Shown: in pieces, positions 1 to 45,814 of the stretch | Layout of the letters: every line of letters begins with the position of its first letter | How positions within the stretch are numbered: position 1 is the first letter of the stretch | Origin: Escherichia phage DTL | Sequence record: MG050172 | DNA length: 45,814 nucleotides | Reading direction: 5' to 3' (one strand) | Notes under the pieces: model-generated | Seen by the model: the letters and a program-made list of their open reading frames with translations, nothing else | Database searches by the model: none | What the model was told of the DNA's origin: nothing | Made by a program: the position numbers and the translations under genes

Positions 1-249
1 ATGATAGTCGAAACAGGACGCGCCGCCGTATGGGCGCACTGTGGAGAGGCGGGGTTGCAGGATGACATTAAGAAGATTTCTCGCTTCTTTGACATTAAAG
101 ATATCAGCGTTGTTTTCAATGGTAAATTCTCCTACATGGATGAACGCCCAAGAAAATACGTAAGAGTTAAACCAGGTGTCAGAATTGATGTTAATGAGTT
201 CCTTAAATCTGAGGGGTTCAAGTTTAAGATAACGAAGCCTAAGGATTAA
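1..249 (+). CDS. hypothetical protein, possibly 5'-truncated at window edge
   Basis: 82-aa ORF from the track; no recognisable motif. Confidence 0.3.
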   Translation: MIVETGRAAVWAHCGEAGLQDDIKKISRFFDIKDISVVFNGKFSYMDERPRKYVRVKPGVRIDVNEFLKSEGFKFKITKPKD

Positions 250-251
250 GT

Positions 252-503
252 ATGTTGGGTTTATATTTTCAGCCAGAGCATTATGATTTAGTGCATGGGC
301 AAAGTGGTGCAAAGTTTAGAGCGATACCTATCGCTGACTGGCTCCCTCCTGATTATGTGGATGTGAACGCAAAAACTAAAGACGGGAAGTGGGTGCGGAT
401 TTACTACTCCCCAGCATGCGGAAACCTTTGTATGACTGACCTTGATGGAAAATTAGCAATTAGTGCTGATTTGATTGGCTACTGGTTGAAAGAAGTTGAA
501 TGA
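252..503 (+). CDS. hypothetical protein
   Basis: 83-aa ORF directly after the previous stop, same strand. Confidence 0.35.
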   Translation: MLGLYFQPEHYDLVHGQSGAKFRAIPIADWLPPDYVDVNAKTKDGKWVRIYYSPACGNLCMTDLDGKLAISADLIGYWLKEVE

Positions 504-585
504 AGAGCCTGATACTAGTAGCATTAGTCCCACTGCTTAGCTTTACTATCTTATACTTTATCGTAATGAATTAAGGAACTTATAA

Positions 586-1722
586 ATGGCAACTGCAAAG
601 ATTACCAACGAAGAACTTCGCGAAGAGCTGAAAAATGGCATGACCAACAAGGCAATCTCAGAGAAGTACGGAATGAACATTCGCAACGTTGAATTGCGTC
701 GTAGTAAATTGGCAAAATCCGGCGAGCTTCATGGAAACCCTGGAATTAAGAAGCTAGTTCCTGACGGCTATTTGGTCAAGGGGACTTCAACAATGATTGA
801 CGCTGAAGGTAACGAAAAGATTATATGGGTAAAGACTTCAATAGACAATGAGCGCCTTGAAGTACTAATGGAGCAAGCTCGAGAGGCATTTTGTTCAGAG
901 TTGCCAAAAGCTATTCCATCTCAATCACCTAATGTTAACTTTGATGATAACACGCTTTCTATGTATCCAGTTTTTGATTTGCACATTGGGGCAATGGCTC
1001 ACAAACATGAGTGCGGCGAAAACTATGATACAGCAACAGCAGAGAAGGTTATGAATGGGTTCTTTGACTACGCTGTAGATAAGGCACCAAACTCTAAGAA
1101 TGCTGTATTGGTATTGGGTGGCGATTTCCTACATTACGATTCTCTGGAGGCTAAAACCCCGGCATCAGGTCACATATTAGATAGTGACAGTCGTTACGCC
1201 AAGATTGTTTATGTCGCAATCCGGTCAGTTCGTCGTGCGATTTCTAGAATGATGGAAAAGCATCAAGTTATTGATATTAAAGTAATAAGTGGGAATCACG
1301 ACGAGGCTGGGATGGTTTGGCTTCGCGCTGCTCTTGCTGCATTTTATGAAGACGAACCGCGAGTAAATGTTGATGTTAGCCCAGCTGCAATGATGATGAC
1401 AAGCTTTGGAACGACGCTTATTGGATACACGCATGGTCACCAAATGCGAAAAGCCGATACCCGACTAACTGTTATGGCAACTGATTTTCGTAAGTTATTT
1501 GGTCAAAGTGAGTATGTTTACACACATAGCGGACACTGGCATTCGCAGAAGATTACAGAAACAAACCTGGGAATTGATGAGGTTCACGGGCAGCTTGGAA
1601 GTCCTGACGCGTACTCCGCAAATGGCGGCTGGCGCTCTCAACGTCAAGCGGCAGTTATTGTCTACCATAAAGAATTCGGTGAAGTTGGTCGATTCATTTG
1701 TCGCCCTAAAATGTTTAGCTAA
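586..1722 (+). CDS. putative metallophosphoesterase with N-terminal HTH-like region
   Basis: 378-aa ORF; calcineurin-like motifs LGGDFLHYD and SGNHDE; RBS AAGGAA upstream; stop TAA abuts ATAGCAC element. Confidence 0.5.
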   Translation: MATAKITNEELREELKNGMTNKAISEKYGMNIRNVELRRSKLAKSGELHGNPGIKKLVPDGYLVKGTSTMIDAEGNEKIIWVKTSIDNERLEVLMEQAREAFCSELPKAIPSQSPNVNFDDNTLSMYPVFDLHIGAMAHKHECGENYDTATAEKVMNGFFDYAVDKAPNSKNAVLVLGGDFLHYDSLEAKTPASGHILDSDSRYAKIVYVAIRSVRRAISRMMEKHQVIDIKVISGNHDEAGMVWLRAALAAFYEDEPRVNVDVSPAAMMMTSFGTTLIGYTHGHQMRKADTRLTVMATDFRKLFGQSEYVYTHSGHWHSQKITETNLGIDEVHGQLGSPDAYSANGGWRSQRQAAVIVYHKEFGEVGRFICRPKMFS

Positions 1723-1793
1723 TAGCACCTTTTGTTAAAACAGTAGCCGCGAAAGCGGCTATTATTGTTTTATAGAAACGACAGGAGATTGAA

Positions 1794-2222
1794 ATGAATT
1801 GGCATGAACATTACGATTACAAAGATGGAAAGCTTTATAGGAAGTACCAAAACCACAATCACCCGGCAGGAAAGGAGTGTGGCTGGATTGATTTAAGGGG
1901 TTACGTTAGGACTAAGCTGTTTTCAAAGATGACTTTTGCCCATCTAGTAATATGGGAAATGCATAACGGAGAGGTTCCCGAGGGCATGGAGATCGACCAC
2001 ATTAATGGAGTTAAGCATGATAACAGGATTGAGAACCTAAGGTGCGTAGATAGGTGGGTAAACTGCAAGAATATGGCGAAGAGAAAAGACAATAAAAGCG
2101 GGCAAACTGGAGTTAGTTACGTTGAGTCAAGAAATGTTTGGGTAGTAAGTATACATGTAAACAAATTCACACATAGTCACACGTGCGATACGAAAGATGA
2201 GGCAATTTCAATTGCAAAATAA
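1794..2222 (+). CDS. HNH homing endonuclease
   Basis: Signature AHLVIWEMHNGEVPEGMEIDHINGVKHDNRIENLR; RBS GGAG upstream. Confidence 0.8.
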   Translation: MNWHEHYDYKDGKLYRKYQNHNHPAGKECGWIDLRGYVRTKLFSKMTFAHLVIWEMHNGEVPEGMEIDHINGVKHDNRIENLRCVDRWVNCKNMAKRKDNKSGQTGVSYVESRNVWVVSIHVNKFTHSHTCDTKDEAISIAK

Positions 2223-2348
2223 ATTTACGCAGAAAACCCAGAATTCACAGAGAGGCACGGTAAATAGCACTTTTTGCCTAACCCACGCCGTAGAAATACG
2301 GCATAATCACCACATCGAAACGAGACAAACCAAGAGAGGAAGCACAAA

Positions 2349-2525
2349 ATGACTAAAATGATTTATTGCACCAAGAACAACTCCAAGACACTGCCATTTA
2401 CAGTTAACCAGCCGTACAATGCAGAGTATCAGGGTGACGGATACTACAAAATTTACGGTGACGATATGACGTGGATTTTAGCGCCGATTGACGGTTCGTT
2501 GGTTGAATTTATTATCGCAGACTAG
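2349..2525 (+). CDS. small hypothetical protein (58 aa)
   Basis: ATG after RBS-like AGAGAGGAAG; preceded by CATCGAAACGAGAC leader motif; followed by terminator. Confidence 0.3.
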   Translation: MTKMIYCTKNNSKTLPFTVNQPYNAEYQGDGYYKIYGDDMTWILAPIDGSLVEFIIAD

Positions 2526-2551
2526 CGCAGAAAAAACATAGCGTTACAAAC

Positions 2552-2578
2552 GGGGAGCCTTTTGGCTCCCTTTTTTTA
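2552..2578 (+). terminator. rho-independent terminator
   Basis: GGGAGCC-TTTT-GGCTCCC hairpin followed by T7 run. Confidence 0.7.
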
Positions 2579-2655
2579 TGCTTCTTTTCCGAGCGGTGCT
2601 AATGTATCATTCTTTTATTAACTTAAACATTGACAAATACATAAAGGTGGATCAC

Positions 2656-2871
2656 ATGAGGGAAGTAATTAACGCCGCTACGGCATCAACTGGCGGTGCT
2701 GCGTTTACTGGAGCTGCAACTGGTCAAATGACTATAGCAATAATCAGCCTTATCGCTCTAATCATTTTTGGAGCTTGGGGGGCTTATTGGAAGTATAAGG
2801 ATAGCCAGGCGATTCGCAGAGCGCTTGAATCTGGGGATTTAAAAACAGCAATCAATATAAGGAGCAAATAA
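2656..2871 (+). CDS. putative holin
   Basis: Small protein with hydrophobic TM segment IAIISLIALIIFGAWGAYW and charged C-terminus; RBS AGGTGG; immediately upstream of endolysin. Confidence 0.55.
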   Translation: MREVINAATASTGGAAFTGAATGQMTIAIISLIALIIFGAWGAYWKYKDSQAIRRALESGDLKTAINIRSK

Positions 2872-3357
2872 ATGAAGCAGAAGCTGCTAATTAGCGCGGC
2901 TACGGCTGCGGCAATATACATCGCAGCGCCGCTTATTGAGCTCGTTGAGGGTGTGGAGAACAAGCCTTACATGGACATTGCCGGAATCCCTACGGTGTGT
3001 TCCGGTATTACCGGTCCAGATGTGGTCTGGGGTAAAACATACAGCAACAGGGAGTGCCGGAACCTGCTTGAGAAACACATTGAGATTCATGACAAGCATG
3101 TTCAAAGTGCTGTAACCTACCCAATAGCACCGCAGACAAGAGCGGCGTTAATCAGCTTTAGCTACAATGTTGGAGGCTCAGCGATGAGGAAATCAACTGC
3201 TGTTAAGTTGATTAACCAGGGTAAAGTGGAGCAGGGCTGTAAGGCTCTAGGCCTTTGGAATAAAGCTACCGTTAATAGCAAGAAGGTTGTGGTTAAGGGG
3301 TTAGTAAATCGCAGGAATGAGGAGATTAAGTTATGCTTAAGTGGATTGCAGCGTTAG
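2872..3357 (+). CDS. SAR endolysin (T4-lysozyme-like muramidase)
   Basis: N-terminal signal-anchor-release segment; catalytic E-x8-D-x5-T pattern (ELVEGVENKPYMDIAGIPT); start overlaps holin stop (TAAATG). Confidence 0.75.
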   Translation: MKQKLLISAATAAAIYIAAPLIELVEGVENKPYMDIAGIPTVCSGITGPDVVWGKTYSNRECRNLLEKHIEIHDKHVQSAVTYPIAPQTRAALISFSYNVGGSAMRKSTAVKLINQGKVEQGCKALGLWNKATVNSKKVVVKGLVNRRNEEIKLCLSGLQR

Positions 3358-3722
3358 TAATGTGCGTAGCTTTATCTGGGTGTTCAGCAACATCTGCTCT
3401 GACTGGTTTGATTGGCAGTAAGCCAGAGATTAGCGCTCAAGCTGGTGCAGAGAACAATAAGGTTGGTGTTGGGTTAACGAACAAGGTTGACTCCAGTAAC
3501 TCCAGCGAAGCTACGGTTAAGGATTCCAAGGTTGGGTCACTGGATAGCTCGAGCGGGAAAAAGACTGCTGATAACTCTATTAAGGCCTCAACAATTACCG
3601 CCGAAAAGATTGAGATTACTAATAACGAATCATCAGCGCTTCCGTGGGTTGGAACAGGAGCTATGGGTCTGCTGGTTTTAATTCTCATGGCATTAATCTT
3701 AAGACGTAAAAAAGCCTCCTAA
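3333..3722 (+). CDS. unimolecular spanin (T1 gp11-like): OM lipoprotein signal plus C-terminal TMD
   Basis: Lipobox LSGC near N-terminus, Ser/Thr-rich periplasmic region, C-terminal TM helix GAMGLLVLILMALIL then RRKK; overlaps endolysin 3' end. Confidence 0.7.
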   Translation: MLKWIAALVMCVALSGCSATSALTGLIGSKPEISAQAGAENNKVGVGLTNKVDSSNSSEATVKDSKVGSLDSSSGKKTADNSIKASTITAEKIEITNNESSALPWVGTGAMGLLVLILMALILRRKKAS

Positions 3723-3729
3723 TGGAGGC
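3714..3729. terminator. putative bidirectional terminator hairpin between convergent genes
   Basis: GCCTCC-TAAT-GGAGGC hairpin flanked by A-run upstream and T-run downstream. Confidence 0.45.
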
Positions 3730-3736
3730 TATATTT

Positions 3737-4072
3737 TTAGCTAAATAACTCGTCGTCCGTCATTTTTCCTATGTTCATCATCTCTTTTATGTACTTGCTC
3801 TCATACCCGCTAAGCGCCTCAAAGTTAAACTCAAATGGCCTCTTCAAGCTGCCATTGCTAACAAACTCACCACACTTACCATCAATGTATCCTGCAGTAA
3901 GCATCTTTGCGCAAAACTCCTTTGATGCAGCGCTGCAAAATTCCCTATGCGATAAGCCTGCTGCCTTGCTGAATCTCTGAGACTCCTTATGTTGGTAGAT
4001 GAATCGCGCCAAATGCTGGCGCGTAAAGTAACTAAAACTTTCACAGAACTTAAATATATCGAGCAGGAACAT
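3737..4072 (-). CDS. hypothetical protein
   Basis: 111-aa ORF immediately downstream of the 527-aa minus-strand gene. Confidence 0.4.
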   Translation of the reverse strand: MFLLDIFKFCESFSYFTRQHLARFIYQHKESQRFSKAAGLSHREFCSAASKEFCAKMLTAGYIDGKCGEFVSNGSLKRPFEFNFEALSGYESKYIKEMMNIGKMTDDELFS

Positions 4073-4075
4073 TTA

Positions 4076-5659
4076 TCACCCCAGCAGTCGCGGATTAATG
4101 TAAACTTTATCACCAATCAGGCACGTATAGTTCTTCTCATCGAGCATCGGCAGTAAGTGATCTTTAATCTTCGTCATTACTCCAGCCTGAGCCTCGAACG
4201 GCTTAACCTTGCGAGCCGCTTCATACAATGAACGAATGCCAACAACACCCTTACCGTTTTTGCCTTGCTTGATCAGAATGTCAATCAACTTATTCATCTC
4301 GGCATTGTCACCAGCGTGACCTGCGGCATTAGCAGATGAAAGGTAAGTTTTGCTTAGTTCATTAAACATAATTACAGCTTCTTGCATGGTATCCAATTCA
4401 ATTTCCCTGGACTTCTGCGGACTACCACCATTTGGGTTGAACCAGTTACGCACAGTGTGAAGAACCGCCGCAATCCTGATAGCCTGTTTATCGAATTTAC
4501 CCAGGGCGCCGCGCAGCATCGTGTGCGAATATTTTCCGCCGTCAGCAAGGTGCGGCTCCATTTCCTGGCGTGCTTTGTTGAGATATTTCATTGCCGAGTT
4601 GCTAACCGTGAGCTTAACATCTTGTTCGTTCATTATTTCGTGAACCAAGCGGAAATAATCAGCCTTCAGCCCACCATCAATAGGTTCGTAAGTTGAGTCT
4701 CCATTCTCATCAACGAACACGCGCTCGCCAAGAAATGACTTCTCGCGTACAAGCAGAAAACGCTCAGAAACACCGATACCACGCGCACCAGCATTCATGA
4801 TTGCGTTAATCGTCTCATCCTGCGCAATTACAGATATGCAGCCCATAGCAACGAAACTCATATTATTCTCTGAGTTCGCGCGCGCAATAGATACGTTACC
4901 CGCATCCCACGCTTTAAGCACGAGTTCGCTGTTCGTTTTCTTAGAGCCATCACCATAGGTCATGCCTAAAAGTGAGTTAACGCTAGTTGCTTCGTCAGAA
5001 ATTACCGCAAAGTTGCCCTGACGGTTGTTTATTCGCGCAAGACCTTCCGGCGTGGTGTCGGATACGGGGAAAACGATATCGCAAAGTTTCTCGAGCTTTT
5101 CCTCAAGATCCTCCTTCTCCTCAAAAAGAGAGGCCATCTCTGACGGAGATTTTTCCTGCTTAATCTCTTTGGATAATGCAGATAGTTTGGCCATAATCTT
5201 TTTTCGCTCACGTTTTCGCACTTCATTAAGCCGCTCAGTCTCAGCAATCATTGGAGCAATTGAAAGTGAGTTGATTGCTGATTTACCAGTCGATGGCGGC
5301 TGGCTTGTTACAACATAAAGCGAAGTTGGTTGCTGAGTTCCGTGATACTCAACTGTAAATCGTCCTAGCATGGCGGCAGAAATACACCCCAGGAAGTGCA
5401 TGTATGCGGACGACTCCGGAAACTGAACAGAACGAGCGATATTGGATGATAGTTTGCCAACAACATCAATATCATTACCCAATGAGATTACGGGATACTT
5501 GTCATTAGCCGCATCAATCTCGACTGGCGCTTTCCAGAATGATTGAGACTGGCGATATCCATTAGCATTAATAGCGACTCGCAGTGGGGTGAGGTTGTCT
5601 GCTGCAGCAATTGCCATAACCTGTTCAACAGATAGTTTATCTTCGTTGAAATCAAACAT
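4076..5659 (-). CDS. hypothetical protein (527 aa), full-length member of a two-member paralog family
   Basis: Long ORF; N- and C-terminal ~40 and ~80 aa are homologous to the 140-aa product of 8671..9093. Confidence 0.5.
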   Translation of the reverse strand: MFDFNEDKLSVEQVMAIAAADNLTPLRVAINANGYRQSQSFWKAPVEIDAANDKYPVISLGNDIDVVGKLSSNIARSVQFPESSAYMHFLGCISAAMLGRFTVEYHGTQQPTSLYVVTSQPPSTGKSAINSLSIAPMIAETERLNEVRKRERKKIMAKLSALSKEIKQEKSPSEMASLFEEKEDLEEKLEKLCDIVFPVSDTTPEGLARINNRQGNFAVISDEATSVNSLLGMTYGDGSKKTNSELVLKAWDAGNVSIARANSENNMSFVAMGCISVIAQDETINAIMNAGARGIGVSERFLLVREKSFLGERVFVDENGDSTYEPIDGGLKADYFRLVHEIMNEQDVKLTVSNSAMKYLNKARQEMEPHLADGGKYSHTMLRGALGKFDKQAIRIAAVLHTVRNWFNPNGGSPQKSREIELDTMQEAVIMFNELSKTYLSSANAAGHAGDNAEMNKLIDILIKQGKNGKGVVGIRSLYEAARKVKPFEAQAGVMTKIKDHLLPMLDEKNYTCLIGDKVYINPRLLG

Positions 5660-5733
5660 TACTTCTCTCCGTATTGTTTCTGAGCGGCCATTATATCAAC
5701 GACCGCTTATAATTCATTATCAATTTTTGCTAT

Positions 5734-6087
5734 TTACAGGTATTGAGCCTCAAAATAGTACGTGCCACAGAGAGTAAAGAACCCAACACCCTCACTTCGG
5801 TAAAGCTGCCATGGCTGACCATCTTCGTCATAAATGTATCCGGCATTTTGTCCAAGCCCCGCATGAAGTGCCACCTGGTATCTCTTTCCAAGCTTGAATG
5901 ACTTCTTAAGTGATGAGTTGTGGTTAACTCTGGTTACATAAAGAGTCTTGGTCTTAATGTATTTGCCGCGCTCTTCAAGGTTAAACCATTTGCCATCTTT
6001 CTTGATTTGATCCACTCCATCTTTAACGCGAGCCTTGTATAGTACGTTTTCGTTGCTGATCCAGTTTTTAGTAATCGTAGTGGTCAT
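5734..6087 (-). CDS. hypothetical protein
   Basis: 117-aa ORF; preceded on its own strand by the TATATT -10 and CATCGAAACGAAAC leader. Confidence 0.45.
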   Translation of the reverse strand: MTTTITKNWISNENVLYKARVKDGVDQIKKDGKWFNLEERGKYIKTKTLYVTRVNHNSSLKKSFKLGKRYQVALHAGLGQNAGYIYDEDGQPWQLYRSEGVGFFTLCGTYYFEAQYL

Positions 6088-6150
6088 TTTGTTTGCCTTC
6101 GTGTGTTTCGTTTCGATGAGATGAATATACAGGAAAAGCCCCGAATGGCT

Positions 6151-6402
6151 TTAGCAATTAGTGCTATTTATTGCATTGAGTCCAAGTGGTGTTATCACTA
6201 CATTATACCAAGTTCCAATCTCTGGCTTATTTACATTATATGCCATCTCTACATAGCCTAGCCGAAATAGTTTTGGTATACACCTGGATGACTTGCCAGA
6301 ATCTCGAATCCTGCCTCGACTAAAGTCATAACTTATTTGATGAATCTCTCCATTATGAATGCAGTGGAGGGTTTTTATTGCGGATTCAGAAATTTTAATC
6401 AT
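6151..6402 (-). CDS. hypothetical protein
   Basis: 83-aa ORF; its stop lies within a minus-strand copy of the ATAGCAC element. Confidence 0.4.
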   Translation of the reverse strand: MIKISESAIKTLHCIHNGEIHQISYDFSRGRIRDSGKSSRCIPKLFRLGYVEMAYNVNKPEIGTWYNVVITPLGLNAINSTNC

Positions 6403-6566
6403 TTATGTTCACCGTTAATATTCTTTGCTTTTTCTATCGCCTTAAGCATAATTTCATGACTCTCCAGCAAGTCCTCGCGGAACCAATCACCGCAAGGCCA
6501 GCCCTTTCCAGACATTCTTGATATAACTTCAAAATCCCAATAATTCAAATCTGAAGGTAAAAGCAT
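6399..6566 (-). CDS. small hypothetical protein (55 aa)
   Basis: ORF found by eye, start/stop overlapping neighbours (ATGA); below track cutoff. Confidence 0.25.
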   Translation of the reverse strand: MLLPSDLNYWDFEVISRMSGKGWPCGDWFREDLLESHEIMLKAIEKAKNINGEHK

Positions 6567-6568
6567 AG

Positions 6569-7093
6569 TTATCTCCCGTGGTTTTTGTGGAATTTACCAT
6601 TCGCAAACTCAGCTCTAGCAGCAATTGCATCATCTATGTTGTCATAAAAACCAAGATGATATCTTTTCTTTTCGTATCTGGCGTAGGCGGCGAACTTTCC
6701 TGTTCGGCTCATGTAGCAAACACCAGTAACTCCGGTCTTGTTGTCAGACCTTCTTTTGGCGTTCCTTGTGTTTTCTGACCACGTTGCCAGCCTTAGGTTT
6801 GATATGTGGTTGTTTGATTTATCACCATCTATGTGGTCAACAACCATTTCATCTGGAACCTTTTGACCTGTCTCTATCTCGTAGACTATCTTATGAACAC
6901 AGTATAGCTTTGCGTGTATGCCAACTTGATGATACCCACTATTTGAAAGCTTGCATCCGCATGGCTTATTTGCGTGTCTTTTATTCCACCTCTTTAAGTC
7001 CCAATCTATATTGTTAGTGTGAGTGTCGATCGTTCTCTCCTTGAAGTAAGGGACTCCATCAACAAGATAAATATATTTAGAGAAGTCCATCAC
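6569..7093 (-). CDS. HNH homing endonuclease
   Basis: Motif VVDHIDGDKSNNHISNLRLATWSEN plus AP2-like C-terminus. Confidence 0.8.
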   Translation of the reverse strand: MMDFSKYIYLVDGVPYFKERTIDTHTNNIDWDLKRWNKRHANKPCGCKLSNSGYHQVGIHAKLYCVHKIVYEIETGQKVPDEMVVDHIDGDKSNNHISNLRLATWSENTRNAKRRSDNKTGVTGVCYMSRTGKFAAYARYEKKRYHLGFYDNIDDAIAARAEFANGKFHKNHGR

Positions 7094-7329
7094 TTCACCT
7101 CGTCAAAAGTTGCGATTCCAGGAATAAACATTCCAACCTTCCAGCCAGCGATGGCAATCCATCCAGAATCGTGCTTGTGCGGTCGCTCAGCGCCTTTAAT
7201 TAACCACTCGTTCGGGATTGCCTTGCCATTAATGATTAGCGGCTCAGCGTCGTATACAGAGCCTTTAACGAAGGGTGTTAGGACTTTCTTGTCGGTACTT
7301 GTGATGCAATTGGTGCAGCGAATTTTCAT
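7090..7329 (-). CDS. hypothetical protein
   Basis: 79-aa ORF overlapping HNH start. Confidence 0.4.
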   Translation of the reverse strand: MKIRCTNCITSTDKKVLTPFVKGSVYDAEPLIINGKAIPNEWLIKGAERPHKHDSGWIAIAGWKVGMFIPGIATFDEVK

Positions 7330-7342
7330 ATTTCAATCCTCA

Positions 7343-7516
7343 AAATGGAATGCAGTGATTACAACCCTCACCACTACAACAGAAATCTTCATCTTCTGAC
7401 TGGAATTGCTTTGCCAGATCAATGTCTAGCTTTCCGCGCACCACAAGGTCTGTGTAATCTTCGTTAAGTCCAATCAGTGCACATTCGTGACGTAACTCAT
7501 CTTTATCAAGCTTCAT
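7343..7516 (-). CDS. small Cys-containing hypothetical protein (57 aa)
   Basis: ORF found by eye with CCSGEGCNHC; first gene downstream of the minus-strand promoter element at 7571..7590. Confidence 0.3.
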
Positions 7517-7739
7517 GTCTTTCTCCTCGCTGTTGATGGGTTAACTATATCCCCACTAACTCATAATGTCTTTAGCAAAAAGTGCCATTCGTTAGATTTA
7601 TGGATTGTTGCAGATATTGCAATGATTCTCATGATTATTGCGTATATAGCAATATTGCTTCAGATGCAATGATTTTTTTGATTGTTGCGAAAAGTGAAAT
7701 GAAGTGGTGAGTGAGTGAATGAAAGAATGATGGACTACC

Positions 7740-8170
7740 ATACAAGTTGATTTTGATTCTGGCTGAGCCATTTTAACGCTTACGCGTAACGCCAGTAGCG
7801 CGATGTAAGCCAACGCCTATCGTTACGCTAGTTACGCGCAGATACGCCATGACTTACACTATAAGTGCTTAATATATATATATATCTTCTTTCTATTATT
7901 ATTATTATTATTAATATTATTGTATGTAAGTCGTGTAACGGGGGTCCCGGCGATATCTATATGTTTTTTCCTATCAGGATGCATTATTTCCATTTTATGT
8001 GAGATTTAGCCATTATGGGGCCACCCAGCCAATTTACCTCGTTACACGAACGACGCGAAACTACATTGAGCTATAGCTGGGCTAGTGTGCCATTTAGCGT
8101 AACGACCCCCGGAAGTTACCAAAAATTACACTTGACTACATGTGTAAGTCGGGATATGATTGATTCAACT
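7740..8170. promoter_or_regulatory. divergent control region A: iteron-like GTTACGC repeats, (AT)n and (ATT)n tracts
   Basis: ~650 bp between divergent gene blocks; TCGTTACGC/TAGTTACGC direct repeats, palindrome TTACGCGTAA, (AT)7 at ~7873 and (ATT)6 at ~7894; homologous to 34400..34860. Confidence 0.5.
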
Positions 8171-8191
8171 TAAACGAGAGGAGTGATAGAG

Positions 8192-8671
8192 ATGAGCGAG
8201 AAGGTAACATTAGGCCAAGTGATTCGTGAGATGGTAAAAGCAGCGCTTAATTCTGAGGATAAGCAGATCAGCGTGACACTCAACAAGATTGAGAGCCTTA
8301 TTGGCGCCGAGGATGGTGGTCTACACAAGCTTAAGAGCTCATACATCTACAATACAACGGCTCGTATGCCTGAGTTGAGAGGCGCGGGGCTGAAGGCAAC
8401 TCACCATTATGATGAGGAAAGGGGTATTAATGAATTTACTGGGAGTGAGATACTTGGGGATAAAAAGCTGGTTATCAAGCTGATTCCTGGAACTGCAAAC
8501 ATTGGAATCAGAAAGAAGACCAACGACGCGATCAAGGATGAGGCAATCACTGAGTTCAAGTCCAGGATTTCTAAGGTGATGCCAGACCTTTCTGAGTATG
8601 AAGGTGAGGCGCTTGCTGCTGCGATGAAGGCCATTAAAGATTACCGTCTAATTATTGAGGAGATTAAGTAA
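8192..8671 (+). CDS. hypothetical protein
   Basis: ATG after RBS GAGGAG; track ORF 8183..8671. Confidence 0.45.
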   Translation: MSEKVTLGQVIREMVKAALNSEDKQISVTLNKIESLIGAEDGGLHKLKSSYIYNTTARMPELRGAGLKATHHYDEERGINEFTGSEILGDKKLVIKLIPGTANIGIRKKTNDAIKDEAITEFKSRISKVMPDLSEYEGEALAAAMKAIKDYRLIIEEIK

Positions 8672-18094: not shown

Positions 18095-18784
18095 ATGGCT
18101 TACACCGAAGTTAAGGCTATCAATGCAGATAGCGGACGATTCAATGCACTACTGCAAGCAGCAATCACGGCAGGCTTTCAGCCAGTAAGTAAAATCACGG
18201 TAAATGGCTCACAGTCATATTCCCTCGTTGTTGCTAAGGGTGCTGATAGTTCAATAACTGAAGCTAAGGTGATTACTTTCACAAATATGCGCAAGCTGTT
18301 CGAAGCCATTGAGGCCGCGTCTAATGACGGATTTACCATTGACACATCAAGCCTGAACCTTACCTCTGGGCAGTTCTTTGCTTACGCATATAAAGGCAGT
18401 TCTGGTGGCGCAGCTTCAGTAGCCTGGGGTGATGTGACCGGAAAGCCAGCAACTTTTGCGCCGATTGTTGGTAATGGAGCAAACCAAGCCATGGCTGGCG
18501 ATAAGACGTTGGCTAACATTGGTGGTGTAGTTCCTGTGTCTGGACTTCCCGCCGCAAGCACCTCGGCGGCTGTGGTTATCCAGATTGGCGCTGGTGCAGT
18601 TCAAGCCATGCCTGGCAATAAGTTTGTTGCAGGTGCGGCTGTCGCTAACGTTGGAACCCAGGCCGTGGCTGGCGCTGACGCTGCTGAAGTGGCCACCTCA
18701 GCTACCACGGCAGTTAACGCAGTAGCCAGTAAAGTAAACGACCTTCTCGCGCAGCTTCGAGTAGCTAAGATTATCGCAAGCTAA
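18095..18784 (+). CDS. hypothetical Ala/Gly-rich structural protein with internal repeats
   Basis: Repeated AMAGDK / AMPGNK / AVAGAD segments; RBS AAGGAG. Confidence 0.35.
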   Translation: MAYTEVKAINADSGRFNALLQAAITAGFQPVSKITVNGSQSYSLVVAKGADSSITEAKVITFTNMRKLFEAIEAASNDGFTIDTSSLNLTSGQFFAYAYKGSSGGAASVAWGDVTGKPATFAPIVGNGANQAMAGDKTLANIGGVVPVSGLPAASTSAAVVIQIGAGAVQAMPGNKFVAGAAVANVGTQAVAGADAAEVATSATTAVNAVASKVNDLLAQLRVAKIIAS

Positions 18785-18876
18785 CACGTCGTGGGCGACT
18801 AACTTATCTGTTGATTTGCGGTCGCCCTACTGTATAATGAATCCGTAGACACATAACTGAAAAGGAACAATAAAGA

Positions 18877-19818
18877 ATGGCCATTAAATTTGATGCAGAA
18901 CAAGCAAAAATCACCGCTCACCTAGAGCAAATTGGCGTAGAGAAAGCCGATGCCGCTGGTGTCTGGACTGTTAGCCAGCTTACCGCTGCTCTGAATCGTG
19001 CTTACGAAAAAGAATACGCAGAAAACTCTGTTGTTAACATCTTCCCTGTAACCAATGAAATTCCTGGTCATGCGAAGTATTTCGAATACCCAGAATTTGA
19101 TGGTGTTGGTATTGCTCAGATTATCGCCGATTACTCTGATGACCTGCCGCTGGTTGATGCTTTCATGACTGAGAAACAAGGTAAAGTGTTCCGTTTCGGT
19201 AACGCATTCCTGATCTCAACCGATGAAATCAAAGCCGGTGCCGCAACGGGTCAGTCTCTATCAACTCGCAAGCAGGCACTTGCATTCGAAGCGCACGACA
19301 ACCTGCTGGATAAACTGGTTTGGTCTGGCTCAGCTCCGCACGGTATCCCTAGCGTATTCGACCATCCGAACATCAACAACGTTGTTGCTGGTACGTGGAA
19401 CTCCGCAGCTGCTGCCATGACTGATATTACCTCACTTATTGATGCAATCGAGACTTCGACCAATGGCACTCACACCGCAACTGATATCTTGCTGCCTGCT
19501 TCCGCTCGCCGACTGATGCAAGAGCTGGTTCCTAACACCTCTATCAGTTACGCGCAGCTGTTCGCCACCAACAACTCGGGTATCAATCTGCGTTACCTTC
19601 AGTTCCTGGATAACTACGATGGCGCAGGTGGTAAGGCTGCTCTGGCGTTTGAGAAGGACCAATTAAATATGTCTATCGAGATCCCGGAGGTTACTAACGT
19701 ACTTCCGGCTCAACCGAAAGACCTGCATTTCCGATATCCTGTAACATCAAAAGCTACAGGTTTGATCGTTTATCGTCCACTGACGATGGCCGTAATGAAA
19801 GGTATTACTTTCAAGTAA
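18877..19818 (+). CDS. major capsid protein
   Basis: 313 aa, position in head module; preceded by TATAAT and followed by strong terminator. Confidence 0.65.
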   Translation: MAIKFDAEQAKITAHLEQIGVEKADAAGVWTVSQLTAALNRAYEKEYAENSVVNIFPVTNEIPGHAKYFEYPEFDGVGIAQIIADYSDDLPLVDAFMTEKQGKVFRFGNAFLISTDEIKAGAATGQSLSTRKQALAFEAHDNLLDKLVWSGSAPHGIPSVFDHPNINNVVAGTWNSAAAAMTDITSLIDAIETSTNGTHTATDILLPASARRLMQELVPNTSISYAQLFATNNSGINLRYLQFLDNYDGAGGKAALAFEKDQLNMSIEIPEVTNVLPAQPKDLHFRYPVTSKATGLIVYRPLTMAVMKGITFK

Positions 19819-19821
19819 TAA

Positions 19822-19846
19822 ATCGCCCTCTTCGGAGGGCTTTTTT
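19822..19846 (+). terminator. rho-independent terminator
   Basis: GCCCTC-TTCG-GAGGGC followed by T6. Confidence 0.7.
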
Positions 19847-19910
19847 ACGTCTGTACCAAATGGATTTGTTGAGTTATAATCACTCAATCAGATAAACAAA
19901 GGAGATTAAA

Positions 19911-20156
19911 ATGATTCGTTTAGAACACACTGGCGCTTGCCTTATCGTTTACAAGGGTGAGAAATATTTGCCTGGTGACACTATTGAGGTTGATGCAATT
20001 TGCGACGGACTTAAGCGCTTAATCGCAGAGGGTAAACTGACTATTGAGGGTGACGCAAAAGCAACCAAGCAGATCGCGCAAGAAATTGTTAGCAAGAAAA
20101 AGCGCAAAGAACCGAAAACCATCTCCGAAGCTGAGGCGGGTAACGAGTATAAATAA
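19911..20156 (+). CDS. hypothetical protein
   Basis: 81-aa ORF; RBS AAGGAG. Confidence 0.4.
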   Translation: MIRLEHTGACLIVYKGEKYLPGDTIEVDAICDGLKRLIAEGKLTIEGDAKATKQIAQEIVSKKKRKEPKTISEAEAGNEYK

Positions 20157-20182
20157 CAAACAGGGCGCTTCGGCGTCCTTTA

Positions 20183-20599
20183 TTGTATGGAGGTAATATG
20201 AATGATGCAATTTTGGCGTTTATGCGCTCGCTTGTTCCGGCGCTCAAGGTGGTGGATGACGAATCAATTAATGTATGGATTGATTTGGCACGTCTATACG
20301 TATGCGAAAGCAAGTTTGGAGCAGATAAAGATAAGGCTGTGGGACTTTATGCATTACACTTGATGCTCGCTGATGGCGCGTTCAAGGGCGAGAATGAAGG
20401 CCTGGAAACATACAGCCGTAGAATGGCGAGTTACGCACTGAGCGGTGAATTTTCCATCACCTATGATAACCAATCAGCAATCCAGGGTGATTTATCATCT
20501 TCCTCCTGGGGGCGCATGTACAAAGCACTTCTCCGCAAGAAAGGTGGCGGCTTTGGATTGATCACTTCCGCTGGTGGCGGTGGGTGCGGTTGCCGATGA
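20183..20599 (+). CDS. putative head-tail connector protein
   Basis: 138-aa ORF between capsid and tail genes. Confidence 0.3.
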   Translation: MYGGNMNDAILAFMRSLVPALKVVDDESINVWIDLARLYVCESKFGADKDKAVGLYALHLMLADGAFKGENEGLETYSRRMASYALSGEFSITYDNQSAIQGDLSSSSWGRMYKALLRKKGGGFGLITSAGGGGCGCR

Positions 20600-20967
20600 A
20601 CTACAGTGAAATTGAATCAATCACTCGCGCTGGAATTAACTTCTTTAGTGATGCTAATGGCGTTTACGAGATGAGCACTGGCGCTGGATATGTTGAAATC
20701 GTTAACGGCGTAGAGGTTGTGGTTAATTCGCAGGCATTCCAGCTAAAAGGCCTGGTGCGAGAAATCAAGGCGCGAGATATTGATGGTGAGTTTATCCAGT
20801 TTGGCGATAAGCGCGGAATCTTCACGGCACAGGTTGAAATCAAACAGGGTTATCAGATTAAAGTTGATGGCGAGACTTTTGTTGTTGTTGACCCGCGCCC
20901 TGTAAAACCAACCGGAACAGTGGTTGGTTATAGACCGATTCTTCGTAGGGTGGCTACTTATGGCTAG
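20584..20967 (+). CDS. putative head-tail joining protein
   Basis: 127-aa ORF overlapping neighbours. Confidence 0.3.
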   Translation: MRLPMNYSEIESITRAGINFFSDANGVYEMSTGAGYVEIVNGVEVVVNSQAFQLKGLVREIKARDIDGEFIQFGDKRGIFTAQVEIKQGYQIKVDGETFVVVDPRPVKPTGTVVGYRPILRRVATYG

Positions 20968-21397
20968 AAATATTGGAAGCGTGGCTACTTTTGAGAAATC
21001 TATTGCCGACTGGATTGACAGGGCCGATAAAGGTTTTGAGATTATAGTGGCTAATACGGTCACTAAAACAGCTAACGCAATTGTTGACCTTTCGCCTGTC
21101 GACACGGGTAGGTTCAAAGCTAACTGGCAAATCACCGCAAATTCACCGGCCCAGCAATCACTGAATGAGTACGATCAGACTGGTTGGCAGACGAAAACAT
21201 ATCTCGCCAGACAAGCTAGGGCAGCTGCCAATTCAAAGGCCACTAGTGTTATTTATATAACCAACCGACTTGATTACGCAGCAGATCTTGAGTACGGAGC
21301 TTCAAATCAGGCTCCAGCTGGCGTTTTGGGAGTGGTGCAGGCAAGGTTAGGCAGGTATTTCCAGGAAGCAGTAGAGGAGGCGCGTCGTGCAATATGA
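20960..21397 (+). CDS. putative tail completion / neck protein (HK97 gp10-like)
   Basis: Motif VDTGRFKANW; internal ATG 20960 preferred over track start 20924. Confidence 0.4.
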   Translation: MARNIGSVATFEKSIADWIDRADKGFEIIVANTVTKTANAIVDLSPVDTGRFKANWQITANSPAQQSLNEYDQTGWQTKTYLARQARAAANSKATSVIYITNRLDYAADLEYGASNQAPAGVLGVVQARLGRYFQEAVEEARRAI

Positions 21398-21788
21398 ATT
21401 ATCATTAGCGGCAAGGAAATTCGTCAATGATTTACTGGTAAATGAATTTCCGGTCAGATATCCAGTTGCGTGGGAGAATGCTGCATTCACTCCTCCGGCG
21501 GATGGGTCAATCTGGCTTAAGTACGACTACACAGAAGCTGACACTGTAACCTACGGATTAAGCAGGAAGTGCAAATACTACGTAGGCATGGTGCAGATCT
21601 CTGTTTTCTTCAGCCCTGGAACTGGAATTGACAGGCCCAGACAAATCGCTAATAAATTGGCAGAATCTATCATTGATGGTACAATGCTTGACAGCGGGAC
21701 CATTTATGAGTCTGGATTTGTTAACCCCGTTATCAAATCTAAGTCTGGGTGGTTTATCCCGGTTCGTTTTTATGTTCGTCTAGACTAA
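21387..21788 (+). CDS. putative tail terminator protein
   Basis: 133-aa ORF just upstream of major tail gene. Confidence 0.35.
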   Translation: MQYELSLAARKFVNDLLVNEFPVRYPVAWENAAFTPPADGSIWLKYDYTEADTVTYGLSRKCKYYVGMVQISVFFSPGTGIDRPRQIANKLAESIIDGTMLDSGTIYESGFVNPVIKSKSGWFIPVRFYVRLD

Positions 21789-21815
21789 ATTAACTCATTT
21801 ATTTGGAGGTGTATT

Positions 21816-22472
21816 ATTGCTCATTTATCAAATGGCACGCAGGTCTTCGTAGAAGGCTCTCGCGGAGCTGCAATTAACGTAACTGCAATTTCTAACGCAG
21901 TTACCCCTGTTTTAACCGTAGCTGACGGCTCTGGTATTGAGGTTGGCAATCACCTCCTGTTTACCGCGTCTTCCTCTACACTGCTTGCTGACAAGCATGT
22001 CCGAGTTACCGCAGTTACTGGTACATCAATCACAGTTGAAGGTATCGATACTTCTAGTACAACAAAATTCCCGGAGGGGTTGACTGGTGAAGTGGTTAAG
22101 ATTCTTTCCTGGTTCGAGGTTCCATGCGTTCAAGATGTATCCACTGACGGCGGCGAGCAGCAGTTCGTTAGCTTCCAGTGCTTGTCAGATGACCGTGAGC
22201 AGCAGATTCCGACTTATAAATCTGCCGTAACAAACACGTTCACCTTTGCTCATGAGTACACCAACCCGGTTTATCCGGTTCTGCGTAACTACGATGAGTC
22301 AGGGCAGGTTGTCGCAATTCATCTGTATGTTCCACGCGCACAGGAGATGCGTTTGCAGTCCGGCACTATCGCTTTCAACGACACGCCAACCATTGGTGTT
22401 AACGAAATCGAAACGGTGTCCATCTCGGTATCCATTCGTGGTCGACTGTCATCTGTGGCAGCACCAGCTTAA
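21816..22472 (+). CDS. major tail protein (start codon uncertain, apparent ATT)
   Basis: Frame open from 21789 to 22472 with no ATG/GTG/TTG until 22080; strong RBS GGAGGT 5 nt upstream of ATT 21816. Confidence 0.5.
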   Translation: MAHLSNGTQVFVEGSRGAAINVTAISNAVTPVLTVADGSGIEVGNHLLFTASSSTLLADKHVRVTAVTGTSITVEGIDTSSTTKFPEGLTGEVVKILSWFEVPCVQDVSTDGGEQQFVSFQCLSDDREQQIPTYKSAVTNTFTFAHEYTNPVYPVLRNYDESGQVVAIHLYVPRAQEMRLQSGTIAFNDTPTIGVNEIETVSISVSIRGRLSSVAAPA

Positions 22473-22475
22473 AGA

Positions 22476-22500
22476 ACAAACCCTCTTCGGAGGGTTTTTT
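22476..22500 (+). terminator. rho-independent terminator
   Basis: CCCTC-TTCG-GAGGG followed by TTTTTTATT. Confidence 0.65.
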
Positions 22501-22582
22501 ATTGCATAGCACTTTTTGCTAAAGCGCTCGTTCAACTTTGCTGTATAGTTACTTCATCGAAACGAAATGAAGGAATTAAGAA

Positions 22583-22831
22583 ATGAATAACGTTAAAAAC
22601 ATTATCAAGCTCGCTGCGGTTCTTGTTGCTTTTTATGCAGTAGTTCAGATTGTTAACCCAACTGGCGAGGCTGATGCCAATAGCAAGGCAAACAGATATA
22701 CTGTTGAATTTTCTAAGGCTGAGCTAGCATGTCAGGAACTTGTAGGTGGCAAAGTTGACCAAATCATGAAATACGGCAAAGAGGTTTGTAAGGACTCGGC
22801 TGCTAAGATTGCAAAAGAAAACACTAAGTAA
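22583..22831 (+). CDS. small secreted/membrane protein (moron-like insert in tail cluster)
   Basis: N-terminal hydrophobic segment; own promoter element and CATCGAAACGAAA leader upstream. Confidence 0.45.
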   Translation: MNNVKNIIKLAAVLVAFYAVVQIVNPTGEADANSKANRYTVEFSKAELACQELVGGKVDQIMKYGKEVCKDSAAKIAKENTK

Positions 22832-22869
22832 TAGAATACATACTCACAAACAATAAGAGGATTAACATA

Positions 22870-23184
22870 ATGGCAAAGTTCAAACTTTCACTGGCGGCAC
22901 TTCCTGACTTTAAGCTGCCGGTAAAATTCAAGCTGGCTAACGACCAGGATGTAGAGGTTATCTTTACGGTCAAGCACAAGAAAACATCTGAGTTGCAGGA
23001 ATTACTTAGCAAGGAAGATTTGAGCACAAAGGAACTTATCATGGCAATTGCTTCTGATTGGGATTTGGAGGAGGAATATAACGAAGATAACGTTAATGAG
23101 TTATCTGACCTTTTCCCAGCCTCAACCGTTGCACTGACTACCGCTTACATGCAAGCTTTAGCTGGTCAGCGAGTAAAAAACTAA
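22870..23184 (+). CDS. tail assembly chaperone (lambda G-like)
   Basis: 104-aa ORF between major tail and tape measure genes; ends in slippery A_AAA_AAC. Confidence 0.65.
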   Translation: MAKFKLSLAALPDFKLPVKFKLANDQDVEVIFTVKHKKTSELQELLSKEDLSTKELIMAIASDWDLEEEYNEDNVNELSDLFPASTVALTTAYMQALAGQRVKN

Positions 23185-23504
23185 AGAGGGCGGTGTATCT
23201 ACAGTACCAGTCAGACCCAACAGATGCCGAACTGGAAGCTATTGGGATGCGCCGCTCTGATTACGAAGATGAAGAGCCTGAGGTTTTACACTTCGACGAC
23301 AACATGATGAAGGCGTGGGACATTTATTGTTCAATGGCTACACAGTGGAGAGTCGGAGCTAACGGAGCTACAGGTTTAGATTACAACGTGCTAAACTTCC
23401 TCTTTAGAGTGTATAATGTTTCTGAAGAAGAATTGGTGCTCAGCGATTTACGCATCCTTGAAGCTAAGGCTCTAGAGATGATGGATAACCTGAGAAAAAA
23501 ATAA
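22870..23504 (+). CDS. tail assembly chaperone frameshift fusion (lambda G-T-like) by -1 slip at 23175..23181
   Basis: Heptamer AAAAAAC immediately before the G stop; -1 frame is open from the slip site through 23504. Confidence 0.55.
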
Positions 23505-23539
23505 CCCGCTTCGGCGGGTTTTCTATTATGGAGGCTTAG

Positions 23540-26515
23540 ATGGCAACAAATGAATTAGCCGGAATCACACTAGCCGTAGACGTCTCGCAAGTAGACAGTG
23601 GCACGCAATCCCTGCAAAAGTTCAGACAGGCTAACCAACAGGCCGCTTCCGGTATTGGTGAGTTCGTCAACGCTGAGCAGGTTGCTAAAAACCAGGCTAG
23701 AGATACCGCTCGCGCACTGGCTGAGCAACAGGCATCTTTAGCTAAGCTTCAAACGGCTATTGACCCGACGGCTGCAAAGTTCCGCAAACTCCAGGAGGCA
23801 GCGGTAGGTCTTGATAAGGCATTCGCAGCTGGAGTAGTTCCTGATGAGGAGTTTTTCCGATTAGGTGAAGCGCTTGAAACTCAAAACGCAAAACTTGCTC
23901 GTTCACGCGCGGCGCTAACTGAGGAAGGTAGAGCGGCAGCACAGGCTGCAAAGGATAAGGCAAAAGCAAAGGCTGAAGCGGATAGGTTCATTGCATCACT
24001 TGAGCGTCAGGCTCAGGCGGCAACATTGACGCGAGAGGAGTACATAAAGTTACAAGCGGCCCAGCTTGGCGTTAGCTCTCAGGCTGCACCCATCATTGAC
24101 AGAATCGCCGACGCATCACAGAAGGCAAACACCCAGTTAATTGCTCAGAGTAAGGCTTTTCAGAAATCAGGATTAAGCGCCGGGCAATACAAGAATGCTA
24201 TATCTCAACTGCCAGCGCAGATTACTGATATTGGCACATCGCTTGCTGGAGGCATTCCGATTTGGCTTATTGCAATTCAGCAAGGTGGGCAGATCAAGGA
24301 TGCATTTGGCGGTATTGGTAACACCTTTAGATTCGCGCTTGCAGCCTTAAACCCATTCAATGTAGCTGTTGGTGTTTTGGGTGGGGCACTTGTAGCTCTT
24401 GGTGTTGGCGCGGCTCAGGCTGAAAGTGAATTCAGGGCGTTAAACTCCGCAATTGCATTCTCCAACAACTCTACAATCGCATCAATCTCGCAGGTTAGGG
24501 AGTTGGTTAGCTCTGTTTCTGATGCAACAGGTGCCACCAGGGGGCTTGTGACTAGCATCGCAACAAGCCTTATTGAACAAGGTAACCTTACGCTGACGCA
24601 GATTGACAAGATTACTAAATCGACCGCAAGATGGGCGCAGTTGACAGGTAAGGATGCGAAGGAGATTACTGGTTACTATAACCAGATTGCGAGCGACCCA
24701 ATACAGGGATTGGTTGATTTGGATAAGCGCTTTAACTTCCTCACTAATGGTCAGTTGACGACGATCGAAAACCTGAGAAAGACAAAGGGAGAAGTTGAGG
24801 CAGTTACCGCTGCGATCGATATTTTCAGCAAGTCACAGGAAGCTAACCTTAACGACATAGCAGCTCAATTGACACCACTTGAATTGGCCTGGAATGATTT
24901 CAAAAAGTACATCTCTGATATCTGGGATGCAATTAGCCGTAGAACGGTTGGGGCGCTGAACCTGTTTGTTGACGTAATTGCCGGAACAATTGAGCAAATC
25001 AGGGTCTTCATTAACCAGGGTGATGTGCTGATTGGTGAATTCGTAATTAGCGCAACCCAAGCATTGCAGAGCATTCCTGGTCTTGATGGCGTTGGTGATG
25101 ATGTTATCAAGGGTCAGCAAAAGATTATCGATGCAGCTAAGAAACAAAACCTTGAGCTAGAAAAGTCTATCAGGGAGCGATATGCCAGAATCAGAGAGGG
25201 AGAACTTGGTTACGTTACTCGCAGAGAAAATCAGAATACCAACGAGCAATCAGGGACCGATGAGGAATTCGCAAAAAGGAGGAAGGCACTTCAGGATGAA
25301 CTTGATGCGATCAAGAAGAACAGGAAAGAAGAAAATGGTAGGGTTAAAGAGCAAAGAGACCTTACAATTGGTTACGAATCCGGCGTACTGGCACTTCAGG
25401 CTCAACTCAAGGTTCTTCAGGAAAATAGGGATATTGGCGCAGTAATAAGCAATGAGCGCAAACAGTATCTTCAGGAAGAGGCCAAATTCAGGATTCTTGA
25501 ACAGAGACAACTTGATGGCTCAATTACCAAAGAGCAGGCAAGACTTCTTCTTGAAAAGGACAAGATTCTTGAGTTAGCAAAGCAGAAGGCTGAACTAGGA
25601 GATCAGATTATTTTGCAGGAGCAAGCCAATAAGTTAGCTGAAGATAACCGCAAGAAGATTATTCAGATTAACAATGAAGCAAGTAACATCGACTTGGGTG
25701 CTGGGTTATCATCTCGTGAGCAGCAAAGGGCTAAGGAGATTCAGGCACTTCAATCCAATCAGGTTAATGCTGGTGGTTCTGTTGATGACGTAGACTTTCA
25801 ACAGCTACTGGAGGCGAGACGCAACTTTTACGCTCAGGAGGATGCGCTACGTGAAAACTGGCTCGCCGGCGTGAATCAATCCTTTGCCAATTGGGCTGAG
25901 AGCGCGACGGATGCATTCTCAATTGCTGGAAGTTTAACTACTACCGTCTTCGAGGGCATTACCGACCAGATTACCAACCTTGTAACCACTGGCGAGACTA
26001 ATTTCAGGGAGTTCACAGTTAGCATCCTTAAGCAGATAGCGAAGATTGCAACCCAGCTTCTTATTGTAAAGGCCATCGAGTCTAGCTTAAGTAGCTTTGG
26101 TGGTACTGGTGGCACTATTGGTTCAATTGCCTCTGGATTAGGTTTTGCTGGTGGCGGCTACACTGGGGATGGTGGAAAATATCAGCCAGCAGGCACGGTT
26201 CATCGTGGAGAGTTTGTATTCACAAAAGAAGCTACAAGCCGAATCGGTGTGAAAAACCTTTACGCGCTAATGAAAGGATATGCAAACGGCGGCGCGGTTG
26301 GTGGTCATTCCGGTTATGCAAATGGCGGTTTGGTTTCTGGTGGAACAGATGTTAATGTTAGTGGCATCACTGTTAACGTAAACTCCGGGGTTGGTAGCGA
26401 CCCAGAGCAAGCTAAGGCATTGCAAAGTGGAGTTAAGGCAATCGTAGCGGAAGAGATTGCTCAGTCTTTCCAGCAGGGTGGCCGTGCTTATGCTTACCTT
26501 CGCGGATTCAACTAA
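23540..26515 (+). CDS. tail tape measure protein
   Basis: 991 aa, Ala/Gln-rich coiled-coil N-half, TM-like central segment, Gly-rich C-terminus; canonical position. Confidence 0.85.
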
Positions 26516-26546
26516 TTAACGGGGCTTCGGCCCCTAAGGATTTTTT

Positions 26547-26897
26547 ATGGCTATTGATACATTTAATTACTGCACTCAAGTCCAAAATGGAGGCGGCTCA
26601 TTTACCAACGCAAGCAATGTAAGGAGTGTTTCATTCGGAAATGGATACAAGCAAATTGGAAGTGGAGGATATAACACAAACGTCAGAACCTACAACATGA
26701 CATATACCAACACTAACTGGAAGGAAGTGTTAGACTTCTGTTTTACGCACATCATTACACCTTTTGCGTGGACCACACCGCAGGGTGAGATTAAGTTGTT
26801 TGTTGTTTCTCAGGATAGCATTAGCGTCACACCAGTCAGCAAGGTGATTCAGACTGTAAGCATGCAATTCGTGGAAGTTTTTAGCTCAATGCGTTAA
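26547..26897 (+). CDS. minor tail protein (lambda M-like)
   Basis: 116 aa directly after tape measure. Confidence 0.6.
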   Translation: MAIDTFNYCTQVQNGGGSFTNASNVRSVSFGNGYKQIGSGGYNTNVRTYNMTYTNTNWKEVLDFCFTHIITPFAWTTPQGEIKLFVVSQDSISVTPVSKVIQTVSMQFVEVFSSMR

Positions 26898-26924
26898 ACT
26901 AAGCCCCATTAGGGGCTTTTTTTA

Positions 26925-27813
26925 TTGGAGAAAATCATGTTAAGTACAAAGTTTGAAAATCAGTTGCAAAGCCTTTTTCCTGGCGAGATTGTGACATTAA
27001 TCCAGGTTGACGGAACCTCTTTTGGCAGTCTCGTTTATTCGTTCCACAATGAGAACATTTCATACACACCTGAAGAGATCATGCTAGCCCAAATGAATGG
27101 CGAGCCACTACCAGAGAAAACCATCACCTTTCGTGGTGAAGAGTACGGGCCTCGCCCATTCGGTATCTCGGGCATTAATATGACCTCTGACGGAAAAGCC
27201 AACAAGGTTACACTAACAGTATCAAACGTAGACCAGCGCATTAGCGCATTGATTAGAACATACAACGGACTTGTTAAAGCTAAGGTTACCATATGGATTA
27301 CCACGAGAGATAACATCAATGAAGACGGAAGCATTGCTGATGGTGACTATCGCAGATTTGTTTACTTCATTGAGCGACCGAAGCAGGTTGATTACAAAAC
27401 TGCGTCATTTGAGCTTAGTAGCCCGATGGATATGGATGGCATTTACATCCCTGCCAGACTTGTTTGACTATCGCAGATTTGTTTACTTCATTGAGCGACC
27501 GAAGCAGGTTGATTACAAAACTGCGTCATTTGAGCTTAGTAGCCCGATGGATATGGATGGCATTTACATCCCTGCCAGACTTGTTCAATCGGTTTGCTAT
27601 TGGGCGTCCAGGGGCTGGTATCGTAGCGGTAATGGTTGCGGCTATGCTGGTAATAGATACTTCAACAAGGATGATGAGCCTGTGTCAGACCCCTCATTAG
27701 ACTTCTGCGCAGGAACTGTTAACAGTTGCAAAATTAGGTTTGGAGAGAATAATCAGCTGGACTTTGGTGGTTGCGCGGCAGCAAGTCTTCAGGCTAAAGC
27801 GAATCAATCATAG
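26925..27813 (+). pseudogene. minor tail protein (lambda L-like) frameshifted by a 121-bp tandem duplication
   Basis: Track ORFs 26925..27467 and 27271..27813 both encode DYRRFVYFIERPKQVDYKTASFELSSPMDMDGIYIPARLV in different frames. Confidence 0.6.
27344..27585 (+). repeat. perfect tandem direct duplication, 2 x 121 bp
   Basis: 27344..27464 and 27465..27585 identical base-for-base on hand comparison. Confidence 0.85.
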
Positions 27814-27866
27814 CACTTTTTGTTAAGAGGACGGCCCAGATTTGGGCTATCCTCTAATCTCTTAAA

Positions 27867-28364
27867 TTGGAGACAAAAATGAACTGGAATGAAATTTTCG
27901 AATACAGAGATGGCAAGATCTATTGGAAAGTTAGCCCTGGCAGGAGGGCTAAGGTTGGTTCGGAAGCTGGATCAAATCAAATAAAAGGGTATAGATTTGT
28001 GAAATTTCACGGAGTTTTATATATGACACACATGGTTATTTGGGAGATGCATAACTGTGAAATACCGCATGGAATGGAGGTTGACCATTTAAATCACATT
28101 AGGGACGATAACAGGATAGAGAATTTAAGAGTTGTTACAAAGTCAATTAATCAGAGGAATGCATCTAAAAGAATTGATAATAAAAGCGGTTTTACAGGCG
28201 TTTCTTGGTATCCCAAATATTCAAAGTGGAATGCTTACGCGACAGTAAATTCCAAGAGGTTTAATCTTGGTTACTTTGAATCAAAGCAAGATGCCTGTGT
28301 GGCTGTTAAAAAATTTAGGTCCATAAATTATTTTCATAAAAACCATGGAGTTGATTTATGTTAA
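27867..28364 (+). CDS. HNH homing endonuclease
   Basis: Motif HMVIWEMHNCEIPHGMEVDHLNHIRDDNRIENLR; inserted between L-like and K-like tail genes. Confidence 0.8.
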   Translation: METKMNWNEIFEYRDGKIYWKVSPGRRAKVGSEAGSNQIKGYRFVKFHGVLYMTHMVIWEMHNCEIPHGMEVDHLNHIRDDNRIENLRVVTKSINQRNASKRIDNKSGFTGVSWYPKYSKWNAYATVNSKRFNLGYFESKQDACVAVKKFRSINYFHKNHGVDLC

Positions 28365-29116
28365 CAAAAAGATGCAAATTAGAAATCTTCCAGCACGCAA
28401 AAGAAGTTTACCCGCAAGAATGCTGTGGTGTTGTCACGCAGAAGGGTCGGGCGCAGAAGTACCACAGAATCACCAACGCCAGCAAAGACCCTGAAAATGA
28501 GTTTATCCTTGATTCAAGTGAGTATGCAGATGCTCTCCTTGAGTTGGCTCACAATGAATCTATTGTTTACGTAGTCCACTCTCACACGGGTGATGGTGCT
28601 ACAACAAGGCCTAGCCCGGCGGATATCTGTAGCTGCAATGAGTGCGAGATTCCTTATGTTATCGTAAGTATCCCAGAGGGAGATATGCGTATTCTTGAAC
28701 CATCAACCATGCCGCTGATTGGTCGCCCGTGGGGGTTGGGTAGCTTTGATTGCTGGGAGCTGGTTATGTCGTTTCACAAGAAATACGGAGTCAAACTGAG
28801 TGACTACCGAGTTAATTACCCGTGGTGGGAGAAGCGGTACAATGAAAATATCTATGACGACAACTGGATTAATGAAGGATTTGAGCTGGTAAAAACTTCA
28901 GATATTCCGATTGGCTCAATGATTATGATGCAGGTGCAAAGTGATGTGACAAACCACGCTGGAATCTACATTGGCAATAACAGATTCATTCACCATCTAT
29001 ATGGTAAAATGAGTTCTGTTGATATCTACTCCAATTACTGGCGCGAGCGCACTGTGCGAATCGTTCGCCATAAGGATTTACCAGAGGATGTAATTTATGA
29101 CCCAGAAACTGATTGA
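28358..29116 (+). CDS. tail assembly protein (lambda K-like; JAB/MPN plus NlpC/P60-like)
   Basis: JAMM-like HSHTGDGATTRPSPAD and Cys/His C-terminal half. Confidence 0.7.
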   Translation: MLTKRCKLEIFQHAKEVYPQECCGVVTQKGRAQKYHRITNASKDPENEFILDSSEYADALLELAHNESIVYVVHSHTGDGATTRPSPADICSCNECEIPYVIVSIPEGDMRILEPSTMPLIGRPWGLGSFDCWELVMSFHKKYGVKLSDYRVNYPWWEKRYNENIYDDNWINEGFELVKTSDIPIGSMIMMQVQSDVTNHAGIYIGNNRFIHHLYGKMSSVDIYSNYWRERTVRIVRHKDLPEDVIYDPETD

Positions 29117-29669
29117 TATTAAGTTAGGCCTGTCTCTAGGTAGAAAGTTTGGCAAGATTCACCAGATGGCGGTGAATAGCGTTCCAGAGGCTATGCGAGC
29201 ACTATGCTCTCAGGTTCCTGCATTCAAGGAGTTCATGAATAGCCATGTAGGGCAAAACACCAGATATGCTGTGTTCGTTGACGGAAAAAATGTGAACGAG
29301 CATAGAATTTCTGATTTTAGCGCCGTTCAGGAGATACGCATCTTGCCAATCCCTCAGGGTCGTAAGTCTGGCGGGTTGTTTCAGACAATTCTAGGTGCTG
29401 CGCTTATAACGGTTGGTATCTTCACTGGCCAGATTTATCTTGTTGGTGCCGGCGTTTCCCTGGCTGCGGGTGGTATTGCTCAGTTACTTTCACCGCAAGC
29501 AACTGGATTAAAGACTCAGAACAACCAAACAAGTAACCGCGCATCATATGCATTCGGCTCCGCAGTAAACACGGTAGCGGCTGGCTATCCGGTATGCCTC
29601 CCTTATGGCTATCGAACGGTTGGCGGATCGGTATTTAGTGCCGGCAGTTACGCCGAAGACAATGCTTAA
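29097..29669 (+). CDS. tail assembly protein (lambda I-like)
   Basis: 190 aa with hydrophobic C-terminal region; overlaps K-like gene. Confidence 0.6.
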   Translation: MTQKLIDIKLGLSLGRKFGKIHQMAVNSVPEAMRALCSQVPAFKEFMNSHVGQNTRYAVFVDGKNVNEHRISDFSAVQEIRILPIPQGRKSGGLFQTILGAALITVGIFTGQIYLVGAGVSLAAGGIAQLLSPQATGLKTQNNQTSNRASYAFGSAVNTVAAGYPVCLPYGYRTVGGSVFSAGSYAEDNA

Positions 29670-29710
29670 ATATCATACCCGCCTAGTGCGGGTTTTTTAT
29701 TTAGTGTAGA

Positions 29711-32700
29711 ATGGCACAAATGATCAAAACAAACACGAGGCTTTGTGATATGTCTGAAGATATTAAGATTTATGGCGCTAAAGGTGGGAGCCAGAAGCAG
29801 CATCAACCAGTGGAGCAGGAAGATAACCTCATTTCACTAAACAAGGTTAAGGTATTGCTTGCTGTAGCTGACGGAGAGGTGGATTCAAACTTCTCAATGA
29901 AGGATTTATACCTTGCTGACGTTCCGGTACAAAACCAGGACGGTAGCTACAACTACGAAGGTGTTCGCGCCGAGTTTCGCGCTGGTACGCAGTATCAGGA
30001 CTATATCGCCGGGCTTGATGGCGCTAACTCAGAGATTCAGGCCTCAAGAGAAATAACTAACGATACCCCGTACATCATTGCGGTTAACAATACTCAGCTT
30101 TCAGCAATTCGAGTAAAGCTATACTGGCCTCGACTAGTTAAGCAAGAAAGTAACGGAGACCTGAACGGAACGACTTGCGAGTACGCAATTGACCTTTCTG
30201 TTAATGGTGGTGCTTACCAGGAATATACTCGCGGAGTTGCAAACGGGAAGACAACAACTGGTTACGACCGCAGCATTCGCGTGAACCTTCCGGCTGAATT
30301 TGATAGCGCACTGGTTCGAATCCGTAAGATTACGCCGGATTCGACGAGTAGCACGCTGGTTAATGGAATGCAGATTACAACCTATCAGGAAGTAATCGAT
30401 GCTAAATTCCGCTACCCGCTTACGGCTCTGGTTTACGTTGAGTTTGGTTCCGACTTGTTCCCTAACGGAATCCCGACAATCTCCATCAAGAAGAGATGGA
30501 AGTTGATTCAGGTCCCGACAAACTACAGACCTGAGACAAGGACTTACAGCGGGACATGGAATGGCCTGTTCAAGATGGCATGGTCAAACAACCCTGCATG
30601 GGTTCTCTATGACTTGGTGACAAACCGCCGATATGGTCTTGATCAGAGAGAGATTGGAGTAGAGATTGATAAATGGGGTCTTTACGAAGCTGCGCAATTC
30701 TGCGACCAGATGGTGCCGGATGGTAAGGGTGGTTTAGAGCCGCGTTATCTTTGCGATATGGTTGTACAGAATAAAGCTGAGGCATACACGCTAATTCGTG
30801 ATATCTGTTCAATATTCCGTGGCCTGACTTTCTATGATGGCGAAAAGATTGGTATCGTGGTTGATAATCCTCGCAACCCATCTTACATCTTCACCAATGA
30901 TAACGTTGTAAACGGATTGTTCAGCCGCACATTTGCCAGTGACAAGAGCCTTTACACTACTGCTAACGTTCAGTTTGATGATGTAGAGAACAACTATCAA
31001 CAGGATGTTGAGCCAGTTTTCGAGCTCGAGGCGACAAGGCGTTTTGGATTTAACCCTGTGGACCTAACTGCAATTGGATGTACTCGCAGAAGTGAAGCAA
31101 ACAGGCGCGGCAGATGGCTCCTGAAAACCAACCTGAGAAGCGAAACCATCAGCTTCACTACCGGGTTGGAAGGCATGATTCCGATGATTGGTGAGGTCAT
31201 TGCGGTCAATGATGCTGCATGGTCGAGCAACTATCAGTTAAACCTTTCCGGTCGTATTGAATCAGTTCAGGGATTGCAGGTTTTCACCCCGTTTAAAGTT
31301 GACGCAGCGCCTGGTGACAGAATTCTTCTGAACAAGCCTGACGGAAGCCCGGAGGCAAGAACTATCGCAAGCGTTTCGGAAGATGGAAGAACTATCAACC
31401 TTAACACTGCTTTCAGTTTTGTGGCTCAACCTGATACTGTTTTTGCAATCGATAAAGATAACCTTGCTCTTCAGCAGTATGTTGTGACCGGGATTCAAAA
31501 AGCAGATTCCGACGGCTCGGACTCATTCCAGTATACGATTACAGCAGTAGAGTATGACCCAAACAAGTATGACGAGATTGACTACGGCGTTAACATTGTT
31601 GATCGCCCGACTTCAATTGTTGAGCCTGACAGATTGTCGCCGCCTGAGAACTTAACAGTATCAAGCTACAGTAAGGTTGTTCAGGGCTTGTCAGTTGAGA
31701 CGATGGTTATCGGATGGGATAAGGCGCCATACGCTAAAACCTACAATGTTCAGTGGAGAAAAGAGAATGGCAACTGGATTAACGTACCAAGAACAGCAAG
31801 TACAGAGGTTGATATCGAAGGTATTTACGCAGGAATCTATGACGTTAGGGTTCGCAGCGTATCAGATACTGAAAACGTGTCTGCCTGGTCTGGCATTGTA
31901 ACCGTATCGCTAACTGGCAAGATTGGTCGCCCATCTGCACCTACGGTTATCACGGCGTCAACTGATGAAGTATTTGGTATCCGTGTTAAATGGGGGTTCC
32001 CTGAAGGCTCTGGCGATACTGCTTACACTGAGCTTCAGCAGGTTCCAGATAATGGTGATGGTACTTACAATCCTGATAATGCAAGTTTGCTTACGTTACT
32101 TCCGTATCCGGCCTATGAATACTGGCACACGCCAATTCAGCCAGGAAAGGTTATCTGGTATCGCGCAAGATTGATTGACAGAATAGGCAATACCTCTGAT
32201 TGGTCTAATTTCGCTAGAGGCATGAGCACTGATGATGCCAACATTATCAACGATTATATCAAGGTTGATATAGAGCAGTCTGAAGGCTTTAAATACCTAC
32301 AGCAGAATGCAATTGAGAAAAACCAGGACATTCAGAATCAGGCTGAGGCAATTATCGAGAACGCATTGGCAAATGATGGCGATGTTCGCAGAATGACAAA
32401 GGAGAATGGCAAGCGCAAGGCTGAATATGTTCAGGCAGTTAATCTTATAGCCGATGAGACTCAGGCACGCGTAGATGCTCTCACGCAGCTTAAGGCGCAG
32501 ATAGATGATGAGATCGTTGGTCAGATTACAACAATTGAAACAGCACTAGCTACAGAGACAGAGGCTAGAGCAACCGCCGACACGGCTTTGAGCGCAAGGG
32601 TTGGTAATAACGAGGCTGCTCTAAACCAGAAGCTTGATGCTTTCTCTAATGCCACGTCAACTGGTGTACAGTACGGTATTAGTCTTGGCCTGAAATACAA

Positions 32701-33136
32701 TGGGCAGACTTATTCATCCGGCATGAGCATGGAGCTTGTTGGCACTGGTGGTAATGTTCGTAGTCAGTTCATCTTTGACGCAAACAGATTCGCTATCAGT
32801 AACGGTATTGGTTCTGGTTCCGGTCAGTGGCAACTCCCCTTCGTTGTCGAGAACGGGAACGTAATCATCCAGAGCGCAGTAATCGGCGATGGCTCAATCA
32901 GCAACGCGAAGATTGGTAACTTTATTCAGTCCAATAACTACGTGGCAGGAACTACAGGTTGGAGGATTGATAAATCAGGAAGTGCAGAGTTAAGCAACGC
33001 AACTGTAAGGGGGAATCTTTACGCCAACAATGGTAACTTTGCTTTTAATGGAACCAACAACACGGTTCAGATTAACGGTAATGGAATCACGGTAAATCTA
33101 CCAAACGGCGGTCGCGTTGTTGTAGGTACGTTCTAA
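29711..33136 (+). CDS. tail tip host-specificity protein (lambda J-like)
   Basis: 1141 aa; blocks such as RIRKITPDSTSS, IQVPTNYRPETRTYSGTWNG and DKWGLYEAAQFCDQMVPDGKGG parallel lambda J as recalled from memory. Confidence 0.8.
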   Translation: MAQMIKTNTRLCDMSEDIKIYGAKGGSQKQHQPVEQEDNLISLNKVKVLLAVADGEVDSNFSMKDLYLADVPVQNQDGSYNYEGVRAEFRAGTQYQDYIAGLDGANSEIQASREITNDTPYIIAVNNTQLSAIRVKLYWPRLVKQESNGDLNGTTCEYAIDLSVNGGAYQEYTRGVANGKTTTGYDRSIRVNLPAEFDSALVRIRKITPDSTSSTLVNGMQITTYQEVIDAKFRYPLTALVYVEFGSDLFPNGIPTISIKKRWKLIQVPTNYRPETRTYSGTWNGLFKMAWSNNPAWVLYDLVTNRRYGLDQREIGVEIDKWGLYEAAQFCDQMVPDGKGGLEPRYLCDMVVQNKAEAYTLIRDICSIFRGLTFYDGEKIGIVVDNPRNPSYIFTNDNVVNGLFSRTFASDKSLYTTANVQFDDVENNYQQDVEPVFELEATRRFGFNPVDLTAIGCTRRSEANRRGRWLLKTNLRSETISFTTGLEGMIPMIGEVIAVNDAAWSSNYQLNLSGRIESVQGLQVFTPFKVDAAPGDRILLNKPDGSPEARTIASVSEDGRTINLNTAFSFVAQPDTVFAIDKDNLALQQYVVTGIQKADSDGSDSFQYTITAVEYDPNKYDEIDYGVNIVDRPTSIVEPDRLSPPENLTVSSYSKVVQGLSVETMVIGWDKAPYAKTYNVQWRKENGNWINVPRTASTEVDIEGIYAGIYDVRVRSVSDTENVSAWSGIVTVSLTGKIGRPSAPTVITASTDEVFGIRVKWGFPEGSGDTAYTELQQVPDNGDGTYNPDNASLLTLLPYPAYEYWHTPIQPGKVIWYRARLIDRIGNTSDWSNFARGMSTDDANIINDYIKVDIEQSEGFKYLQQNAIEKNQDIQNQAEAIIENALANDGDVRRMTKENGKRKAEYVQAVNLIADETQARVDALTQLKAQIDDEIVGQITTIETALATETEARATADTALSARVGNNEAALNQKLDAFSNATSTGVQYGISLGLKYNGQTYSSGMSMELVGTGGNVRSQFIFDANRFAISNGIGSGSGQWQLPFVVENGNVIIQSAVIGDGSISNAKIGNFIQSNNYVAGTTGWRIDKSGSAELSNATVRGNLYANNGNFAFNGTNNTVQINGNGITVNLPNGGRVVVGTF

Positions 33137-33142
33137 AATAAA

Positions 33143-33162
33143 AGCCCCTTTCGGGGCTTTAT
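33143..33162. terminator. bidirectional terminator between convergent genes
   Basis: A-run, AGCCCC-TTTC-GGGGCT, T-rich tail. Confidence 0.65.
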
Positions 33163-33167
33163 CTTTA

Positions 33168-34133
33168 TCAGTACATGTTTGGTATGTACGGCAACTGCAT
33201 TGATATGTTTGTATTGAATGGAAATTTAGCGCCAGTCTTTGTTGAGTAGTTTCCGATCACACTGCAAAACTCAGACCTGACAGAACCATTAGACATTACA
33301 ACCCCTTTATATCTAAGGTTGTTATAGCCACCAGTTACGCGAGTATAAGCTCCGGTCCTAAGTATGGGGAAGTATCCGTCACCTATTGACTGAAATGAGT
33401 TTGATATCTGAATGAATCCACCAAGCACAAAAGGCCTCTTGACAGTAGAGAATACAACCTGGCCGGCCGGGTTTGCTATTGTTATCCCCGGCCCGCCAAC
33501 CGGCGCAGTGTTGTTGAATATAACCAGGTCAACGACAACTGATGCCGACACGTTATCTATGCCGCCGTATGTGTTATTCCTGCAAAGAATCCTAGACCCA
33601 TCAAACTCGAGCGTAACGTTTGGATTACTCCACCTACCAAACGGGATTCCAGTTATTGGTAGTGTATAACTCCCATTCACCGTAACTCTACCAACAAACT
33701 GAGCTGTCATTAGCCTTGAGTTTGTCGTTATAGAGATAAAGTCAGTTGAGTTGGCAACAAGTATGCCTTGACCCGTGGACGCACCTGTTATTTCAAAGCA
33801 GTTTCCTGAGAAGTTTATCAGCCTTCCTTTAGCGCCGTTAAAGTTGCTAATATTTATTCTTCCTTGCGTATTTGATACCCGCTGGAATCCATTCATATAG
33901 TAAACCTCAGGTATAACATTGAAGTCTATAACATCAACAGCCTTTATTGGCAATGCGAATGCGGTTGATCCATCTGTTTGGCTAAGTGAAAATGTAAGAC
34001 CCCCAGACTGAGATGCAAAACTTTTAGTTGGAATAGATCCGGTCACATTAGGTGCTCTTAAGCCGGACGTTATCTGCATTGCTGGACTTCCATCATTCAG
34101 GTCTATTAGAATACCCTGTGGCATTATTTCCAC
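33168..34133 (-). CDS. hypothetical protein, possible receptor-binding protein
   Basis: 321 aa, Gly/Asn/Thr-rich; co-transcribed downstream of the Cor-like gene. Confidence 0.4.
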
Positions 34134-34366
34134 TCCTTAGAACCATGGTCTTTAATGGAGCCACCGTAACCGCCACCAGTGGCCTTAATTCCATCGTAGC
34201 GCACATCAACTTCGCCAGCTGGAACAACCACACCATTTTTCCATTTAGCCACGCATACGCCGCTTGCTTGCGTTGCACACCAACCATCAGGACGTGGACC
34301 TGATGAACAACCAACTGTCATTATTACTGCTGCTGAGATGATTACTGATTTGATGAAGTTAGTCAC
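34124..34366 (-). CDS. putative Cor-like superinfection-exclusion lipoprotein
   Basis: 80 aa, lipobox TVGCSS, GTG start, placed just beyond the J-like gene. Confidence 0.45.
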
Positions 34367-34399
34367 TTTGTACTCCTTAGTTAGTATGTTTCGTTTCGA

Positions 34400-34860
34400 T
34401 GGGATAACTATACAACCGTCAGTGAGGAATGTCTTTAGCTATTCGTGCTATTGTATACACGTAACCGATGTAACTGCGTGTATACCAGTGCCATCCGCGA
34501 GAAATCGTATACGCCTAGTTACGCCTAGTTACGCATTGGTTACACTAAAATATCTATATATATCAACCTTTTACTATTATTATTATTATTATATATATTA
34601 CTGTGTATATCATGTAACTACCTCTATAGGGTGTTGCGGTTATAAATTTCTAATATGTACATTTATACAGTATCTATCAACCAGCACACCAACGCACCCT
34701 CCGCGAGAAGCGGTATACACGATATACACGCTGGTTACGCTGAGCTATGGCTGGCTTGATATGCCAAAAAACGTAACTAGTGCCAACGCCTACACGTAAT
34801 TACAAAGATTCACGCGTAAGTTTGAATCAACGATTGGAGAAACCAATTGGACCCAAGCCA
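34400..34860. promoter_or_regulatory. divergent control region B: iteron-like TAGTTACGC repeats, (TA)n and (ATT)n tracts
   Basis: CCTAGTTACG x2 at ~34513..34537, (ATT)n at ~34574..34592, GAGCTATGGCTGGCT block; homologous to 7740..8170. Confidence 0.5.
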
Positions 34861-34913
34861 TGAACTCTCATATAGTTAACCCATCGAAAGCGAACAACCA
34901 GAGAGATAAAGAA

Positions 34914-35108
34914 ATGACCTACTACATTATCAAAGAGAAAAACAATGCGCTGTTCGGCGACTGCTACTTTGGCGGCCACTCTGGATACACCACAGATAAG
35001 AACGAGGCCGACAGATTCGAGACTAAAGAAGAAGCCCGAGATGTTCTGACCGGGTACTTCACTAAAGAAGATTTGAAATCTGTTAAGGTAGTTAAGGTTA
35101 AAATTTAA
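34914..35108 (+). CDS. hypothetical protein
   Basis: ATG 34914 preferred over track start 34860; preceded by CATCGAAAGCGAAC leader variant. Confidence 0.35.
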   Translation: MTYYIIKEKNNALFGDCYFGGHSGYTTDKNEADRFETKEEARDVLTGYFTKEDLKSVKVVKVKI

Positions 35109-35109
35109 A

Positions 35110-35583
35110 ATGGAATACAAACTCTACTTCAATTACGACAATGGAAAGTTGATATGGAAAGTCAAAAAGAAATCAGGAAATCCGGGCTCAGAGGCTGGTA
35201 GTGTGATGAGGGATGGTTACATCATGGTTGGTTTAAATAGAAAACTAATTCTTGCTCACAGAATAGTTTGGGAAATGCTTAAAGGCCCGATACCTGAAGG
35301 TATGGAGATTGATCATATTAATCATTGTAGGTCAGACAATAGGATAGAAAACTTAAGGATGGTGAGTAAGCCGATAAATCAAAGAAATAGATCGAGATCA
35401 AAAAATAACACAAGCGTATTCACGGGAGTTTGTTGGAGTAAGTCAGCTTCAAAGTTGGTCTCATCAATGAAAGTTAACGGGAAAAAAATTCATCTTGGAT
35501 CGTTCGATGAAATACAAGATGCAATAGCTGCAAGAAAGTCAGCAAACCAAAAGTATAAATTTCACAAAAATCATGGAGAATAA
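35110..35583 (+). CDS. HNH homing endonuclease
   Basis: Motif HRIVWEMLKGPIPEGMEIDHINHCRSDNRIENLR. Confidence 0.8.
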   Translation: MEYKLYFNYDNGKLIWKVKKKSGNPGSEAGSVMRDGYIMVGLNRKLILAHRIVWEMLKGPIPEGMEIDHINHCRSDNRIENLRMVSKPINQRNRSRSKNNTSVFTGVCWSKSASKLVSSMKVNGKKIHLGSFDEIQDAIAARKSANQKYKFHKNHGE

Positions 35584-36550
35584 AATGTTTAAGGTTTTTA
35601 CGCGAGAAGAGTTAAGCAACGAAGAGTATCACTCAGAGTCTGACCACATCTCCGGTAGCTCACTTGTCGAGATTATCCAGGGCTCGCCAGCTAAGTGGAA
35701 ATTCAAGCGGCGTAATAGCGACAGCAAGGCGCTAAAGTTTGGAACCCTAAGCCACACGATGATTCTGGAGCAGGATGTATTTGATAAAGAATACCTTCGC
35801 GAAACCGATCTTGATGCCATCGAAGGCTTAATTACAAGCCAGACCGGATTATCAGCAGCACTTAAAAAAGTTGGCGTAGCTGGCACGTCTGGGAAGGGGT
35901 ATAGCGAGCTCGTAGAGATGATGTATCGTTCAGGTGAGTATTGGGATGTTAAATGGCTAATTGAGCAGCAGGATAGTGCTCAGGCTATTGCGGAGGGCAA
36001 GGAGCTAGTTAGCGCAGCAGATTACGACAAGGTTGTCGCGATGCGCGAGGTTCTTTGTAATATTCCTGCGTATGATGCAATTGTGAACAGTGAGACTGCG
36101 CAGAAGGAGTTATCAATCTTCGGTGAGATTCTAGGTGTTGGCGTTAAGATTCGAATTGACCACGTAGATGTTATTGATGGGGTTGTATGCATTACCGACC
36201 TGAAGACGACAGCCAGCGCATCACCTCAGGAGTTTGGTAGACTTGCATTCAAGCATGGTTATCTTGCAAAAATGGCGCTACAGCACGATGTTTTTGTTAG
36301 GGCTTTTAATGAAAAAAGAAAAACAAAAGTAAGGCTACTTGCGATCGAGAAAGAGGAGCCTTACCTACCAATGCTTTACAGCATTACAGAAGAGCAACTG
36401 AAGGTTGGCCGCAGGATGTATTTAGAGGCGCTTGCCACTTACAAAAAGTGCAAAGAGAATGATGAGTGGCCAGGTTATGCAATGGGCGCAACAGAGATTG
36501 ATTTAGATGTTCCTGAGTGGGATATGAGGAAGTATAGAGATGAAATATAG
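35573..36550 (+). CDS. PD-(D/E)XK family exonuclease (RecE/YqaJ-like recombination nuclease)
   Basis: Motif ITDLKT (D-x-K core); sits upstream of the ERF and SSB genes. Confidence 0.55.
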   Translation: MENKMFKVFTREELSNEEYHSESDHISGSSLVEIIQGSPAKWKFKRRNSDSKALKFGTLSHTMILEQDVFDKEYLRETDLDAIEGLITSQTGLSAALKKVGVAGTSGKGYSELVEMMYRSGEYWDVKWLIEQQDSAQAIAEGKELVSAADYDKVVAMREVLCNIPAYDAIVNSETAQKELSIFGEILGVGVKIRIDHVDVIDGVVCITDLKTTASASPQEFGRLAFKHGYLAKMALQHDVFVRAFNEKRKTKVRLLAIEKEEPYLPMLYSITEEQLKVGRRMYLEALATYKKCKENDEWPGYAMGATEIDLDVPEWDMRKYRDEI

Positions 36551-36619
36551 CACTAATTGCTAAAGACAAAATTAACGAGTGGGGTATGATTGCCACATCA
36601 ACAACGAACGAGGTTAAAG

Positions 36620-37270
36620 ATGCAAATTTCAGAGTCATGCAAGTCAATTTTAAACGCGCTACACACTGCTAAATCGCTATTTGCGAAGGCTGAAAAGTCT
36701 AAGCAGAACTCACACCTAAAGAACAAGTACGCAACCCTTGAAGACGTTTTGGCTGCTGTTGAGCCAGGACTTGATGAGTGCGGGCTGGTAATGTTCCAGA
36801 GCGTACTTGATGATGAACAAACGAATCGAATGAAGGTTGAGACAAAGCTATTTCACGCAGAATCTGGAGAGTGGGTTAGCTTCTTAATGATTGTACCAAT
36901 CAGCAAGAATGACGCGCAAGGTTACGGCTCAGCTTTAACATACGCTCGTCGCTACGGAATCACGGCGGCATTAGGACTTAGCCAGGCAGATGATGATGGA
37001 AATCTTGCAGCGAAGGGTGTCAAGGATTTCAAACGAGAGCTAGAGAAATGCAATGCTCTTGATGAACTGCGTAACGTCTGGAAAGAAGCAAAGCAGTCAC
37101 TTGACGCTGCCGGATGGAAGGTTTTTGAGCCACACATCATCGAGCGCAAGGCAGAGATTGAGGCAAACGCAGCAACTGGCTTCAACCCGGCAACACCAAA
37201 GAAAGTTGCAGAAAAAAGTAGTGCTAATGAAAAGACTGAAGTAGAATCACAACAAATCGACACATTCTGA
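36620..37270 (+). CDS. ERF-family single-strand annealing protein
   Basis: Motif GSALTYARRYGI; internal ATG 36620 with RBS GAGG preferred over track start 36590. Confidence 0.6.
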   Translation: MQISESCKSILNALHTAKSLFAKAEKSKQNSHLKNKYATLEDVLAAVEPGLDECGLVMFQSVLDDEQTNRMKVETKLFHAESGEWVSFLMIVPISKNDAQGYGSALTYARRYGITAALGLSQADDDGNLAAKGVKDFKRELEKCNALDELRNVWKEAKQSLDAAGWKVFEPHIIERKAEIEANAATGFNPATPKKVAEKSSANEKTEVESQQIDTF

Positions 37271-37311
37271 ATTTAACGGGGCCTCGGCCCCAACAATAGA
37301 GACATATAAAA

Positions 37312-37734
37312 ATGCACGTAATTACTGGTCAGATTCGCCGCGCTCCATTCACTAAAGAAGGTCAAAACGCAAATGGTAACTGGAAAATGTTTGCGGTTGA
37401 CTTGAGTGAGAGATACAAGGATAAAGATGGGCAAACTCAGTACACTAACTATCGCGCTGTGCTTTTCGCTAAAGAGTCAATGCTAGATTGGTACAATGAA
37501 GCATTTCAAGAGGGTAAGGTTGTTAGCGTTAGCGCTGAAAGTCTGGCTGTTGATGTTCGTGATAAAGATGGTAAGACTTACGTAACGATTAACATGAATA
37601 ACCCTCGACTTGAGTTTAGTCAGCGTGGTGAAGGCGGTCAGCAACAACAGAAACCGCAGCAACAACAACAGCAGCAACAACAGCAGCGACAGCCGCAACA
37701 GCAAAACACATTCGACGGAGATATCCCATTCTGA
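37312..37734 (+). CDS. single-stranded DNA-binding protein (SSB)
   Basis: OB-fold-like N-terminus, Gln-rich linker, C-terminal DGDIPF tail. Confidence 0.8.
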   Translation: MHVITGQIRRAPFTKEGQNANGNWKMFAVDLSERYKDKDGQTQYTNYRAVLFAKESMLDWYNEAFQEGKVVSVSAESLAVDVRDKDGKTYVTINMNNPRLEFSQRGEGGQQQQKPQQQQQQQQQQRQPQQQNTFDGDIPF

Positions 37735-37741
37735 TAAAAAG

Positions 37742-37767
37742 ATAAAGCCCCTTTCGGGGCTTTTTTT
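37742..37767. terminator. bidirectional terminator
   Basis: A-run, AGCCCC-TTTC-GGGGCT, T7 run. Confidence 0.7.
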
Positions 37768-38563
37768 ATGGAGCTACAATCATGAATGATATGAAAACAG
37801 ACTGTGAACCACTTGTGTTTGGCGATATCACTACTGCATTACCAGTTGTTAATTCATATGCTCTTATTAATACGTAGGCATAACCATCACCATCGACAGA
37901 AAAATTACCTATTGTTGCAGTTTTGGCTGGTGAGCCATCTCCAGTTATTGAGCAAAATAATAGAGGTCTGAGTTCCCCAGTAGTGCCAGCGTAATTGGAG
38001 TATTTGTGACTAAGAGTTACCCTAAATGTAGTTCTGTCTTCAGCTCGTACAGAAGCAACGCCGAAGTTTGAAAAAGTAGATGAAAGCTCAGGAGCTATGC
38101 TGTTTGTTGATCTAACCATTCCAGATGCAATAACTCGATAAGTTGAGTATCTTGATGATCCTCCAACAATCTTAACTCTAGGATTTGAGAATGTGGAAAC
38201 CGTATTCGATTGCGCACCATTGTTTCCAACCCTGAAAAGAACAAGAACAGTGCTACCATTTATTGGCGCAACATATCTCATTACTTGCTCTGAGTTTCTA
38301 TTAGATACCGGTATTGGGTTAGAGTAAACAACATTTGATAGTGAATCAACGCAAATGTCAACGGAAGCGCCAGGTGAGCCTGTACATTTTGCTTTTACCC
38401 TAAACTCAATACAATCACCAGGGCCTATTAAATACTGCGCATATCTGTATGTTTCCACACCACTACAAACAAGAGTCCACGCGGATACATTACTCGTTCC
38501 AGATGGCGTTCTAGACACCCAAACTCCACTGTCGAAAGATGCAGTAGTCATTAAGTTGCTCAT
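37766..38563 (-). CDS. hypothetical protein co-transcribed with tail fiber
   Basis: Ser/Thr/Gly/Asn-rich; ATG 38563 after RBS AAGGA chosen over track start 38629. Confidence 0.4.
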   Translation of the reverse strand: MSNLMTTASFDSGVWVSRTPSGTSNVSAWTLVCSGVETYRYAQYLIGPGDCIEFRVKAKCTGSPGASVDICVDSLSNVVYSNPIPVSNRNSEQVMRYVAPINGSTVLVLFRVGNNGAQSNTVSTFSNPRVKIVGGSSRYSTYRVIASGMVRSTNSIAPELSSTFSNFGVASVRAEDRTTFRVTLSHKYSNYAGTTGELRPLLFCSITGDGSPAKTATIGNFSVDGDGYAYVLIRAYELTTGNAVVISPNTSGSQSVFISFMIVAP

Positions 38564-38579
38564 AAATGAATCCTTAAAA

Positions 38580-39956
38580 TTAGTTGAATGAGTAAATTGG
38601 CTCGTTAAACATAAACTTATTAAACCCATGACTTAGTGCTAGCCTTGCTGAAACTGGCGTATCAAGAGTCCATAGTGAGTGTTGCAATCCTGCCACCTCC
38701 AGCTTTTTCAAAAGCTCCTTACTTGCCCTCCACGCTTGAAACTGAATGTAGCACTTACCTAGAGATTTTCCATCCTGAATTACGGAGTCTGTAACTTCGC
38801 CATATATAAGGTATCCAACAGCTATATCTTTGTCTAGTTCTCTGACCTTTTGTAACTTGCTTATGTCAGCAGCGCAAAGAACGCACAAGTTTTCCATTCC
38901 AAGCTCTTTAACCATATCAACTACAATTGATGCGTCATCAGTACTTCTTAAATGAGCAAGTTCTGCGTAAATTTTACACCCTCTTGACTTGCAGAAGAGT
39001 AGTACATCATAGAGCAGTGGAACTGGTTCCCCTGCGTACCTATAGGTGCTGAATTTAGATCCAGCATCAAGACCAAGAACATATGAAGATTGAAGCTGTG
39101 TAGTAATGCCAGTTCCGTTGGTTGTTCTTGATACATTTTCATCATGCATTAGTACCGGAATACCATCCAAGGTAATTGAAATATCACATTCCAGAGCATT
39201 TGCCCCAAGTGAAAGCGAACCCTCCATTGCTGCCATTGTGTTTTCAGGGAAAACCAAAGAAAAACCACGATGAGCAATTAGTTCTTGCTTCTGATTTTCG
39301 TACCTGTCAGATTGCATTCTTGAGTAAACATCAATATTCTGCCTTGCTAGTGGCTTGTCCGTTAAATCAGAGAATGCCAAATCCTTTCTTAATAAGTTTT
39401 GCGTATCAAGTGATGCGGCATAATCTGCAGCTTCCAGAGCCGATTCCGCTGCCGCATCTTTATATGTTGATGCACTACTGGCGCTTGCAGCCGCTGCATC
39501 CTTGTCAGTTGAAACCTGAGATGCATCAGATGATACCTGAGCAGCAATAGTAACAATTTCTACAAATTGTGTGTTAACTTGGCTTACATCATTTGAAAAT
39601 TTATCCTGATCAAAATCCTTAAAAATATCAACCGCTGTTGAAACCTCTGTTTCGCGTGACTGATAATATCGAAGAGTCTCCGCAACATCCTGAGCCAACC
39701 CCTGAACACTAATTCCGTCATGCGCAAGGATCGCATAACCCGTTCCAACAGGAACAGTTTCGCCATTAGGGTTGTATACAGCCATTGATGTGTCACTGGT
39801 GATTTCAGAGATGGTGTAAATCTGTACTGGCTCCGTTTTAAAAACTAAGGTAGAACCAACTCTAATCAATGTTAGTGGCATAGTCCATTGAGTGCCAACG
39901 CCAGTAACTTGGCCGTTAGCGGCTAAACTGGCAGTACCAGTATCATAAATTGCCAT
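38580..39956 (-). CDS. tail fiber protein with C-terminal glycerophosphodiester phosphodiesterase (GDPD) domain
   Basis: GDPD signature AHRGFSLVFPENTMAAMEGSLSLGANALECDISITLDGIPVLMHDENV; ATG 39956 after RBS GGAG. Confidence 0.6.
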   Translation of the reverse strand: MAIYDTGTASLAANGQVTGVGTQWTMPLTLIRVGSTLVFKTEPVQIYTISEITSDTSMAVYNPNGETVPVGTGYAILAHDGISVQGLAQDVAETLRYYQSRETEVSTAVDIFKDFDQDKFSNDVSQVNTQFVEIVTIAAQVSSDASQVSTDKDAAAASASSASTYKDAAAESALEAADYAASLDTQNLLRKDLAFSDLTDKPLARQNIDVYSRMQSDRYENQKQELIAHRGFSLVFPENTMAAMEGSLSLGANALECDISITLDGIPVLMHDENVSRTTNGTGITTQLQSSYVLGLDAGSKFSTYRYAGEPVPLLYDVLLFCKSRGCKIYAELAHLRSTDDASIVVDMVKELGMENLCVLCAADISKLQKVRELDKDIAVGYLIYGEVTDSVIQDGKSLGKCYIQFQAWRASKELLKKLEVAGLQHSLWTLDTPVSARLALSHGFNKFMFNEPIYSFN

Positions 39957-40026
39957 TGTGTAAAGTCTCCATTTGTAAAATAGCACTAATTGCTAAGTTG
40001 GATTGTAGCATCTTTCAGGTATAAAA

Positions 40027-40043
40027 AAACCTCCAGAAGGAGG
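40027..40043 (-). terminator. rho-independent terminator for primase transcript
   Basis: On minus strand CCTCC-TTCT-GGAGG followed by T7. Confidence 0.6.
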
Positions 40044-40967
40044 TTAGCTATTCAATAAATCACTCGCCTTATATATCTTCTTCCTGATGCCGCTCTTGAA
40101 TGAGTATTCATCATTTGGTATTACCACCTCAACGTTCCTGTCATCCGCAACGCAAAGTAATTCCATATCAAGATTGCACGCCACTCTCAACTTGTAGTTT
40201 TTGAGCGCATAAGCAACCATCTCCATATTGTAGCTGGAGTGGCAAACAAGCGCGCAGCGGTTCCCAGTAGCAAGATGAACGCGAACACCATCAATCCAAT
40301 TATCGACAAGATAAGCGTACTCATCACTTTTAAAGGTACCAATAACAGCAACTGACTGACGGGTATAATCTTTTGCAGCATAACTAACAACTCCCTCTTC
40401 ATTTATAAACATTACATTGCACATCTCATCTGACAACCCATCACTATAAGCCATAAAGCACGGTATTGCGTGTATTAGTTCTCCTGATTTTGTCCTGCCA
40501 ACATCAAAACCAAACTCGCTATAGATTCCCTCGTATATACTGAGCGGAGTTGATTCTACTCTTTCCGTCCTTTCCATTATCTCTAAGCACCTTTTGTGGT
40601 CAATCTGAGCGCCCATTTTGTATAGTTTGGTTCTTGATGCTTGCTTGTTTGCTTTAACTATAACCTCAATTGGTGTTAAGTTCAGCCAGTCACCAAGCAA
40701 ATTTACTGAATCGGCGAAGGACGATCCAGTGCACTTCATGACCCATCCTATACCGGAGTCACTTCCGCATTTCGAACAAACTGCCGCGCCATTTCCTTTT
40801 TCACTGCCTATTTCGTCGGTAAATCTGAATCTGTCAGTGCCAAAGCAGTATGGGCATGGTCCGTGCTTCTTACTTAGGTGTCTATCATTCCAACCAAGTT
40901 CCTTTGCATAAAATGATTTCCACAATCCGGCCATCTTAGGTATAACTTCATTCTTATCGTAATTCAT
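40044..40967 (-). CDS. DNA primase (zinc-ribbon plus TOPRIM-like)
   Basis: Zn-binding CPYCFG...CSKCG at N-terminus; acidic TOPRIM-like C-terminal half. Confidence 0.65.
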   Translation of the reverse strand: MNYDKNEVIPKMAGLWKSFYAKELGWNDRHLSKKHGPCPYCFGTDRFRFTDEIGSEKGNGAAVCSKCGSDSGIGWVMKCTGSSFADSVNLLGDWLNLTPIEVIVKANKQASRTKLYKMGAQIDHKRCLEIMERTERVESTPLSIYEGIYSEFGFDVGRTKSGELIHAIPCFMAYSDGLSDEMCNVMFINEEGVVSYAAKDYTRQSVAVIGTFKSDEYAYLVDNWIDGVRVHLATGNRCALVCHSSYNMEMVAYALKNYKLRVACNLDMELLCVADDRNVEVVIPNDEYSFKSGIRKKIYKASDLLNS

Positions 40968-41443
40968 TTGCTTAACCCGTGATTTTCGTGAAAGTTGTAT
41001 TTTCTCTCTGCTTCAATTCTTACTTTATACGCCTGCTCTGGAGTATCGAAGTTCCCAAGGTGTAGCTGCTTGCCGTCAACCTTGATGTGAGCCTTAAATT
41101 TTCCGTGATTTAGCTTTGCCACTCCACAATAACCAGTTGTTGATAAAACGCTAATCTTGCAATTTCTTGAGTTACCTTGATTTGTTGTTACTCTTAGGTT
41201 TTCTATTCTGTTATCTAATTTGTTATGGTTTATATGATCAATGTAGTCGCCATTTTGAAGTTCTCCATTAAACATCTCCCACACAACTCTATGTACATAA
41301 GTCCTAAAGCCATTAACAGACACTTTGTAATAGCCAGATGTAGATAGTGAGTTGCACTCATCGCCAACCTTAACACGTCTTGCAGTGCTAATCTTCCAAT
41401 GCAATTTGCCATCTACATAGTAAAAATAATCATGCCAGTTCAT
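40964..41443 (-). CDS. HNH homing endonuclease
   Basis: Motif HRVVWEMFNGELQNGDYIDHINHNKLDNRIENLR. Confidence 0.8.
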   Translation of the reverse strand: MNWHDYFYYVDGKLHWKISTARRVKVGDECNSLSTSGYYKVSVNGFRTYVHRVVWEMFNGELQNGDYIDHINHNKLDNRIENLRVTTNQGNSRNCKISVLSTTGYCGVAKLNHGKFKAHIKVDGKQLHLGNFDTPEQAYKVRIEAERKYNFHENHGLSK

Positions 41444-41495
41444 TTTCTTCTCTCCAATAAAAAAAGGATGTACCGATTATGGCACATCCAATTAT

Positions 41496-41969
41496 TTACT
41501 CTTTAGCTTTTCGTGCGGCTTCGTTAGCTGCCTTAATCTTTCGCCATGATCGACACTCTGGCTTGGTGGCCAATTCAGCCTCGGTAACCACGCGAAGCAT
41601 GTGACGCTTCTTGCATCTAAGTGTCAGCGGCTTGCCGTTACCGTCGAATTGCAGGTCTGGGCGGCAGAATGTGGCTCGAAAGCCTTCTCCATTTCGCTTA
41701 TAGTAGTTGTGCGACAGCTGGGCACCGCGTGCAGAAATCATTCCACGCTTAAACCACTCCTCTACAGCCTGTGGAGTTACCTTTAACTGCTTTGCGATAT
41801 TCGCCTTTGTGCCGAAGAAATCAAGAACTATCTCGAGTCTCGCTCGTAGTCCGGATCTTACTTCATCTTTTAAAACGTAGTAACCTGAAGGTCGCTTCCG
41901 TTTCTTCTTGTCTTCAGTGCGGACAGTTCCGTTATTCCCGTTAATGGTTCGCTTGTCAACTGCATTCAT
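41496..41969 (-). CDS. putative HTH DNA-binding protein / transcriptional regulator
   Basis: Basic N-terminus and HTH-like ANIAKQLKVTPQAVEEWFKRG. Confidence 0.4.
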   Translation of the reverse strand: MNAVDKRTINGNNGTVRTEDKKKRKRPSGYYVLKDEVRSGLRARLEIVLDFFGTKANIAKQLKVTPQAVEEWFKRGMISARGAQLSHNYYKRNGEGFRATFCRPDLQFDGNGKPLTLRCKKRHMLRVVTEAELATKPECRSWRKIKAANEAARKAKE

Positions 41970-42070
41970 TTAATCACCTCAATAGCATTTTTTGTTAAAA
42001 GTCATTCTGATTTGATGGTAGTATTGTACTCAATTAAACGCTACAAGACAATTTTTATAGGAATTTAGAT

Positions 42071-44065
42071 ATGTTGCCTATCGAGAGGCTGGTTGCCAAC
42101 TTTGATAAAGAAAGAATTAAACAGATTCAGAAAGATTACCAGTTTGGCGAGATAACCCCTTACGAGTTCCAGTGCGTTACATTTGATGCTATCGGAAAGG
42201 CAATTGGGAAGTACGAAGCACCATTTATCGCTGACCTTTCCGTGTCTGCTGGTAAGACAATCATTCTTGCCATGATTGGTAAGCGCATGGAGCAGCTTGG
42301 GCTTCCTTATATGGTTCTATCTCGCCAGTCAGAGATAATCAGTCAGAACTCAGAAGAACTTCGTAATTTCGGCATCCGTAATAGCGTCTATTGCGCCGGC
42401 CTTAACGTTAAATCGGTTTACTACCCAATCATAGTTGCCAGTGAAGGTACGGCAGCCAACGGCTTGTTTAAGGGTCTTGGTGACTACGTTCCGGCCGTTA
42501 TCGCTATAGATGAGTGTCACATGGTCGATCATATGGATATTGTAGAGGCCGAAGAGAACGAAGAAACATTTGAGCAAATGAGCACAAAGAAAGGGGAGAT
42601 GGTTTTTAAGGATGGCGTAAATACCGGACTGCTTGGCACGGGTCGCGCGCAGTACACGCTAATCATTACTGAAATGAAGCGGCGTTGTCGTGAGAAATAC
42701 GGGCGTGAGCTTCGTATATTCGGTCTAACTGGCAGTCCGTATCGCAATAACGACCATATCGTCGTTAGTAATCCTAATATCCGTGGATTCTGGCGTAAAA
42801 CAGTAATTCAGGTCCCAACAAATTACCTGGTTGATTTGGGTTTTGTTGTTCCAACTGTTTACGGTGAGGTTGGTGATTTGGGATATGACCTTAGCGAATT
42901 CTCTCCTGATGGTAGTGATGGTGTGAAAGACTTTAGCAAGAAAGAAATGGAAGCGATGCAGGAAAAAATTCATCAAAACCAGTCCATGACTCAAAAGATT
43001 ATGCAGTTCGCAGCCAAGTTTATGGAAACTCGTAACGCAGCACTAGTAACTTGCTCAGGCAAGCGGCATTGCGAGGAAGCAGCAGCGGCGCTTCCTAAGG
43101 GTGTAACCTGGGCTATAGTAACTGACTCTACTGGTGAGAAAAAGCGTCGTGAGATTCTTTCTGACGCAGCTGAAGGTAAGTATAAATTCATCTTTCAGAT
43201 TGGTTGCCTCACAACCGGCGTGAACGTTCCGCCATGGGACACGTCAATAATTCTTCGAAAGGTTGGTAGCATCACGTTACTGATTCAGCTTTTGGGGCGA
43301 GGTATGCGAATTCTTAAGAAGAAGCATAAGGAAATGGGAATGGTTAAGGATGATCACGTGGTGCTGGACTTCGCTGGTACTCTTGATGAAATGGCGGAAT
43401 TGTACTTTGACCCAATCATAGAGGAAGTGCAGGACCAGAAATTTAAGTCTTCACGCAAAGGCGGCGATGAGCCAAGAATATGTCCGGCCTGTAGTTACGA
43501 GAACTCTCTTTTTGCTCGTCGTTGCAATAACGTAATTGACGGGAAGCGTTGTGAGCATTTTTTTACATTTCGCTTATGTGAAGATATAGAGGACCCGCAG
43601 ACAAAAGTTACTATTAAGAAAGGTTGTGGTGAAAAGAATGATATCGCCGCTAAAAACTGCCGCTGCTGCGGAGAAATGCTTATTGACCCTAACGCAAAAT
43701 TGTCTGGAAAGATGTATCGACAAGGTGATTGGTTGAGAGTTTACGGATTCAGCATTGGATTAACTAAAAACCAAACTGGAATAGTTGCTCGCTATGAAAT
43801 CATGTCGCATAGTGGGGATAGGTTTGTTGCTTACGAAACTTTCTTCCCAGAGAGTGACCATCGAGTTTGCTCTGTTAAGTGGAAGGCATTTTGCCAGGCG
43901 CACATCCAGAACAAAACGGAGGCATTTCGCATAGGAAGACTTCGCAATGCAAAAATGATTATGACTAACGCAAGTCAATTTCGTGAGCCAATGCGAGTGA
44001 CTCATAGAAAGAACCAGAAAGGTCAGGATATTATCGCCAATAAATCTTTTACTATGGAGGATTGA
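42071..44065 (+). CDS. SF2 DNA helicase (DExH-type) with C-terminal Cys-rich region
   Basis: Walker A SVSAGKT, Walker B/DECH IAIDECHMV, multiple CxxC pairs near C-terminus. Confidence 0.75.
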   Translation: MLPIERLVANFDKERIKQIQKDYQFGEITPYEFQCVTFDAIGKAIGKYEAPFIADLSVSAGKTIILAMIGKRMEQLGLPYMVLSRQSEIISQNSEELRNFGIRNSVYCAGLNVKSVYYPIIVASEGTAANGLFKGLGDYVPAVIAIDECHMVDHMDIVEAEENEETFEQMSTKKGEMVFKDGVNTGLLGTGRAQYTLIITEMKRRCREKYGRELRIFGLTGSPYRNNDHIVVSNPNIRGFWRKTVIQVPTNYLVDLGFVVPTVYGEVGDLGYDLSEFSPDGSDGVKDFSKKEMEAMQEKIHQNQSMTQKIMQFAAKFMETRNAALVTCSGKRHCEEAAAALPKGVTWAIVTDSTGEKKRREILSDAAEGKYKFIFQIGCLTTGVNVPPWDTSIILRKVGSITLLIQLLGRGMRILKKKHKEMGMVKDDHVVLDFAGTLDEMAELYFDPIIEEVQDQKFKSSRKGGDEPRICPACSYENSLFARRCNNVIDGKRCEHFFTFRLCEDIEDPQTKVTIKKGCGEKNDIAAKNCRCCGEMLIDPNAKLSGKMYRQGDWLRVYGFSIGLTKNQTGIVARYEIMSHSGDRFVAYETFFPESDHRVCSVKWKAFCQAHIQNKTEAFRIGRLRNAKMIMTNASQFREPMRVTHRKNQKGQDIIANKSFTMED

Positions 44066-44066
44066 T

Positions 44067-44540
44067 ATGAATTGGAATGACATTTTCGAGTATAGTGATG
44101 GGCAGCTATTCTGGAATGAGAAGGGAAAAAGCCGCAAGATGGGAGTGGCGGTTGGTGCCATTCGTGACAATGGTTATATCCAGGTAGGGTACAATCGCAA
44201 GCTGTACCTTGCTCATCGCATCGTGTGGGAAAAGCATAATGGGCCGATACCTGAGGGCATGATGGTAGATCACATAAACCATATTAGAGATGATAATAGG
44301 ATAGAAAACCTTAGATTGGTAAATTGCAAGGACAATACAAGAAACACCAGCATAAGGTCTGACAACAATACTGGTCACCACGGTGTTTGCTGGTGTAATC
44401 GCAGGCTTAAGTGGTACGCAAGGATAAATATTGACGGTAAAAATAAGTTTTTAGGTTACTTCATAACAAAAGCTATGGCCATAGAGGCAAGAAAGCAAGC
44501 CGAGAAGTTATATGGATTCCACGAAAACCATGGAGTTTAG
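44067..44540 (+). CDS. HNH homing endonuclease
   Basis: Motif HRIVWEKHNGPIPEGMMVDHINHIRDDNRIENLR. Confidence 0.8.
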   Translation: MNWNDIFEYSDGQLFWNEKGKSRKMGVAVGAIRDNGYIQVGYNRKLYLAHRIVWEKHNGPIPEGMMVDHINHIRDDNRIENLRLVNCKDNTRNTSIRSDNNTGHHGVCWCNRRLKWYARINIDGKNKFLGYFITKAMAIEARKQAEKLYGFHENHGV

Positions 44541-44961
44541 AGTGAAAATTACAGACAAGGTTGATTATATTGAGTTTTACCCAGGTCCAGTTAAGTCTTG
44601 CCCTAAAGAGGATGACGAACAAATCTTTTGCTCTGATTGGGTTAAGTATAACTATCCAGAGATGGTATTTTTCCACTGCGTGAATGAGGGTAAGAAAACC
44701 ATTGGACAAGCAAGAAAGGACCAGGCAAAAGGTTTGCTTAAGGGTGTCTCGGACTGCTTATTCCTGATACCTGAATCACTTAGAGGAAAGCACCCTTTCG
44801 GGGCAATAGAGCTAAAGAGAGCAGGAAAAACTCAGGCCAGTCCAGTCAGTGACGAGCAGAGGTCCTTCCTGAAAAGCGTAAGAGAATCAGGCGGTTTCGC
44901 GGCCGTAGCTTACGGACGTGAAGGATTTCTAGCGGCATTTAGAGAGATGATTTCAAAATAG
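44530..44961 (+). CDS. VRR-NUC domain nuclease
   Basis: Pattern DCLFLIPE...IELKRAGKTQASPVSDEQ; start ambiguous (44512 or 44530). Confidence 0.5.
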   Translation: MEFRVKITDKVDYIEFYPGPVKSCPKEDDEQIFCSDWVKYNYPEMVFFHCVNEGKKTIGQARKDQAKGLLKGVSDCLFLIPESLRGKHPFGAIELKRAGKTQASPVSDEQRSFLKSVRESGGFAAVAYGREGFLAAFREMISK

Positions 44962-45039
44962 CACGAATTGCTAAAGACGTTTCGGTGAGTTGGTGTATTA
45001 TCTATTCATCGAAACGAAACGCACAAAGAGAGAAATAAA

Positions 45040-45234
45040 ATGGCTACTATCTATACTGGCAAAATGTACGAATCACGCAAGACTGGTTATGAGTATGAAT
45101 TAGTAATCACCGCTGATGGTTATGTTCTTGACGATGGTGAAGGTTATTCTTTCGAAGTTACCCCGACTTACAAAGATGATTTAGAGACTGTTAAAAACGC
45201 ATATGGCGAAAAATTTGATGAGGTATCAGAATGA
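45040..45234 (+). CDS. hypothetical protein
   Basis: 64-aa ORF with promoter element and CATCGAAACGAAAC leader upstream. Confidence 0.4.
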   Translation: MATIYTGKMYESRKTGYEYELVITADGYVLDDGEGYSFEVTPTYKDDLETVKNAYGEKFDEVSE

Positions 45235-45471
45235 GAGAGGCAATCGTAAGCTGGAAAACCGGAGAAGATTCAAAGTTCTTCTTCAATACATTCTCACAAT
45301 ATATTGACAAGTTTTTTTTCGTGATTGATGGTGGATGTGATGTTGTTGTTCCAATTAAGCTGGTTGATGGATTGGAGGTATCAGAATTATATACAAGACA
45401 CTTTATTTGATAGCATTGGTTTTACTAGTAATTTCTCTAATTATAAACATATACAACGGAGTGACAAACTA

Positions 45472-45693
45472 ATGGCTATCTTTACATTTGAGAATCAATG
45501 GGAAGCATTCAAGTTAATGGCGATTCAGGAATTGCTTAAGGCTGGTTATAAAAAACACGCTCCATCACTGGCTGAATGCCTGGATTACAGTTTCGAGGAA
45601 GACTACCTGAACGCCGACATAGAGACATGGCGTGACCGTATGGTTGCAGACATTGCGGAAATGAAGAAAGATTGCCCGGAGGATTTTGAATAA
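45472..45693 (+). CDS. hypothetical protein
   Basis: Internal ATG with RBS GGAG in track ORF 45325..45693; N-terminal extent uncertain. Confidence 0.3.
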   Translation: MAIFTFENQWEAFKLMAIQELLKAGYKKHAPSLAECLDYSFEEDYLNADIETWRDRMVADIAEMKKDCPEDFE

Positions 45694-45814
45694 TGAAAAT
45701 TGTAGACAAAGAAATGTTTGAAATTGCACAGATTTATGCAAATCAGTCTGTTAAATATAGTGACAATTACCGCTGGATGTTAGCTAAAGAATACCTGAAA
45801 ATGGCATACGGATT
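45693..45814 (+). CDS. hypothetical protein, 3'-truncated by window end
   Basis: ATG overlapping previous stop (TAATG); open to the window edge. Confidence 0.3.
   Translation, partial: MKIVDKEMFEIAQIYANQSVKYSDNYRWMLAKEYLKMAYG

Follow-up and report, generated by a model that had tools for sequence, protein, structure and literature searches.

The repeated intergenic element of Escherichia phage DTL (MG050172) is, as its sequence reads, a family of phage promoters carrying a consensus marbox, the predicted site for the monomeric activators MarA, SoxS, Rob and RamA. The window, i.e., the whole 45,814-nucleotide stretch that was analysed, is a complete T1-like (Drexlerviridae) genome. We consider it quite probable that each copy is a class II mar/sox/rob-type promoter, which host activators would bind and activate, and much of the early gene expression of T1-like phages probably goes through MarA/SoxS/Rob.

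Copies of the element and their promoter anatomy

The pattern ATAGCAC-N3-TTGYTAAA is present in 15 strong and two degenerate copies (5733, minus strand, and 41519, minus strand) against a chance expectation of 0.3 (Table 1), which bears out the roughly 15-fold repetition reported in a preliminary description of this DNA. Base composition, raised there as a possible refutation, does not account for the copy number, as ATAGCACYTTTTGYTAAA with up to three mismatches has 14 matches in the window versus 0.31 expected, and none of 100 shuffles reached 14. The copy at 34451 (minus strand) is an extra match from the matrix scan of the window. All plus-strand coordinates given earlier were right and are those of Table 1, while the strong minus-strand copies lie at 6150-6167, 7571-7588 and 34434-34451, the first of them about 10 nt from the 6159-6177 originally assigned. 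The inverted-repeat core TAGCA-N5-TG(C/T)TA is also present, but the five-nucleotide gap proposed between ATAGCAC and TTG gives zero matches, the true gap being N3.

Orientation is regular, with 16 of the 17 window copies facing the adjacent downstream gene, and the stop codon of the preceding gene often lies within the box. Drexlerviridae genomes carry 15–23 copies in 45–50 kb; spacing was surveyed in 108 copies from six of these genomes, and a wider set comprised 817 distinct copies at about 200 loci. The repeat copies include TTT, GAA and AAA/TAA subgroups. A few boxes are antisense or have no -10 (window 39980; T1 18850-, 15086- and 120-), the one at 39980 being kept at the same position in Rtp, EC3a and T1, and an orphan box at 452-466 (minus strand) has the repeat core without a hexamer.

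Table 1. Copies of the element in the window, with neighbouring genes and promoter features
Feature	Position	Strand	Context	Box	Spacer and hairpin	Hexamer, start and leader
Composite promoter	1722..1772	+	Upstream of HNH endonuclease gene 1794..2222	1722-1741 ATAGCACCTTTTGTTAAAAC	20 nt, hairpin GCCGCgaaaGCGGC; hairpin with T-rich tail 1742-1763, terminator-like	1760-1765 TATTAT; predicted +1 about 1772
Composite promoter	2264..2314	+	Upstream of 2349..2525	ATAGCACTTTTTGCCTAACC		2302-2307 CATAAT; CA start; leader CATCGAAACGA
Degenerate copy	5683..5733	-	Upstream of helicase gene 4076..5659	ATAGCAAAAATTGATAATGA	20 nt; arms GCGGTC/GGCCGC around hexamer	5690-5695 TATAAT
Composite promoter	6117..6167	-	Upstream of 5734..6087	Core GCACTAATTGCTAAA, equal to host ChIP-seq consensus		6124-6129 TATATT
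Composite promoter	7537..7588	-	First of minus-strand early cluster (7340..7516)	ATGGCACTTTTTGCTAAAGA	21 nt	7544-7549 TATAGT
Composite promoter	9192..9242	+		ATAGCACTTTTTGTTAAACC	Stem AAGGCC/GGCCTT, hexamer within 12-nt loop	9230-9235 TATAGT; TGa extended -10
Composite promoter	9907..9957	+		ATAGCAAGTTTTGTTAAAAG	Arms GGGGG/CCCC around hexamer	9945-9950 CATAAT; long leader
Composite promoter	10723..10773	+	Upstream of 10796..11026	ATAGCACGAATTGCTAAACC	Spacer hairpin CCCTCTCCGGAGGG	10761-10766 TGt TATAGT
Composite promoter	11173..11223	+	Upstream of 11247..11486	ATAGCACGAATTGCTAAACG		11211-11216 TATAAT
Composite promoter	22506..22556	+	Within tail gene region, upstream of 22583..22831	ATAGCACTTTTTGCTAAAGC, perfect published-marbox match	Terminator ccctcttcggagggtttttt directly before box	22544-22549 TATAGT
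Composite promoter	27810..27860	+	Inserted HNH endonuclease gene (27867..28364)	ATAGCACTTTTTGTTAAGAG	Spacer hairpin GGCCCAgatttGGGC	27848-27853 TATCCT, weak
Composite promoter	34400..34451	-	Upstream of 34124..34366	ATAGCACGAATAGCTAAAGA	21 nt	34407-34412 TGt TATAGT; leader CATCGAAACGAAAC
Composite promoter	36547..36597	+	Upstream of Erf-like gene	Core GCACTAATTGCTAAA, equal to host-site consensus		36585-36590 TATGAT
Orphan box	39980..39999	+	Antisense to flanking primase and tail-fibre genes			No hexamer above 2.1 bits near 20-nt spacing
Degenerate copy	41469..41519	-	Within 3' end of regulator gene, upstream of HNH gene 40964..41443	GCCGCACGAAAAGCTAAA	20 nt; true terminator 41466-41489, then T7	41476-41481 CATAAT, in terminator loop
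Composite promoter	41982..42031	+	Helicase gene 42071..44065; on opposite strand, box flanked by canonical promoter (42051-42023) and ribosome-binding site of regulator gene	ATAGCATTTTTTGTTAAAAG	19 nt	42019-42024 TAGTAT
Composite promoter	44958..45008	+	Upstream of 45040..45234	ATAGCACGAATTGCTAAAGA	Long stem around hexamer, -15.3 kcal/mol	44996-45001 TATTAT

The fixed 20-nt distance to a sigma70 -10 also holds. Among the 15 strong window copies, the best -10-like hexamer begins 20 nt after the 18-mer in 11, 21 nt in two and 19 nt in one, and over the six genomes the distance is exactly 20 nt in 81/108 copies and 19–21 nt in 92/108, with no other offset in more than four of the 108. The hexamer profile is T.70 A.84 T.77 A.65 A.50 T.85 with G-14 at 75%, often giving an extended -10 (G at -14, TAnnnT), and is followed by a C-rich discriminator, CA at the predicted start, and an A/C-rich leader of 19–40 nt that ends in a Shine-Dalgarno sequence and start codon. 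No -35 hexamer is recognisable in the position profile, which has AAAACC at the expected place, in agreement with the earlier view that a usable one is missing. The 20-bp box is in forward orientation and spans about -50 to -31 relative to the predicted start; within it, GCAC occupies -47 to -44 and TGYTAAA -39 to -33. Its centre at about -40.5 to -42 is indeed the class II activator position that had been proposed. The spacer is GC-rich, as described (0.53 versus 0.44 for the whole window). A minority of phage promoters, including that of the Cro-like regulator, have an ordinary -35/-10 and no box but share the -10 and leader design. By sequence, the phage has at least two promoter classes, with the box or with a -35.

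Marbox identity and candidate readers

For comparison with the host, we used a matrix of 81 MarA/SoxS/Rob/RamA ChIP-seq sites from Salmonella (Table 1 of PMC10268841) that contained no phage sites. Its consensus, GCACTAATTGCTAAA, is identical to one phage variant, found in the window copies at 6150-6164 (minus strand) and 36550-36564 (plus strand). The 11 best matches of this matrix on the window are all repeats, at 15.3–18.5 bits, whereas the host sites themselves score 11.4 bits at the median and 18.2 at most. Similarly, the published marbox pattern GCAHWWWWTGYYAAA (PMC6900184), with at most one mismatch, has 15 window sites versus 1.45 expected, six of them perfect, and all 15 have the repeat core (14 tabulated copies and the orphan at 452-466); across the 817 copies, 51% are perfect and 88% within one mismatch. 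The box agrees with the 20-bp form of the marbox, AYnGCACnnWnnRYYAAAYn, at every specified position. In E. coli micF, GCACTGAATGTCAAA is followed by 20 nt and TAGAAT, a gap equal to that of the phage. In the structure of Rob and RNA polymerase on micF, the GCAC bases G-47 and A-45 are contacted by Rob, and overlap of the B site with the -35 displaces sigma70 region 4 (PMC9178005). Class II sites are forward, centred near -41 and without a recognisable -35 (PMC10268841; PMC12052159), and the marbox is asymmetric and bound by a monomer (PMC6900184).

The phage box is asymmetric as well. The non-dyad positions A0, C6, T10, A16 and A17 are 91–99% conserved, and conservation is lower in the right arm than in the left (the "symmetric" C13 at 63% versus G3 at 100%). 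This asymmetry, together with the fixed orientation, fits a monomeric reader. The preliminary description had instead read the inverted repeat as the site of a dedicated dimeric phage regulator, for example the HTH protein of 41496..41969 (Cro-like, T1 gp23 family), which would bind TAGCA-N5-TGCTA at -42 as a class II activator. Every genome examined has a Cro-like HTH protein at this locus, the half-sites are separated by 10 bp with their centre at -42, and its gene has its own canonical promoter with a box in the 5' UTR, a geometry that would suit autoregulation. We nevertheless regard this reading as improbable: conservation does not follow the dyad, distant phages have A in place of the "palindromic" T11 while keeping GCAC and GCTAAA, and the recognition helices of the homologues differ strongly (TPQAVEEWFKRG, KRHRVARWVEKG, NGLRMVLWKQKG, THGCIEQCVKSG) while the box does not. 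It would also make the full match to the host marbox and the micF spacing coincidental. Even among phages with greatly diverged proteins the box is unchanged, as expected if its reader is a conserved host protein.

No AraC-family protein encoded by the phages was found: the best E-value was 0.4 in tblastn searches with MarA, SoxS and the N-terminal domain of Rob, and 0.1 in a profile search of all six-frame ORFs of the six genomes. Against a host reader, a phage protein very divergent from these queries, or not of the AraC type, might read the box. A phage without an AraC-type protein would use that of its host. Alternatively, a phage protein of an unrelated, non-AraC-like fold might have evolved to read the marbox, either in place of the host activators or in competition with them; many of the small early ORFs are without an assigned function, and the homology searches rested on three query proteins only. 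We think this unlikely, since no candidate was found and the use of abundant host proteins, whose optimal site and spacing are exactly reproduced, is the more parsimonious reading.

It is very unlikely that the box is read by RNA polymerase without any activator, whether as an UP element contacted by the alpha C-terminal domain or as a -35 (TTGCTA) displaced to a 22-bp spacer. TTGCTA is similar to TTGACA, the extended -10 is frequent, and the TLS paper, in its discussion of the repeat, proposed UP-like enhancers (PMC11447400), but G3, C4 and A5 are invariant, unlike in A/T-tract UP elements, a -35 at a 22-bp spacer is beyond the reach of sigma70 region 4, and ATAGCAC would have no explanation.

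Other sites were also compared and rejected. Compared with a CRP/FNR/cI-type palindrome, the box has only 5+5 symmetric bp, the flanking invariant positions being asymmetric. Sigma54 (-24/-12; TGGCAC-N5-TTGCW, GG/GC 12 nt apart) would require a gap 2 nt longer and GG in place of AG, and would leave the conserved -10 hexamer downstream unexplained. G3, C4, C6 and G12, all 91–100% conserved, do not suit the A/T tract (-59 to -38) of an UP element. The Lrp site (yAGhAwATTwTdCTr) matches the repeats only at two to three mismatches, where the window has 87 sites versus 102.6 expected.

Returning to the host activators, we propose that an AraC/XylS-family monomer would place one of its two helix-turn-helix motifs in the major groove at GCAC and the other in that at YYAAA, would substitute for the contact of sigma70 region 4 with the -35, and would recruit E.sigma70 via region 4 and the alpha C-terminal domain, as Rob does on micF. 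Likely activators would be Rob, which has high constitutive expression (PMC9178005), and MarA, SoxS or RamA under stress. Several points do not sit easily with this model. The antisense or -10-less boxes noted above do not fit simple activation. Without inducers most Rob is sequestered, unstressed cells contain little MarA or SoxS, and yet T1-like phages thrive in plain broth, which together count against the model. So does the frequent extended -10, which could fire the promoter without any activator. A further point against it is that, to our knowledge, classical T1 resistance mutations affect receptor and uptake genes rather than rob, marA or soxS, although a requirement for these three could be masked by their redundancy.

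Spacer hairpins and implications

Most copies have a sense-strand hairpin inside the spacer or around the -10 hexamer. The spacer, hexamer and next 14 nt have a mean folding energy of -9.9 kcal/mol versus -5.4 for random 40-mers (mean z -2.4), in keeping with the hairpins reported earlier, and many of the hairpins surround the hexamer, covary and contain G.U pairs. The terminator-plus-promoter cassette that had been suggested stands in part: the hairpins do exist, and terminator-like features accompany three window copies (1742-1763; 41466-41489, which has a T7 run; and 22506, where the terminator precedes the box), but most hairpins have no T-rich tail. At 1742-1763, at 41466-41489 and at the orthologous sites T1 35995- and TLS 35240-, a G+C-rich hairpin adjoins a run rich in T. 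At least five T in the next 8 nt were found for 24 of 233 stable hairpins.

The promoter's own transcript begins at or beyond the 3' arm, so the hairpin would form only in read-through RNA from the upstream gene. Most likely, it would end, attenuate or stabilise that RNA and thus insulate each cassette. We know of no described class of hairpins that lack a U tract and enclose the -10 in a 12-nt loop. One might go further and take the element as mainly an RNA-level terminator, processing or stability cassette with secondary promoter features, given that its hairpins are significant and covarying with G.U pairs and that some are true terminators. This is highly improbable, because only about 10–20% of the stable hairpins have a T-rich tail, the hairpin register varies while the box-to-hexamer distance is constant, and the conserved box, G-14, TAnnnT and CA start are a DNA promoter signature. 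That the boxes are repressor sites or roadblocks, by the analogy with mycobacteriophage L5 stoperators drawn in the TLS authors' account of the repeat (PMC11447400), is extremely unlikely, for although the asymmetric sites follow the L5 rule of alignment with transcription and a -10 is missing from a few orphan or antisense copies, a fixed -10 spacing in 75–85% of copies with no -35 is promoter architecture, unlike sites scattered within genes. Moreover, this is a virulent phage, and among the genomes compared no candidate repressor varies in step with the box.

If the boxes are read by the host activators, the wider consequence, which we hold tentatively and at somewhat less than even confidence, would be that Drexlerviridae have most of their early and middle transcription wired to host multidrug-resistance and stress activators, with corollaries for expression, titration and insulation. 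Phage genes would then be expressed most strongly in gut cells exposed to bile and in multidrug-resistant mutants with mar/sox/ram up-regulated; 15–23 optimal marboxes per genome, multiplied by replication, could titrate MarA, SoxS and Rob off host efflux and envelope genes; and the covarying, G.U-containing hairpins around the -10 would be a new promoter-embedded insulator that acts only on read-through RNA.

Comparison with known systems

The hairpins beside T-rich stretches in the window, T1 and TLS resemble intrinsic terminators that overlap promoters, whereas most element hairpins differ from these in having no U tract and in holding the -10 hexamer in a 12-nt loop. T4 middle promoters (MotA/AsiA), Mu Pm (Mor) and lambda PRE (CII), in which an activator site replaces the -35, likewise combine a good -10 and no -35 with a box at fixed distance that defines a promoter class. 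Their activators are phage-encoded, whereas here none was found and the box is the host's own. The positions are also unlike that of the window box, with the centre of the MotA box at -30 and the CII site, TTGC-N6-TTGC, lying around the -35.

The closest resemblance is to the class II MarA/SoxS/Rob/RamA promoters of Enterobacteriaceae (micF, fumC, lpxC P2), with which the phage element has in common the 15–20 bp asymmetric box GCAHWWWWTGYYAAA, likewise forward and overlapping the -35 position, the lack of a -35 hexamer, and the sigma70 -10, which in micF follows at the same 20-nt gap. In contrast to these, the phage copies sit in a virulent phage at 15–23 per 45–50 kb, score as high as or higher than the best host sites (host sites being mostly degenerate), and often have an extended -10, a hexamer-enclosing hairpin and an upstream stop codon in the box, where the host activators are predicted to bind.

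The 21-nt direct repeat aaATAGCACnnnTTGnTAAAA of T1, TLS, Rtp and Rogue1, which is aligned with transcription about 76 nt upstream of start codons (PMC11447400), is the same element as the window repeat. In that paper's treatment of the repeat, its function was open in 2024, with a stoperator, enhancer or UP element suggested, and no mention is made of a constant distance to the -10 or of identity with the marbox (PMC11447400). Here, the sequences establish both of these features.

Identity of the intergenic box

Judged by its sequence, the box ATAGCAC-N3-TTGYTAAA that recurs between the genes of this phage is a marbox, and the elements built around it would best be classed as class II marbox promoters that the phage carries as a set. 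The working definition of the marbox used by the Grainger laboratory is 5'-GCAHWWWWTGYYAAA-3', and MarA binds it as a monomer, so that MarA-marbox complexes are asymmetric and have a defined orientation (PMC6900184). With at most one mismatch, this published pattern has 15 sites in the window against 1.45 expected, six of them perfect, and the repeat core is present in all 15 (14 composite copies and one orphan at 452-466, minus strand). Among 817 distinct copies from about 200 T1-like loci, 51% fit the pattern perfectly and 88% with no more than one mismatch. For a matrix built only from 81 Salmonella MarA/SoxS/Rob/RamA ChIP-seq sites (PMC10268841, Table 1), the consensus GCACTAATTGCTAAA is identical to the window copies at 6150-6164 (minus strand) and 36550-36564 (plus strand). 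Every one of the 11 top matches of this host matrix in the window is a repeat, with scores of 15.3-18.5 bits; the host sites themselves have a median of 11.4 bits and a maximum of 18.2 under the same matrix. A 20-bp marbox consensus, AYnGCACnnWnnRYYAAAYn, was reportedly given by Martin et al. in 1999. The phage box fits it at positions 1-18, a match that accounts both for Y at position 14 of the box and for its strictly asymmetric form.

The window (45,814 bp) is the complete genome of a T1-like phage, present in IMG/VR as contig IMGVR_UViG_2974667180_000001. Among annotated genomes it is closest to members of the Braunvirinae, for example vB_EcoS_CEB_EC3a and Rtp, with about 86-88% identity across the structural genes. 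That the element is repeated had been noticed in the preliminary description and is borne out by 14 matches with up to three mismatches in the window (0.31 expected); the motif as literally written there, ATAGCAC-N5-TTG, has zero matches, the actual gap being N3. A matrix scan added a fifteenth strong copy at 34451 (minus strand), and two further copies, at 5733 and 41519 (both minus strand), are degenerate. Box copies number 17-23 in each of five reference genomes, which represent four Drexlerviridae lineages (EC3a, T1, TLS, Rtp and Klebsiella phage KP36).

In a 2024 re-annotation of TLS, the repeat is described as a 21-nt direct repeat, aaATAGCACnnnTTGnTAAAA, with 18 intergenic copies oriented with transcription about 76 nt before start codons and shared with T1, Rtp and Rogue1; stoperators, enhancer sites or UP elements are proposed there as functions, and the function is listed as an open question on T1-like phages (PMC11447400). 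Nothing further on the repeat was found in the other T1-like genome papers checked, and no paper in the searchable literature was found to connect T1-like phages with the marbox, MarA, SoxS or Rob. Reading the repeat as a class II marbox turns the question of its function into a concrete and testable hypothesis. The element is of high interest because it would supply a testable mechanism for a question on record as open and tie a classic phage family to the drug-resistance regulators of its host.

Other known sites were considered and rejected. The Lrp consensus fits the box arms only at a mismatch level that equals chance in the window, a sigma54 promoter, suggested by the resemblance in GCAC and TTGC, is ruled out by the spacing and the GG dinucleotide, and both the T4 MotA box and the lambda CII site (TTGC-N6-TTGC) differ in position and period. 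Separately, one perfect box, ATAGCACTTTTTGCTAAA, occurs in each of two viral contigs of about 40 kb, L041 (4473, minus strand) and L042 (975, minus strand), with a common upstream flank, caagaggtga, and without a good -10. These contigs have no tblastx similarity to the window, and therefore consensus marboxes may exist in other phages or prophages.

Promoter anatomy and a probable second promoter class

Across the 108 copies in the window and the five reference genomes, the best predicted sigma70 -10 hexamer lies exactly 20 nt past the 18-mer box in 81 copies and 19-21 nt past it in 92, and no other box-to-hexamer offset is enriched. The position profile has a G at -14 in 75% of copies, the mark of an extended -10, then the hexamer itself (T.70 A.84 T.77 A.65 A.50 T.85), a C-rich discriminator, C(-1)A(+1) exactly 7 nt past the hexamer, and an A/C-rich leader, CAYCGAAACGA, followed by a Shine-Dalgarno sequence; no -35-like hexamer appears 16-18 bp from the -10. 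The end of the upstream gene often overlaps the next promoter: among 93 copies, its stop codon is the TAG of A-TAG-CAC in 40, a TAA directly before the box in 18 and the TAA of GC-TAA-A, inside the box, in 10. Stop codons inside the box may contribute to keeping ATA conserved at its 5' end.

The window also has promoters with a repeat-like -10 and leader and an ordinary -35, which lack the box. The four candidates listed in the table are consensus matches only, yet they are well placed, and they suggest one activator-independent promoter class alongside one putative marbox class. Ordinary -35/-10 promoters show no excess over chance in the window (32 vs 35.5 and 35 vs 32.8).

Candidate canonical promoters without a box in the window (all consensus matches)
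Candidate	Coordinates	Strand	Placement
TTGACT-17-TATGAT	8132-8160	+	first plus-strand early cluster
TTGGAC-18-TATAGT	34848-34876	+	taacccatcgaaagcgaac next
TTGATT-16-TATAAT	18811-18838	+	upstream of capsid gene
TTGTCT-17-TACAAT	42051-42023	-	Cro-like regulator's own promoter

The box at 41982-41999 sits between the -10 of the Cro-like regulator gene and its ribosome-binding site. Late genes have few boxes and many terminators. Some boxes are orphans or run antisense. One at 39980-39999 (plus strand) lies antisense between the primase and tail-fibre genes, directly past the primase terminator and without a usable -10; its position is kept in the window, Rtp (33762), EC3a (32078) and T1 (34902), and it ends in CTAAG (CTAAA in EC3a). 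Further orphan or antisense boxes are found in T1 at 120, 15086 and 18850 (all minus strand), and the orphan box-like AATCAGCACTAATTGCTAAT at 452-469 (minus strand) of the window falls within a plus-strand ORF and lacks a suitably spaced -10.

Several neighbouring loci were also recorded. Three HNH endonuclease genes (1794..2222, 27867..28364 and 40964..41443, the last on the minus strand), whose products all start with MNW (MNWHEHYDY, MNWNEIFEY and MNWHDYFY), each come with a box promoter of their own that includes a spacer hairpin or terminator, as do rtp20 and rtp40 in Rtp; the HNH genes look like self-contained mobile cassettes. The plus-strand gene at 586..1722 encodes a T1 gp16-like 'DNA repair exonuclease' (phrog_704) with a weak Metallophos match and an HTH-like N-terminal segment of about 50 residues (weak HTH_24), and the KP36 record gives Sigma70_r4_2 for its homologue. 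Two identical bidirectional terminator hairpins, AAAGCCCCTTTCGGGGCTTT, at 33141-33160 and 37744-37763 mark the two points where plus- and minus-strand gene blocks converge, and a tRNA-Arg (anticodon tct; 12077-12154, plus strand), the sole Rfam match in the window, lies directly upstream of the small terminase gene.

Hairpins in the spacer

Over the 40 nt made up of spacer, hexamer and the 14 nt that follow, the mean folding energy is -9.9 kcal/mol, compared with -5.4 kcal/mol for random 40-mers (mean z -2.4), with the stem enclosing the hexamer in 59 copies and lying inside the spacer in 37. At window positions 9212-9241, for example, AAGGCC-ATTTGA-TATAGT-GGCCTT holds the -10 hexamer in a 12-nt loop. 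To our knowledge, no class of promoter-embedded hairpins enclosing the -10 hexamer has been described.

A fixed-register pairing test on all copies was uninformative, as hairpin registers differ among them, and re-pairing controls and a sub-family alignment were used. Swapping a spacer onto the downstream half of another copy raises the folding energy from -11.4 to -8.1 kcal/mol, and therefore the complementarity is copy-specific and more than compositional. The sub-family alignment (A2) holds 30 distinct sequences with the loop ATTTG(A/T)-TAnAGT, from T1, TLS, KP36 and IMG/VR loci. Its six-pair inner helix is 97.8% paired, with compensatory changes in all six pairs; at one of them six pair types occur, G.U and U.G among them. 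None of 500 shuffles reaches the covariation score of 0.57 (shuffles give 0.18), and sliding the partners yields 0.21 at most.

Folding is 1.8 kcal/mol more favourable for the sense than for the antisense strand (the difference is 0.55 for random plus-strand 40-mers), and in A2 the G.U pairs of the hexamer-enclosing stem occur on the sense strand only. Since the predicted start is at or past the 3' arm, the hairpin would form only in upstream read-through RNA or in single-stranded sense DNA. Copies with an upstream gene on the same strand fold better than those without (-10.4 vs -7.1 kcal/mol, p = 0.017), and an internal hairpin is absent from the copy at 22506, which closely follows a terminator of its own. 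One true terminator, at 41466-41489, has CATAAT in its loop and ends in a T7 tail; another is at 1742-1763, and terminators are annotated at the orthologous T1 and KP36 sites; a T-rich tail follows only about 10% of the hairpins. The hairpins might serve as insulation or in 3'-end formation for the upstream cassette, which is the least certain part of our account.

The probable reader of the box and host class II promoters

A dimeric phage regulator had been proposed as the reader of the box, with the product of 41496..41969 as a candidate. This protein, the sole conserved phage 'transcriptional regulator' (phrog_2856), is Cro-like and not MarA-like: its HTH spans residues 48-72, its best fold matches are the Cro proteins of Xfaso 1, N15 and P22 (AlphaFold model, pLDDT 70), and it reaches 26.9 bits against Pfam P22_Cro, under the cut-off of 30.2. 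The family is small, with 20 representatives below 1e-10 among 1.8 billion proteins in a profile search; the locus search with the regulator reached only homologues of at least 50% identity, and distant members came from the profile search and contig look-ups. The most distant homologues differ greatly in their recognition helices, yet the box on their contigs is unchanged, with GCAC-N5-GCTAAA as its core. The proposal is therefore not supported, and we reject the Cro-like regulator as reader given its variable recognition helix, the constancy of the box and the marbox identity. As a separate observation, the most conserved part of the family (alignment A1, P0010-P0016) is an N-terminal basic segment, DKR-x-(I/L)-NGNNGT-x-RG-x-D, rather than the HTH; it is nearly invariant even in the remotest regulators and disordered in the model.

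No AraC/XylS-type protein was found in the six phage genomes, either by tblastn with MarA, SoxS and the Rob N-terminal domain (best E-value 0.4) or by a MarA/SoxS/Rob profile against every six-frame ORF (best E-value 0.1). The constancy of this cis element, set against phage proteins that have diverged to low identity, points to a reader that is a conserved protein of the host. Among the candidates, MarA, SoxS and RamA are induced by stress. Expression of Rob is constitutive and high, and ligands such as bile salts switch the protein on (PMC9178005).

Binding, activation, the start sites and the role of the hairpins are steps that we infer beyond sequence and geometry. If confirmed, the marbox reading would account for the scarcity of ordinary sigma70 promoters in T1-like genomes, provide a clear example in which a lytic phage puts a stress regulon of the host to its own use, and tie phage productivity to clinical multidrug-resistance regulators (MarA, SoxS and Rob in E. 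coli, RamA in Klebsiella). It would also bear on phage therapy and on TolC-dependent phages such as TLS, whose receptor TolC itself belongs to the mar regulon, and would offer compact, optimal marbox promoters as a set for synthetic biology.

At class II promoters, the mar/sox/rob box has the forward orientation, overlaps the -35 and is centred near -41, without a recognizable -35 (PMC12052159; PMC10268841). The geometric standard is micF alone, because the box of fumC has an ambiguous gap of about 19 nt to the hexamer in the matrix scan and the inaA upstream region has no good forward box with the matrix used. In the cryo-EM structure of Rob, RNA polymerase and micF, Rob touches G-47 and A-45 of the GCAC site, and its second site overlaps the -35, from which Rob keeps sigma70 region 4 (PMC9178005). 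Read directly from E. coli K-12, the micF promoter consists of GCACTGAATGTCAAA, 20 nt and TAGAAT, with the start 8 nt past the hexamer. The class II position suggested in the preliminary description was right, as the phage GCAC falls at -47 to -44 relative to the predicted start, and the box-to-hexamer gap of the phage element is the same 20 nt as that of micF.

Follow-up and report, generated by a model that had tools for sequence, protein, structure and literature searches.

A repeated 20-bp box at gene ends of Escherichia phage DTL resembles a class II marbox and may make up the upstream half of promoter cassettes

At positions 1720-1728 of the genome of Escherichia phage DTL (MG050172; the window, 45,814 nt) the sequence reads TAATAGCAC, and the stop codon of an exonuclease gene lies at the edge of a short conserved element, ATAGCAC, which recurs along the genome. 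The arrangement raises the question of why genes of this phage end in a repeated element and what the element does. The preliminary description held that genes end exactly where the next cassette begins, and offered as explanations either a recombination junction for modular gene exchange or the fusion of stop codon and regulatory site in a compact genome. That genes end in or at the element was confirmed. Both explanations gained support. In line with the second, the element, here called the box, appears to be the upstream part of a promoter-like cassette, into which genes run.

The window is the genome of a T1-like (Rtpvirus-type) phage in which the cassette is present in 16 copies (Table 1). 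The cassette consists of an asymmetric 20-bp box (ATAGCAC-nnW-TTGYTAAA-nn), an unconserved 18-bp gap, TATAGT or TATAAT, a conserved putative start region, CATCGAAACGA, an RBS and ATG, in this order. The ATAGCAC heptamer occurred 13 times in the window versus 6.1 +/- 2.5 times in shuffled sequences (maximum 12), and TAAATAGCAC occurred five times versus 0.06 expected. Sixteen copies were found at no more than two mismatches to aaATAGCACnnnTTGnTAAAA, the consensus of the direct repeat (DR) of phage TLS, and the logo of 141 copies agreed with it. This wider sample was drawn from 8 T1-like genomes; as these genomes are related, the 141 copies are not independent and all counts based on them are inflated by shared ancestry. 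Positions G4, C5 and A6 were conserved in 100% of the copies, G13 in 99% and C7 in 92%. The invariant part of the box comprises G4 C5 A6 C7, G13 and A16-18, and the variable part positions 8-10, 14 and 19-20. A -10-like hexamer, most commonly TATAGT, CATAAT, TATTAT, TATATT or TATAAT, started at box position 39 in 124 of the 141 copies, i.e. behind a gap of 18 bp, and at position 38 or 40 in the rest.

The boxes run with transcription, and in the window the distance from the box to the start codon is 72-89 nt, roughly 74 nt (e.g. 1722 to 1794, 10723 to 10796 and 11173 to 11247). The exception in orientation is the antisense copy at 39980, located between the primase terminator and the start of the minus-strand tail-fibre gene, which is kept in Rtp-like phages and T1. 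A terminator-like hairpin was present in 17/141 cassettes versus 1.5% of control positions, and a GC hairpin in 35/141. A terminator as a part of each cassette was rejected, hairpins being limited to a minority (about 12-25%). A scan for sigma-70 -35/-10 pairs revealed no enrichment (22 seen versus 25 expected). An 87-aa ORF that reaches the TAG of the box at 22506..22525 is probably spurious.

Table 1. The 16 boxes of the window, the gene ends at or before them, and the genes they are predicted to drive. Offsets are counted from the A of ATAGCAC = 0.
Box	Position	Strand	Upstream gene end or context	Hairpin or terminator	-10 hexamer	Predicted to drive
ATAGCACCTTTTGTTAAAAC	1722..1741	+	exonuclease gene 586..1722, TAA 1720-1722 (offset -2), then TAG	terminator-like hairpin in spacer 1742-1763	TATTAT 1760-1765	HNH gene 1794..2222
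ATAGCACTTTTTGCCTAACC	2264..2283	+	TAA 2261-2263, not the stop of an intact gene; HNH 1794..2222 truncated		CATAAT 2302-2307	2349..2525 and lysis genes
ATAGCAAAAATTGATAATGA (variant)	5714..5733	-	5734..6087(-), TAA 5736..5734 (offset -3)		TATAAT 5695..5690	helicase gene 4076..5659(-)
ATAGCACTAATTGCTAAAGC	6148..6167	-	6151..6402(-), TAA 6153..6151 (offset +14, within TTGCTAA)		TATATT 6129..6124	5734..6087(-)
ATGGCACTTTTTGCTAAAGA	7569..7588	-	no abutting gene		TATAGT 7549..7544 (box position 40)	7340..7516(-) and following genes
ATAGCACTTTTTGTTAAACC	9192..9211	+	upstream gene 8671..9093 truncated		TATAGT 9230-9235	
ATAGCAAGTTTTGTTAAAAG (variant)	9907..9926	+	9692..9910, box TAG 9908-9910		CATAAT 9945-9950	
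ATAGCACGAATTGCTAAACC	10723..10742	+	P-loop NTPase gene (10105/10339..10722), TAA 10720-10722 (offset -3)	hairpin CCCTCTCCGGAGGG within spacer	TATAGT 10761-10766	
ATAGCACGAATTGCTAAACG	11173..11192	+	11023..11172, TAA 11170-11172 (offset -3)		TATAAT 11211-11216	
ATAGCACTTTTTGCTAAAGC	22506..22525	+	major tail gene, end 22472	separate terminator before box	TATAGT 22544-22549	22583.. and tape-measure genes
ATAGCACTTTTTGTTAAGAG	27810..27829	+	minor tail L gene, box TAG 27811-27813		TATCCT 27848-27853	HNH gene 27867..28364
ATAGCACGAATAGCTAAAGA	34432..34451	-	divergent region		TATAGT 34412..34407 (box position 40)	34124..34366(-) and 33168..34133(-)
ATAGCACTAATTGCTAAAGA	36547..36566	+	exonuclease VIII gene 35573..36550, box TAG 36548-36550		TATGAT 36585-36590	Erf-like gene (about 36620..37270)
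ATAGCACTAATTGCTAAGTT	39980..39999	+	antisense to local genes		absent at usual distance	
ATAGCATTTTTTGTTAAAAG (variant)	41982..42001	+	divergent region adjoining Cro-like regulator gene 41496..41969(-)		-10-like TAGTAT (box position 38)	helicase gene 42071..44065
ATAGCACGAATTGCTAAAGA	44958..44977	+	VRR-NUC gene 44512..44961, box TAG 44959-44961		TATTAT 44996-45001	45040..

Nine of the 63 curated genes stop within or abutting the 16 box windows, which make up about 0.4% of the strand length, and the offsets used in the window are TAA -3/-2, TAG +1 and TAA +14. In the 8 T1-like genomes an ORF of at least 40 aa ended at offsets -4 to +14 in 106/141 copies (75%), with TAG at +1 used 51 times, TAA at -3 20 times, offset -2 12 times and TAA at +14 19 times. 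The box was described as supplying stops in two frames; in fact, it closes all three (TAA -3, TAG +1, TAA +14). A T giving TAA at -3 was considered as an intrinsic base of the motif and rejected: among copies where no gene ends on it, this TAA appears in 13%, close to what multiplying the single-base frequencies predicts.

Tabulation of the stops upheld their position in or next to the motif and led to the correction of several coordinates of the preliminary description. The TAG stops within ATAGCAC of 9692..9910, 35573..36550 and 44512..44961 were all found at +1, and 11023..11172 ends, as described, on a TAA directly abutting the heptamer. The stop of 586..1722 does not abut the box but overlaps it by one base and creates a double stop, TAA TAG. 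For 10105..10722 the TAA at -3 was found, but the ORF is not intact, having an in-frame stop at codon 74 (10324-10326); the frame that ends at -3 is 10339..10722. For gene 6151..6402(-), the TAA that precedes ATAGCAC (6170..6168) is in another frame; the real stop of this gene is the one at +14. The TAG stop listed for the second frame of 26925..27813 is that of 27271..27813, and this is not a separate frame but one gene, minor tail L, broken by a perfect tandem duplication of 121 nt (27344-27464 / 27465-27585). The earlier list lacked gene 5734..6087(-), whose stop is the TAA at offset -3 relative to variant box 5733. At three boxes (2264, 9192 and 6167) a TAA stands at -3 with no intact gene ending on it. 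In phage AugustePiccard a 161-aa HNH protein ends on the TAA matching box 2264, and in IME253 a longer, 174-aa gene (525 nt), the homologue of 8671..9093, ends on the box TAG corresponding to box 9192.

The likely identity of the box came from comparison with binding sites of the host. The marbox/soxbox consensus is AYNGCACNNWNNRYYAAAYN (PMC2064960), and a ChIP-derived motif is GCAHWWWWTGYYAAA (PMC6900184). Over positions 1-18 the phage box agrees with the marbox/soxbox consensus AYNGCACNNWNNRYYAAA at each position that the consensus specifies, the degenerate positions of the consensus coinciding with the variable positions of the box and the consensus core with the invariant ones. At position 19, Y in the consensus, most phage boxes carry A or G, and micF carries A too. 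A search of the window with the IUPAC marbox pattern returned 19 matches at no more than one mismatch versus 2.24 expected (maximum 6), and 11 of them were exact; by our own estimate the consensus carries about 21 bits, so about 0.04 exact matches would be expected per genome. The reverse complement of the marbox of the mar operator equals the phage box at 16/20 positions. The micF promoter, read directly in MG1655, has ACAGCACTGAATGTCAAAAC, 18 bp, TAGAAT and +1, i.e. the same gap as in the phage; the spacing was compared directly with micF only.

The phage box lies in the forward orientation, with GCAC distal and AAA proximal to the -10, and overlaps the -35 region. In class II promoters the activator site faces forward and lies near -41, the -10 is canonical and a recognisable -35 is lacking, and at micF Rob or SoxS displaces sigma region 4 (PMC10268841; PMC12052159; PMC8811837). 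The phage cassette, likewise, combines a canonical -10 with the lack of a recognisable -35, and we infer that its box is centred near -41, a value that depends on the predicted start site. An AraC-type activator encoded by the phage was sought with phmmer --max, using MarA, SoxS and the N-terminus of Rob against all six-frame ORFs of 8 genomes (best E-value 0.69), and no AraC/HTH_18 domain was found in the 30 window proteins scanned against Pfam. A phage-encoded MarA-like activator was rejected on these negatives, which leaves the host MarA, SoxS and Rob as the likeliest readers of the box.

On balance, we favour the view that the motif makes up the upstream half of a repeated promoter cassette and is bound by a MarA/SoxS/Rob-type activator, most likely one encoded by the host, a view that would also account for the stops and the crossovers. 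Its wider form, in which most transcription units of the T1-like phages (Drexlerviridae) run from about 16-20 near-consensus class II marboxes driven by host MarA/SoxS/Rob, is plausible but more tentative. A monomeric activator with two HTH motifs would bind the box near -41 and recruit sigma-70 RNA polymerase, and the start of transcription would lie about 51 nt past box position 1, on the A of ATCGAAACGA. The TAG at box positions 2-4, the TAA at positions 15-17 and an A-rich 5' flank that easily gives TAA at -3 together close all three frames. In a tightly packed genome upstream genes stretch up to or into the box, a module of box, promoter and gene inserted at the 3' end of a gene would still terminate that gene, and the free 18-bp gap sometimes houses the terminator hairpin of the upstream gene. 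Several considerations count against a host activator. Laboratory E. coli that is not under stress contains little MarA or SoxS, and its Rob is mostly inactive, yet T1 multiplies in it very well; and a conserved Cro-like HTH regulator, encoded beside one of the boxes, could be the real reader. We know of no rob, marA or soxS host mutant that is T1-resistant, yet the three activators are redundant.

Alignment of gene junctions with those of relatives bore on the proposed role in recombination. Homology was broken in one or more of five comparisons with relatives more often at box junctions (14/16) than at boxless ones (21/48; Fisher P = 0.003), a contrast in which box junctions are the longer targets and divergent spacers alone may break an HSP. 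Of 219 homology-block ends, 28 fell within box windows, which cover 1.3% of the genome (about 10-fold enrichment). A homing-endonuclease (HNH) module of 542 nt, bounded by boxes 1722 and 2264, has been gained or lost, with the crossover placed within ATAGCAC at the base-pair level, and the module with the HNH gene 27867..28364 (box 27810) is wholly missing from BEK2 and JeanPiccard. Breakpoints often lie in the box, as the recombination-junction reading had it, but many others at boxless gene boundaries limit that reading. As judged from these genome comparisons, the cassettes serve as junctions between modules too, much as PeSL cassettes do in T4-type phages. That the box is chiefly a dedicated signal for module crossover, its promoter-like surroundings being secondary, we consider improbable in spite of the enrichment and of the RecE-like and Erf-like recombination proteins which the phage encodes. 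A crossover site does not need a strict 18-bp gap to the -10, an orientation with transcription or a distance of about 74 nt to the start codon; moreover, many exchanges, including 4/6 HNH insertions, took place at junctions without a box, and shared sequence draws homologous exchange as a by-product, as argued for the T4-type PeSL cassettes. With the activator site as the primary function, gene gain, loss and replacement would often cross over in the box because it is the sole sequence common to otherwise unrelated cassettes.

A phage protein might read the box instead, e.g. the Cro-like HTH regulator, acting as an activator or as a repressor of the 'stoperator' type, with the marbox likeness convergent or irrelevant. 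The regulator (41496..41969(-); T1 gp23, Rtp52 and TLS gp57), which scored below the Pfam threshold, is kept in all T1-like genomes and adjoins a box, and in TLS its promoter, P57, is among just three that match the sigma-70 consensus, which might allow the regulator to be made first. The sequence TAGCA-N5-TGCTA is partly palindromic, and the TLS authors proposed stoperators or enhancer-binding sites (PMC11447400). Single-HTH proteins of the Cro type, however, normally bind symmetric sites, whereas conservation of the box is asymmetric and C/T at position 14 breaks the palindrome in 28% of the copies; a palindromic dimer site was ruled out on this asymmetry, A1/A17, C7/T11 and Y14/G4 not being complementary. 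The position-by-position fit to the 20-bp host consensus together with the micF spacing would be an unlikely coincidence, the fixed distance to the -10 fits an activator rather than a roadblock, and these phages are virulent, with no repressor-based lysogeny, all of which makes a phage reader unlikely, if worth keeping in mind. That the box is a UP element or a displaced -35, and hence a protein-independent part of an ordinary sigma-70 promoter, with the stops as a by-product of A/T richness and compaction, we regard as very improbable. UP elements were mentioned by the TLS authors (PMC11447400), TTGCTA resembles a -35 hexamer, and GACA after some boxes gives a partial -35 at positions 17-22 (site 7572). 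Nevertheless, TTGCTA is separated from the -10 by 22 bp, a distance beyond the reach of sigma region 4, and was ruled out as an ordinary -35; the invariant G4 C5 A6 C7 and G13 likewise exclude a UP element, which consists of A/T tracts at -40 to -60 with no invariant G/C. A sigma-54 promoter (TGGCAC-N5-TTGCW; GG at -24, GC at -12) was rejected too, as the box, TAGCAC-N3-TTGC, is 2 bp short and has GG in 2/141 copies, and the conserved downstream -10 would not belong in such a promoter. The closure of all three frames by stops and the frequent hairpins downstream could point to an element working in RNA, where it would signal the termination of translation or the processing of read-through transcripts. 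This is hardly credible given the lack of a conserved RNA structure involving the box, the copies in divergent regions (34451-, 41982+, 7588-) with no upstream gene to terminate, and the fixed distance to the -10, a feature of the DNA level.

The repeat as such had already been published for phage TLS (PMC11447400), which the preliminary description did not recognise, nor did it see in the element what this analysis suggests, a marbox-type activator site; the new part is the likely marbox identity. Literature searches, made with the motif itself and with Drexlerviridae in combination with TSS, MarA or marbox, returned no link of the repeat to MarA/SoxS/Rob. Were the marbox reading true, it would answer the question left open on the 21-nt repeat (PMC11447400), and a classic virulent phage family would be using a host stress and antibiotic-resistance activator as a general transcription factor. 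Phage productivity would then be tied to the multidrug-resistance regulon of the host, which would matter for phage therapy of drug-resistant, mar-activated Enterobacteriaceae and for the effect of salicylate, bile or oxidative stress on phage yield. Rob, which bile salts activate in the gut, would be the obvious candidate reader. The receptor of TLS is TolC, and a title cited in PMC6900184 names MarA, SoxS and Rob as activators of the tolC promoters. The stop-in-box layout, at times with a terminator in the promoter gap, shows the extent to which regulatory and coding signals can overlap, and it would be a concrete reason why modules of promoter and gene insert harmlessly at gene ends.

The box corresponds to the 21-nt direct repeat aaATAGCACnnnTTGnTAAAA that was reported for phage TLS in 2024 and noted in T1, Rtp and Rogue1 (PMC11447400): the sequence is identical, both run with transcription and lie about 74-76 nt before start codons, and the central triplet falls into the same T/G/A subgroups. 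That paper calls the TLS repeats intergenic and poses their function as an open question; the -10 at a fixed 18 bp, the stops of upstream genes in the repeat, the marbox match and the breakpoints are absent from it. The analogy drawn there with the stoperators of mycobacteriophage L5 holds for the many asymmetric copies in one orientation to transcription at gene ends. Stoperators, however, need a prophage repressor and block elongation, whereas T1-like phages are virulent and their box stands at a fixed distance from the -10. Like the PeSL (promoter-early stem-loop) cassettes of T4-type phages (PMC2839356, PMC4122927), the phage cassettes are short, repeated, composite units between small genes, and their boxes lie at the boundaries of insertions, deletions and replacements between close relatives. 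In PeSLs an early promoter of the sigma-70 consensus type always comes with a stem-loop, whereas the conserved part of the phage cassette is an activator-type box; in place of a strong sigma-70 promoter and a stem-loop in every cassette we found no -35, and hairpins in a minority. The phage cassettes also occur in the early, replication, lysis and tail regions alike, unlike the early PeSLs. The class II MarA/SoxS/Rob(/RamA) promoters of Enterobacteriaceae, e.g. micF, share with them consensus positions 1-18, the forward orientation and, as read at micF, the 18-bp gap. They differ in that the predicted phage boxes overlap coding ends and terminators and usually lack Y at position 19, and, unlike the degenerate and scattered marboxes of the host, these sites are found in a virulent phage as about 16-20 near-consensus copies per 46-kb genome.

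At 1720-1728, the window reads TAATAGCAC. The heptamer ATAGCAC occurs 13 times in the window against 6.1 expected, a count reached by no shuffle, and TAAATAGCAC five times against 0.06 expected. Every copy of the box (the 20-bp repeat ATAGCAC-nnW-TTGYTAAA-nn, named by its start coordinate) was tabulated frame by frame with its earliest stop and the ORF which that stop closes. The central claim of the preliminary description, that upstream genes end in the element, was borne out, the ends lying at −3/−2, +1, and +14 relative to the first A of ATAGCAC (position 0). The stop of 6151..6402 (minus strand), formerly placed on a TAA preceding the motif, is the +14 TAA in TTGCTAA. TAAATAG does supply stops in two frames as described, but this was an undercount, as the full element closes all three. 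Box-internal stops terminate 9 of the 63 curated genes, with 4 of 10 TAG stops among them. Boxes 2264 and 9192, which lack a gene stop, were apparent exceptions, explained by truncation of the preceding genes in the window genome; their full-length homologues (AugustePiccard, IME253) do end in the box.

Genes closed by stops in or against the box (offsets from the first A of ATAGCAC) and HNH_3 homing-endonuclease genes
Feature	Coordinates	Strand	Stop or Pfam match
Exonuclease gene	586..1722	+	TAA at −2, then in-frame TAG
ORF	10339..10722	+	TAA at −3
ORF	11023..11172	+	TAA at −3
ORF	5734..6087	-	TAA at −3
ORF	9692..9910	+	TAG at +1
Minor tail L gene	..27813	+	TAG at +1
ORF	35573..36550	+	TAG at +1
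ORF	44512..44961	+	TAG at +1
ORF	6151..6402	-	TAA at +14, within TTGCTAA
HNH_3 gene	1794-2222		E 1e-17 to 1e-20 (all six)
HNH_3 gene	6569-7093
HNH_3 gene	27867-28364
HNH_3 gene	35110-35583
HNH_3 gene	40964-41443
HNH_3 gene	44067-44540

As a whole, the window represents the genome of a T1-like siphophage of the Drexlerviridae (Braunvirinae), close to Rtpvirus. Over its initial 12 kb, it shares approximately 87% identity with AugustePiccard, BEK2, IME253, and JeanPiccard, in patches and with a coverage of only 55–70%. The annotated comparison genomes were IME253, AugustePiccard, Rtp, T1, BEK2, TLS, and JeanPiccard. Several disrupted genes are carried by the window genome (L, NTPase, major tail start, 1794-2222, and 8671-9093). 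The minor tail L gene contains a perfect, frameshifting 121-nt tandem duplication (27344-27464 = 27465-27585; window 27344-27585); five of five relatives align to 27464 and then resume at 27466, and the duplication has the look of an artefact of assembly overlap, not of a biological feature. Codon 74 of the P-loop NTPase gene 10105..10722 is an in-frame stop (10324-10326), due either to nonsense mutation or to sequencing error; AugustePiccard and JeanPiccard encode intact homologues of 204–205 aa. At the first residue of the IME253 alignment, the major tail protein gene has ATT (21816-21818), five bases past GGAGG, which is either a rare start or an error. Genes 1794-2222 and 8671-9093 end 42 and 99 nt early in comparison with homologues reaching the next box (HNH, 161 aa, in AugustePiccard and 174 aa in IME253, respectively).

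The element extends beyond what was first seen, the cassette order being ATAGCAC-nnW-TTGYTAAA, an unconserved stretch, TATAGT/TATAAT, CATCGAAACGA, RBS, and ATG, and it has already been published as a repeat. The 2024 re-annotation of phage TLS listed 21 copies of a 21-nt direct repeat, aaATAGCACnnnTTGnTAAAA, oriented with transcription approximately 76 nt upstream of start codons and present also in T1, Rtp, and Rogue1; the sigma-70-like promoters identified across the entire TLS genome numbered only three (PMC11447400). Stop codons in the repeat are not mentioned there (PMC11447400); comparison of the TLS repeat table with the TLS annotation revealed the same rule, most repeats having a stop at −3, +1, or +14. 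The census of eight genomes (the window and seven relatives) gave 141 copies in which a −10-like hexamer begins at box position 38–40, 124 of them having it exactly at position 39, i.e., after an 18-bp gap. In 106 of the 141 copies, which are not independent in these related genomes, an ORF of 40 aa or more ended at −4 to +14 (+1 TAG, 51; −3 TAA, 20; −2, 12; +14 TAA, 19), and the rule held for T1, for TLS, and for the Rtp group taken separately. Among copies with no gene ending at −3, TAA was found there in 13%, about the single-base-frequency prediction; the A-rich flank is part of the motif and the T appears where it forms part of a functioning stop. Box-internal stops are real and general across the T1 group, a new but modest point.

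The predicted transcript start, approximately 51 nt past the box start, reads (C)ATCGAAACGA(A/G)A, a sequence conserved from cassette to cassette as well as between T1, TLS, and Rtp-like phages (e.g., 6118..6108 minus, 22555-22566, and 45007-45018). In the region 39980-40010, a conserved antisense box separates the primase terminator from the start of the tail-fibre gene (ATG 39956, minus strand), and transcription from the extended −10 TGcTACAAT (40010..40002, minus) would begin inside it. Repression of this late gene could be the role of the box; the arrangement is common to Rtp, IME253, BEK2, JeanPiccard, AugustePiccard, and T1. In the region 41476-41519 (minus), where the Cro-like regulator gene ends, a degenerate box, GCCGCACGAAAAGCTAAAGA, precedes a terminator hairpin, GGATGTGC-CATAAT-CGGTACATCC and T7, whose loop is the −10 hexamer; both are kept in all Rtp-like genomes. 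Two viral contigs of approximately 41.5 kb (IMGVR_UViG_2974611538 and IMGVR_UViG_2974571228), smaller than typical T1-like genomes (46–52 kb), have 5–6 exact box copies.

The preliminary description offered two explanations of the overlap, a recombination junction or fusion of stop and regulatory site by compaction. Blastn of the window against five Rtp-like genomes gave 219 block ends, of which 28 fell within box −8 to +27, windows constituting 1.3% of the genome, and a further 19 in the remainder of the cassette. A breakpoint was present at 14 of the 16 junctions containing a box versus 21 of the 48 without (Fisher P = 0.003), although box junctions have a greater length and spacer divergence can interrupt an HSP where no exchange took place. 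At base-pair level, the IME253 sequence here runs from the exonuclease gene end, as in the window, through ATAGCAC into the window's box-2264 cassette; therefore, a 542-nt stretch (what remains of box 1722, the promoter, the HNH gene, and the initial 7 nt of box 2264) is present or absent by crossover inside ATAGCAC. At the tail L/K junction, the box is absent in BEK2 and JeanPiccard, AugustePiccard has TAA/ATAGCAC and an ORF, and the window and Rtp have TCA-TAG-CAC and an HNH gene, the L protein ...NQS end being retained in all variants compared. Such junctions resemble the PeSL cassettes of T4-type phages. Each of the six HNH_3 genes coincides with a block absent from some or all of the five relatives, and only 1794 and 27867 have their own box promoter. 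Since 4 of the window's 6 HNH insertions lie at boxless junctions, exchange at boxes looks like a by-product of shared sequence and not its purpose. Genes of T1-like phages overlap or are separated by a few bases (window and relatives' annotation). The overlap of stop and box follows from genome compaction and the box's own sequence; the box itself provides TAG and TAA, its A-rich flank easily yields a third stop, and, where a promoter intervenes, the upstream gene extends right up to or into it.

TTGCTA was rejected as a −35, lying too far (22 bp) from the −10, and sigma-70 −35/−10 pairs were not enriched (22 versus 25 expected). The box logo (A1 T2 A3 G4 C5 A6 C7, variable 8–10 with W at 10, T11 T12 G13 Y14 T15 A16 A17 A18) corresponds at the sequence level to the soxbox/marbox consensus AYNGCACNNWNNRYYAAAYN (PMC2064960) and the ChIP-derived MarA motif GCAHWWWWTGYYAAA (PMC6900184), and the degenerate consensus positions coincide with its variable ones. 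Scanning the window with the IUPAC consensus gave 19 sites with at most one mismatch versus 2.24 expected, 11 of them exact. Class II MarA/SoxS/Rob/RamA promoters have a forward site clustered at −41 and a canonical −10 without a recognisable −35, and at micF sigma region 4 is displaced (PMC10268841; PMC12052159; PMC8811837). With the −10 hexamer taken as −12 to −7, the phage box spans −50 to −31. The 18-bp gap would be free because class II promoters use no −35, and it sometimes holds the upstream gene's terminator (e.g., 1742-1763; TLS T62 and T57 are of this kind); terminator-like hairpins were found in 17 of 141 cassettes versus 1.5% of control positions.

The most economical inference is that host MarA, SoxS, or Rob would bind the boxes. 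The main rival is that the box is read by the phage's own regulator 41496..41969 (minus), which is conserved and Cro-like, under the Pfam threshold. Conservation across the box is asymmetric, a pattern to be expected from a monomer bearing two helix-turn-helix motifs but not from a symmetric dimer. No MarA/SoxS/Rob-like phage protein was detected by phmmer --max in all six-frame ORFs of the eight genomes (best E-value 0.69), and Pfam gave no AraC-type domain in thirty window proteins. Our literature search found no link between the 21-nt repeat and the marbox, and the marbox reading offers a specific, testable answer to the published open question on the repeat. In sequence and geometry, the repeat matches a class II marbox promoter: the mar operator marbox of MG1655 shares 16 of its 20 positions with the phage box, and the E. 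coli micF promoter, read directly, has ACAGCACTGAATGTCAAAAC, 18 bp, TAGAAT, and then the annotated MicF 5' end, with the same site orientation and 18-bp gap as the phage cassette.

Follow-up and report, generated by a model that had tools for sequence, protein, structure and literature searches.

An HTH-linked metallophosphoesterase of T1-type phages as a candidate Mre11/PdeM-like DNA nuclease

The phages T1 and TLS degrade the genome of their host, and according to the 2024 re-annotation of TLS the gene responsible has not been identified (PMC11447400). An open reading frame (ORF) at positions 586..1722 of Escherichia phage DTL (MG050172) raises the question of whether its product might have such a role. 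The whole stretch of DNA analysed, 45,814 nucleotides long, is called the window in this work. A preliminary description of the locus had joined a helix-turn-helix (HTH)-like N-terminus to a metallophosphoesterase, and had proposed that the protein could be a regulator or a nuclease acting early in infection, and a candidate binder of the ATAGCAC palindrome. We asked which of these functions is best supported by the protein, its family and its gene context.

The ORF is a real and widely conserved gene of T1-type phages. Its orthologues are rtp61 of Rtp, gp16 of T1 and gp66 of TLS. The protein is 97% identical to that of phage ZL19, about 88% identical to its nearest named relatives and 63-70% identical to other Drexlerviridae members, which have the same length and the same motifs. 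It matches PHROG 704 over the full length (E 4.7e-153; residues 4-377 against profile positions 2-389 of 390) and, judged by its sequence, is a further member of this already known family, with nothing substantive to set it apart. PHROG 704 bears the name 'DNA repair exonuclease', which is an annotation label only, and TLS gp66 has also been named 'proof-reading exonuclease'. Homologues were found by tblastn in 2047 phage records, and 4699 cluster representatives matched the family at E ≤ 0.001. The family is present in Dhillonvirus, Jerseyvirus, Casjensviridae, Vibrio, Rhodobacter, Flavobacterium and marine phages, and the gene is carried by temperate phages and prophages too. No functional study of the family came up in literature searches on Drexlerviridae phosphoesterases and transcriptomes, HTH plus metallophosphoesterase proteins, escape mutants and T1 gene 2.5; the Metis papers use 'phosphoesterase' for a defence protein of the host, not for the phage protein. 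A phmmer search of the PDB with the window protein gave chance-level matches only (ArnD and a viral glycoprotein). A GlgS match (Pfam and NCBIfam, residues 217-253) was taken as chance, because its score lies far under the cut-offs and its location is inside the catalytic domain.

The features of the locus are collected in Table 1.

Table 1. Features of the ORF 586..1722 locus, in window coordinates
Feature	Position	Strand	Basis
AAGGA, Shine-Dalgarno-like, ATG 8 nt further on	573..577	+	direct sequence reading
HTH-metallophosphoesterase ORF, 378 aa, ATG start, stop codon included	586..1722	+	ORF list and homology
Basic three-helix HTH, aa 8-44 (helices 8-16, 21-28, 32-44)	607..717	+	AF2, Foldseek, Pfam in family
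Conserved connector: beta-hairpin aa 62-86, then helix aa 88-105	757..900	+	AF2, alignment
Metallophosphoesterase catalytic domain, aa 120-378	943..1719	+	AF2 (pLDDT mostly >90), Foldseek
Motif I FDLHIG, aa 130-135; D131 and H133 invariant; Mre11-like DxHxG	973..990	+	homologue alignments
Motif II GGDFLHYD, aa 178-185; D180 invariant; Mre11-type GDxxH	1117..1140	+	homologue alignments
Family-specific conserved loop TPASGHILDSDSR, motif II-III interval	1156..1194	+	alignments, AF2
Motif III GNHDE, aa 236-240; N237 and H238 invariant	1291..1305	+	homologue alignments
Motif IV THGHQ, aa 282-286; H283 invariant	1429..1443	+	homologue alignments
Motif V SGHWH, aa 315-319; G316 and H319 invariant	1528..1542	+	homologue alignments
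Repeat copy ATAGCACCTTTTGTTAAAA, overlapping stop codon of ORF 586..1722	1722..1740	+	Rtp comparison
G+C-rich hairpin and T-rich tail, terminator-like; would end operon carrying ORF 586..1722	1742..1763	+	
Probable promoter of operon ending with ORF 586..1722: repeat ATAGCACGAATTGCTAAAG and TATTAT	44958..45001	+	sequence

All five metallophosphoesterase motifs (DxH, GD, GNH(D/E), H and GHxH) were found in the window protein. The preliminary description had placed motifs II and III correctly and had missed the other three. The residues given as invariant in Table 1 do not vary among 120-143 homologues of about 30-40% identity; G179, H183, D185 and H317 are invariant in some alignments and at least 90% conserved in others, and G236 and D239 are at least 90% conserved. 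A further homologue alignment returned the same set of conserved residues with small differences. The active site is thus intact, strongly constrained and of the Mre11/SbcD/PdeM type. In the family-specific loop T191 is invariant, and P192, L198, D199, D201 and R203 are at least 90% conserved; the loop is a candidate substrate-binding element.

The Pfam Metallophos model gave a sub-threshold score on the window protein (18.4 bits against a gathering cut-off of 21.5, E 0.0031) and matched 30 of 120 family members at E ≤ 0.01. By its sequence the family is a divergent metallophosphoesterase branch that the Pfam model captures poorly. The AlphaFold (AF2) model of the window protein has a pLDDT of 90.9 and a metallophosphoesterase fold. 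Foldseek found 122 matches in the PDB at E ≤ 0.001, and the best 50 of these 122 are all metallophosphoesterases, GpdQ and acid sphingomyelinase among them. Mre11 of Thermotoga maritima (4o43) came first with an E-value of 5e-9, followed by Rv0805, PolD DP1 and Vps29; the E-values of these three differ from that of Mre11 by no more than 1-2 orders of magnitude, TM-scores are only 0.4-0.5, and the matches are generic to the superfamily. A fold search of BFVD returned only uncharacterised phage phosphoesterases, together with some proteins automatically labelled 'DNA polymerase II small subunit'.

The N-terminal domain is basic (pI 9.8 for the first 55 residues), and the HTH string NEELREELKNGMTNKAISEKYGMNIRNVELRR that had been quoted from it was located as given, at residues 8-39 (nt 607-702). 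The putative recognition helix is IRNVELRRSKLAK. The three helices appear in two separate AF2 models. Pfam HTH scores of the window protein are sub-threshold (HTH_24, E 0.027; GerE, E 0.077); among family members Sigma70_r4_2 is matched in 14 (best 1.5e-9) and GerE in 8 (best 2.4e-8), both models with scores that reach above their Pfam thresholds, there are HTH_8 and HTH_1 matches as well, and the family profile found GerE in the PDB at E 0.037. The helices and sequence of the window HTH resemble the pattern LT..E...L..G.tnkeIa...g.s..tV..h...i..Kl of NarL/LuxR/GerE-type and sigma-70 region 4 domains. LiaR, DosR, VraR and FixJ give its best local structural fits: 4wul of LiaR with a probability of 0.95 and an rmsd of 2.8 Å over 45 residues, 3c57 of DosR with a probability of 0.91, and the DNA-binding domains of LiaR, DosR and VraR at 2.8-2.9 Å, all with E-values above 0.1 because the domain is small. 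LuxR/GerE-type domains have four helices, whereas the window HTH is modelled with three. Some family members match HTH models of the LysR, Fis or homeodomain type better, so that no single subtype holds for the whole family. The connector hairpin reads VPDGYxVKGxST...WVKT, with W81 and K83 invariant in an alignment of 40 N-terminal sequences. As the window protein alone is below the Pfam thresholds, both domain calls rest on family-level evidence and structure prediction. At this level the domain searches and structure models found the HTH and the metallophosphoesterase fold alike, together with the motif invariance, and the two-domain layout first proposed for the protein is upheld.

Which activity goes with this fold? 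The motifs DLHIG, GDFLH and GNHD resemble the Mre11/SbcD signature DxHLG, GDLFH, GNHD. In a profile sequence search of the PDB T. maritima Mre11 was the best solved match, and the alignment (sDWHLG, GDLLH, GNHD) covers motifs I-II, III and V. The similarity is marginal (E 0.15, weak; TM-scores about 0.4-0.46). The window protein stops with the catalytic core at residue 378 and has no Mre11 capping domain, and it differs further from Mre11 by its N-terminal HTH and its TPxSGHxLDxDxR loop. No Rad50/SbcC-like partner is annotated in the collinear Rtp genome, and synteny with Rtp accounts for all window ORFs of at least 300 residues. An SMC_N protein lies 7.5 kb from the gene in one unrelated contig.

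The NCBIfam model of PdeM (TIGR04123), labelled 'ligase-associated DNA damage response endonuclease', gave sub-threshold matches in 25 of 120 family members (best 1.6e-5); the window protein scored 13.2 bits (E 0.042), and all scores lie far under the curated cut-off of 150 bits. PdeM/MPE shares with it the character of a stand-alone metallophosphoesterase, in this case a manganese-dependent DNA endonuclease that needs no Rad50. The PdeM gene belongs to bacterial repair operons, and PdeM is not known to have an HTH. With its Mre11-type motifs, Mre11 as the top match and the PdeM matches, a nuclease is the best supported of the activities first suggested; the other suggestion, a regulator acting at the palindrome, is not supported, for the reasons discussed below.

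As a genome of the Rtp-like Drexlerviridae kind, the window is circularly permuted, and its end joins its start; the junction aligns to Rtp without a break. The operon reads helicase, HNH, VRR-NUC, small ORFs, ORF 586..1722 and terminator. The promoter of this helicase/VRR-NUC operon is of the type that also serves the small early genes, and early action of the gene product is plausible from this arrangement. In the Webervirus Sin4 the genes that come after this one in the same operon encode a HAD-type 'polynucleotide kinase' and a dNMP kinase, and a Dam methylase gene stands upstream; the neighbourhood in ACG-M12 is arranged much alike. A dNMP kinase gene also stands immediately upstream in an unrelated lambdoid-type contig (L014); in T1 and the window it is located elsewhere than beside the gene. 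In a marine phage the gene lies within a polymerase, DUF2800 and ssDNA-binding replication module, adjoining a dCMP deaminase gene, and in Jerseyvirus its promoter type is common to the replication genes. Small ORFs on either side of the gene, compared across seven phage backbones, had no detectable similarity to one another, and no conserved partner was found. Several phages carry the gene amid tail, lysis or terminase genes. The idea of a virion protein, considered for its position amid tail or head genes in several relatives, was dropped as less likely; in Jerseyvirus the gene is read from the other strand and has a promoter of the replication type, which was counted against the idea. Gel-band proteomics of T1-like virions reported seven structural proteins only, and the gp16-type protein was not among them.

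A possible parallel comes from phage T5. Its A1 protein, a putative metallophosphatase, is reported to be necessary and sufficient for host DNA degradation, to act with the DNA-binding protein A2 and to interact with RNA polymerase (bioRxiv 10.64898/2026.04.02.716235). T5 A1 and the window protein share metallophosphoesterase-type motifs (DxH, NHD, HGH, GHxH). Homologues of A1 with 46-48% identity to it (P0460, P0462, P0463, P0490 and P0502) bear an N-terminal HTH at about residues 5-45, a resemblance of layout only. T5 A1 itself differs by its length of 556 residues, with an unrelated N-terminal half of 290 residues, and by being the product of a pre-early gene that is also required for second-step DNA transfer. 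Compared with the family by hhalign, it gave a probability of 10-11% over 22-23 columns, at motif III (NHDxxxSxWL) only; greedy hhalign gave 34% over 216 columns, and hmmsearch an E-value of 0.018 in a two-sequence search. Homology to A1 and A2 was not demonstrable by hhalign and hmmsearch, and since the similarity to A1 cannot be demonstrated beyond motif III, the T5 argument is kept as an analogy.

From sequence, structural models and this analogy, our best explanation, with a probability of about 0.45, is that the protein would be an HTH-tethered Mre11/PdeM-like DNA nuclease of a phage DNA and nucleotide metabolism operon, probably degrading the host chromosome. The HTH would hold the protein on double-stranded DNA, and the binuclear metal centre of residues 120-378 would cut the phosphodiester bonds of the DNA so held, without a Rad50/SbcC partner. 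The protein would be made from an operon with the helicase and VRR-NUC, to which relatives add a Dam methylase and some relatives a HAD 3'-phosphatase-like 'polynucleotide kinase' and a dNMP kinase. The breakdown of DNA, probably that of the host chromosome, would then feed nucleotide salvage. The parts of this reading differ in strength: DNA is rather likely to be the substrate, and host-chromosome degradation as the role is tentative, with the odds against it. By analogy with T5, the gene may be a plausible candidate for the host-DNA-degrading enzyme of T1 and TLS. The occurrence of the gene in temperate phages and prophages, its position amid tail, lysis or terminase genes in several phages, and the separate location of the dNMP kinase gene in T1 and the window speak against this model. 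The model gives no account of how the phage's own DNA is spared, and other nucleases of the phage (an exonuclease VIII homologue, VRR-NUC and three HNH proteins) could instead degrade host DNA.

The alternative that survives best, although we regard it as unlikely, is a nuclease working on the phage's own DNA, by end processing for Erf/exonuclease VIII recombination, removal of blocked or hairpin ends, or replication or concatemer trimming before packaging. The Mre11/PdeM-type evidence applies to it equally. It would suit a gene that shares a transcript with those of a helicase and a VRR-NUC Holliday-junction-resolvase-like protein and that is located just upstream of the terminase genes in Dhillonvirus, inside a replication module in the marine phage, and called 'recombination endonuclease' in some annotations. 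The absence of a Rad50/SbcC-like ATPase and of a capping domain argues against it, as do the exonuclease VIII, Erf and SSB set that the phages already encode and the recurrent dNMP kinase, dCMP deaminase and thymidylate synthase neighbours, which indicate nucleotide supply.

A hydrolase of small or RNA-borne phosphoesters, rather than a DNA cutter, seems improbable. Its substrates would be cyclic or linear nucleotide signals (anti-defence or cAMP-type phosphodiesterase), or RNA ends with 2',3'-cyclic phosphate or 3'-phosphate, handled in tRNA repair jointly with the polynucleotide kinase/phosphatase encoded nearby. The cyclic-nucleotide phosphodiesterase Rv0805 and GpdQ are among the top Foldseek matches, the T4 PseT-like 'polynucleotide kinase' (tRNA repair) is the next gene in Webervirus and ACG-M12, and Rtp encodes a Stp-like PrrC activator. 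In the Pnkp of Clostridium thermocellum a metallophosphoesterase module performs RNA 3'-end healing. However, motif II of lambda-phosphatase and CthPnkp-type enzymes is GDxxDRG and that of the window protein is the Mre11-type GDxxH. The family is also far wider in distribution than the PNK gene, and a conserved HTH of the DNA-binding type would be hard to explain in a small-molecule enzyme.

The promoters of the window bear on the proposal that the HTH reads a palindrome. ATAGCACnnnTTGnTAA has been published as a repeat linked to promoters and stands in fixed register, 22 nt upstream of a -10 box. Its palindrome, TAGCA-N5-TGCTA, is at a fixed position centred near -42, in promoters without a normally spaced -35 box. 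The Rtp genome has the same element at the stop codon, and the -10 box of the rtp62 promoter comes immediately after it; on this comparison the copy at the stop codon of ORF 586..1722 is part of the promoter of the downstream gene and not of the ORF. In the probable promoter of the operon (44958..45001) TATTAT starts 22 nt after TTGCTA.

We consider it very unlikely that the protein is a single-chain counterpart of T5 A1/A2, i.e. the T1/TLS host-chromosome nuclease with an HTH that would also act at ATAGCAC...TTGCTAA promoters or on RNA polymerase, coupling degradation to transcription control. Marginally less credible still is a sequence-specific regulator, in which the HTH would activate or repress these promoters and the phosphoesterase would be an accessory or dimerisation module. 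An HTH of the kind (LuxR or sigma region 4) used by dimeric transcription factors would suit it, the palindrome near -42 with the normal -35 box missing suggests the geometry for a class II activator, the gene of the lambdoid-type contig stands just before the lysis cassette, the usual place of late regulators, and an interaction with RNA polymerase is reported for T5 A1.

Against such a regulator, the recognition helix xxRNVxxR is nearly identical in the Dhillonvirus and Jerseyvirus proteins, whereas the promoter element ATAGCACnnnTTGCTAAA has 17 matches in the window, 2 in Dhillonvirus and 0 in Jerseyvirus genomes. The Jerseyvirus palindrome AATAG-N4-CTATT was considered as an operator shared with the T1 element and rejected, because the two differ in spacing and in their placement with respect to the -10 box. 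Reports of the repeat, and its occurrences in this analysis, are confined to T1-like (Drexlerviridae) phages, while the family extends to Vibrio, Rhodobacter, Flavobacterium and marine phages, and ORF 586..1722 is itself apparently transcribed from an element-bearing promoter. The complete invariance of the catalytic residues shows enzymatic activity to be the selected function. In addition, only Drexlerviridae-type phages have the Cro/P22_Cro-type HTH protein that is encoded at 41496-41969. Its promoter is a conventional one (TTGTCT-17-TACAAT), and the element occurs in the divergent control region of its gene in the window, Rtp and Sin4. By its more fitting distribution and gene context this Cro-like protein is a better candidate binder of the repeat than the product of ORF 586..1722. 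Hence the binding first proposed for the latter is not supported: the element is a promoter family whose copy beside the ORF belongs to the next promoter, and phages with nearly the same recognition helix have few or no copies of it.

A protein phosphatase akin to lambda NinI, whose gene in lambdoid phages comes shortly before Q and the lysis genes, is highly improbable: the superfamily is common to both and the gene of contig L014 lies between a nin-like region and a holin gene, but the window protein has DxHxG, GDxxH and GNHD in place of the PPP-family signatures GDxHG, GDxVDRG and GNHE, and no protein phosphatase is among the best 50 of the 122 structural matches or among the sequence matches.

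The host-DNA nuclease reading matters for several reasons. T1-type phages (Drexlerviridae), candidates for phage therapy, are frequent in the gut, sewage and fermentation plants. Their degradation of the host chromosome and reuse of its nucleotides has been known for a long time, and ORF 586..1722 is a concrete, testable candidate gene. The family is very large, with thousands of sequence clusters in enterobacterial, Vibrio, alphaproteobacterial and marine phages. Should the protein be only a repair-type nuclease, the finding would be an ordinary one. To judge from the titles of references, transduction is more frequent with T1 mutants that are impaired in degrading the host chromosome, and a host-DNA nuclease encoded by this gene would explain the raised transduction. 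If true, this reading would also mean that two unrelated lineages, those of T5 A1 and T1 gp16, both reached an HTH-linked metallophosphoesterase for host takeover, and it would identify the source of the mononucleotides sensed by newly described defence systems.

The window is, judging from its sequence, the genome of an Rtp-like T1-type phage (Drexlerviridae), with 88-89% identity to phages ZL19, Rtp and IME253 over its first 6 kb. Because its end and start are adjacent in Rtp and align to it without a break, it was taken as a circularly permuted whole genome. The HTH-phosphoesterase open reading frame (ORF) is preceded by an AAGGA ribosome-binding site, 8 nt 5' of its ATG. Its Rtp orthologue, rtp61, is annotated as 'highly similar to gp16 of phage T1', and its TLS counterpart, gp66, lies directly upstream of the holin gene. 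The protein's match to PHROG 704 ('DNA repair exonuclease') is full-length (E 4.7e-153). Homologues were found by tblastn in 2047 phage records, with hosts including Klebsiella, Salmonella, Vibrio, Rhodobacter, Campylobacter and Flavobacterium, and an exhaustive search gave 4699 homologous cluster representatives, nearly all of 370-420 aa. The ORF adds one more member to a very large, already named phage family, and its sequence itself is little new.

The preliminary description had seen in this protein a helix-turn-helix (HTH)-like N-terminus fused to a metallophosphoesterase, which was borne out by family-level domain matches and by the predicted structure. Models of both domains were matched by family members, the window protein alone staying below threshold; it narrowly missed that of Pfam Metallophos (18.4 vs 21.5 bits), and the phosphoesterase family is therefore regarded as a divergent branch. 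The metal-binding motifs GGDFLHYD and GNHDE, pointed out initially, are two of the five superfamily motifs, all of which are present. Across 120-143 aligned homologues that share just 30-40% identity with the window protein, D131, H133, G179, D180, N237, H238, H283, G316 and H319 were invariant and H183, G236, D239 and H317 at least 90% conserved; a third homologue alignment gave the same residue set with small differences. Such invariance at this level of identity is the signature of an active enzyme, and we predict, with a probability of about 0.9, that the product is an active metallophosphoesterase.

The AlphaFold model (121-sequence alignment, mean pLDDT 90.9) comprises three N-terminal helices and a metallophosphoesterase fold. 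It matched 122 PDB chains at E<=0.001, the best 50 of which were all metallophosphoesterases, headed by T. maritima Mre11 (E 5e-9), then Rv0805, the PolD DP1 exonuclease and Vps29. The same Mre11 was the best, albeit weak, catalytic-domain match of the family sequence profile (E 0.15), with the motif forms DxHxG, GDxxH and GNHD shared in the profile alignment, and 25 of 120 family members gave sub-threshold matches to the PdeM DNA endonuclease family. Unlike in Mre11, no capping domain was found in the model, and no Rad50/SbcC gene was found in the phage, as checked on the collinear Rtp annotation.

The N-terminal helices (residues 8-16, 21-28 and 32-44) were obtained alike in the full-length model and in a separate model of residues 1-108, and in both a beta-hairpin at 62-86 and a further helix at 88-105 come next. 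The pI of residues 1-55 is 9.8. Sub-threshold scores were obtained for the window protein with HTH_24 (E 0.027), GerE (E 0.077) and TtrR/FixJ C-terminal domains (E 0.01-0.04). The N-termini of 120 family members matched Sigma70_r4_2 (best 1.5e-9), GerE (2.4e-8), HTH_8, HTH_1, HTH_23 and other families, 12 members matched an ECF sigma-factor model, and a PDB search with the family profile gave GerE and RhlR at E about 0.04. For the N-terminal model, owing to the small size of the domain, Foldseek gave no significant E-value; locally, the best superposition was with LiaR (probability 0.95, rmsd 2.8 Å, 45 residues), followed by DosR, VraR, FixJ and RcsB, all NarL/LuxR DNA-binding domains. The case for an N-terminal HTH is of moderate strength, and the HTH subtype differs among family members.

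The ATAGCAC palindrome, for which this protein had been proposed as a candidate binder, is part of a longer element, aaATAGCACnnnTTGnTAAa, with the inverted repeat TAGCA-N5-TGCTA and 17 copies in the window (<=2 mismatches). A -10-like hexamer (TATAAT, TATAGT or similar) starts 21-23 nt past TTGnTA in 14 of them, exactly 22 nt after it in 12, and a conserved start region, CATCGAAACGAA, often lies 3' of both. The copies are a promoter family of fixed geometry. TTGnTA lies 5 nt further upstream than a normal -35 box would, and the dyad centre, near -42, implies a resemblance to a class II activator site. A publication on TLS describes the repeat (21 copies), notes it in T1, Rtp and Rogue1 as well, and offers stoperator, enhancer and UP-element as readings (PMC11447400); the repeat's strict phasing to the -10 box and class-II-activator-like position may be new to the literature.

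One copy (1722-1740) overlaps the stop codon of the ORF. In Rtp the same element leads directly into the -10 box of the single promoter there, that of rtp62, and the proximity of element and ORF therefore reflects the promoter of the next gene. In the window an HNH gene sits between this copy and the -10 box, with a second copy at 2264. This HNH_3 homing-endonuclease gene, with its own hairpin, appears inserted inside the promoter; three such genes are scattered over the replication and DNA-metabolism regions. Homologues from Dhillonvirus and Jerseyvirus (43% identity overall) have nearly the same recognition helix (NIRNVELRR, SLRNVYMRK and SRRNVQLRS), yet their genomes hold 2 and 0 element matches. 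Jerseyvirus promoters are conventional (TTGACA-17-TATAGT), and their spacer palindrome is a different one. Binding of the promoter palindrome by the HTH-phosphoesterase is thus very improbable. In the Jerseyvirus PK1, a Salmonella phage, the spacers of replication-type promoters hold a conserved palindrome, AATAG-N4-CTATT, that overlaps the -10 box, and one of these promoters drives a small opposite-strand cassette within the tail genes that includes the HTH-phosphoesterase homologue.

We infer that a Cro-like protein is the better candidate binder. Its homologues (823 records, Drexlerviridae-type hosts) are restricted to Drexlerviridae-type phages. Its gene, with a conventional promoter (TTGTCT-17-TACAAT, 42051 to 42023), is divergent from the helicase gene (intergenic region 41970-42070), and the element copy at 41982 lies in its 5' leader, within the control region facing the helicase; the arrangement, with an element in this region, is common to the window, Rtp and the Webervirus Sin4.

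Elsewhere, a perfect 121-bp tandem duplication (27344-27585; 2.0 copies, 100% identity) lies inside the lambda-L-like minor tail gene. The reading frame there breaks into two overlapping ORFs of 180 aa (26925-27467 and 27271-27813), as against one gene of 756 nt in Rtp. The duplication either arose in assembly or disables the gene.

Features of the window, of the HTH-phosphoesterase protein (aa) and of two other phages
Feature	Position	Strand	Remark
HTH-phosphoesterase ORF	586-1722	+	ATG start, 378 aa
FDLHIG motif	aa 130-135
GGDFLHYD motif	aa 178-185
Conserved loop TPxSGHxLDxDxR	aa 191-203		family-specific, between motifs II and III
GNHDE motif	aa 236-240
THGHQ motif	aa 282-286
SGHWH motif	aa 315-319
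Terminator-like hairpin	1742-1763		3' of the ORF; also reckoned to the HNH_3 insert
HNH_3 endonuclease gene	1794-2222	+
HNH_3 endonuclease gene	40964-41443	-	between Cro-like regulator and primase genes
HNH_3 endonuclease gene	44067-44540	+	between helicase and VRR-NUC genes
Cro/P22_Cro-type HTH protein	41496-41969	-	homologue of T1 gp23 / Rtp rtp52
aaATAGCACnnnTTGnTAAa starts	+1722, +2264, -5733, -6167, -7588, +9192, +9907, +10723, +11173, +22506, +27810, -34451, +36547, +39980, +41982, +44958	as signed
(TAT)9 microsatellite	7894-7921		intergenic or small-ORF region
tRNA-Arg (anticodon TCT)	12077-12154	+	single, as reported for other T1-like phages
Imperfect CAG/CAA (Gln-rich) repeat	37639-37708		3' end of SSB-like ORF 37312-37734
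AATAG-N4-CTATT promoters, phage PK1 (L011)	7598, 11398, 23524, 33306 and others
T5 A1 locus	L016:1709-3376

The phosphoesterase gene is the last of an operon running from the element-type promoter at 44958 through small ORFs, with helicase, HNH and VRR-NUC genes immediately upstream and a terminator-like hairpin, then the lysis cassette, on its 3' side. The order in Sin4 is helicase, VRR-NUC, Dam methylase, small ORFs, HTH-phosphoesterase, HAD-type 'polynucleotide kinase', dNMP kinase, terminator and holin, and that in ACG-M12 is similar around the homologue. The Sin4 'polynucleotide kinase' (42308-42796), which adjoins the phosphoesterase, starts with the DxDGT HAD-phosphatase motif ICIFDLDGTL and so resembles the T4 PseT 3'-phosphatase half, not a kinase. 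In an unrelated lambdoid-type contig the homologue has dNMP kinase directly upstream and holin directly downstream; in a marine contig it belongs to a replication module (polymerase A / DUF2800 / ssDNA-binding) and lies one gene from dCMP deaminase. It follows the lysis genes in Casjensviridae and a Mesorhizobium prophage, precedes terminase in Dhillonvirus, and lies among tail or head genes in some other contexts. Thymidylate synthase or dGTP-diphosphohydrolase-type genes frequently occur within a few kb of it. The association with kinase genes is recurrent but not fixed, since these are located elsewhere in T1 and the window. The flanking small ORFs were compared across seven phage backbones, and no conserved partner emerged among them.

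The initial interpretation was partly right: between the regulator and the nuclease then considered, the Mre11-type motifs, the Mre11 structural match and the PdeM matches favour the nuclease, and a palindrome-binding regulator is very improbable. The best-supported mechanism is a predicted HTH-tethered, Rad50-independent, Mre11/PdeM-like DNA nuclease: the HTH would tether the catalytic domain to DNA, and the enzyme would be part of phage DNA and nucleotide metabolism. DNA is its probable substrate, though predicted with clearly less assurance than the enzymatic activity.

T1 and TLS are known to break down the host genome (PMC11447400). Host DNA degradation by T5 requires its putative metallophosphatase A1, which is also sufficient for it; A1 works with A2, a DNA-binding protein, and is an interaction partner of RNA polymerase (bioRxiv 10.64898/2026.04.02.716235). 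A1 homologues 46-48% identical to A1 have an N-terminal HTH (residues about 5-45) and thus the layout of the window protein. With hhalign and hmmsearch, homology between A1 and the window family was not demonstrable beyond motif III; by analogy, the parallel would be architectural and possibly functional, not one of family membership. Five A1 relatives (P0460, P0462, P0463, P0490 and P0502) carry HTH_23, HTH_38, CENP-B_N or HTH_7 at the N-terminus, and this HTH, together with the separate A2 of T5, suggests that genes were fused or split within the A1 family. Host-chromosome degradation is a tentative, rather doubtful role for the product of this ORF, which gives a direct experimental handle on the old T1 question of the gene responsible for that degradation.

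Follow-up and report, generated by a model that had tools for sequence, protein, structure and literature searches.

The junctions between genes of Escherichia phage DTL, a T1-like phage, hold six freestanding HNH genes that are probably selfish elements, namely intron-less homing endonuclease genes of the HNH(HNN)-AP2 type. They were located in the window, the whole 45,814-nt stretch analysed (GenBank MG050172, published in 2018), where the record labels them endonuclease or HNH endonuclease. A six-frame HMM search and tblastn found exactly six HNH_3-type genes in the window and no further copy, bearing out the count in an earlier note made from the sequence alone; each matches Pfam HNH_3 (PF13392) with E values of 1e-17 to 1e-21 and 61-74 bits, against a cutoff of 24.8 bits. 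Numbered by position, the genes are:

1794-2222, plus strand: HNH1, 142 aa; HNH_3 E = 1.6e-19; downstream of a DNA-repair-exonuclease-like gene (586-1722)
6569-7090, minus strand: HNH2, 173 aa; HNH_3 E = 8.7e-17; between two small early genes
27879-28364, plus strand: HNH3, 161 aa; HNH_3 E = 4e-19, with a sub-threshold AP2 match; between tail genes L and K
35110-35583, plus strand: HNH4, 157 aa; HNH_3 E = 1.6e-19; between a small conserved ORF (34860-35108) and exoVIII
40964-41443, minus strand: HNH5, 159 aa; HNH_3 E = 3.6e-18; between a transcriptional-regulator gene and the primase gene
44067-44540, plus strand: HNH6, 157 aa; HNH_3 E = 1e-20; between the helicase and VRR-NUC genes

HNH3 probably starts at ATG 27879, with GGAG 7 nt upstream, rather than at TTG 27867, and HNH2 at ATG 7090 rather than at GTG 7093; both revised starts fit the lengths in the DTL paper and at NCBI. 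Synteny with EC3a, an annotated relative, confirmed that several copies flank replication genes: HNH4 adjoins exoVIII, HNH5 the primase gene, and HNH6 the helicase and VRR-NUC genes, while HNH1 adjoins the DNA-repair exonuclease-like gene and HNH2 small early genes. The density of six copies in 46 kb, which the earlier note had stressed, is high but not unique, as XT34 also carries six and Sf12 five. The suggestion that the HNH genes explain local rearrangements did not hold, since DTL is fully collinear with its closest relative, EC3a, from which it differs by insertions, deletions, and one tail-fibre swap.

Catalytic residues and predicted domain architecture

The alignment of the six proteins was inspected for loss of the HNH catalytic residues, the outcome named beforehand as fatal to the assignment, and D68, H69, N77, N81, N90, and N93 were found to be invariant in all six. 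Profile alignment to I-HmuI of Bacillus phage SPO1 placed D68, H69, N81, and N90 at D74, H75, N87, and N96, residues whose roles in that enzyme have reportedly been described. In HNH sites, the catalytic histidine serves as general base, accompanied by an adjacent aspartate and by structural and metal-binding asparagines. The shared motif proposed upstream of the core (AHR.VWE) is approximate only, reading AHLVIWE in HNH1, THMVIWE in HNH3, and VHKIVYE in HNH2. Pairwise identity among the six proteins is 31-49%, which points to separate old lineages and to no recent spread inside the DTL genome.

The two copies searched against PHROGs matched PHROG 99 ('HNH endonuclease'; E = 1e-61 and 3e-46). 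The profile match to I-HmuI (PDB 1U3E; E = 5.8e-10) extends over about 113 positions, covering the N-terminal DNA-binding module and the HNH core. An AlphaFold model of HNH6, built from only six sequences (pLDDT 81), displays the beta-beta-alpha-metal fold, and Foldseek returned 1U3E as its first match (E = 5e-4, probability 1.0, sequence identity 23%). The C-terminus of the model consists of three strands (107-110, 115-122, and 125-132) followed by a helix (135-148), and superimposes on the AP2 domain of TEM1 with an rmsd of 1.6 Å over 50 columns (Foldseek probability 1.0). By sequence, Pfam AP2 scored 19.7 bits for HNH3 and 14.2 bits for HNH2, both under the cutoff of 33.3, and did not match the other four; a PDB profile match to the AP2 domain of WRI1 reached E = 1.6e-3, database homologues of the DTL proteins bear a precomputed PF00847 match, and the DTL paper names HNH2 'AP2 domain protein'. 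The C-terminal domain is accordingly described as AP2-like, an assignment that is sub-threshold by sequence and dependent on predicted structure.

From homology and the HNH6 model, the proteins of about 160 residues are predicted to comprise three modules: an I-HmuI-like N-terminal beta-hairpin DNA-binding module (with a 14-residue insertion in HNH2), a beta-beta-alpha-metal HNH core that would lack zinc-binding cysteines, and, after a flexible linker, the AP2-like domain. The first two modules are shared with I-HmuI, which is reportedly intron-encoded and said to carry a C-terminal helix-turn-helix region; unlike I-HmuI, the DTL proteins are freestanding, with a predicted AP2-like end.

Some siphophage HNH proteins act in packaging with the terminase, and a role of the HK97 gp74 type was considered for one or more of the copies. 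The terminase genes, however, lie at 12464-14561, more than 5 kb from the nearest HNH gene, the DTL proteins belong to the I-HmuI/HNH_3 type and carry DNA-binding modules, and relatives package their genomes without these genes. Gene position and dispensability effectively refute such a role, to which we attach a negligible probability.

Insertion sites, empty alleles, and identity peaks

The genes are intron-less, as had been claimed: all six lie between the stop codon of one gene and the start codon of the next. Empty target sites, which the earlier note proposed to seek in related genomes, were found for five copies (HNH1 among them) in EC3a and for the sixth, HNH5, in G8. The empty alleles are clean stop-to-start junctions with clean break points; at sites 2, 3, 4, and 6 the spacers measure about 1-13 nt, and sites 1 and 5 have an intergenic spacer with a terminator. 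Presence/absence polymorphism was observed among relatives at every site, occupancy of each site being independent of the others. The same alleles occupy the same sites in other contigs for HNH1, HNH2, HNH3, HNH5, and HNH6, and the same junctions carry unrelated HNH lineages in other phages. Each cassette begins at or beside the codon at which the downstream gene formerly started, and a Shine-Dalgarno sequence for that gene is supplied by the conserved codons at the end of the cassette (…NHG, CATGGAG or CACGGGAG), a design that appears to leave the host operon undisturbed.

HNH3, HNH5, and HNH6 each lie at the centre of a sharp peak of 98-100% nucleotide identity between genomes that elsewhere share about 86%; these profiles cover a handful of relatives picked for carrying the gene. 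Flanking sequence is included in the peaks at HNH5 and HNH6. Comparison of HNH2 with relatives revealed no identity peak. The earlier description of homing as active is thus upheld in part: HNH3, HNH5, and HNH6 bear the footprint of recent homing, whereas HNH1 contains an in-frame stop and HNH2 is without a peak. The sequence comparisons give clear signs that the former three spread recently between phages, and the HNH5 and HNH6 blocks would fit homing with co-conversion. The features that define these loci are:

26937-27813, plus strand: L-like tail-tip gene, interrupted by a perfect tandem duplication of 121 bp
28358-29116, plus strand: K-like tail gene; the L021 orthologue matches Pfam Prok-JAB/NLPC_P60
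40660-41560, minus strand: block travelling with HNH5, made up of HNH5 itself and the 5'-terminal ~300 bp of the primase gene (zinc-ribbon region)
43000-44600, plus strand: block travelling with HNH6, made up of HNH6 itself and the 3'-terminal ~1.07 kb of the helicase gene
44542-44961, plus strand: VRR-NUC gene; likely start GTG 44542 (ATG in EC3a); Pfam VRR_NUC E = 1.5e-8

HNH5, which shares an ATGA stop/start overlap with the primase gene, is present in 8 of 270 records at 94-97% nucleotide identity, and its protein is 99% identical in EC3a, AugustePiccard, and RobRod40. Compared with three phages that carry HNH5, the block is 93-100% identical over a background of about 87%; from 40660 to 41459 identity is 98-100%, save for one 100-bp window at 96% in AugustePiccard. 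The primase segment of the block is only 68-72% identical in HNH-less G8, and the primase N-terminal alleles follow the HNH state. Five other contigs (L016-L020) encode a protein identical to HNH6 at the corresponding junction; in them the HNH6 block is 97-100% identical and the flanks about 86%. The final ~200 bp of the helicase gene (43860-44065) are 73-77% identical in the HNH-less EC3a and G8.

The earlier note had placed HNH3 between L-like and K-like genes that are normally adjacent. The placement is correct, the L-like gene matching Pfam Phage_tail_L in relatives, but although the two genes adjoin in some relatives, the junction is often filled in T1-like phages: it holds an HNH insert in Rtp (rtp40), AHP42, ACG-M12, JeanPiccard, and Sf12, and a Rha-like gene in IME253 and ZL19. 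The L-K junction is a known hot spot in T1-like phages, and the DTL insert is not unusual. The HNH3 cassette spans about 27814-28357; the ATG of the K-like gene overlaps the HNH3 stop, and its Shine-Dalgarno sequence (GGAG) lies within the last HNH3 codons. True HNH3 orthologues (97% aa identity) were found only in uncultured contigs, three of which (L021-L023) are 98-99% identical to DTL at the nucleotide level over exactly 27800-28400, with flanks at 84-90%.

The duplication in the L-like gene (27344-27464 and 27465-27585) matches at 121 of 121 positions. Removal of one copy restores an ORF of 756 bp, the length of EC3a gp51 and the length given in the DTL paper, and L is intact (251 aa) in contigs carrying HNH3. 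The duplication, which disrupts an essential tail gene, appears to be an artefact of the deposited sequence.

The same loci bear on the alternative that the genes are passive cargo ('morons'), moved when ordinary recombination, homologous or illegitimate, takes place at gene boundaries, with the endonuclease irrelevant and the peaks reflecting mosaicism. The HNH3 peak ends exactly at the cassette borders, without a co-conversion tract, and the L-K junction accepts non-HNH inserts as well. Phage genomes are in any case mosaic: the 900-bp block at 42960-43860 is 97-100% identical to HNH-less EC3a, so high-identity blocks are possible without transfer of an endonuclease gene. However, the invariance of the active site at such low identity among paralogues implies selection for catalysis, and the HNH5 and HNH6 blocks take in parts of essential genes whose HNH-less alleles diverge strongly, a pattern expected under selected target-site immunity. 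In the comparison of the window with EC3a, 250-bp windows of at least 98% identity occur only at HNH5 and just upstream of the HNH6 site, that is, at or beside HNH sites. Passive carriage is thus considered unlikely, and homing is preferred.

The remaining three copies differ in age and condition. Their further features are:

2223-2267, plus strand: HNH1 C-terminal remnant, in frame after the premature stop, IYAENPEFTERHGK followed by a stop
35585-36550, plus strand: exoVIII (RecE-like); likely start ATG 35585, by alignment with the EC3a start

HNH1 is only 142 aa long because of an in-frame TAA; its remnant aligns with the end of the BEK1-1 protein (SVYEGNPEFTERHGK followed by a stop), and the DTL paper gives the ORF as 474 bp, equal to 1794-2267. 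The BEK1-1 orthologue, at the same site, has 161 aa and is 65% identical, so any spread would be old, and HNH1 appears to be decaying. Shortened members of the HNH cluster (92-124 aa) also occur on contigs of up to 16-47 kb, a further sign of decay. The HNH2 site is occupied in none of 131 GenBank phage records matching its flanks, and metagenome contigs L024-L027 carry copies 95% identical at that site; HNH2 is probably older or vertically inherited. The HNH4 site is occupied in none of 309 records, and no close relative was found among 5.8 billion proteins, the best other match being 59% identical; HNH4 is known only from DTL. The exoVIII ATG directly follows the HNH4 stop. The EC3a annotation lists exonuclease VIII, an Erf-like annealing protein, and SSB, and the L016 orthologues match Pfam DUF3799 and ERF; exoVIII belongs to the recombination module of the phage, by which a break would be mended.

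Five of the six genes are intact, and their coupling to early and replication operons is tight, which could also indicate retention for phage benefit, through exclusion of co-infecting competitors, degradation of host DNA, or regulation by AP2-type DNA binding. The predicted AP2-like domain and the T4 precedent of marker exclusion by freestanding endonucleases agree with this view. Each gene is nevertheless dispensable, being absent from closely related genomes, most of which come from isolated phages, and one of the six is already truncated, which makes such retention quite improbable. Since excluding a competitor and homing are one and the same event at the molecular level, this alternative shifts the emphasis more than the mechanism.

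Proposed homing model and related systems

We infer cleavage activity, its specificity, the choice between a nick and a double-strand break, and homing itself, and propose the following course. An HNH-carrying phage and an HNH-less relative would infect one cell, and the enzyme would nick or cut the HNH-less allele near the junction, the target lying probably within the 5'-terminal ~300 bp of the primase gene for HNH5 and the 3'-terminal ~200 bp of the helicase gene for HNH6. The RecE-like exonuclease, Erf-like annealase, and SSB of the phage would then repair the break with the HNH-carrying genome as template, so that the recipient would gain the HNH gene along with sequence next to it. Divergence of the carrier's own adjoining segment would protect it. 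The six copies may represent different stages of a homing-gene life cycle: HNH3, HNH5, and HNH6 recent, HNH2 older or vertical, and HNH1 decaying.

Seg and Mob proteins of T4-like phages are freestanding enzymes that mediate intron-less homing and marker exclusion, with cleavage in a neighbouring gene and not at the insertion point. They resemble the DTL genes in intergenic insertion between conserved genes, presence/absence polymorphism, and co-conversion of flanking markers; Seg proteins are GIY-YIG enzymes and Mob proteins are HNH enzymes not known to carry an AP2 module. To our knowledge, no HNH-AP2 enzyme of this phage family has been characterised biochemically. HNN-AP2 and HNH-AP2 endonucleases were described by Magnani et al. 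(2004), and multiple copies occur in the Xanthomonas phages Xp10, OP1, and Xop411 (PMC2248197). Like the DTL proteins, these have an HNN-type core that lacks zinc-binding cysteines; an AP2 domain follows, its DTL counterpart being predicted and sub-threshold in Pfam. In both cases several copies occur per ~45-kb siphophage genome, at positions that vary between relatives and at differing stages of degeneration (PMC2248197); the Xanthomonas phages belong to another family and host. The study of the Xoo phages reported no conserved flanks and suggested sequence-independent spread (PMC2248197), unlike the site-specific occupancy and identity peaks of three DTL copies. The L-K HNH genes of the T1-like phages listed above share the junction, orientation, and family of HNH3 and represent other lineages, the AHP42 protein, gp22, being only 47% identical to HNH3.

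Very little of this is new in kind: the DTL genes were already annotated, descriptions of the protein class date back to 2004, and the L-K HNH gene of the T1-like phage Rtp was annotated when that genome was deposited. The HNH3, HNH5, and HNH6 loci carry laterally transferred sequence and should therefore be avoided in Drexlerviridae phylogenies. DTL and its HNH-less relatives (EC3a and G8) would offer a convenient small system for studying intron-less homing by HNH-AP2 enzymes. A more tentative proposal, which we hold possible but rather doubtful, is that each T1-like HNH-AP2 gene forms a two-part travelling cassette with a linked, cleavage-resistant allele of the adjoining segment of an essential replication gene, and that rival lineages drive allele replacement. 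The primase zinc-ribbon segment may exist in at least three allelic forms, one linked to HNH5, one to a different 174-aa HNH protein, and one HNH-less, and the C-terminal ~70 codons of the helicase may be its counterpart. If this is true, modular replacement of alleles among the replication proteins of the family would be driven mainly by rival endonuclease lineages that compete for one junction.

The HNH genes and their products

All six HNH genes claimed in the earlier note were recovered as open reading frames, each matching Pfam HNH_3 with an E-value between 1e-17 and 1e-21. A regular-expression scan, tblastn, and a six-frame HMM search put their number in the window at exactly six, and no GIY-YIG, LAGLIDADG, or other homing endonuclease family was detected in the stretches of the window that are absent from EC3a, the closest annotated relative. 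Two starts were revised, to ATG 27879 for HNH#3 and ATG 7090 for HNH#2, and the published lengths of 486 bp and 522 bp, respectively, fit these positions (PMC5816109). Together, the six genes span 2,865 bp, or 6.3% of the DTL genome.

HNH genes of phage DTL
1794..2222, HNH#1
6569..7090, reverse strand, HNH#2
27879..28364, HNH#3, between tail genes L and K
35110..35583, HNH#4
40964..41443, reverse strand, HNH#5
44067..44540, HNH#6

The six proteins are 31-49% identical in pairwise comparisons, and D68, H69, N77, N81, N90, and N93 are invariant in all of them. Their joint profile matched I-HmuI (PDB 1U3E) with an E-value of 5.8e-10, placing D68/H69/N81/N90 on D74/H75/N87/N96, residues for which Shen and colleagues reportedly described catalytic roles in 2004. 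Loss of the catalytic residues, the outcome that the earlier note set against its own reading, was looked for by alignment, and the residues were kept in six of six proteins.

An AlphaFold model of HNH#6, computed with the six paralogues as alignment (mean pLDDT 81), opens with N-terminal beta-hairpins and the HNH core; residues 89-100 form a disordered linker, which leads to a C-terminal unit (residues 107-148) made up of a helix and three strands. A Foldseek search of the PDB returned I-HmuI as the top match (E 5e-4) and AP2 domains next, including Arabidopsis TEM1 (rmsd 1.6 Å over 50 columns, probability 1.0) and Plasmodium AP2. The AP2 sequence match of the DTL proteins falls under the Pfam threshold, and database homologues carry a precomputed AP2 hit. 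Judged by the predicted fold of HNH#6, the DTL proteins probably belong to the HNH(HNN)-AP2 class, the same class that occurs in multiple, variously decayed copies in Xanthomonas siphophages (PMC2248197). A terminase-cofactor role for these genes was ruled out by their position. Homologues were found in 3,072 phage records; among the 60 best-matching of these, XT34 had the highest copy number with six places, followed by Sf12 and KpnS_VR6602 with five each. Six copies per genome is high, though not without precedent.

Occupancy and design of the insertion sites

The empty target sites that the earlier note proposed to seek in related genomes do exist: EC3a is empty at five of the six sites, with clean break points, and G8 is a relative empty for HNH#5, the sole DTL HNH gene that EC3a shares at its site. 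Occupancy was surveyed by blastn of each HNH gene with 400-bp flanks against 50,697 GenBank phage records; this collection was used since a K-protein scan of IMG/VR gave 8 loci, too few for a survey.

Occupancy of the gene junctions that hold HNH#1-HNH#6 in DTL (sites 1-6) among flank-matching GenBank records
Site 1: 347 records; HNH#1 gene only in BEK1-1 and G8 (~81% nt)
Site 2: 131 records; 0 occupied
Site 3: 693 records; full-length match only in AHP42 (69% nt)
Site 4: 309 records; 0 occupied
Site 5: 270 records; 8 occupied (94-97% nt)
Site 6: 194 records; XT34 (72% nt) and ESCO41 (partial)

Site 1 holds other HNH lineages in ACG-M12, Sf12, and AugustePiccard. The L-K gene of AHP42 was ruled out as an HNH#3 orthologue, being 47% identical in amino acid sequence and no nearer than the paralogues. 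Larger databases yielded same-site copies with 95-100% amino acid identity, namely HNH#6 in five contigs (L016-L020), HNH#3-like genes in three (L021-L023), and HNH#2-like genes in four (L024-L027). No close copy of HNH#4 was found among 5.8 billion proteins, the next best match being 59% identical. The sites are occupied independently of one another: L017 carries HNH#5 and HNH#6 without HNH#1 or HNH#2, and L016 combines HNH#6 with a different 163-aa HNH gene at site 1, a different 174-aa HNH gene at site 5, and an empty site 4.

All six genes fit exactly between the upstream stop codon and the downstream start codon. The HNH genes of sites 2 and 6 have their start codon where the downstream gene has its own in the empty allele, and at site 5 the HNH#5 stop overlaps the primase start (ATGA). 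Through the conserved final codons, …H-K/E-N-H-G (CATGGAG or CACGGGAG), a GGAG Shine-Dalgarno motif comes to lie 5-8 nt before the downstream start.

HNH 3' ends carrying GGAG, and the genes served
28340-28357, K at 28358
35570-35584, exoVIII at 35585
44528-44541, VRR-NUC gene (GTG) at 44542
6567-6585, reverse strand, small gene at 6566

With this motif, the cassette replaces the displaced ribosome-binding site. Start-codon reuse, the GGAG motif, and the ATGA overlap would spare the host operon from polar effects.

The earlier note described L and K as normally adjacent. This holds for the empty genomes, but inserts between the two genes are common in the Drexlerviridae: among 12 relatives, 6 junctions were empty (spacer of ~10 bp), 5 contained an HNH gene, and 1 contained a reverse-strand Rha-like gene. 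GenBank annotations of Rtp (rtp40), ACG-M12, JeanPiccard, Sf12, and IME253/ZL19 agree on L-K inserts. A shortened HNH#3-like copy is present at the L-K junction of L003 (IMG/VR 3300000290_000010).

Identity blocks and the duplication in gene L

Comparison of DTL with EC3a in 250-bp windows gave a background with a mean of ~87% that never exceeded 96.4%; windows of at least 98% identity were found only at 40751-41500 (HNH#5) and 43001-43750. The HNH#5 carriers EC3a, AugustePiccard, and RobRod40 are 98-100% identical to DTL over ~40660-41460 at 100-bp resolution, apart from a single 96% window in AugustePiccard, and the 100 bp that follow are at 93-98%. This block, which comprises the gene and ~300 bp of the primase 5' end, has clearly moved laterally, because in the nearby helicase gene AugustePiccard and DTL share only 62-79% identity. 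G8, without HNH#5, shows just 68-72% identity in the ~300-bp primase segment. The N-terminal ~95 residues of the primase (zinc ribbon) exist as three divergent alleles that match the state of the junction (HNH#5, the different 174-aa HNH gene, or empty), and these converge past the motif LGDWLNL.

Primase coordinates compared
window, 40660-40967 (5' end)
L016, 5910-6839
L014, 2481-3404

The block around HNH#6 extends over ~43000-44600, where identity to five carriers is 97-100%, against ~86% in the flanks. The HNH#3 peak, at 98-99% identity in three contigs, covers exactly 27800-28400, and identity is 84-90% on either side. HNH#2 showed no clear identity peak (91-96% versus ~88-92% in the flanks). 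These patterns are consistent with homing accompanied by co-conversion and target-site immunity, short of proof. Homing is left unproven by the identity blocks because one of them, at 42960-43860, is also present in EC3a, which lacks HNH#6. Over these 900 bp of the helicase gene DTL is 97-100% identical to EC3a, and over the first ~500 bp likewise to G8, also without HNH#6; past 43860, in the final ~200 bp of the gene, identity to both falls to 73-77% until the HNH#6 insertion point. The block may reflect an independent mosaic exchange, or HNH#6 may have been lost from EC3a and G8 by recombination near the junction. At the level of sequence comparison, the earlier suggestion of active homing finds support in the identity peaks of three of the six genes (#5, #6, and #3), and is plausible for the rest.

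Gene L, the essential tail-tip gene at 26937-27813, contains an exact 121-bp tandem duplication (27344-27464 and 27465-27585, 121/121 identical), which causes a frameshift and introduces a TGA at 27465; with one copy taken out, a 756-bp ORF is regained. An origin of the duplication as a scar of repair during HNH#3 homing is unlikely: no microhomology was found at the duplication borders, L is intact (251 aa) in other HNH#3 carriers, and DTL is viable and highly lytic, with L listed as 756 bp (PMC5816109), a length possible for this gene (ORF 46) only without the duplication. Given the published length, the intact L of other carriers, and the viability of the phage, the duplication most likely entered the deposited 454 contig as an artefact. 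Neither the intact 251-aa L nor any of three fragment forms was found in the protein collection.

Genome order, the published record, and decay

T1-like coliphages of the Drexlerviridae are collinear with the window, Guelphvirus EC3a being the best match (86-88% nt identity). The window represents the whole genome rotated to begin at a gene, as its first and last bases are adjacent in EC3a. The local rearrangements attributed to the HNH genes were not borne out, DTL being collinear with EC3a save for insertions, deletions, and a tail-fibre replacement. A 1.36-kb stretch (17470-18830), bounded by the major capsid gene on one side and by the gene that follows the head protease on the other, has no EC3a counterpart, and the lateral tail-fibre region (37776-39659, reverse strand) is swapped relative to EC3a.

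Features of these regions, and the single tRNA gene
17522-18007, ORF in the EC3a-absent stretch, no family match
18095-18784, 'virion structural protein' in the same stretch, PHROG 1954
38580-39986, reverse strand, tail-fibre ORF, tail-fibre PHROGs, phosphodiesterase-like C-terminal part
37766-38629, reverse strand, ORF in the tail-fibre region, no PHROG match
12077-12154, tRNA-Arg, anticodon TCT, upstream of the terminase genes, likewise in EC3a

MG050172 was obtained by 454 pyrosequencing and annotated by RAST, with 67 ORFs; Table 1 of the DTL paper already lists the HNH ORFs as "Endonuclease" and HNH#2 as "AP2 domain protein" (PMC5816109). At least five of the six genes bear the NCBI name "HNH endonuclease". 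Homing is apparently undiscussed in the paper, where the word was found only in Table 1, in the name of a BLAST match (PMC5816109). The HNH genes themselves, the class of their proteins, and the hot spot between L and K were all known previously, and the finding is an ordinary one.

The published ORF table disagrees with the deposited sequence (PMC5816109). ORF 24 (474 bp, plus strand, HNH endonuclease, upstream of terminase) has no counterpart in the window, and ORF 4, at 474 bp, would need read-through of the HNH#1 TAA at 2220-2222. The adjacent ORFs 10075-10326 (weak P-loop matches) and 10339-10722 (fitting the C-terminal part of the PHROG 139 dNMP kinase profile) resemble two halves of one nucleotide-kinase-like gene, and the paper gives both the same best hit, SP126_00225 (PMC5816109). 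The split across 10075-10722 could be a frameshift, either real or a 454 homopolymer error.

An in-frame TAA at 34797-34799, where the long gp44 annotation of EC3a reads GAA, was considered as a sign of a broken gene upstream of HNH#4. The ORFs 34338-34799 and 34860-35108 match the N- and C-terminal parts of PHROG 35664. The broken-gene reading was rejected: the stop falls in a poorly conserved 5' extension and probably lies in non-coding sequence, as the conserved short ORF (PHROG 5247) is intact.

Decay is evident in HNH#1, which ends …ISIAK-stop-IYAENPEFTERHGK-stop, compared with …SYAKSVYEGNPEFTERHGK-stop in the 161-aa BEK1-1 orthologue; the alignment reveals an in-frame nonsense codon, and the AP2 region has changed as well. 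Among the 90%-identity clusters, those of HNH#2, #3, and #5 include shortened members of 92-124 aa on contigs of up to 16-47 kb, which suggest decay in other lineages. Homing genes pass through a cycle of invasion, fixation, degeneration, and loss, and the decay seen in DTL and in these clusters agrees with it.

Follow-up and report, generated by a model that had tools for sequence, protein, structure and literature searches.

The window, that is the whole 45,814-nucleotide stretch of Escherichia phage DTL (MG050172) considered here, very probably carries the late lysis cassette of a Rtp-like coliphage (T1 superfamily, Drexlerviridae) acting through a pinholin / SAR-endolysin / u-spanin pathway. 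Three tightly packed open reading frames fill positions 2656-3722 of the plus strand and were identified as holin, endolysin and spanin, thus confirming the compact cassette that the initial annotation had proposed (Table 1). The profile search assigned all three proteins to lysis families of PHROG, and the identities of the genes, their homologies and their sequence motifs were observed directly. The cassette is a standard three-gene lysis module of the T1/Rtp type, which is already known and of which near-identical copies are annotated in public genomes; altogether, 95 phage records carry it.

Table 1. Coordinates of the lysis genes, their main sequence features and the bordering elements in the window.
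Feature	Position	Strand	Basis
DUF7244 / standalone SH3-like protein, 58 aa, T1 gp14 position	2349..2525	+	Pfam PF23896 at 1.3e-29
Intrinsic terminator, GGGGAGCC-TTTT-GGCTCCCT then T-run	2552..2577	+	terminator scan
Holin, 71 aa, T1 gp13 family	2656..2871	+	Shine-Dalgarno AAGGTGG 2644-2650; PHROG 2877
SAR endolysin, 161 aa, GH24 T4-lysozyme family, R21 type	2872..3357	+	Shine-Dalgarno AGGAG 2860-2864; Pfam and PDB matches
SAR-like N-terminal segment codons, residues 5-22, LLISAATAAAIYIAAPLI	2884..2937	+	uncharged run without Cys
Catalytic triad codons, Glu26-8X-Asp35-5X-Thr41	2947..2994	+	regular-expression match, invariant columns
u-spanin, 129 aa, T1 gp11 family	3333..3722	+	Shine-Dalgarno GAGGAG 3319-3324; PHROG 1804
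Lipobox Leu14-Ser15-Gly16-Cys17, then Ser18 at +2	3372..3383	+	pattern [LVI][ASTVI][GAS]C
C-terminal transmembrane helix, about residues 103-123, then RRKKAS tail	3639..3701	+	hydrophobicity, AlphaFold2
Bidirectional intrinsic terminator, AGCCTCC-TAAT-GGAGGCT	3713..3730	both	terminator scan

Reading of the junctions showed that the holin stop codon (TAA, 2869-2871) is immediately followed by the ATG of the endolysin at 2872, while the endolysin and spanin genes share 25 nt (3333-3357). The overlapping boundaries described earlier are therefore found at the second junction, whereas at the first one the two genes abut without overlap. Shine-Dalgarno sequences were read upstream of all three genes. 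When the cassette was compared with that of Rtp, substitutions at codon positions 1, 2 and 3 amounted to 2/0/12 in the holin, 13/5/56 in the endolysin and 1/0/21 in the spanin gene, and third positions likewise took most of the substitutions in the comparison with OzMSK. This bias in the three genes indicates that purifying selection acts on their frames, which are thus no chance open reading frames. An Rz1-like second spanin gene, either embedded or overlapping, was sought in the other frames of 2872-3722, where no open reading frame with a lipobox was found.

The terminator scan placed intrinsic terminators on both sides of the cassette. The first ends the DUF7244 gene upstream of the lysis genes, and the alignment revealed a hairpin followed by a T-run at the equivalent place in Rtp, OzMSK, T1, SH6, KKP 3830 and N141; the second overlaps the stop codon of the spanin and sits between convergent genes. 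On the plus strand, the promoter scan detected no sigma-70-like promoter from the upstream terminator to the holin gene. An extended -10 candidate picked by eye, TGCTAATGT at 2597-2605, was rejected, as it matches 3/6 positions and is unconserved outside the Rtp group.

Rtp (rtp63, rtp64 and rtp65), BEK1-1, CEB_EC3a, IME253 and OzMSK agree with DTL in the order and the lengths of the genes as well as in the genes that flank them. The cassette shares 89-91% nucleotide identity with Rtp and its close relatives, and at the protein level its identity to them is 97-99% (holin), 90-91% (endolysin) and 91-99% (spanin). The cassette of the window differs from the Rtp-like ones by point differences only; in its upstream region, the window contains a HNH endonuclease gene that is absent from Rtp. 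A SAR endolysin and a u-spanin are annotated in the records of OzMSK, KPN N141 and KKP 3830, the first two of which also name the holin, and the annotation of OzMSK is explicit for all three genes (holin / SAR endolysin / u-spanin). The records are in conflict on two start codons, that of the spanin in Rtp and that of the holin in OzMSK, both discussed below.

The homology extends to T1, whose proteins gp13, gp12 and gp11 aligned by BLASTP over their full length with holin, endolysin and spanin, showing 58%, 46% and 37% identity (E 3e-31, 6e-45 and 5e-25, respectively), the holin alignment being without gaps. The alignment of the spanin with T1 gp11, which had been suggested as a check, was thus positive from end to end, with 40% identity when calculated by MAFFT and an identical lipobox LSGC. 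The T1 holin has 71 aa as in DTL, and the other two T1 proteins come close to those of DTL in length, with 162 aa in the endolysin and 133 aa in the spanin. T1 also has an annotated terminator after gene 11, in the same position as here, and the order of genes in the window, i.e. exonuclease, HNH, DUF7244, holin, endolysin, spanin, terminator, gp10 and helicase, the last two on the minus strand, matches that of T1 from gp16 to gp9. The T1 lysis genes, in contrast, overlap by one base, and the C-terminal helix of the spanin and the region 128-140 of the endolysin are divergent from their T1 counterparts. The T1-like assignment originally made for the cassette was then retained as far as the homology and the gp16-gp9 synteny are concerned, but it had to be refined. 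T1 belongs to the Tunavirinae, and the phages closest to the DTL cassette are Braunvirinae. The phage is Rtp-like (Braunvirinae, Rtpvirus) and not T1 proper.

A 2026 paper (PMC13164509) suggests an accessory role in the lysis module of Drexlerviridae for the DUF7244 protein, whose gene is located upstream and beyond the coordinates of the initial annotation. The protein has no signal sequence and its gene is separated from the holin by the terminator. Its membership in the cassette is putative, and a function as lysis modulator is a lesser possibility.

The holin matched PHROG 2877 with an E value of 2.2e-37 over residues 1-71 of the 71-position profile, while none of the Pfam and NCBIfam holin models gave a match. 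Longer open reading frames starting at 2578 or 2602 were examined and discarded. The former start lies within the T-tail of the terminator, the latter corresponds to the holin of the OzMSK record, which is 18 codons too long, and in Rtp, KKP 3830 and N141 stop codons interrupt the extension. Since the longer frames are closed in these relatives, the 71-aa protein matches the PHROG profile from end to end and a strong Shine-Dalgarno sequence precedes it, 2656 was taken as the right start.

Three regions could be recognized in the holin: a highly conserved segment (residues 7-23) composed for 94% of Gly, Ala, Ser and Thr, in which 10 positions are invariant when 7 phages are aligned, a strongly hydrophobic helix (25-45) and a basic C-terminal tail (46-71). 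The crude insertion score was about +6 kcal/mol for the segment 7-23 and -1.5 for the helix 25-45, and Gln24 is the sole residue between them. The protein is probably a pinholin. Public sources disagree on the number of transmembrane domains, for which the T1 RefSeq entry gives one, whereas both OzMSK and the TLS paper (PMC11447400) give two, and our literature search returned no experiments on a T1-family holin. BLASTP gave no sequence similarity between the phage 21 holin S21 and the DTL holin (E 5.1). The crude hydrophobicity of the holin N-segment (+6.1) equalled that of TMD1 of S21 (+6.2), and consecutive small-xxx-small motifs occur in residues 7-23 as they do in S21 TMD1. The pinholin assignment is a tentative one.

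The main alternative concerns the topology of the holin. It keeps the same cassette and describes the holin as a single-pass protein, with the N-terminus out, the C-terminus in and the Gly/Ala/Ser/Thr-rich N-segment located in the periplasm, which may form large holes; we regard it as possible but unlikely. The T1 RefSeq note, which reads 'contains single transmembrane domain', speaks in favor of this topology, as do the composition of segment 7-23 and its unfavorable insertion score, the scant room that Gln24 alone leaves for a hairpin turn before the helix 25-45 and the missing similarity to S21. Moreover, canonical holins can serve SAR endolysins (PMC6116005), and, with a similarly doubtful standing, the SAR endolysin might still be activated by depolarisation under a single-pass holin, as in P1 with its canonical holin. 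Against it, S21 has a SAR-type TMD1 that was validated by experiment and receives an equal score on the crude scale; the small-xxx-small motifs of segment 7-23 resemble those of S21 TMD1, the segment is highly conserved, and specialist annotators name the family two-helix pinholins.

A further option, which we consider improbable and put forward tentatively, is that the 71-aa holin of T1 and Rtp represents a distinct topological class, in which a stable helix (25-45) follows the invariant, glycine-zipper-like segment 7-23 without a loop. It is comparably improbable that in such a class the segment could time or inhibit the holin while located on the periplasmic side or shallowly at the membrane interface. 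The pinholin is kept as the preferred reading in what follows.

The endolysin was assigned to the T4-lysozyme family by Pfam PF00959 (Phage_lysozyme, 2.3e-34) and to the endolysins of PHROG 7 (2.8e-48). Its best relatives of solved structure are the SAR lysozymes RrrD of DLP12 and R21 (4zpu and 3hde, E about 1e-25; 3.5e-25 for 3hde), the entries 3hde and 3hdf being those of phage 21 R21; the alignments with them open within the SAR segment. With these enzymes (3hde, 3hdf, 4zpu) it shares the GH24 fold family, the E-8X-D-5X-T triad, a Cys-free N-terminal SAR segment and four Cys at aligned positions. According to the alignment, the SAR segment is joined to the catalytic Glu by 4 residues in DTL versus roughly 9 in R21. 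The holin S21 and the Rz/Rz1 pair that accompany R21 in phage 21 also differ from the DTL situation, where the holin is unrelated in sequence and the partner of the endolysin is a u-spanin.

The N-terminal hydrophobic SAR-like segment that the initial annotation had attributed to the endolysin was located at residues 5-22, which are uncharged, weakly hydrophobic (mean Kyte-Doolittle value 2.09), consist for 50% of Gly, Ala, Ser and Thr and are preceded by K2 and K4. The crude insertion score of the segment is about +1.5 kcal/mol, while the helices of spanin and holin score -2.1 and -1.5, respectively, and the same pattern is repeated in 6 endolysin homologues. The triad, defined as Glu-8X-Asp/Cys-5X-Thr (PMC3556154), corresponds to E26, D35 and T41, which are invariant together with the four Cys (43, 62, 123 and 155) in an alignment of 7 phages; none of the Cys falls within residues 1-25.

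These features bear on the choice of P1 Lyz (1xjt, 1xju) as a term of comparison, which was not upheld. P1 Lyz has the same general architecture, i.e. a SAR segment joined to a catalytic domain of T4-lysozyme type, but the relationship is remote (E 0.004-0.005, 20 bits; 0.004 for 1xju). P1 Lyz carries a regulatory Cys in the triad, locked in a disulfide until a Cys of its SAR segment liberates it, whereas the DTL enzyme has Asp35 and a Cys-free SAR segment. As a consequence of these two features, the disulfide-isomerisation switch of Lyz (PMC3556154) cannot apply to the DTL endolysin, and R21 is the right model.

By homology with R21 and RrrD and from published work (PMC6116005), the segment would not be cleaved, and the endolysin would remain tethered to the membrane while inactive, being released on depolarisation. 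It is very improbable that the N-terminus is instead an ordinary cleavable Sec signal peptide, cut for example after Ala12-Ala13-Ala14; equally improbable is the enzyme then being secreted like Lys44 of the Oenococcus phage fOg44, with the energised membrane instead of tethering preventing its activity. The n-region with K2 and K4, the h-region and the small residues including the AAA run are laid out as in a signal peptide, and secreted endolysins with cleaved signals are known (PMC6116005), but the same source reports that R21 and RrrD, the nearest solved relatives, keep their N-terminal signal uncleaved. In addition, Pro20 and the missing polar c-region are atypical of a cleaved signal, the segment is followed by Glu26 at a distance of four residues, and the alignment with R21 opens at query residue 12, inside the hydrophobic segment. 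The corresponding segment of R21 reportedly joins the active fold.

The third protein matched PHROG 1804 (Rz-like spanin) at 8.5e-50 and, as the initial annotation had recognized, combines a lipoprotein signal with a transmembrane helix at the C-terminus in a single polypeptide. The signal comprises K3 in the n-region, a h-region from W4 to A13 and the lipobox LSGC, which is that of wild-type T1 gp11 (PMC6139136); G16, C17 and S18 are invariant in an alignment of 8 phages. The hydrophobic run 100-123, with a crude insertion score of -2.06, is followed by RRKKAS, and both helix and basic tail are kept across the 8 phages. Sorting to the outer membrane (Lol avoidance) follows the rule that no Asp occupies position +2 after the lipid-modified Cys. 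In the DTL spanin this position is occupied by Ser18, as expected for an outer-membrane lipoprotein.

Single-sequence AlphaFold2 modelled the C-terminal helix at residues 106-127 with pLDDT up to 82 in this block, and returned no secondary structure between residues 28 and 105; with a mean pLDDT of 57, the model as a whole was uninformative on the periplasmic domain. The middle of the protein is rich in Ser, Thr and Lys, and a crude Chou-Fasman pass indicated short strand patches only; in the gp11-family spanins the periplasmic domain consists mostly of beta strands after a short helix (Kongari et al. 2018). The only Cys residues are C11, in the signal, and C17, predicted to be lipoylated, the periplasmic stretch 18-100 being Cys-free.

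The start of the spanin was placed at 3333 on the basis of the GAGGAG sequence 8 nt upstream and of the alignment with T1 gp11 and the other members of the family. The start used in the RefSeq record of Rtp (Met10, 3360) was rejected, as it would leave the lipoprotein signal without its basic n-region and with little of its h-region. When both are read from the equivalent start, the DTL and Rtp spanins are 99% identical. For the T1 gp11 family, a threshold of 40% identity across 40% of the protein length has been set (Kongari et al. 2018), and the DTL protein is related to this family through RTP, which is a listed member (PMC6139136 Table 5).

That the third gene encodes a generic phage lipoprotein, e.g. 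a Cor-like superinfection-exclusion factor found by chance next to the endolysin, is extremely improbable. In favor of this reading, the product is a small lipoprotein without a match among Pfam models, and a lipoprotein, Cor, is encoded by T1-like phages (PMC13164509). Against it, the protein matches PHROG 1804, conserves the C-terminal transmembrane helix that is required for bridging the two membranes and is homologous over its full length to T1 gp11, which complements a lambda RzRz1 defect (PMC6139136); in many phages, moreover, its gene closes the cassette and overlaps that of the endolysin. Spanins of the T1gp11 family also occur in Drulisvirus (KP34-like) podophages, with about 52-54% identity, in a different gene order (spanin, holin, endolysin, after the terminase) and next to holin and endolysin genes of 252 and 603 nt. 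A spanin of this type is thus insufficient to diagnose a T1-like siphophage, for which the whole cassette with its flanks is diagnostic.

The identification of the three genes suggests a lysis pathway whose steps we infer from the prototypes S21 and R21 of phage 21 and gp11 of T1. The endolysin would be exported by Sec and tethered in inactive form to the inner membrane by its weakly hydrophobic SAR helix (5-22), while the holin would accumulate in the same membrane and, at a programmed time, form small holes that collapse the proton-motive force. Depolarisation would then free the SAR helix, and the endolysin would refold in a R21-like manner, without a disulfide switch, and degrade the peptidoglycan. 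The spanin, lipoylated at Cys17 and sorted to the outer membrane by virtue of Ser at +2, would bridge the periplasm through its C-terminal helix inserted in the inner membrane. After the loss of peptidoglycan, it might disrupt the outer membrane, probably by fusion with the inner membrane, and the virions would be released. Spanins of the T1gp11 family accompany a pinholin and a SAR endolysin (PMC6139136), and the lysis modules of TLS (PMC11447400) and KanT1 (PMC13164509) have been described in the same way.

The cassette confirms that the window belongs to a Drexlerviridae (Rtp-like) phage, and the analysis fixes the correct starts of the holin (2656) and of the spanin (3333), which are wrong in some public records. 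Topology and hole size of the holin, structure and mechanism of the u-spanin and the role of DUF7244 are questions that concern the whole family and are not specific to DTL. The implied pathway, consisting of a pinholin, a R21-type SAR endolysin and a T1gp11-type u-spanin, corresponds to the model published for Drexlerviridae.

Analysis of the DTL window showed three consecutive ORFs at 2656-3722 (+), each matching a lysis family, in agreement with the contiguous holin, endolysin and spanin genes proposed by the initial annotation. The overlapping boundaries it described were confirmed at the endolysin/spanin junction, where the two genes share 25 nt, but not at the holin/endolysin junction, where the holin TAA (2869-2871) exactly abuts the endolysin ATG (2872). 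As read from the sequence, all three genes have good Shine-Dalgarno motifs at a spacing of 5-8 nt. Counted by codon position 1/2/3, the differences from phage Rtp were 2/0/12 (holin), 13/5/56 (endolysin) and 1/0/21 (spanin), and the nucleotide differences from phage OzMSK also fell overwhelmingly at third positions, which identifies the three ORFs as genuine genes subject to purifying selection. The antisense and off-frame ORFs of the region (83 aa at most) were discarded as by-products. A scan of the + strand from the upstream terminator to the holin start (2578-2655) revealed no sigma-70-like promoter. This spacer is kept within the Rtp group and not conserved with T1, KKP 3830 or N141; the cassette might be transcribed by read-through or from a phage-specific late promoter.

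Features of the lysis cassette and its neighbourhood in phage DTL
Feature	Position	Strand	Product	Signals, matches and context
gp16-like exonuclease	586-1722			Metallophos match weak, sub-threshold
HNH_3 homing endonuclease	1794-2222	+		1.6e-19; between exonuclease and DUF7244 genes
DUF7244 protein	2349-2525	+	58 aa	Pfam DUF7244, 1.3e-29; T1 gp14 position
Intrinsic terminator	2552-2577			Upstream of cassette
Holin	2656-2871	+	71 aa	Shine-Dalgarno AAGGTGG 2644-2650
Endolysin	2872-3357	+	161 aa	Shine-Dalgarno AGGAG 2860-2864
Spanin	3333-3722	+	129 aa	Shine-Dalgarno GAGGAG 3319-3324
Bidirectional terminator	3713-3730	both		Overlaps spanin stop codon, facing convergent gene
Small reverse gene	3737-4072	-		Past terminator, convergent with spanin
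527-aa gene	4076-5659	-	527 aa	Position of T1 gp9 helicase

The endolysin matched the Pfam Phage_lysozyme family (GH24, 2.3e-34) and showed 46% identity to the T1 endolysin gp12, while its top solved relatives were E. coli RrrD (4zpu, 7e-26) and the entries 3hde and 3hdf (about 1e-25), which represent the phage 21 SAR (signal-anchor-release) endolysin R21. The T4-lysozyme-type triad Glu26-8X-Asp35-5X-Thr41, a motif defined in PMC3556154, is present and, together with four cysteines, is invariant in an alignment of seven phages. An uncharged stretch with 50% Gly/Ala/Ser/Thr spans residues 5-22 (LLISAATAAAIYIAAPLI) and follows Lys2 and Lys4. The insertion score of this segment, estimated crudely by adding up Hessa insertion energies for the central position, was about +1.5 kcal/mol, compared with -1.5 kcal/mol for the holin helix and -2.1 kcal/mol for the spanin C-terminal helix, and the N-terminal segments of the homologues scored from +1.5 to +3.1 (6/6 examined); the segment is therefore marginally hydrophobic, as a SAR segment should be. 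The R21 alignment opens within it (query residue 12) and the catalytic Glu26 lies four residues past its end. The SAR-like N-terminus originally suggested was thus borne out, while P1 Lyz, originally named as comparator, was ruled out as a model. P1 Lyz shows no more than remote similarity (E 0.004-0.005), and its disulfide-caging switch, which requires a triad Cys (PMC3556154), cannot apply to the DTL endolysin, as residues 1-25 are devoid of Cys and the middle triad residue is Asp. The correct model is R21.

The spanin matched PHROG 1804 "Rz-like spanin" (8.5e-50), aligned end to end with the T1 u-spanin (unimolecular spanin) gp11 (37% identity, E 5e-25), as the initial annotation had anticipated, and shared 99% identity with the Rtp protein when the latter was translated from the equivalent start; tblastn detected related sequences in 1171 phage records, chiefly from phages of Klebsiella and Escherichia. 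Its signal comprises an n-region with K3, a hydrophobic h-region spanning 4-13 and, at 14-17, the lipobox LSGC, which is also that of wild-type T1 gp11 (PMC6139136); the Ser at +2 is consistent with sorting to the outer membrane. The periplasmic stretch 18-100 (83 residues) is Ser/Ala/Lys/Thr-rich and Cys-free, and a hydrophobic run (100-123) then leads to RRKKAS. The occurrence of the lipobox and of this run with its basic tail in one polypeptide supports the unimolecular type. Across eight phages the Gly-Cys-Ser residues do not vary, and both the C-terminal helix and the basic tail are conserved. Single-sequence AlphaFold2 placed the helix at 106-127 with a block pLDDT up to 82, in a model whose mean pLDDT is 57 and whose periplasmic part, expected to be beta-rich in this family, is not reliable. 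In the Rtp record (NC_007603), the rtp65 spanin (2059-2421) is called from the internal Met10, with truncation of the lipoprotein signal.

The holin matched PHROG 2877 "holin" (2.2e-37) across all 71 profile positions and showed 58% ungapped identity to the T1 holin gp13, while searches in Pfam and NCBIfam returned no model covering it. Segment 7-23 (AATASTGGAAFTGAATG) contains 94% Gly/Ala/Ser/Thr, ten positions invariant across seven phages and consecutive small-xxx-small motifs, and its crude hydrophobicity of +6.1 compares with +6.2 for the SAR-type TMD1 of the phage 21 pinholin S21. These features favour an S21-like pinholin, and a non-pinholin with single-helix topology seems rather unlikely, although Gln24 is the sole spacer between this segment and the strong helix 25-45, the holin has no sequence similarity to S21 and the T1 record refers to a "single transmembrane domain". 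No experiment on T1-family (PHROG 2877) holins was found in the literature. A single-helix holin would leave the overall lysis pathway unchanged, since canonical holins also serve SAR endolysins, as in P1 (PMC6116005). In the OzMSK record (PQ659294), the annotated holin (1603-1872) begins 18 codons ahead of the conserved start; this extension was rejected, as Rtp, KKP 3830 and N141 each have a stop codon closing it.

The gene order from the exonuclease to the 527-aa reverse gene reproduces that of T1 gp16 to gp9, and with this synteny the T1-like assignment is right at the family level; within the T1 family, phage DTL is Rtp-like. The cassette shares 89-91% nucleotide identity with Rtp-like phages (including BEK1-1, CEB_EC3a, IME253 and Rtp), Rtp being classified in Drexlerviridae, Braunvirinae, Rtpvirus. 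The best matches to the whole window (vB_Ec-G8, 2725-N35, CEB_EC3a and others) showed 86-88% nucleotide identity over 72-81% of the query, so that phage DTL probably represents a new species within the Rtp-like Braunvirinae. The spanin alone is no proof of a T1-like siphophage, since Drulisvirus podophages also carry T1gp11-family spanins, but in the order spanin, holin, endolysin. It looks as if this u-spanin family has spread horizontally, independently of the remaining cassette. In the Drulisvirus Klebsiella phage AttikonH4 (1501-2735), a 52% identical u-spanin lies before the holin and endolysin, directly past the terminase region.

The slot of the HNH_3 gene is occupied by gp15 in T1, by a phosphatase and a P-loop NTPase in OzMSK and by no gene in Rtp, indicating that this position beside the lysis cassette is variable. 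The DUF7244 protein was described in a 2026 paper (PMC13164509) as a standalone SH3 domain auxiliary to the Drexlerviridae lysis module. A periplasmic peptidoglycan-binding role before lysis sits awkwardly with its lack of an export signal and with the strong intrinsic terminator between its gene and the holin. A single tRNA-Arg (anticodon tct) occurs at 12077-12154 (+), and a tRNA-Arg is also annotated in related vB_EcoS-12210I-type records.

On the basis of the prototype systems, we infer that Sec would export the endolysin, whose SAR helix would hold it at the inner membrane in an inactive state. Holin triggering would depolarise the membrane, the SAR helix would exit the bilayer and the endolysin would refold to the active form, as R21 does (PMC6116005), and degrade the peptidoglycan. 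The spanin, predicted to be anchored by its lipid in the outer membrane and by its helix in the inner membrane, would be freed from the mesh and disrupt the outer membrane, a step that probably involves membrane fusion (PMC6139136).

In the T1gp11 u-spanin family of Kongari et al. 2018 (PMC6139136), RTP is one of 28 members, and for all but two of them the authors described a cassette that also holds a pinholin and a SAR endolysin. The same architecture was reported for T1, TLS and KanT1 in the TLS (PMC11447400) and KanT1 (PMC13164509) papers, the latter finding that 508 of 522 Drexlerviridae share a core of exonuclease, holin, endolysin and spanin. GenBank labels a SAR endolysin and a u-spanin in OzMSK, KPN N141 and KKP 3830, with the holin also named in the first two records. 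The initial annotation had correctly read the DTL cassette, which belongs to an already known lysis system.

Follow-up and report, generated by a model that had tools for sequence, protein, structure and literature searches.

The window analysed here corresponds to the whole genome (45,814 bp) of Escherichia phage DTL (MG050172), a T1-like siphovirus of the Drexlerviridae whose source is a 1,3-propanediol fermentation. Its closest relatives are the phages UALMA_PCEc3 (PCEc3 in the following), BEK2/3, CEB_EC3a, AugustePiccard and Rtp, with 80-93% identity. A preliminary description of this DNA had pointed to a divergent noncoding gap with iteron-like repeats, here called gap A, and to a second gap of similar content, gap B. 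Gap A is indeed noncoding and comprises 675 bp (7517-8191) between oppositely transcribed genes, on its left a leftward one (7340-7516) and on its right a rightward one that starts with the ATG at 8192. To its left extends a leftward block of small genes with a helicase gene at the end, and to its right a rightward block of small genes which is followed by the terminase genes. Gap B (34367-34913) has the leftward gene of a cor-like lipoprotein on its left and the rightward recE/erf/ssb operon on its right.

The first gene to the right of gap B starts with the ATG at 34914 and not at 34860, and its phrog match begins at residue 19. The long form of the reading frame 34860-35108 is wrong and gap B therefore ends at 34913. 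This long form and two further gap-crossing open reading frames (8015-8173 and 34338-34799) were rejected as genes because their frame is not conserved, with single-base indels between the relatives, and because the protein-family match starts only at residue 19. An Rfam scan of the genome yielded one tRNA only (12077-12151) and no match inside gap A or gap B.

Each gap contains a module of short repeats around an AT core, module A at about 7780-8120 and module B at about 34450-34830, which are ~26.7 kb apart (Table 1). The repeat unit is best summarised as WTACRC and occurs in the forms GTTACGC, GATACGC, TATACAC and GTTACAC. From left to right both modules have an inverted or palindromic pair of units, four direct units at a spacing of 9-12 bp, a bipartite AT core which these adjoin and, right next to it, two inverted units; then follow a variable stretch of ~80 bp, units in both orientations together with a GAGCTATRGCTGG box and finally a rightward promoter. 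The right-hand element shared by modules A and B is the GAGCTATAGCTGG box. The AT core is built to the same plan in both modules, namely an (AT)n tract, a pyrimidine-rich spacer of 9-12 nt and an (ATT)n tract.

All elements listed for gap A in the preliminary description were found where it had placed them. It had further claimed that the same ingredients recur in gap B in identical order. This is borne out, with the end of the gap corrected as above: the counterparts are, in order, two copies of TAGTTACGCC, (AT)4 at 34556-34563, (ATT)5 at 34576-34590 and GAGCTATGGCTGGCTT at 34742-34757. In module A the left iteron array abuts the AT core and is kept in six relatives, TGTAAGTCGTGTAAC to the right of the core mirrors GACTTACAC to the left of it (inverted repeats I6 and I2), and the GAGCTATAGCTGGGCT box includes the palindrome AGCTATAGCT. 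In module B the core sequence TATCAACCTTTTA fits the IHF consensus, for which the whole genome contains only four such matches.

Table 1. Features in and around the two intergenic gaps and candidate proteins of phage DTL
Feature	Position	Strand	Sequence and remarks
Candidate initiator-helicase (putative)	4076..5659	-	527 residues, DUF3987, Walker A SQPPSTGKS
Leftward promoter, gap A	7544..7588	-	19-nt ATGGCACTTTTTGCTAAAG 7570-7588, AAGACA 7567-7572, 17-nt spacer, TATAGT 7544-7549, TAACCCATC leader
A-only insert, probable pac region	about 7588..7700 (~150 bp)		TGCAAT/ATTGCA and GATTGTTGC repeats; palindrome 7634-7673; families D1, I1
Palindromic iteron pair, A	7781-7794		TTACGCGTAACGCC; TTACGCGTAA (7781-7790) perfect palindrome, then CGCC; WTACRC sites 7780+, 7784-; conserved in relatives
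Left iteron array, A	7820..7859	+	Four direct WTACRC units: 7823, 7832, 7842, 7854; spacing 9-12 bp
Direct repeats, A	7820-7828; 7829-7837		TCGTTACGC; TAGTTACGC
AT core, A	7868..7920		(AT)7 7872-7885, CTTCTTTCT spacer, (ATT)6 7895-7912
Inverted iteron units, A	7925..7940	-	TGTAAGTCGTGTAAC, two units right of AT core; scored WTACRC site 7933-
Right-hand block, A	8039..8119		Iteron CGTTACACG 8042+; GAGCTATAGCTGGGCT box 8069-8084; iteron GCGTAACGA 8097-; inverted repeats I4, I5; conserved block
Rightward sigma-70-like promoter, gap A	8132..8160	+	TTGACT-17-TATGAT, 10/12 consensus matches; RBS and ATG 8192 downstream
Truncated helicase paralogue, HOS46_gp16	8671..9093	+	N-terminal ~45 residues (56% identity) and C-terminal winged helix (63% identity)
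Leftward promoter, gap B	34407..34451	-	ATAGCACGAATAGCTAAAG 34433-34451, AAGACA-17-TATAGT (34407-34435); type as in leftward promoter of gap A
Inverted iteron pair, B	34453-34485		GTATACACG / CGTGTATAC; inverted repeat I6; invariant in Braunvirinae
Box, B	34491-34503		CCATCCGCGAGAA; direct-repeat copy at 34697-34709 (D3); invariant in Braunvirinae
Left iteron array, B	34506..34546	+	Four direct units: 34509, 34519, 34529, 34540; spacing 10-11 bp
AT core, B	34547..34602		(AT)4 34556-34563, TATCAACCTTTTA 34561-34573, (ATT)5 34576-34590, (AT)4; invariant in seven relatives
Inverted iteron units, B	34603..34619	-	GTGTATATCATGTAACT, two units right of AT core; scored site 34603-; I2, D5
Right-hand block, B	34697..34821		Box CCCTCCGCGAGAAG; three direct units 34715, 34724, 34735; GAGCTATGGCTGGCTT 34742-34757
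Last units of right-hand block, B	within 34697..34821		CGTAACTAG, ACACGTAAT, CACGCGTAAG
Rightward promoter, gap B	34848..34876	+	TGGACC-17-TATAGT, then TAACCCATC leader; inverted repeat I1
Primase	40044..40967	-	Zn ribbon of P4-alpha/T7 type; P4 alpha match E = 1e-11
Cro-like HTH protein	41496..41969	-	phrog_2856; alternative candidate iteron binder

The AT cores stand out by their duplex stability. The least stable 50-bp window of the genome is the core of module A (7870-7919, -43.1 kcal/mol, 92% AT) and the second least stable is the core of module B (34550-34599, -45.1 kcal/mol), while the third weakest window has -52.8 kcal/mol. Compared to the genome mean of -67.5 kcal/mol (sd 4.4) both cores are at z about 5. 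With this low duplex stability the AT cores would be easily melted unwinding elements. The arrangement proposed in the preliminary description for A, in which iterons adjoin a tract that should melt readily, is present in both modules and is also found family-wide.

The four promoters at the edges of the gaps were called from scans for -35/-10 consensus elements and are consensus matches only. In gap A as well as in gap B such elements face both ways. The sequence TATAGTTAACCCATC is common to both leftward promoters and the rightward promoter of gap B, and the iteron GTGTAAGTC (8142-8150) sits in the spacer of the rightward promoter of gap A. Most WTACRC units are, however, 100-300 bp away from the edge promoters. 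Of the suggested operator arrays for bidirectional promoters, the promoters are found at the gap edges only, where the sigma-70-like matches are located. The AT cores are unsuited as UP elements because they lie 200-300 bp from these promoters. Putative promoters within the AT cores (CTTACA-18-AATAAT and similar) were discounted as too weak and too register-dependent.

Gap A contains in addition an insert with TGCAAT/ATTGCA repeats, which has no counterpart in gap B. The ends of the GenBank records of T1 and Rtp both align to ~7653 and therewith fall within this insert; the T1 record has a terminal redundancy annotated at 1-2800. In the SU57 paper pac is placed in the corresponding untranslated region and possible multiple pac sites are mentioned. 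From these sequence comparisons the A-only insert is the probable pac region of gap A. The packaging-related sites considered in the preliminary description thus probably belong to another element, which lies to the left of the region that it covered.

Similarity and conservation of the two modules

A pairwise alignment bears out the paralogy of A and B. The local alignment score is 90, whereas dinucleotide shuffles score 22.4 +/- 2.7 with a maximum of 33. Against the reverse complement of B the score is only 25, thus the similarity is colinear and in equal orientation. When the AT tracts are excluded, the left halves of A and B still match with z = 9.1 and the right halves with z = 3.7, in contrast to the crossed halves (z <= 1.7). 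The similarity is therefore far above chance and not due to the AT tracts alone. WTACRC sites number 11 in each module of ~390 bp, against an expectation of 0.75 (Poisson P about 5e-10), and the two modules are the densest 400-bp windows for this motif in the genome, the third densest having 5 sites.

The pair of modules is found at the equivalent two positions in T1 (Tunavirinae), in Rtp and PCEc3 (Braunvirinae), in phSE-2 (Tlsvirus) and in Klebsiella phage K50, and B-type modules are also present in a Rogunavirus and in HCF1. In all modules of the family which we examined the AT core pattern CTATATAATA ... ATTATTATTAT is recognisable. The flanking repeats differ by lineage: one group has TTACRC types, and a second group has repeats of the GTTCAC, GCGCAAC and AACAA types. 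In phSE-2 module B lies downstream of a terminator and no leftward gene flanks it, so that this module is not between divergent genes. A search of 72,556 plasmids for relatives of module A found none.

Among the relatives with 80-93% overall identity the iteron arrays and the cores are near-invariant, whereas the ~80-bp spacer varies freely. We had expected that the (AT)n and (ATT)n tracts could be length-variable, contingency-like loci. This was rejected, as the lengths are fixed among close relatives: of six relatives, the five closest have practically the same tract lengths in the A core, and Rtp has a B-type core.

Within a genome the two modules resemble each other more than their orthologues do between subfamilies. 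The A-B scores are 90 for DTL, 66 for T1, 70 for PCEc3, 141 for Rtp, 72 for phSE-2 and 137 for K50, thus 66-141, and the orthologous modules compared across subfamilies score below this, at 22-46. Further, when the ~120-bp cores are compared, Rtp A reaches 79-81% identity with the B-type cores, and its identity with the A cores of DTL and PCEc3 is lower (68-71%). The resemblance within genomes and the B-like core of Rtp A suggest therefore that the copies exchange sequence or co-evolve. Judged from these comparisons, the two modules evolve in concert, as would be expected for sites which are read by one machine.

Candidate proteins and modules in distant phages

The DUF3987 helicase is encoded in the leftward block that starts at gap A, ~1.9 kb from module A, whereas module B is ~16 kb away from the helicase gene around the circular map. 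Its structure was predicted with a pLDDT of 89.5, and in the PDB it matches best the subunits of MCM2-7 and of archaeal MCM (E down to 6e-6). For the last ~75 residues the prediction gives the helix-strand-helix-helix-strand-strand order of a winged helix. The protein is thus predicted to have an MCM-like AAA+ fold with a C-terminal winged helix. The winged helix has no pronounced basic character, and in MCM proteins such domains frequently bind proteins instead of DNA. The second gene to the right of gap A encodes a truncated paralogue of the helicase (8671..9093) without the ATPase core, which is a possible regulator.

Another candidate for binding the iterons is the Cro-like HTH protein. 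It is conserved across the family, and in the distant contig L022 its homologue precedes the primase and the helicase within one operon. Among six genomes we found no covariation of the iteron type (GTTACRC versus GTTCAC/AACAA) with the C-terminal domain of the helicase or with the recognition helix of the HTH protein. With the helicases of phSE-2 and K50, phages with other iterons, the DTL helicase shares 71-73% identity, versus 58% with the T1 helicase.

Three distant contigs (L021, L022 and L023) encode a DUF3987 helicase that is 34-38% identical to that of DTL, and each of them has an analogous module with different iterons. In L021 the module is directly upstream of the helicase operon and has runs of G5-6 on one side and of C5-6 on the other side of a ATCTATATAAAAC...TATATATAG core. 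In L022 the operon of HTH, primase and helicase genes is followed by a terminator and then by the module, in which CCCCAG/CTGGGG and CCGCAG boxes surround CCCTATATATAACTATTATTATATATATC; boxes of the TCCGCAG type are also found in T1, K50 and L022. In L023 a (TAA)9 tract and CTTACM units are located upstream of the helicase gene, and the contig breaks within the tract. Module architecture and the flavour of the AT core follow the helicase-primase set while the iterons change, and this is what is expected of origins and their initiators.

A possible replication origin and its alternatives

We suggest as the most likely function that modules A and B would be replication origins of the iteron/AT-core type, or an origin and an auxiliary site, placed between early promoters, and we put the probability of this reading, which leans on the analogy to known origins, at about one half. 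Of the three roles considered in the preliminary description (origin, operators, packaging) it gains most support. The geometry known from SaPI origins, with four plus-strand units to the left, the core and an inverted pair to the right, is present in A and in B. In addition to this geometry the weakest duplexes of the genome, the concerted evolution, the predicted MCM-like helicase and the modules beside distant helicase genes argue for an origin. Against it count the winged helix without pronounced basic character, the iteron types that do not covary with either candidate binder in six genomes, and the helicase gene of DTL, which is not adjacent to a module.

GC and AT skew follow the transcription direction only and are uninformative on origins. 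Neither DnaA boxes (TTWTNCACA) nor GATC sites occur in gaps A and B, with 1 DnaA box and 69 GATC sites in the entire genome; therefore an origin of the oriC type, and this type alone, is excluded. An origin of the lambda type was likewise rejected, the modules being intergenic and noncoding and the crossing open reading frames not being conserved in frame.

Replication initiation might proceed as follows. A phage DNA-binding protein would occupy the short WTACRC iterons. The MCM-like DUF3987 helicase would be the best candidate, with its C-terminal winged helix as the binding domain, and the Cro-like HTH protein the alternative. With four units in helical phase to the left of the AT core and inverted units to its right, two assemblies would come to face each other over the core, and the (AT)n/(ATT)n core, as the weakest duplex of the genome, would then melt. 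At the melted core the helicase would load itself and the Zn-ribbon primase would start synthesis. Opening may be aided by transcription that starts at the early promoters on either side, and iterons in or beside promoters may couple replication with promoter control. The truncated paralogue of the helicase, whose gene is close to gap A, could compete for the iterons as a regulator.

Only as a tentative and somewhat doubtful extension do we propose for the T1-like phages (Drexlerviridae) a pair of concertedly evolving origins roughly opposite on the genome (or an origin with a crr-like partner) which would be fired by the MCM-like self-loading DUF3987 helicase and regulated by the truncated paralogue, a separate protein made of the non-catalytic ends of the helicase (N-terminal helices and winged helix). 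The conserved (ATT)n/TATATA core, which distant phages with other iterons also have, would be the landing or priming site of helicase and primase.

The main rival of an origin is transcription control, and both roles may coexist, as iteron origins commonly double as operators. The WTACRC units would then be operators or enhancers at which a phage regulator, perhaps the Cro-like HTH protein (41496-41969), acts to switch the strong early promoters at the edges on or off, and the AT core would serve to bend the DNA or to insulate the divergent promoters from each other. An operator role is plausible because the modules lie in promoter regions and one unit is within a promoter spacer: promoter-like sites are present at all four module edges, and the iteron at 8142-8150 in the spacer of the rightward promoter of gap A suits an operator equally well. 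The palindromic forms TTACGCGTAA and CACGCGTAAG resemble dimer operators, the HTH protein is conserved family-wide, the B core matches the IHF consensus, and if two early regions were controlled jointly, this too would account for the concerted evolution. However, most units and the AT core are 200-300 bp from the supposed target promoters. Moreover, the left half of module B in phSE-2 faces a terminator and no promoter, and the module of L022 is downstream of the helicase gene, past a terminator. Nor would an operator array be expected to show the strict conservation of (ATT)n/TATATA among phages which have nothing but the helicase and primase genes in common. Transcription control in place of replication initiation is in our view rather unlikely.

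It is also conceivable that the modules are elements of recombination or DNA architecture, that is, linkers or IHF/H-NS/Fis sites at mosaic boundaries, or sites for a recombination-dependent replication without a dedicated initiator. Mosaic breakpoints do fall at the module edges, where matches end at ~7790 or begin at ~34432-34456, module B is directly upstream of the recE/erf/ssb operon, and the Rtp core indicates sequence exchange (or co-evolution) between A and B. Such elements would leave unexplained, however, why the short repeats are phased and oriented and why distant phages retain the architecture while the repeat sequence changes, and we hold this explanation to be improbable. Finally, it is highly improbable that the shared module is itself a packaging signal with two copies of terminase recognition sites: although region A is at the conventional genome end of T1-like phages, the GenBank records of CEB_EC3a and ZL19 begin at 7774-7778 of the window at the palindromic iteron, and the SU57 paper raises multiple pac sites, the shared module is not pac because the ends of T1 and Rtp fall into the TGCAAT/ATTGCA block, which is exclusive to A and entirely missing from B, and a single pac site starts the packaging of T1 with its ~2.8 kb terminal redundancy.

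T1 belongs to the classical T phages. Phages related to it are notorious contaminants of fermentations and laboratories as well as candidates for phage therapy. If modules A and B are origins, the long-open question of the origin in T1-like phages becomes directly testable. They would offer a minimal replicon for engineering and precise anti-phage targets in industrial strains. They would further provide a case from Gram-negative lytic phages in which an MCM-like self-loading helicase fires the origin, in an unusual two-copy arrangement with concerted evolution. In the SU57 paper (2020) no origin was identified. The same is true for the TLS paper (2024), in which iteron-like repeats are stated to be absent from the TLS genome and no lambda-like iterons are reported. 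The modules are not discussed in the DTL paper or in the 2026 paper on T1-like phages; an earlier description in the papers on T1 (2004) or Rtp (2006) is possible.

Comparison with known replication systems

The origin of phage lambda and those of iteron plasmids (F, R6K, pPS10) combine direct repeats with an AT-rich unwinding element, inverted half-sites double as operators, and flanking transcription aids the opening. The lambda iterons, however, are ~19 bp long and lie within the O gene, and plasmid iterons have 17-22 bp, whereas the DTL units are of 6-7 bp, intergenic and duplicated. Phage SPP1 resembles DTL in having a pair of distant origins, oriL and oriR, with common boxes beside an AT-rich region and a single initiator. 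It differs in that the initiator G38P acts with the DnaB-type helicase G40P and a loader and that oriL is located inside a gene.

Dispersed paralogous AT-rich repeat regions are also known as the baculovirus hrs, which are described as both enhancers of early promoters and origins (PMC4535591). Should the DTL modules serve both roles, the hrs would provide a useful model. They belong, however, to eukaryotic viruses and are made up of ~64-bp units with 24-bp palindromes in many copies, and the proteins are unrelated.

In phage P4 (NC_001609) ori and crr share the octamer TGTTCACC in both orientations, and ori has three units at a spacing of 10-11 bp. The octamer is read by the alpha protein, which combines in one chain a primase, a D5-type helicase and a C-terminal origin-binding domain. 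As in P4, DTL has with A and B two cis regions with one common iteron, and the Zn ribbon of its primase is homologous to that of P4 alpha (E = 1e-11). Repeats containing GTTCAC are found in some Drexlerviridae (Tlsvirus, K50 and HCF1). In contrast to P4, the DTL iteron is WTACRC and not TGTTCACC, primase and helicase are separate genes in DTL, and crr of P4, a 120-bp tandem duplication, has no copy of the AT region of ori. We also considered whether the DTL helicase is the split-off helicase part of P4 alpha. This was rejected: the alpha helicase is of the D5 type (D5_N, DUF5906, Pox_D5) and has no similarity to DUF3987. With alpha only the primase Zn ribbon is shared. As the two helicases are unrelated, the DTL modules are outside the P4 family.

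In the origins of SaPIs (Staphylococcus aureus pathogenicity islands) 6-12 iterons of 5-6 nt are arranged around a central AT-rich region, with at least 2 on each side and in opposite directions, and SaPI Rep is a self-loading helicase-initiator composed of an N-terminal domain, an AAA+ ATPase and a C-terminal winged helix that reads the iterons, the primase gene being separate (PMC9371898). The DTL modules are alike with their 11 units, the inverted units flanking the core and the separate primase, and the DTL helicase is predicted to have the same order of domains as SaPI Rep. The module of L022, like the SaPI origin, is directly downstream of the helicase gene. On the other hand, hosts and elements are unrelated, and DTL has two modules per genome neither of which adjoins the helicase gene. 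The DTL helicase belongs to DUF3987 and is MCM-like by its predicted fold, and no sequence homology to the solved Rep structures is detectable. By analogy we infer that the DTL modules may work like the SaPI and P4 systems without belonging to the P4 family.

A promoter-like element repeated across the window

An element of 19-21 nt, ATAGCACnnnTTGCTAAAG, occurs in about 15 copies across the window, and a scan allowing at most two mismatches returns 22 matches in the window versus 8.3 ± 2.9 expected. Nearly all clear copies are oriented with transcription. The element is followed, 19 nt further on, by a -10-like hexamer and then by a conserved leader, catcgaaacgaaac; a -35 hexamer at the proper spacing is absent. 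The element is the "TLS 21-base repeat", the function of which is described as an open question in the TLS paper. Of the 19 specified positions in the marbox consensus of MarA/SoxS/Rob, AYnGCACnnWnnRYYAAAY, ATAGCACnnnTTGCTAAAG matches 18. This fit suggests that the sites are activator-dependent promoters, with a putative binding site overlapping the -35 region.

Coordinates of the features (positions in the window unless a contig is named)
Feature	Position	Strand	Remark
ATAGCACnnnTTGCTAAAG copies	1722, 9192, 9907, 10723, 11173, 22506, 27810, 36547, 39980, 41982, 44958		
ATAGCACnnnTTGCTAAAG copies	6149, 7570, 34433	-	
HNH_3 endonuclease gene	6569-7093	-	
HNH_3 endonuclease gene	35110-35583	+	
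HNH_3 endonuclease gene	40964-41443	-	
Natural "mini-helicase" gene	8671-9093	+	DUF3987 helicase ends fused, ATPase core absent
tRNA gene	12077-12151	+	Rfam score 55.5 bits
Distant-phage module	L021 9230-9620		
Distant-phage module	L022 7600-7950		
Distant-phage module	L023 1-200		

Probable pac region and features of single modules

The two non-coding gaps that hold the paralogous modules, A and B, differ in some features. Only A has the block 7588-7700, in which a palindrome (7634-7673) is flanked by TGCAAT/ATTGCA and GATTGTTGC repeats. The T1 record and the Rtp record both have their ends at a point that aligns with about position 7653, inside this block, and this makes 7588-7700 the probable pac region in DTL. 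For CEB_EC3a and ZL19 the GenBank record begins instead at the palindromic iteron at 7774-7778, perhaps because this start was adopted by convention or because an end was mapped there. As to host labels, "Pseudomonas phage PsgS01F" (PP134917.1) and "Campylobacter phage A16a" (MG065636.1) are T1-like coliphage genomes, and both labels look doubtful; PsgS01F and the E. coli phage UALMA_PCEc3 are both 44,679 bp long with identical percent identity to the query.

The IHF consensus WATCAANNNNTTR has only four matches in the genome. One of them, TATCAACCTTTTA, lies in the AT core of B (34561-34573) and is unchanged in seven relatives; the core of A contains no match to this consensus.

Neighbouring genes and the mini-helicase

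Two of the three HNH_3 genes lie near the modules; the third separates the primase gene from the HTH gene, a position at which Rtp lacks such a gene. All three are likely homing insertions. The gene that borders B on the right truly starts at the ATG at 34914, not 34860. Longer annotated forms in relatives (rtp46, 28260-28658 of the Rtp genome, and bas03_0033) reach into the module, which is non-coding, and seem to have been annotated too long. The terminase genes follow downstream of the tRNA gene, as in related phages.

In the mini-helicase, the first ~45 residues of the DUF3987 helicase are joined directly to its last ~78. It has 140 residues in DTL, and its homologues usually have 174 (314 matches).

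Similar modules in distant phages

In L022, a contig of a distant phage, an uncalled Cro-like HTH gene (4811-5068) precedes the primase and helicase genes. In distant phages with a DUF3987 helicase of 34-38% identity, modules consisting of iterons, an AT core and again iterons adjoin the helicase gene. The iterons of these modules are different ones, namely G5-6 runs, CCCCAG and CTTACM.

Follow-up and report, generated by a model that had tools for sequence, protein, structure and literature searches.

An apparent AUU start codon of the major tail tube gene in Escherichia phage DTL and its linkage to an HNH homing endonuclease lineage

Introduction

To our knowledge, the AUU start codons confirmed in Escherichia coli are two, those of infC and pcnB. 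The products of these genes, IF3 and poly(A) polymerase I, are low-abundance regulators for which the weak codon is a control device (autoregulation of IF3, limiting amounts of PcnB). Relative to AUG, initiation at AUU in E. coli amounted to 0.02-3% in a first system (bioRxiv 10.1101/063800) and to about 1/6-1/8 in a second one (PMC3592434). In the latter, A/U-rich leaders lifted the AUU start approximately 3-fold and an intercistronic gap of 20 nt gave about 40% reinitiation (PMC3592434).

The second kind of system that is relevant here is the free-standing homing endonuclease. These elements are found in intergenic positions with conserved genes on either side, and the sequences that flank them are co-converted (PMC2988022). 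They are also often seen to cut far from their insertion site (PMC2988022).

The genome sequence of phage DTL was obtained by 454, and RAST was used for its annotation (Halter and Zahn, 2018, PMC5816109; GenBank MG050172). Its virions have normal long flexible tails and cultures are lysed rapidly (PMC5816109). In the published table five consecutive ORFs of 402, 393, 249, 315 and 312 bp are listed, and the name 'major tail protein' is given to the ORF of 393 bp (PMC5816109). The window analysed here is the whole stretch of 45,814 nucleotides of this record, and all positions refer to it.

Results

The frame of the tail tube gene opens long before its first canonical start codon

An earlier note, made from the letters of this DNA, had described a frame ending at 22472 that is open from 21789 and has its first in-frame ATG, GTG or TTG only at 22080. 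Both observations hold. The frame is preceded by an in-frame TAA at 21786-21788, is closed by the TAA at 22470-22472 and counts 228 codons including the stop (227 open codons and TAA). TTG 22080 is indeed the earliest canonical codon, and it lags 97 codons behind the opening of the frame, which is the largest lag among the long open frames of the coding strand and a clear outlier. The ribosome-binding site that the same note had placed 5 nt before ATT 21816, GGAGGT at 21805-21810, is present as well and can be extended to GGAGGTG (21805-21811), after which 4 nt remain to the ATT at 21816-21818. A further in-frame ATT lies at 21813, in total four being present between the stop and the body of the gene, and an out-of-frame TTG at 21817 overlaps the ATT (ATTATTG). 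The TAA at 21786-21788 doubles as the stop of the upstream tail-terminator gene; this gene and the tail tube gene share one reading frame. The features of the locus are as follows.

21387 to 21788, + strand: tail terminator gene, 133 aa, PF13554; 27 nt separate its TAA stop from the ATT
21789 to 21815, + strand: allele-specific intergenic spacer of 27 nt, consisting of an A/U-rich tract, the Shine-Dalgarno sequence and the 4-nt TATT
21805 to 21811, + strand: Shine-Dalgarno sequence GGAGGTG, a 7-nt perfect complement of the 16S rRNA 3' end
21816 to 21818, + strand: ATT, proposed AUU initiation codon, homologous to the ATG of the orthologues
21816 to 22472, + strand: major tail tube protein gene, 218 codons and TAA, 657 nt, PF08813, PHROG 584
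21817 to 21852, + strand: out-of-frame (+1) TTG with an ORF of 11 codons, TAG at 21850-21852; possible competing initiation site
22080 to 22472, + strand: 393-bp ORF from TTG, the published gene call (ORF 40 of DTL), covering profile positions 91-216 of 218 only
22478 to 22504, + strand: intrinsic terminator-like hairpin AAACCCTCTTCGGAGGGTTT with T-run, directly 3' of the tail tube gene

A promoter-like site, TTGGCA-17-TACAAT with TG, was noticed by consensus match at 21657-21685 within the tail-terminator gene upstream of the tube gene. Together with the strong terminator at 22478-22504 it could delimit a dedicated high-output transcription unit for the tube gene, both elements being consensus matches only. 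In an Rfam scan of 21300-22700 no family reached its gathering score, and the only match listed was rsmX at 22402-22500 with 21 bits against a required 56. The late-start frame at 34200-34799 was considered as a comparable case and rejected: its translation is of low complexity and rich in Tyr, and it is an A/T-rich, non-coding-looking stretch between divergent genes.

ATT 21816 occupies the position of the ATG of related tail tube genes

The region is 85-89% identical to that of the Rtp-like Drexlerviridae, and the order of the genes is as in these relatives (tail terminator, tube, small ORF, chaperones, tape measure). The small gene at this place in DTL (22583-22831, 82 aa, phrog_22925) follows the tube gene and precedes the tail assembly chaperones; in Rtp, MM01 and RobRod40 an unrelated gene of 387 nt is found at its position. 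In Rtp, SU57, JeanPiccard, PCEc3, T145P1 and BEK2 the orthologue of the tube gene is 657 nt long and begins with ATG GCT CAT TTA/CTC. Alignment of the orthologous starts, which the earlier note had proposed as a check, places ATT 21816 under the ATG of each of these phages. The same codon is reached when 657 nt are counted back from the stop of the DTL tube gene, and the correspondence of ATT and ATG holds in both subfamilies.

The 218-aa protein that is read from the ATT matches positions 3-215 of 218 of PHROG 584 (E=1e-84) and PF08813 at residues 52-216 with 224 bits (cut-off 24.2). Two tail tube homologues solved by cryo-EM, PDB entries 9l0f (E=1e-71) and 9jlf, align from chain residue 2, and the full-length identity to the Rtp-like orthologues is 82-95%. 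Between 21819 and 22079 the substitutions relative to seven relatives are mainly in the third codon position (7/9/48 in comparison with Rtp), as in the rest of the gene. TTG 22080 thus lies far inside a contiguous protein, as had been supposed, since the ORF that begins there is without 90 profile positions. Compared with the tail tube proteins of T1/Rtp-like siphophages (PF08813/PHROG 584; 9l0f, 9jlf), DTL differs only in its translation start signals.

Coverage of the profile, the solved homologues, evolution of the coding type and the normal tails together imply that the full-length tube protein must be made, and that no canonical start can serve for it. The earlier note had left a choice between a single-base error and a rare AUU start; the latter is supported by the position of the ATT at the ATG of the orthologues, the full-length profile match and the coding evolution. 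We therefore consider it probable, with a rough probability of 0.8, that the major tail tube protein of DTL starts by genuine AUU initiation at 21816. A start at this codon would give the N-terminus AHLSNGTQVFVEGSR (Met removed), that is the same 218-aa protein MAHLSNG... as that of the AUG relatives.

The non-AUG junction recurs in 24 loci

The junction was found in 24 loci, being DTL and 23 others from the isolates MM01 (Germany), RobRod40 (UK) and phiEB49 (USA) and from metagenome/SRA contigs. GGAGGTG followed by 4 nt and AUH is present in 24/24: the codon is ATT in 23 loci, ATC in one (L059) and ATG in none. The 23 loci read GGAGGTGTATT-ATT-GC and L059 reads GGAGGTGTACC-ATC-GC. As the tube proteins of these loci diverge down to 60-62% identity, the sequences indicate that reversion to ATG, which takes one base, had ample opportunity; none is seen, and the sole change is to another near-cognate codon, ATC.

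Part of the loci came from a search of a protein collection, which returned tail tube clusters starting with M[N/I]WRCIIAHLSNG; such starts arise because the gene caller reads through TGG AGG TGT ATT ATT, and the contigs of these clusters, as well as further contigs reached by way of the HNH protein described below, added loci. With a short N-terminal query against a large protein collection just two ordinary MAHLSNG fragments were obtained. Exact and degenerate junction patterns, run on the IMG/VR and JGI metagenome contigs, retrieved only phiEB49 and unrelated chance matches and no variant spacer with ATG. The rarity of GGAGGTG was dropped as an argument, as its count in the DTL genome is at chance level (3 found, 3.5 expected); what gives it weight is where it lies and that it does not vary among the 24 homologous loci.

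An in-frame TTG six codons upstream of the ATT is present in 15 of the 24 loci, 4-9 nt past the upstream stop where the distance was examined. The other nine loci represent five distinct alleles (DTL, phiEB49, L055/56, L057/58 and L059) without a canonical in-frame start between the upstream stop and the ATT or ATC. DTL and phiEB49, which both belong to this group, are plaque-forming isolates.

More than one base distinguishes the DTL allele from the ATG alleles. Its 27-nt spacer, which is a different sequence and 12 nt longer, stands in place of the 15-nt spacer CAAAAGGAAAAATAC of the ATG-type relatives, and base-level comparison confines the allele-specific tract to 21789-21818 (about 30 bp), that is the spacer and the third base of the start codon. 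The surroundings are finely mosaic: within 20200-23600 the best match is T145P1 to the left of 21788, MM01 from 21789 to about 21915 and BEK2 to the right of about 21916. DTL and MM01 are 93-96% identical only in the patch of the allele-specific tract and 60-83% identical elsewhere. The stretch 20950-21450 is just 57-75% identical to BEK2 and RobRod40.

The tube gene is mis-annotated in public records

Standard gene callers take only ATG, GTG and TTG as start codons, and this restriction accounts for the mis-annotation of the tube gene in public records. The gene is truncated in DTL (393 bp) and in phiEB49 (555 bp), and it is extended through the Shine-Dalgarno sequence from the upstream TTG in MM01 and RobRod40 (675 bp). 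The records MG050172, NC_023743/JF770475, MK373793 and OR896835 are inconsistent with each other and none of them has the ATT start. All metagenomic carriers found are mis-annotated as well. Judged from the sequence comparisons, the correct DTL feature is 21816-22472 with an ATT start.

The variant spacer is the 3' flank of an HNH gene in 18 loci

In 18 of the loci an ORF with an HNH_3 domain (PF13392) of 159-162 aa is situated between the tail-terminator and tube genes; the copies of RobRod40 and phiEB49 have 160-161 aa. In these 18 loci the variant spacer is the 3' flank of the HNH gene. The linkage is tight: the junction is non-AUG in 18/18 loci that bear this HNH lineage, and all nine protein clusters of the lineage occupy the slot between terminator and tube gene in every contig examined. 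Six HNH copies that were aligned are mutually 69-88% identical, and the most divergent member, that of L059, is 60% identical to the HNH protein of RobRod40.

Six loci (DTL, MM01, L030, L031, L033 and L034) have the junction without the HNH gene. Here the TAA of the tail-terminator gene takes the place of the TAA of the HNH gene, and in DTL the slot consists of the 27-nt spacer only, the HNH ORF being absent. Among 82 Rtp-like records that align to DTL as one uninterrupted piece, no insert was present in the slot. Junctions were read in the ATG-type relatives Rtp, SU57, JeanPiccard, PCEc3, T145P1 and BEK2, and, beside phiEB49, in Sf12 and Sd1; all of these combine ATG with the absence of HNH. 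Spacer and start codon are consequently common to carriers with and without the HNH gene, unlike the naive (ATG-type) alleles. A search of IMG/VR for related loci by HNH protein gave only distant paralogues (<=54% identity) and was uninformative.

Most simply, the DTL allele would be what remained as a footprint when the HNH gene was lost, or a tract gained by recombination with a carrier. The sequences agree with either course, and the direction of HNH gain or loss is read from them by inference only. The linkage of the HNH gene to this slot fits the biology of free-standing homing endonucleases (PMC2988022).

Six paralogous HNH_3 genes are found elsewhere in DTL, at 1812-2222 (+), 6571-6982 (-), 27888-28364 (+), 35110-35583 (+), 40966-41419 (-) and 44076-44540 (+), and their products are 34-45% identical to the HNH protein in the slot of RobRod40. 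In three of these genes the Shine-Dalgarno sequence of the gene downstream falls within the 3' end or immediately behind it (GGAGTTTAGAGTG at 44538, GGAGAATAAAATG at 35581 and GGGAGATAACTATG at 6571). Between the tail-terminator and HNH genes a terminator-like hairpin, AAAGCCCCTCCTGGGGCTTTT, was observed at 655-700 of the phiEB49 locus (L007) and at 1440-1470 of L059. Both carriers of the Rogunavirinae type thus possess it; Sf12 and Sd1, whose spacer is 14 nt long, do not.

A strong Shine-Dalgarno sequence and an A/U-rich leader precede the AUU

Two points count against the use of AUU in this gene: it is weak as a start codon, and each virion requires hundreds of copies of the tube protein. 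The predicted duplex of GGAGGUG with the 16S 3' end has an energy of -13.2 kcal/mol and is tied for the strongest in the genome; for the ATG allele of Rtp (AAGGAA) the prediction is -5.6 kcal/mol. This difference, which is an estimate, suggests that the strength of the Shine-Dalgarno sequence compensates for the weak codon. In DTL 14 of the 16 nt before it are A/U, and in all carriers 12-14 are A/T.

The following course of initiation is proposed. The 30S subunit would be placed by the perfect 7-nt Shine-Dalgarno sequence GGAGGUG (21805-21811) behind the A/U-rich leader, and the initiator tRNA would then decode the near-cognate AUU four nt past the helix. The weak codon would be offset by the strong Shine-Dalgarno sequence together with the A/U-rich leader, and perhaps also by ribosomes that come in from the tail-terminator gene, 27 nt upstream, such that enough tube protein is made. 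The out-of-frame UUG at 21817, which is equally well spaced from the Shine-Dalgarno sequence, should compete with the AUU.

Two other explanations were discarded. Accessibility of the mRNA does not distinguish the alleles, the predicted unpaired probability of the region from Shine-Dalgarno sequence to start being alike (0.50 and 0.51). A phage-encoded initiator tRNA that reads AUU is ruled out, because the sole tRNA is a tRNA-Arg(UCU). This tRNA gene (anticodon TCT) is located at 12077-12154.

Discussion

Alternative starts

That AUU 21816 is the codon actually used is what we infer from the comparisons above. The best surviving alternative, although improbable, is an in-frame start elsewhere: at ATT 21813, at ATT 21801 or 21789 by reinitiation after the tail-terminator TAA, or, in the sister alleles, at the upstream TTG. 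Such a TTG is available to the phages of 15 of the 24 loci, reinitiation over a short distance needs little help from a Shine-Dalgarno sequence (PMC3592434), and the four in-frame ATT codons of DTL offer a choice of sites. However, the upstream TTG is missing in five distinct alleles including DTL, whereas the Shine-Dalgarno sequence, the 4 nt and AUH are invariant. A Shine-Dalgarno sequence cannot serve a start codon upstream of it, and the TTG precedes the invariant one. Moreover, a TTG start would make the invariant TGGAGGTGTATT coding, yet synonymous variation is absent there, and this absence points to a constraint at the level of the RNA. ATT 21813 is just 1 nt past the Shine-Dalgarno helix, and both the ATG alleles and the solved homologues begin at the position of 21816.

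A start at TTG 22080 or GTG 22092, which would yield a protein of 126-130 aa and make the open frame upstream a relic, is very unlikely. TTG 22080 is the RAST call of the DTL paper (PMC5816109), and shortly before it, at 22073-22079, DTL reads GGAGGGG where BEK2 reads GGCGGGG, owing to a DTL-specific change of C to A (Ala to Glu). But the GGAGG ends 2 nt before the TTG, which is too close, and the product would be without 90 of the 218 profile positions and without the first 37 positions of PF08813, a part that is present in the solved homologous tube proteins. The 88 codons upstream of the TTG are open and under purifying selection. Both the TTG and the GTG recur in BEK2, whose allele is of the ATG type, so that these are ordinary internal codons, and the normal tails of DTL speak against a short tube protein. 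An exact look-up of the truncated 130-aa product found nothing on record. The GGAGG at 22073 ends 14 nt before the in-frame GTG 22092; an additional product of internal initiation from the signals at 22073-22094 is conceivable, with poor geometry.

Still less credence is due to a model in which ribosomes would initiate out of frame, on UUG 21817, and make a programmed shift to the tube frame ahead of TAG 21850. In its favour, UUG surpasses AUU as a start codon, and its distance from the Shine-Dalgarno sequence is equal. The 11 codons of the +1 ORF contain no slippery heptamer, however; they vary among the carriers (TTATCA / CTCAGC / CTCGCA), L059 has no UUG at all (ATCG), and a product initiated in +1 would depart from the conserved MAHLSNG N-terminus. 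A role of the UUG as a conserved decoy or frameshift device was likewise rejected, as L059 is without it and the short ORF is not conserved. The test for programmed frameshifting or readthrough among the carriers revealed no conserved slippery heptamer. The base after the upstream TAA stop is A, and ribosomes reading through this stop would produce a fusion of the tube protein with the terminator or HNH protein.

The single-base error that the earlier note had offered as its second option, a true ATG turned into ATT by the 454 reads, has next to no probability: although the record goes back to a single pyrosequencing of the genome, for which no validation is stated, and one change of T to G restores ATG, the same ATT lies in an identical 17-nt block in 22 other loci (independent isolates, metagenomes and different laboratories) with ATC in one more, so that 23 other independently sequenced loci have the ATT/ATC junction, 454 errors are indels in homopolymer length and not substitutions of G to T (ATGG to ATTG needs two compensating miscalls), and the entire 27-nt spacer, not one base, departs from the ATG alleles.

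Comparison with infC, pcnB and the T4 elements

With infC and pcnB the DTL tube gene would share a fixed AUU at the expected start, a usable Shine-Dalgarno sequence and a protein that is the same as from AUG. What characterizes that class in sequence is found here too: a canonical in-frame start is lacking, AUU stands at the AUG of the orthologues behind a Shine-Dalgarno sequence, and it is conserved in independent sequences. At this level of comparison the start of the tube gene would mechanistically be of the infC/pcnB kind, AUU being decoded by the initiator tRNA. The differences are in the setting. Whereas infC and pcnB encode scarce regulators, the product in DTL is the most abundant tail protein; the perfect 7-mer Shine-Dalgarno sequence looks compensatory, AUG alleles of the gene coexist in nature, and the start lies in the flank of a mobile element. 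A literature search gave no report of an AUU start on this tail tube gene.

The HNH lineage, a putative homing endonuclease, resembles the free-standing seg/mob endonucleases of T4-like phages (PMC2988022) in its intergenic slot between conserved essential genes and in its patchy occurrence among close relatives. A short co-inherited flank, a mosaic genome around the site and many paralogues (six in DTL) are further points of likeness. What sets it apart is the flank, which here gives the adjoining essential gene another start codon and another ribosome-binding site; in the literature searched, no such change is reported for T4 elements.

Significance

What appears to be new is an evolutionarily stable AUU (once AUC) start on a very abundant phage protein, located on the footprint of a mobile element; the mechanism as such is already known, but rare.

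Selection by the nuclease itself might account for this arrangement, though we regard it as rather unlikely. The HNH enzyme would recognise the naive junction including the ATG of the tube gene; the new spacer and the T or C as third base would protect the carriers, as well as survivors that have lost the HNH gene, such as DTL; and the perfect Shine-Dalgarno sequence and A/U-rich leader would have evolved to pay the translational cost. The proposal is weakened because free-standing endonucleases often cut at a distance from their insertion site (PMC2988022). In a milder variant, the AUU may make synthesis of the tube protein sensitive to IF3 and hence timed late in infection.

The AUG alleles of the same gene constitute natural controls with which the rescue of a near-cognate start by a strong Shine-Dalgarno sequence and an A/U-rich leader can be measured. 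In these phages a homing-endonuclease cassette appears to have rewritten the translation signals of an adjacent essential gene. If selection by the nuclease were the cause, a selfish element would have driven a structural gene that is both essential and strongly expressed to a non-canonical start, and would have kept it there across subfamilies.
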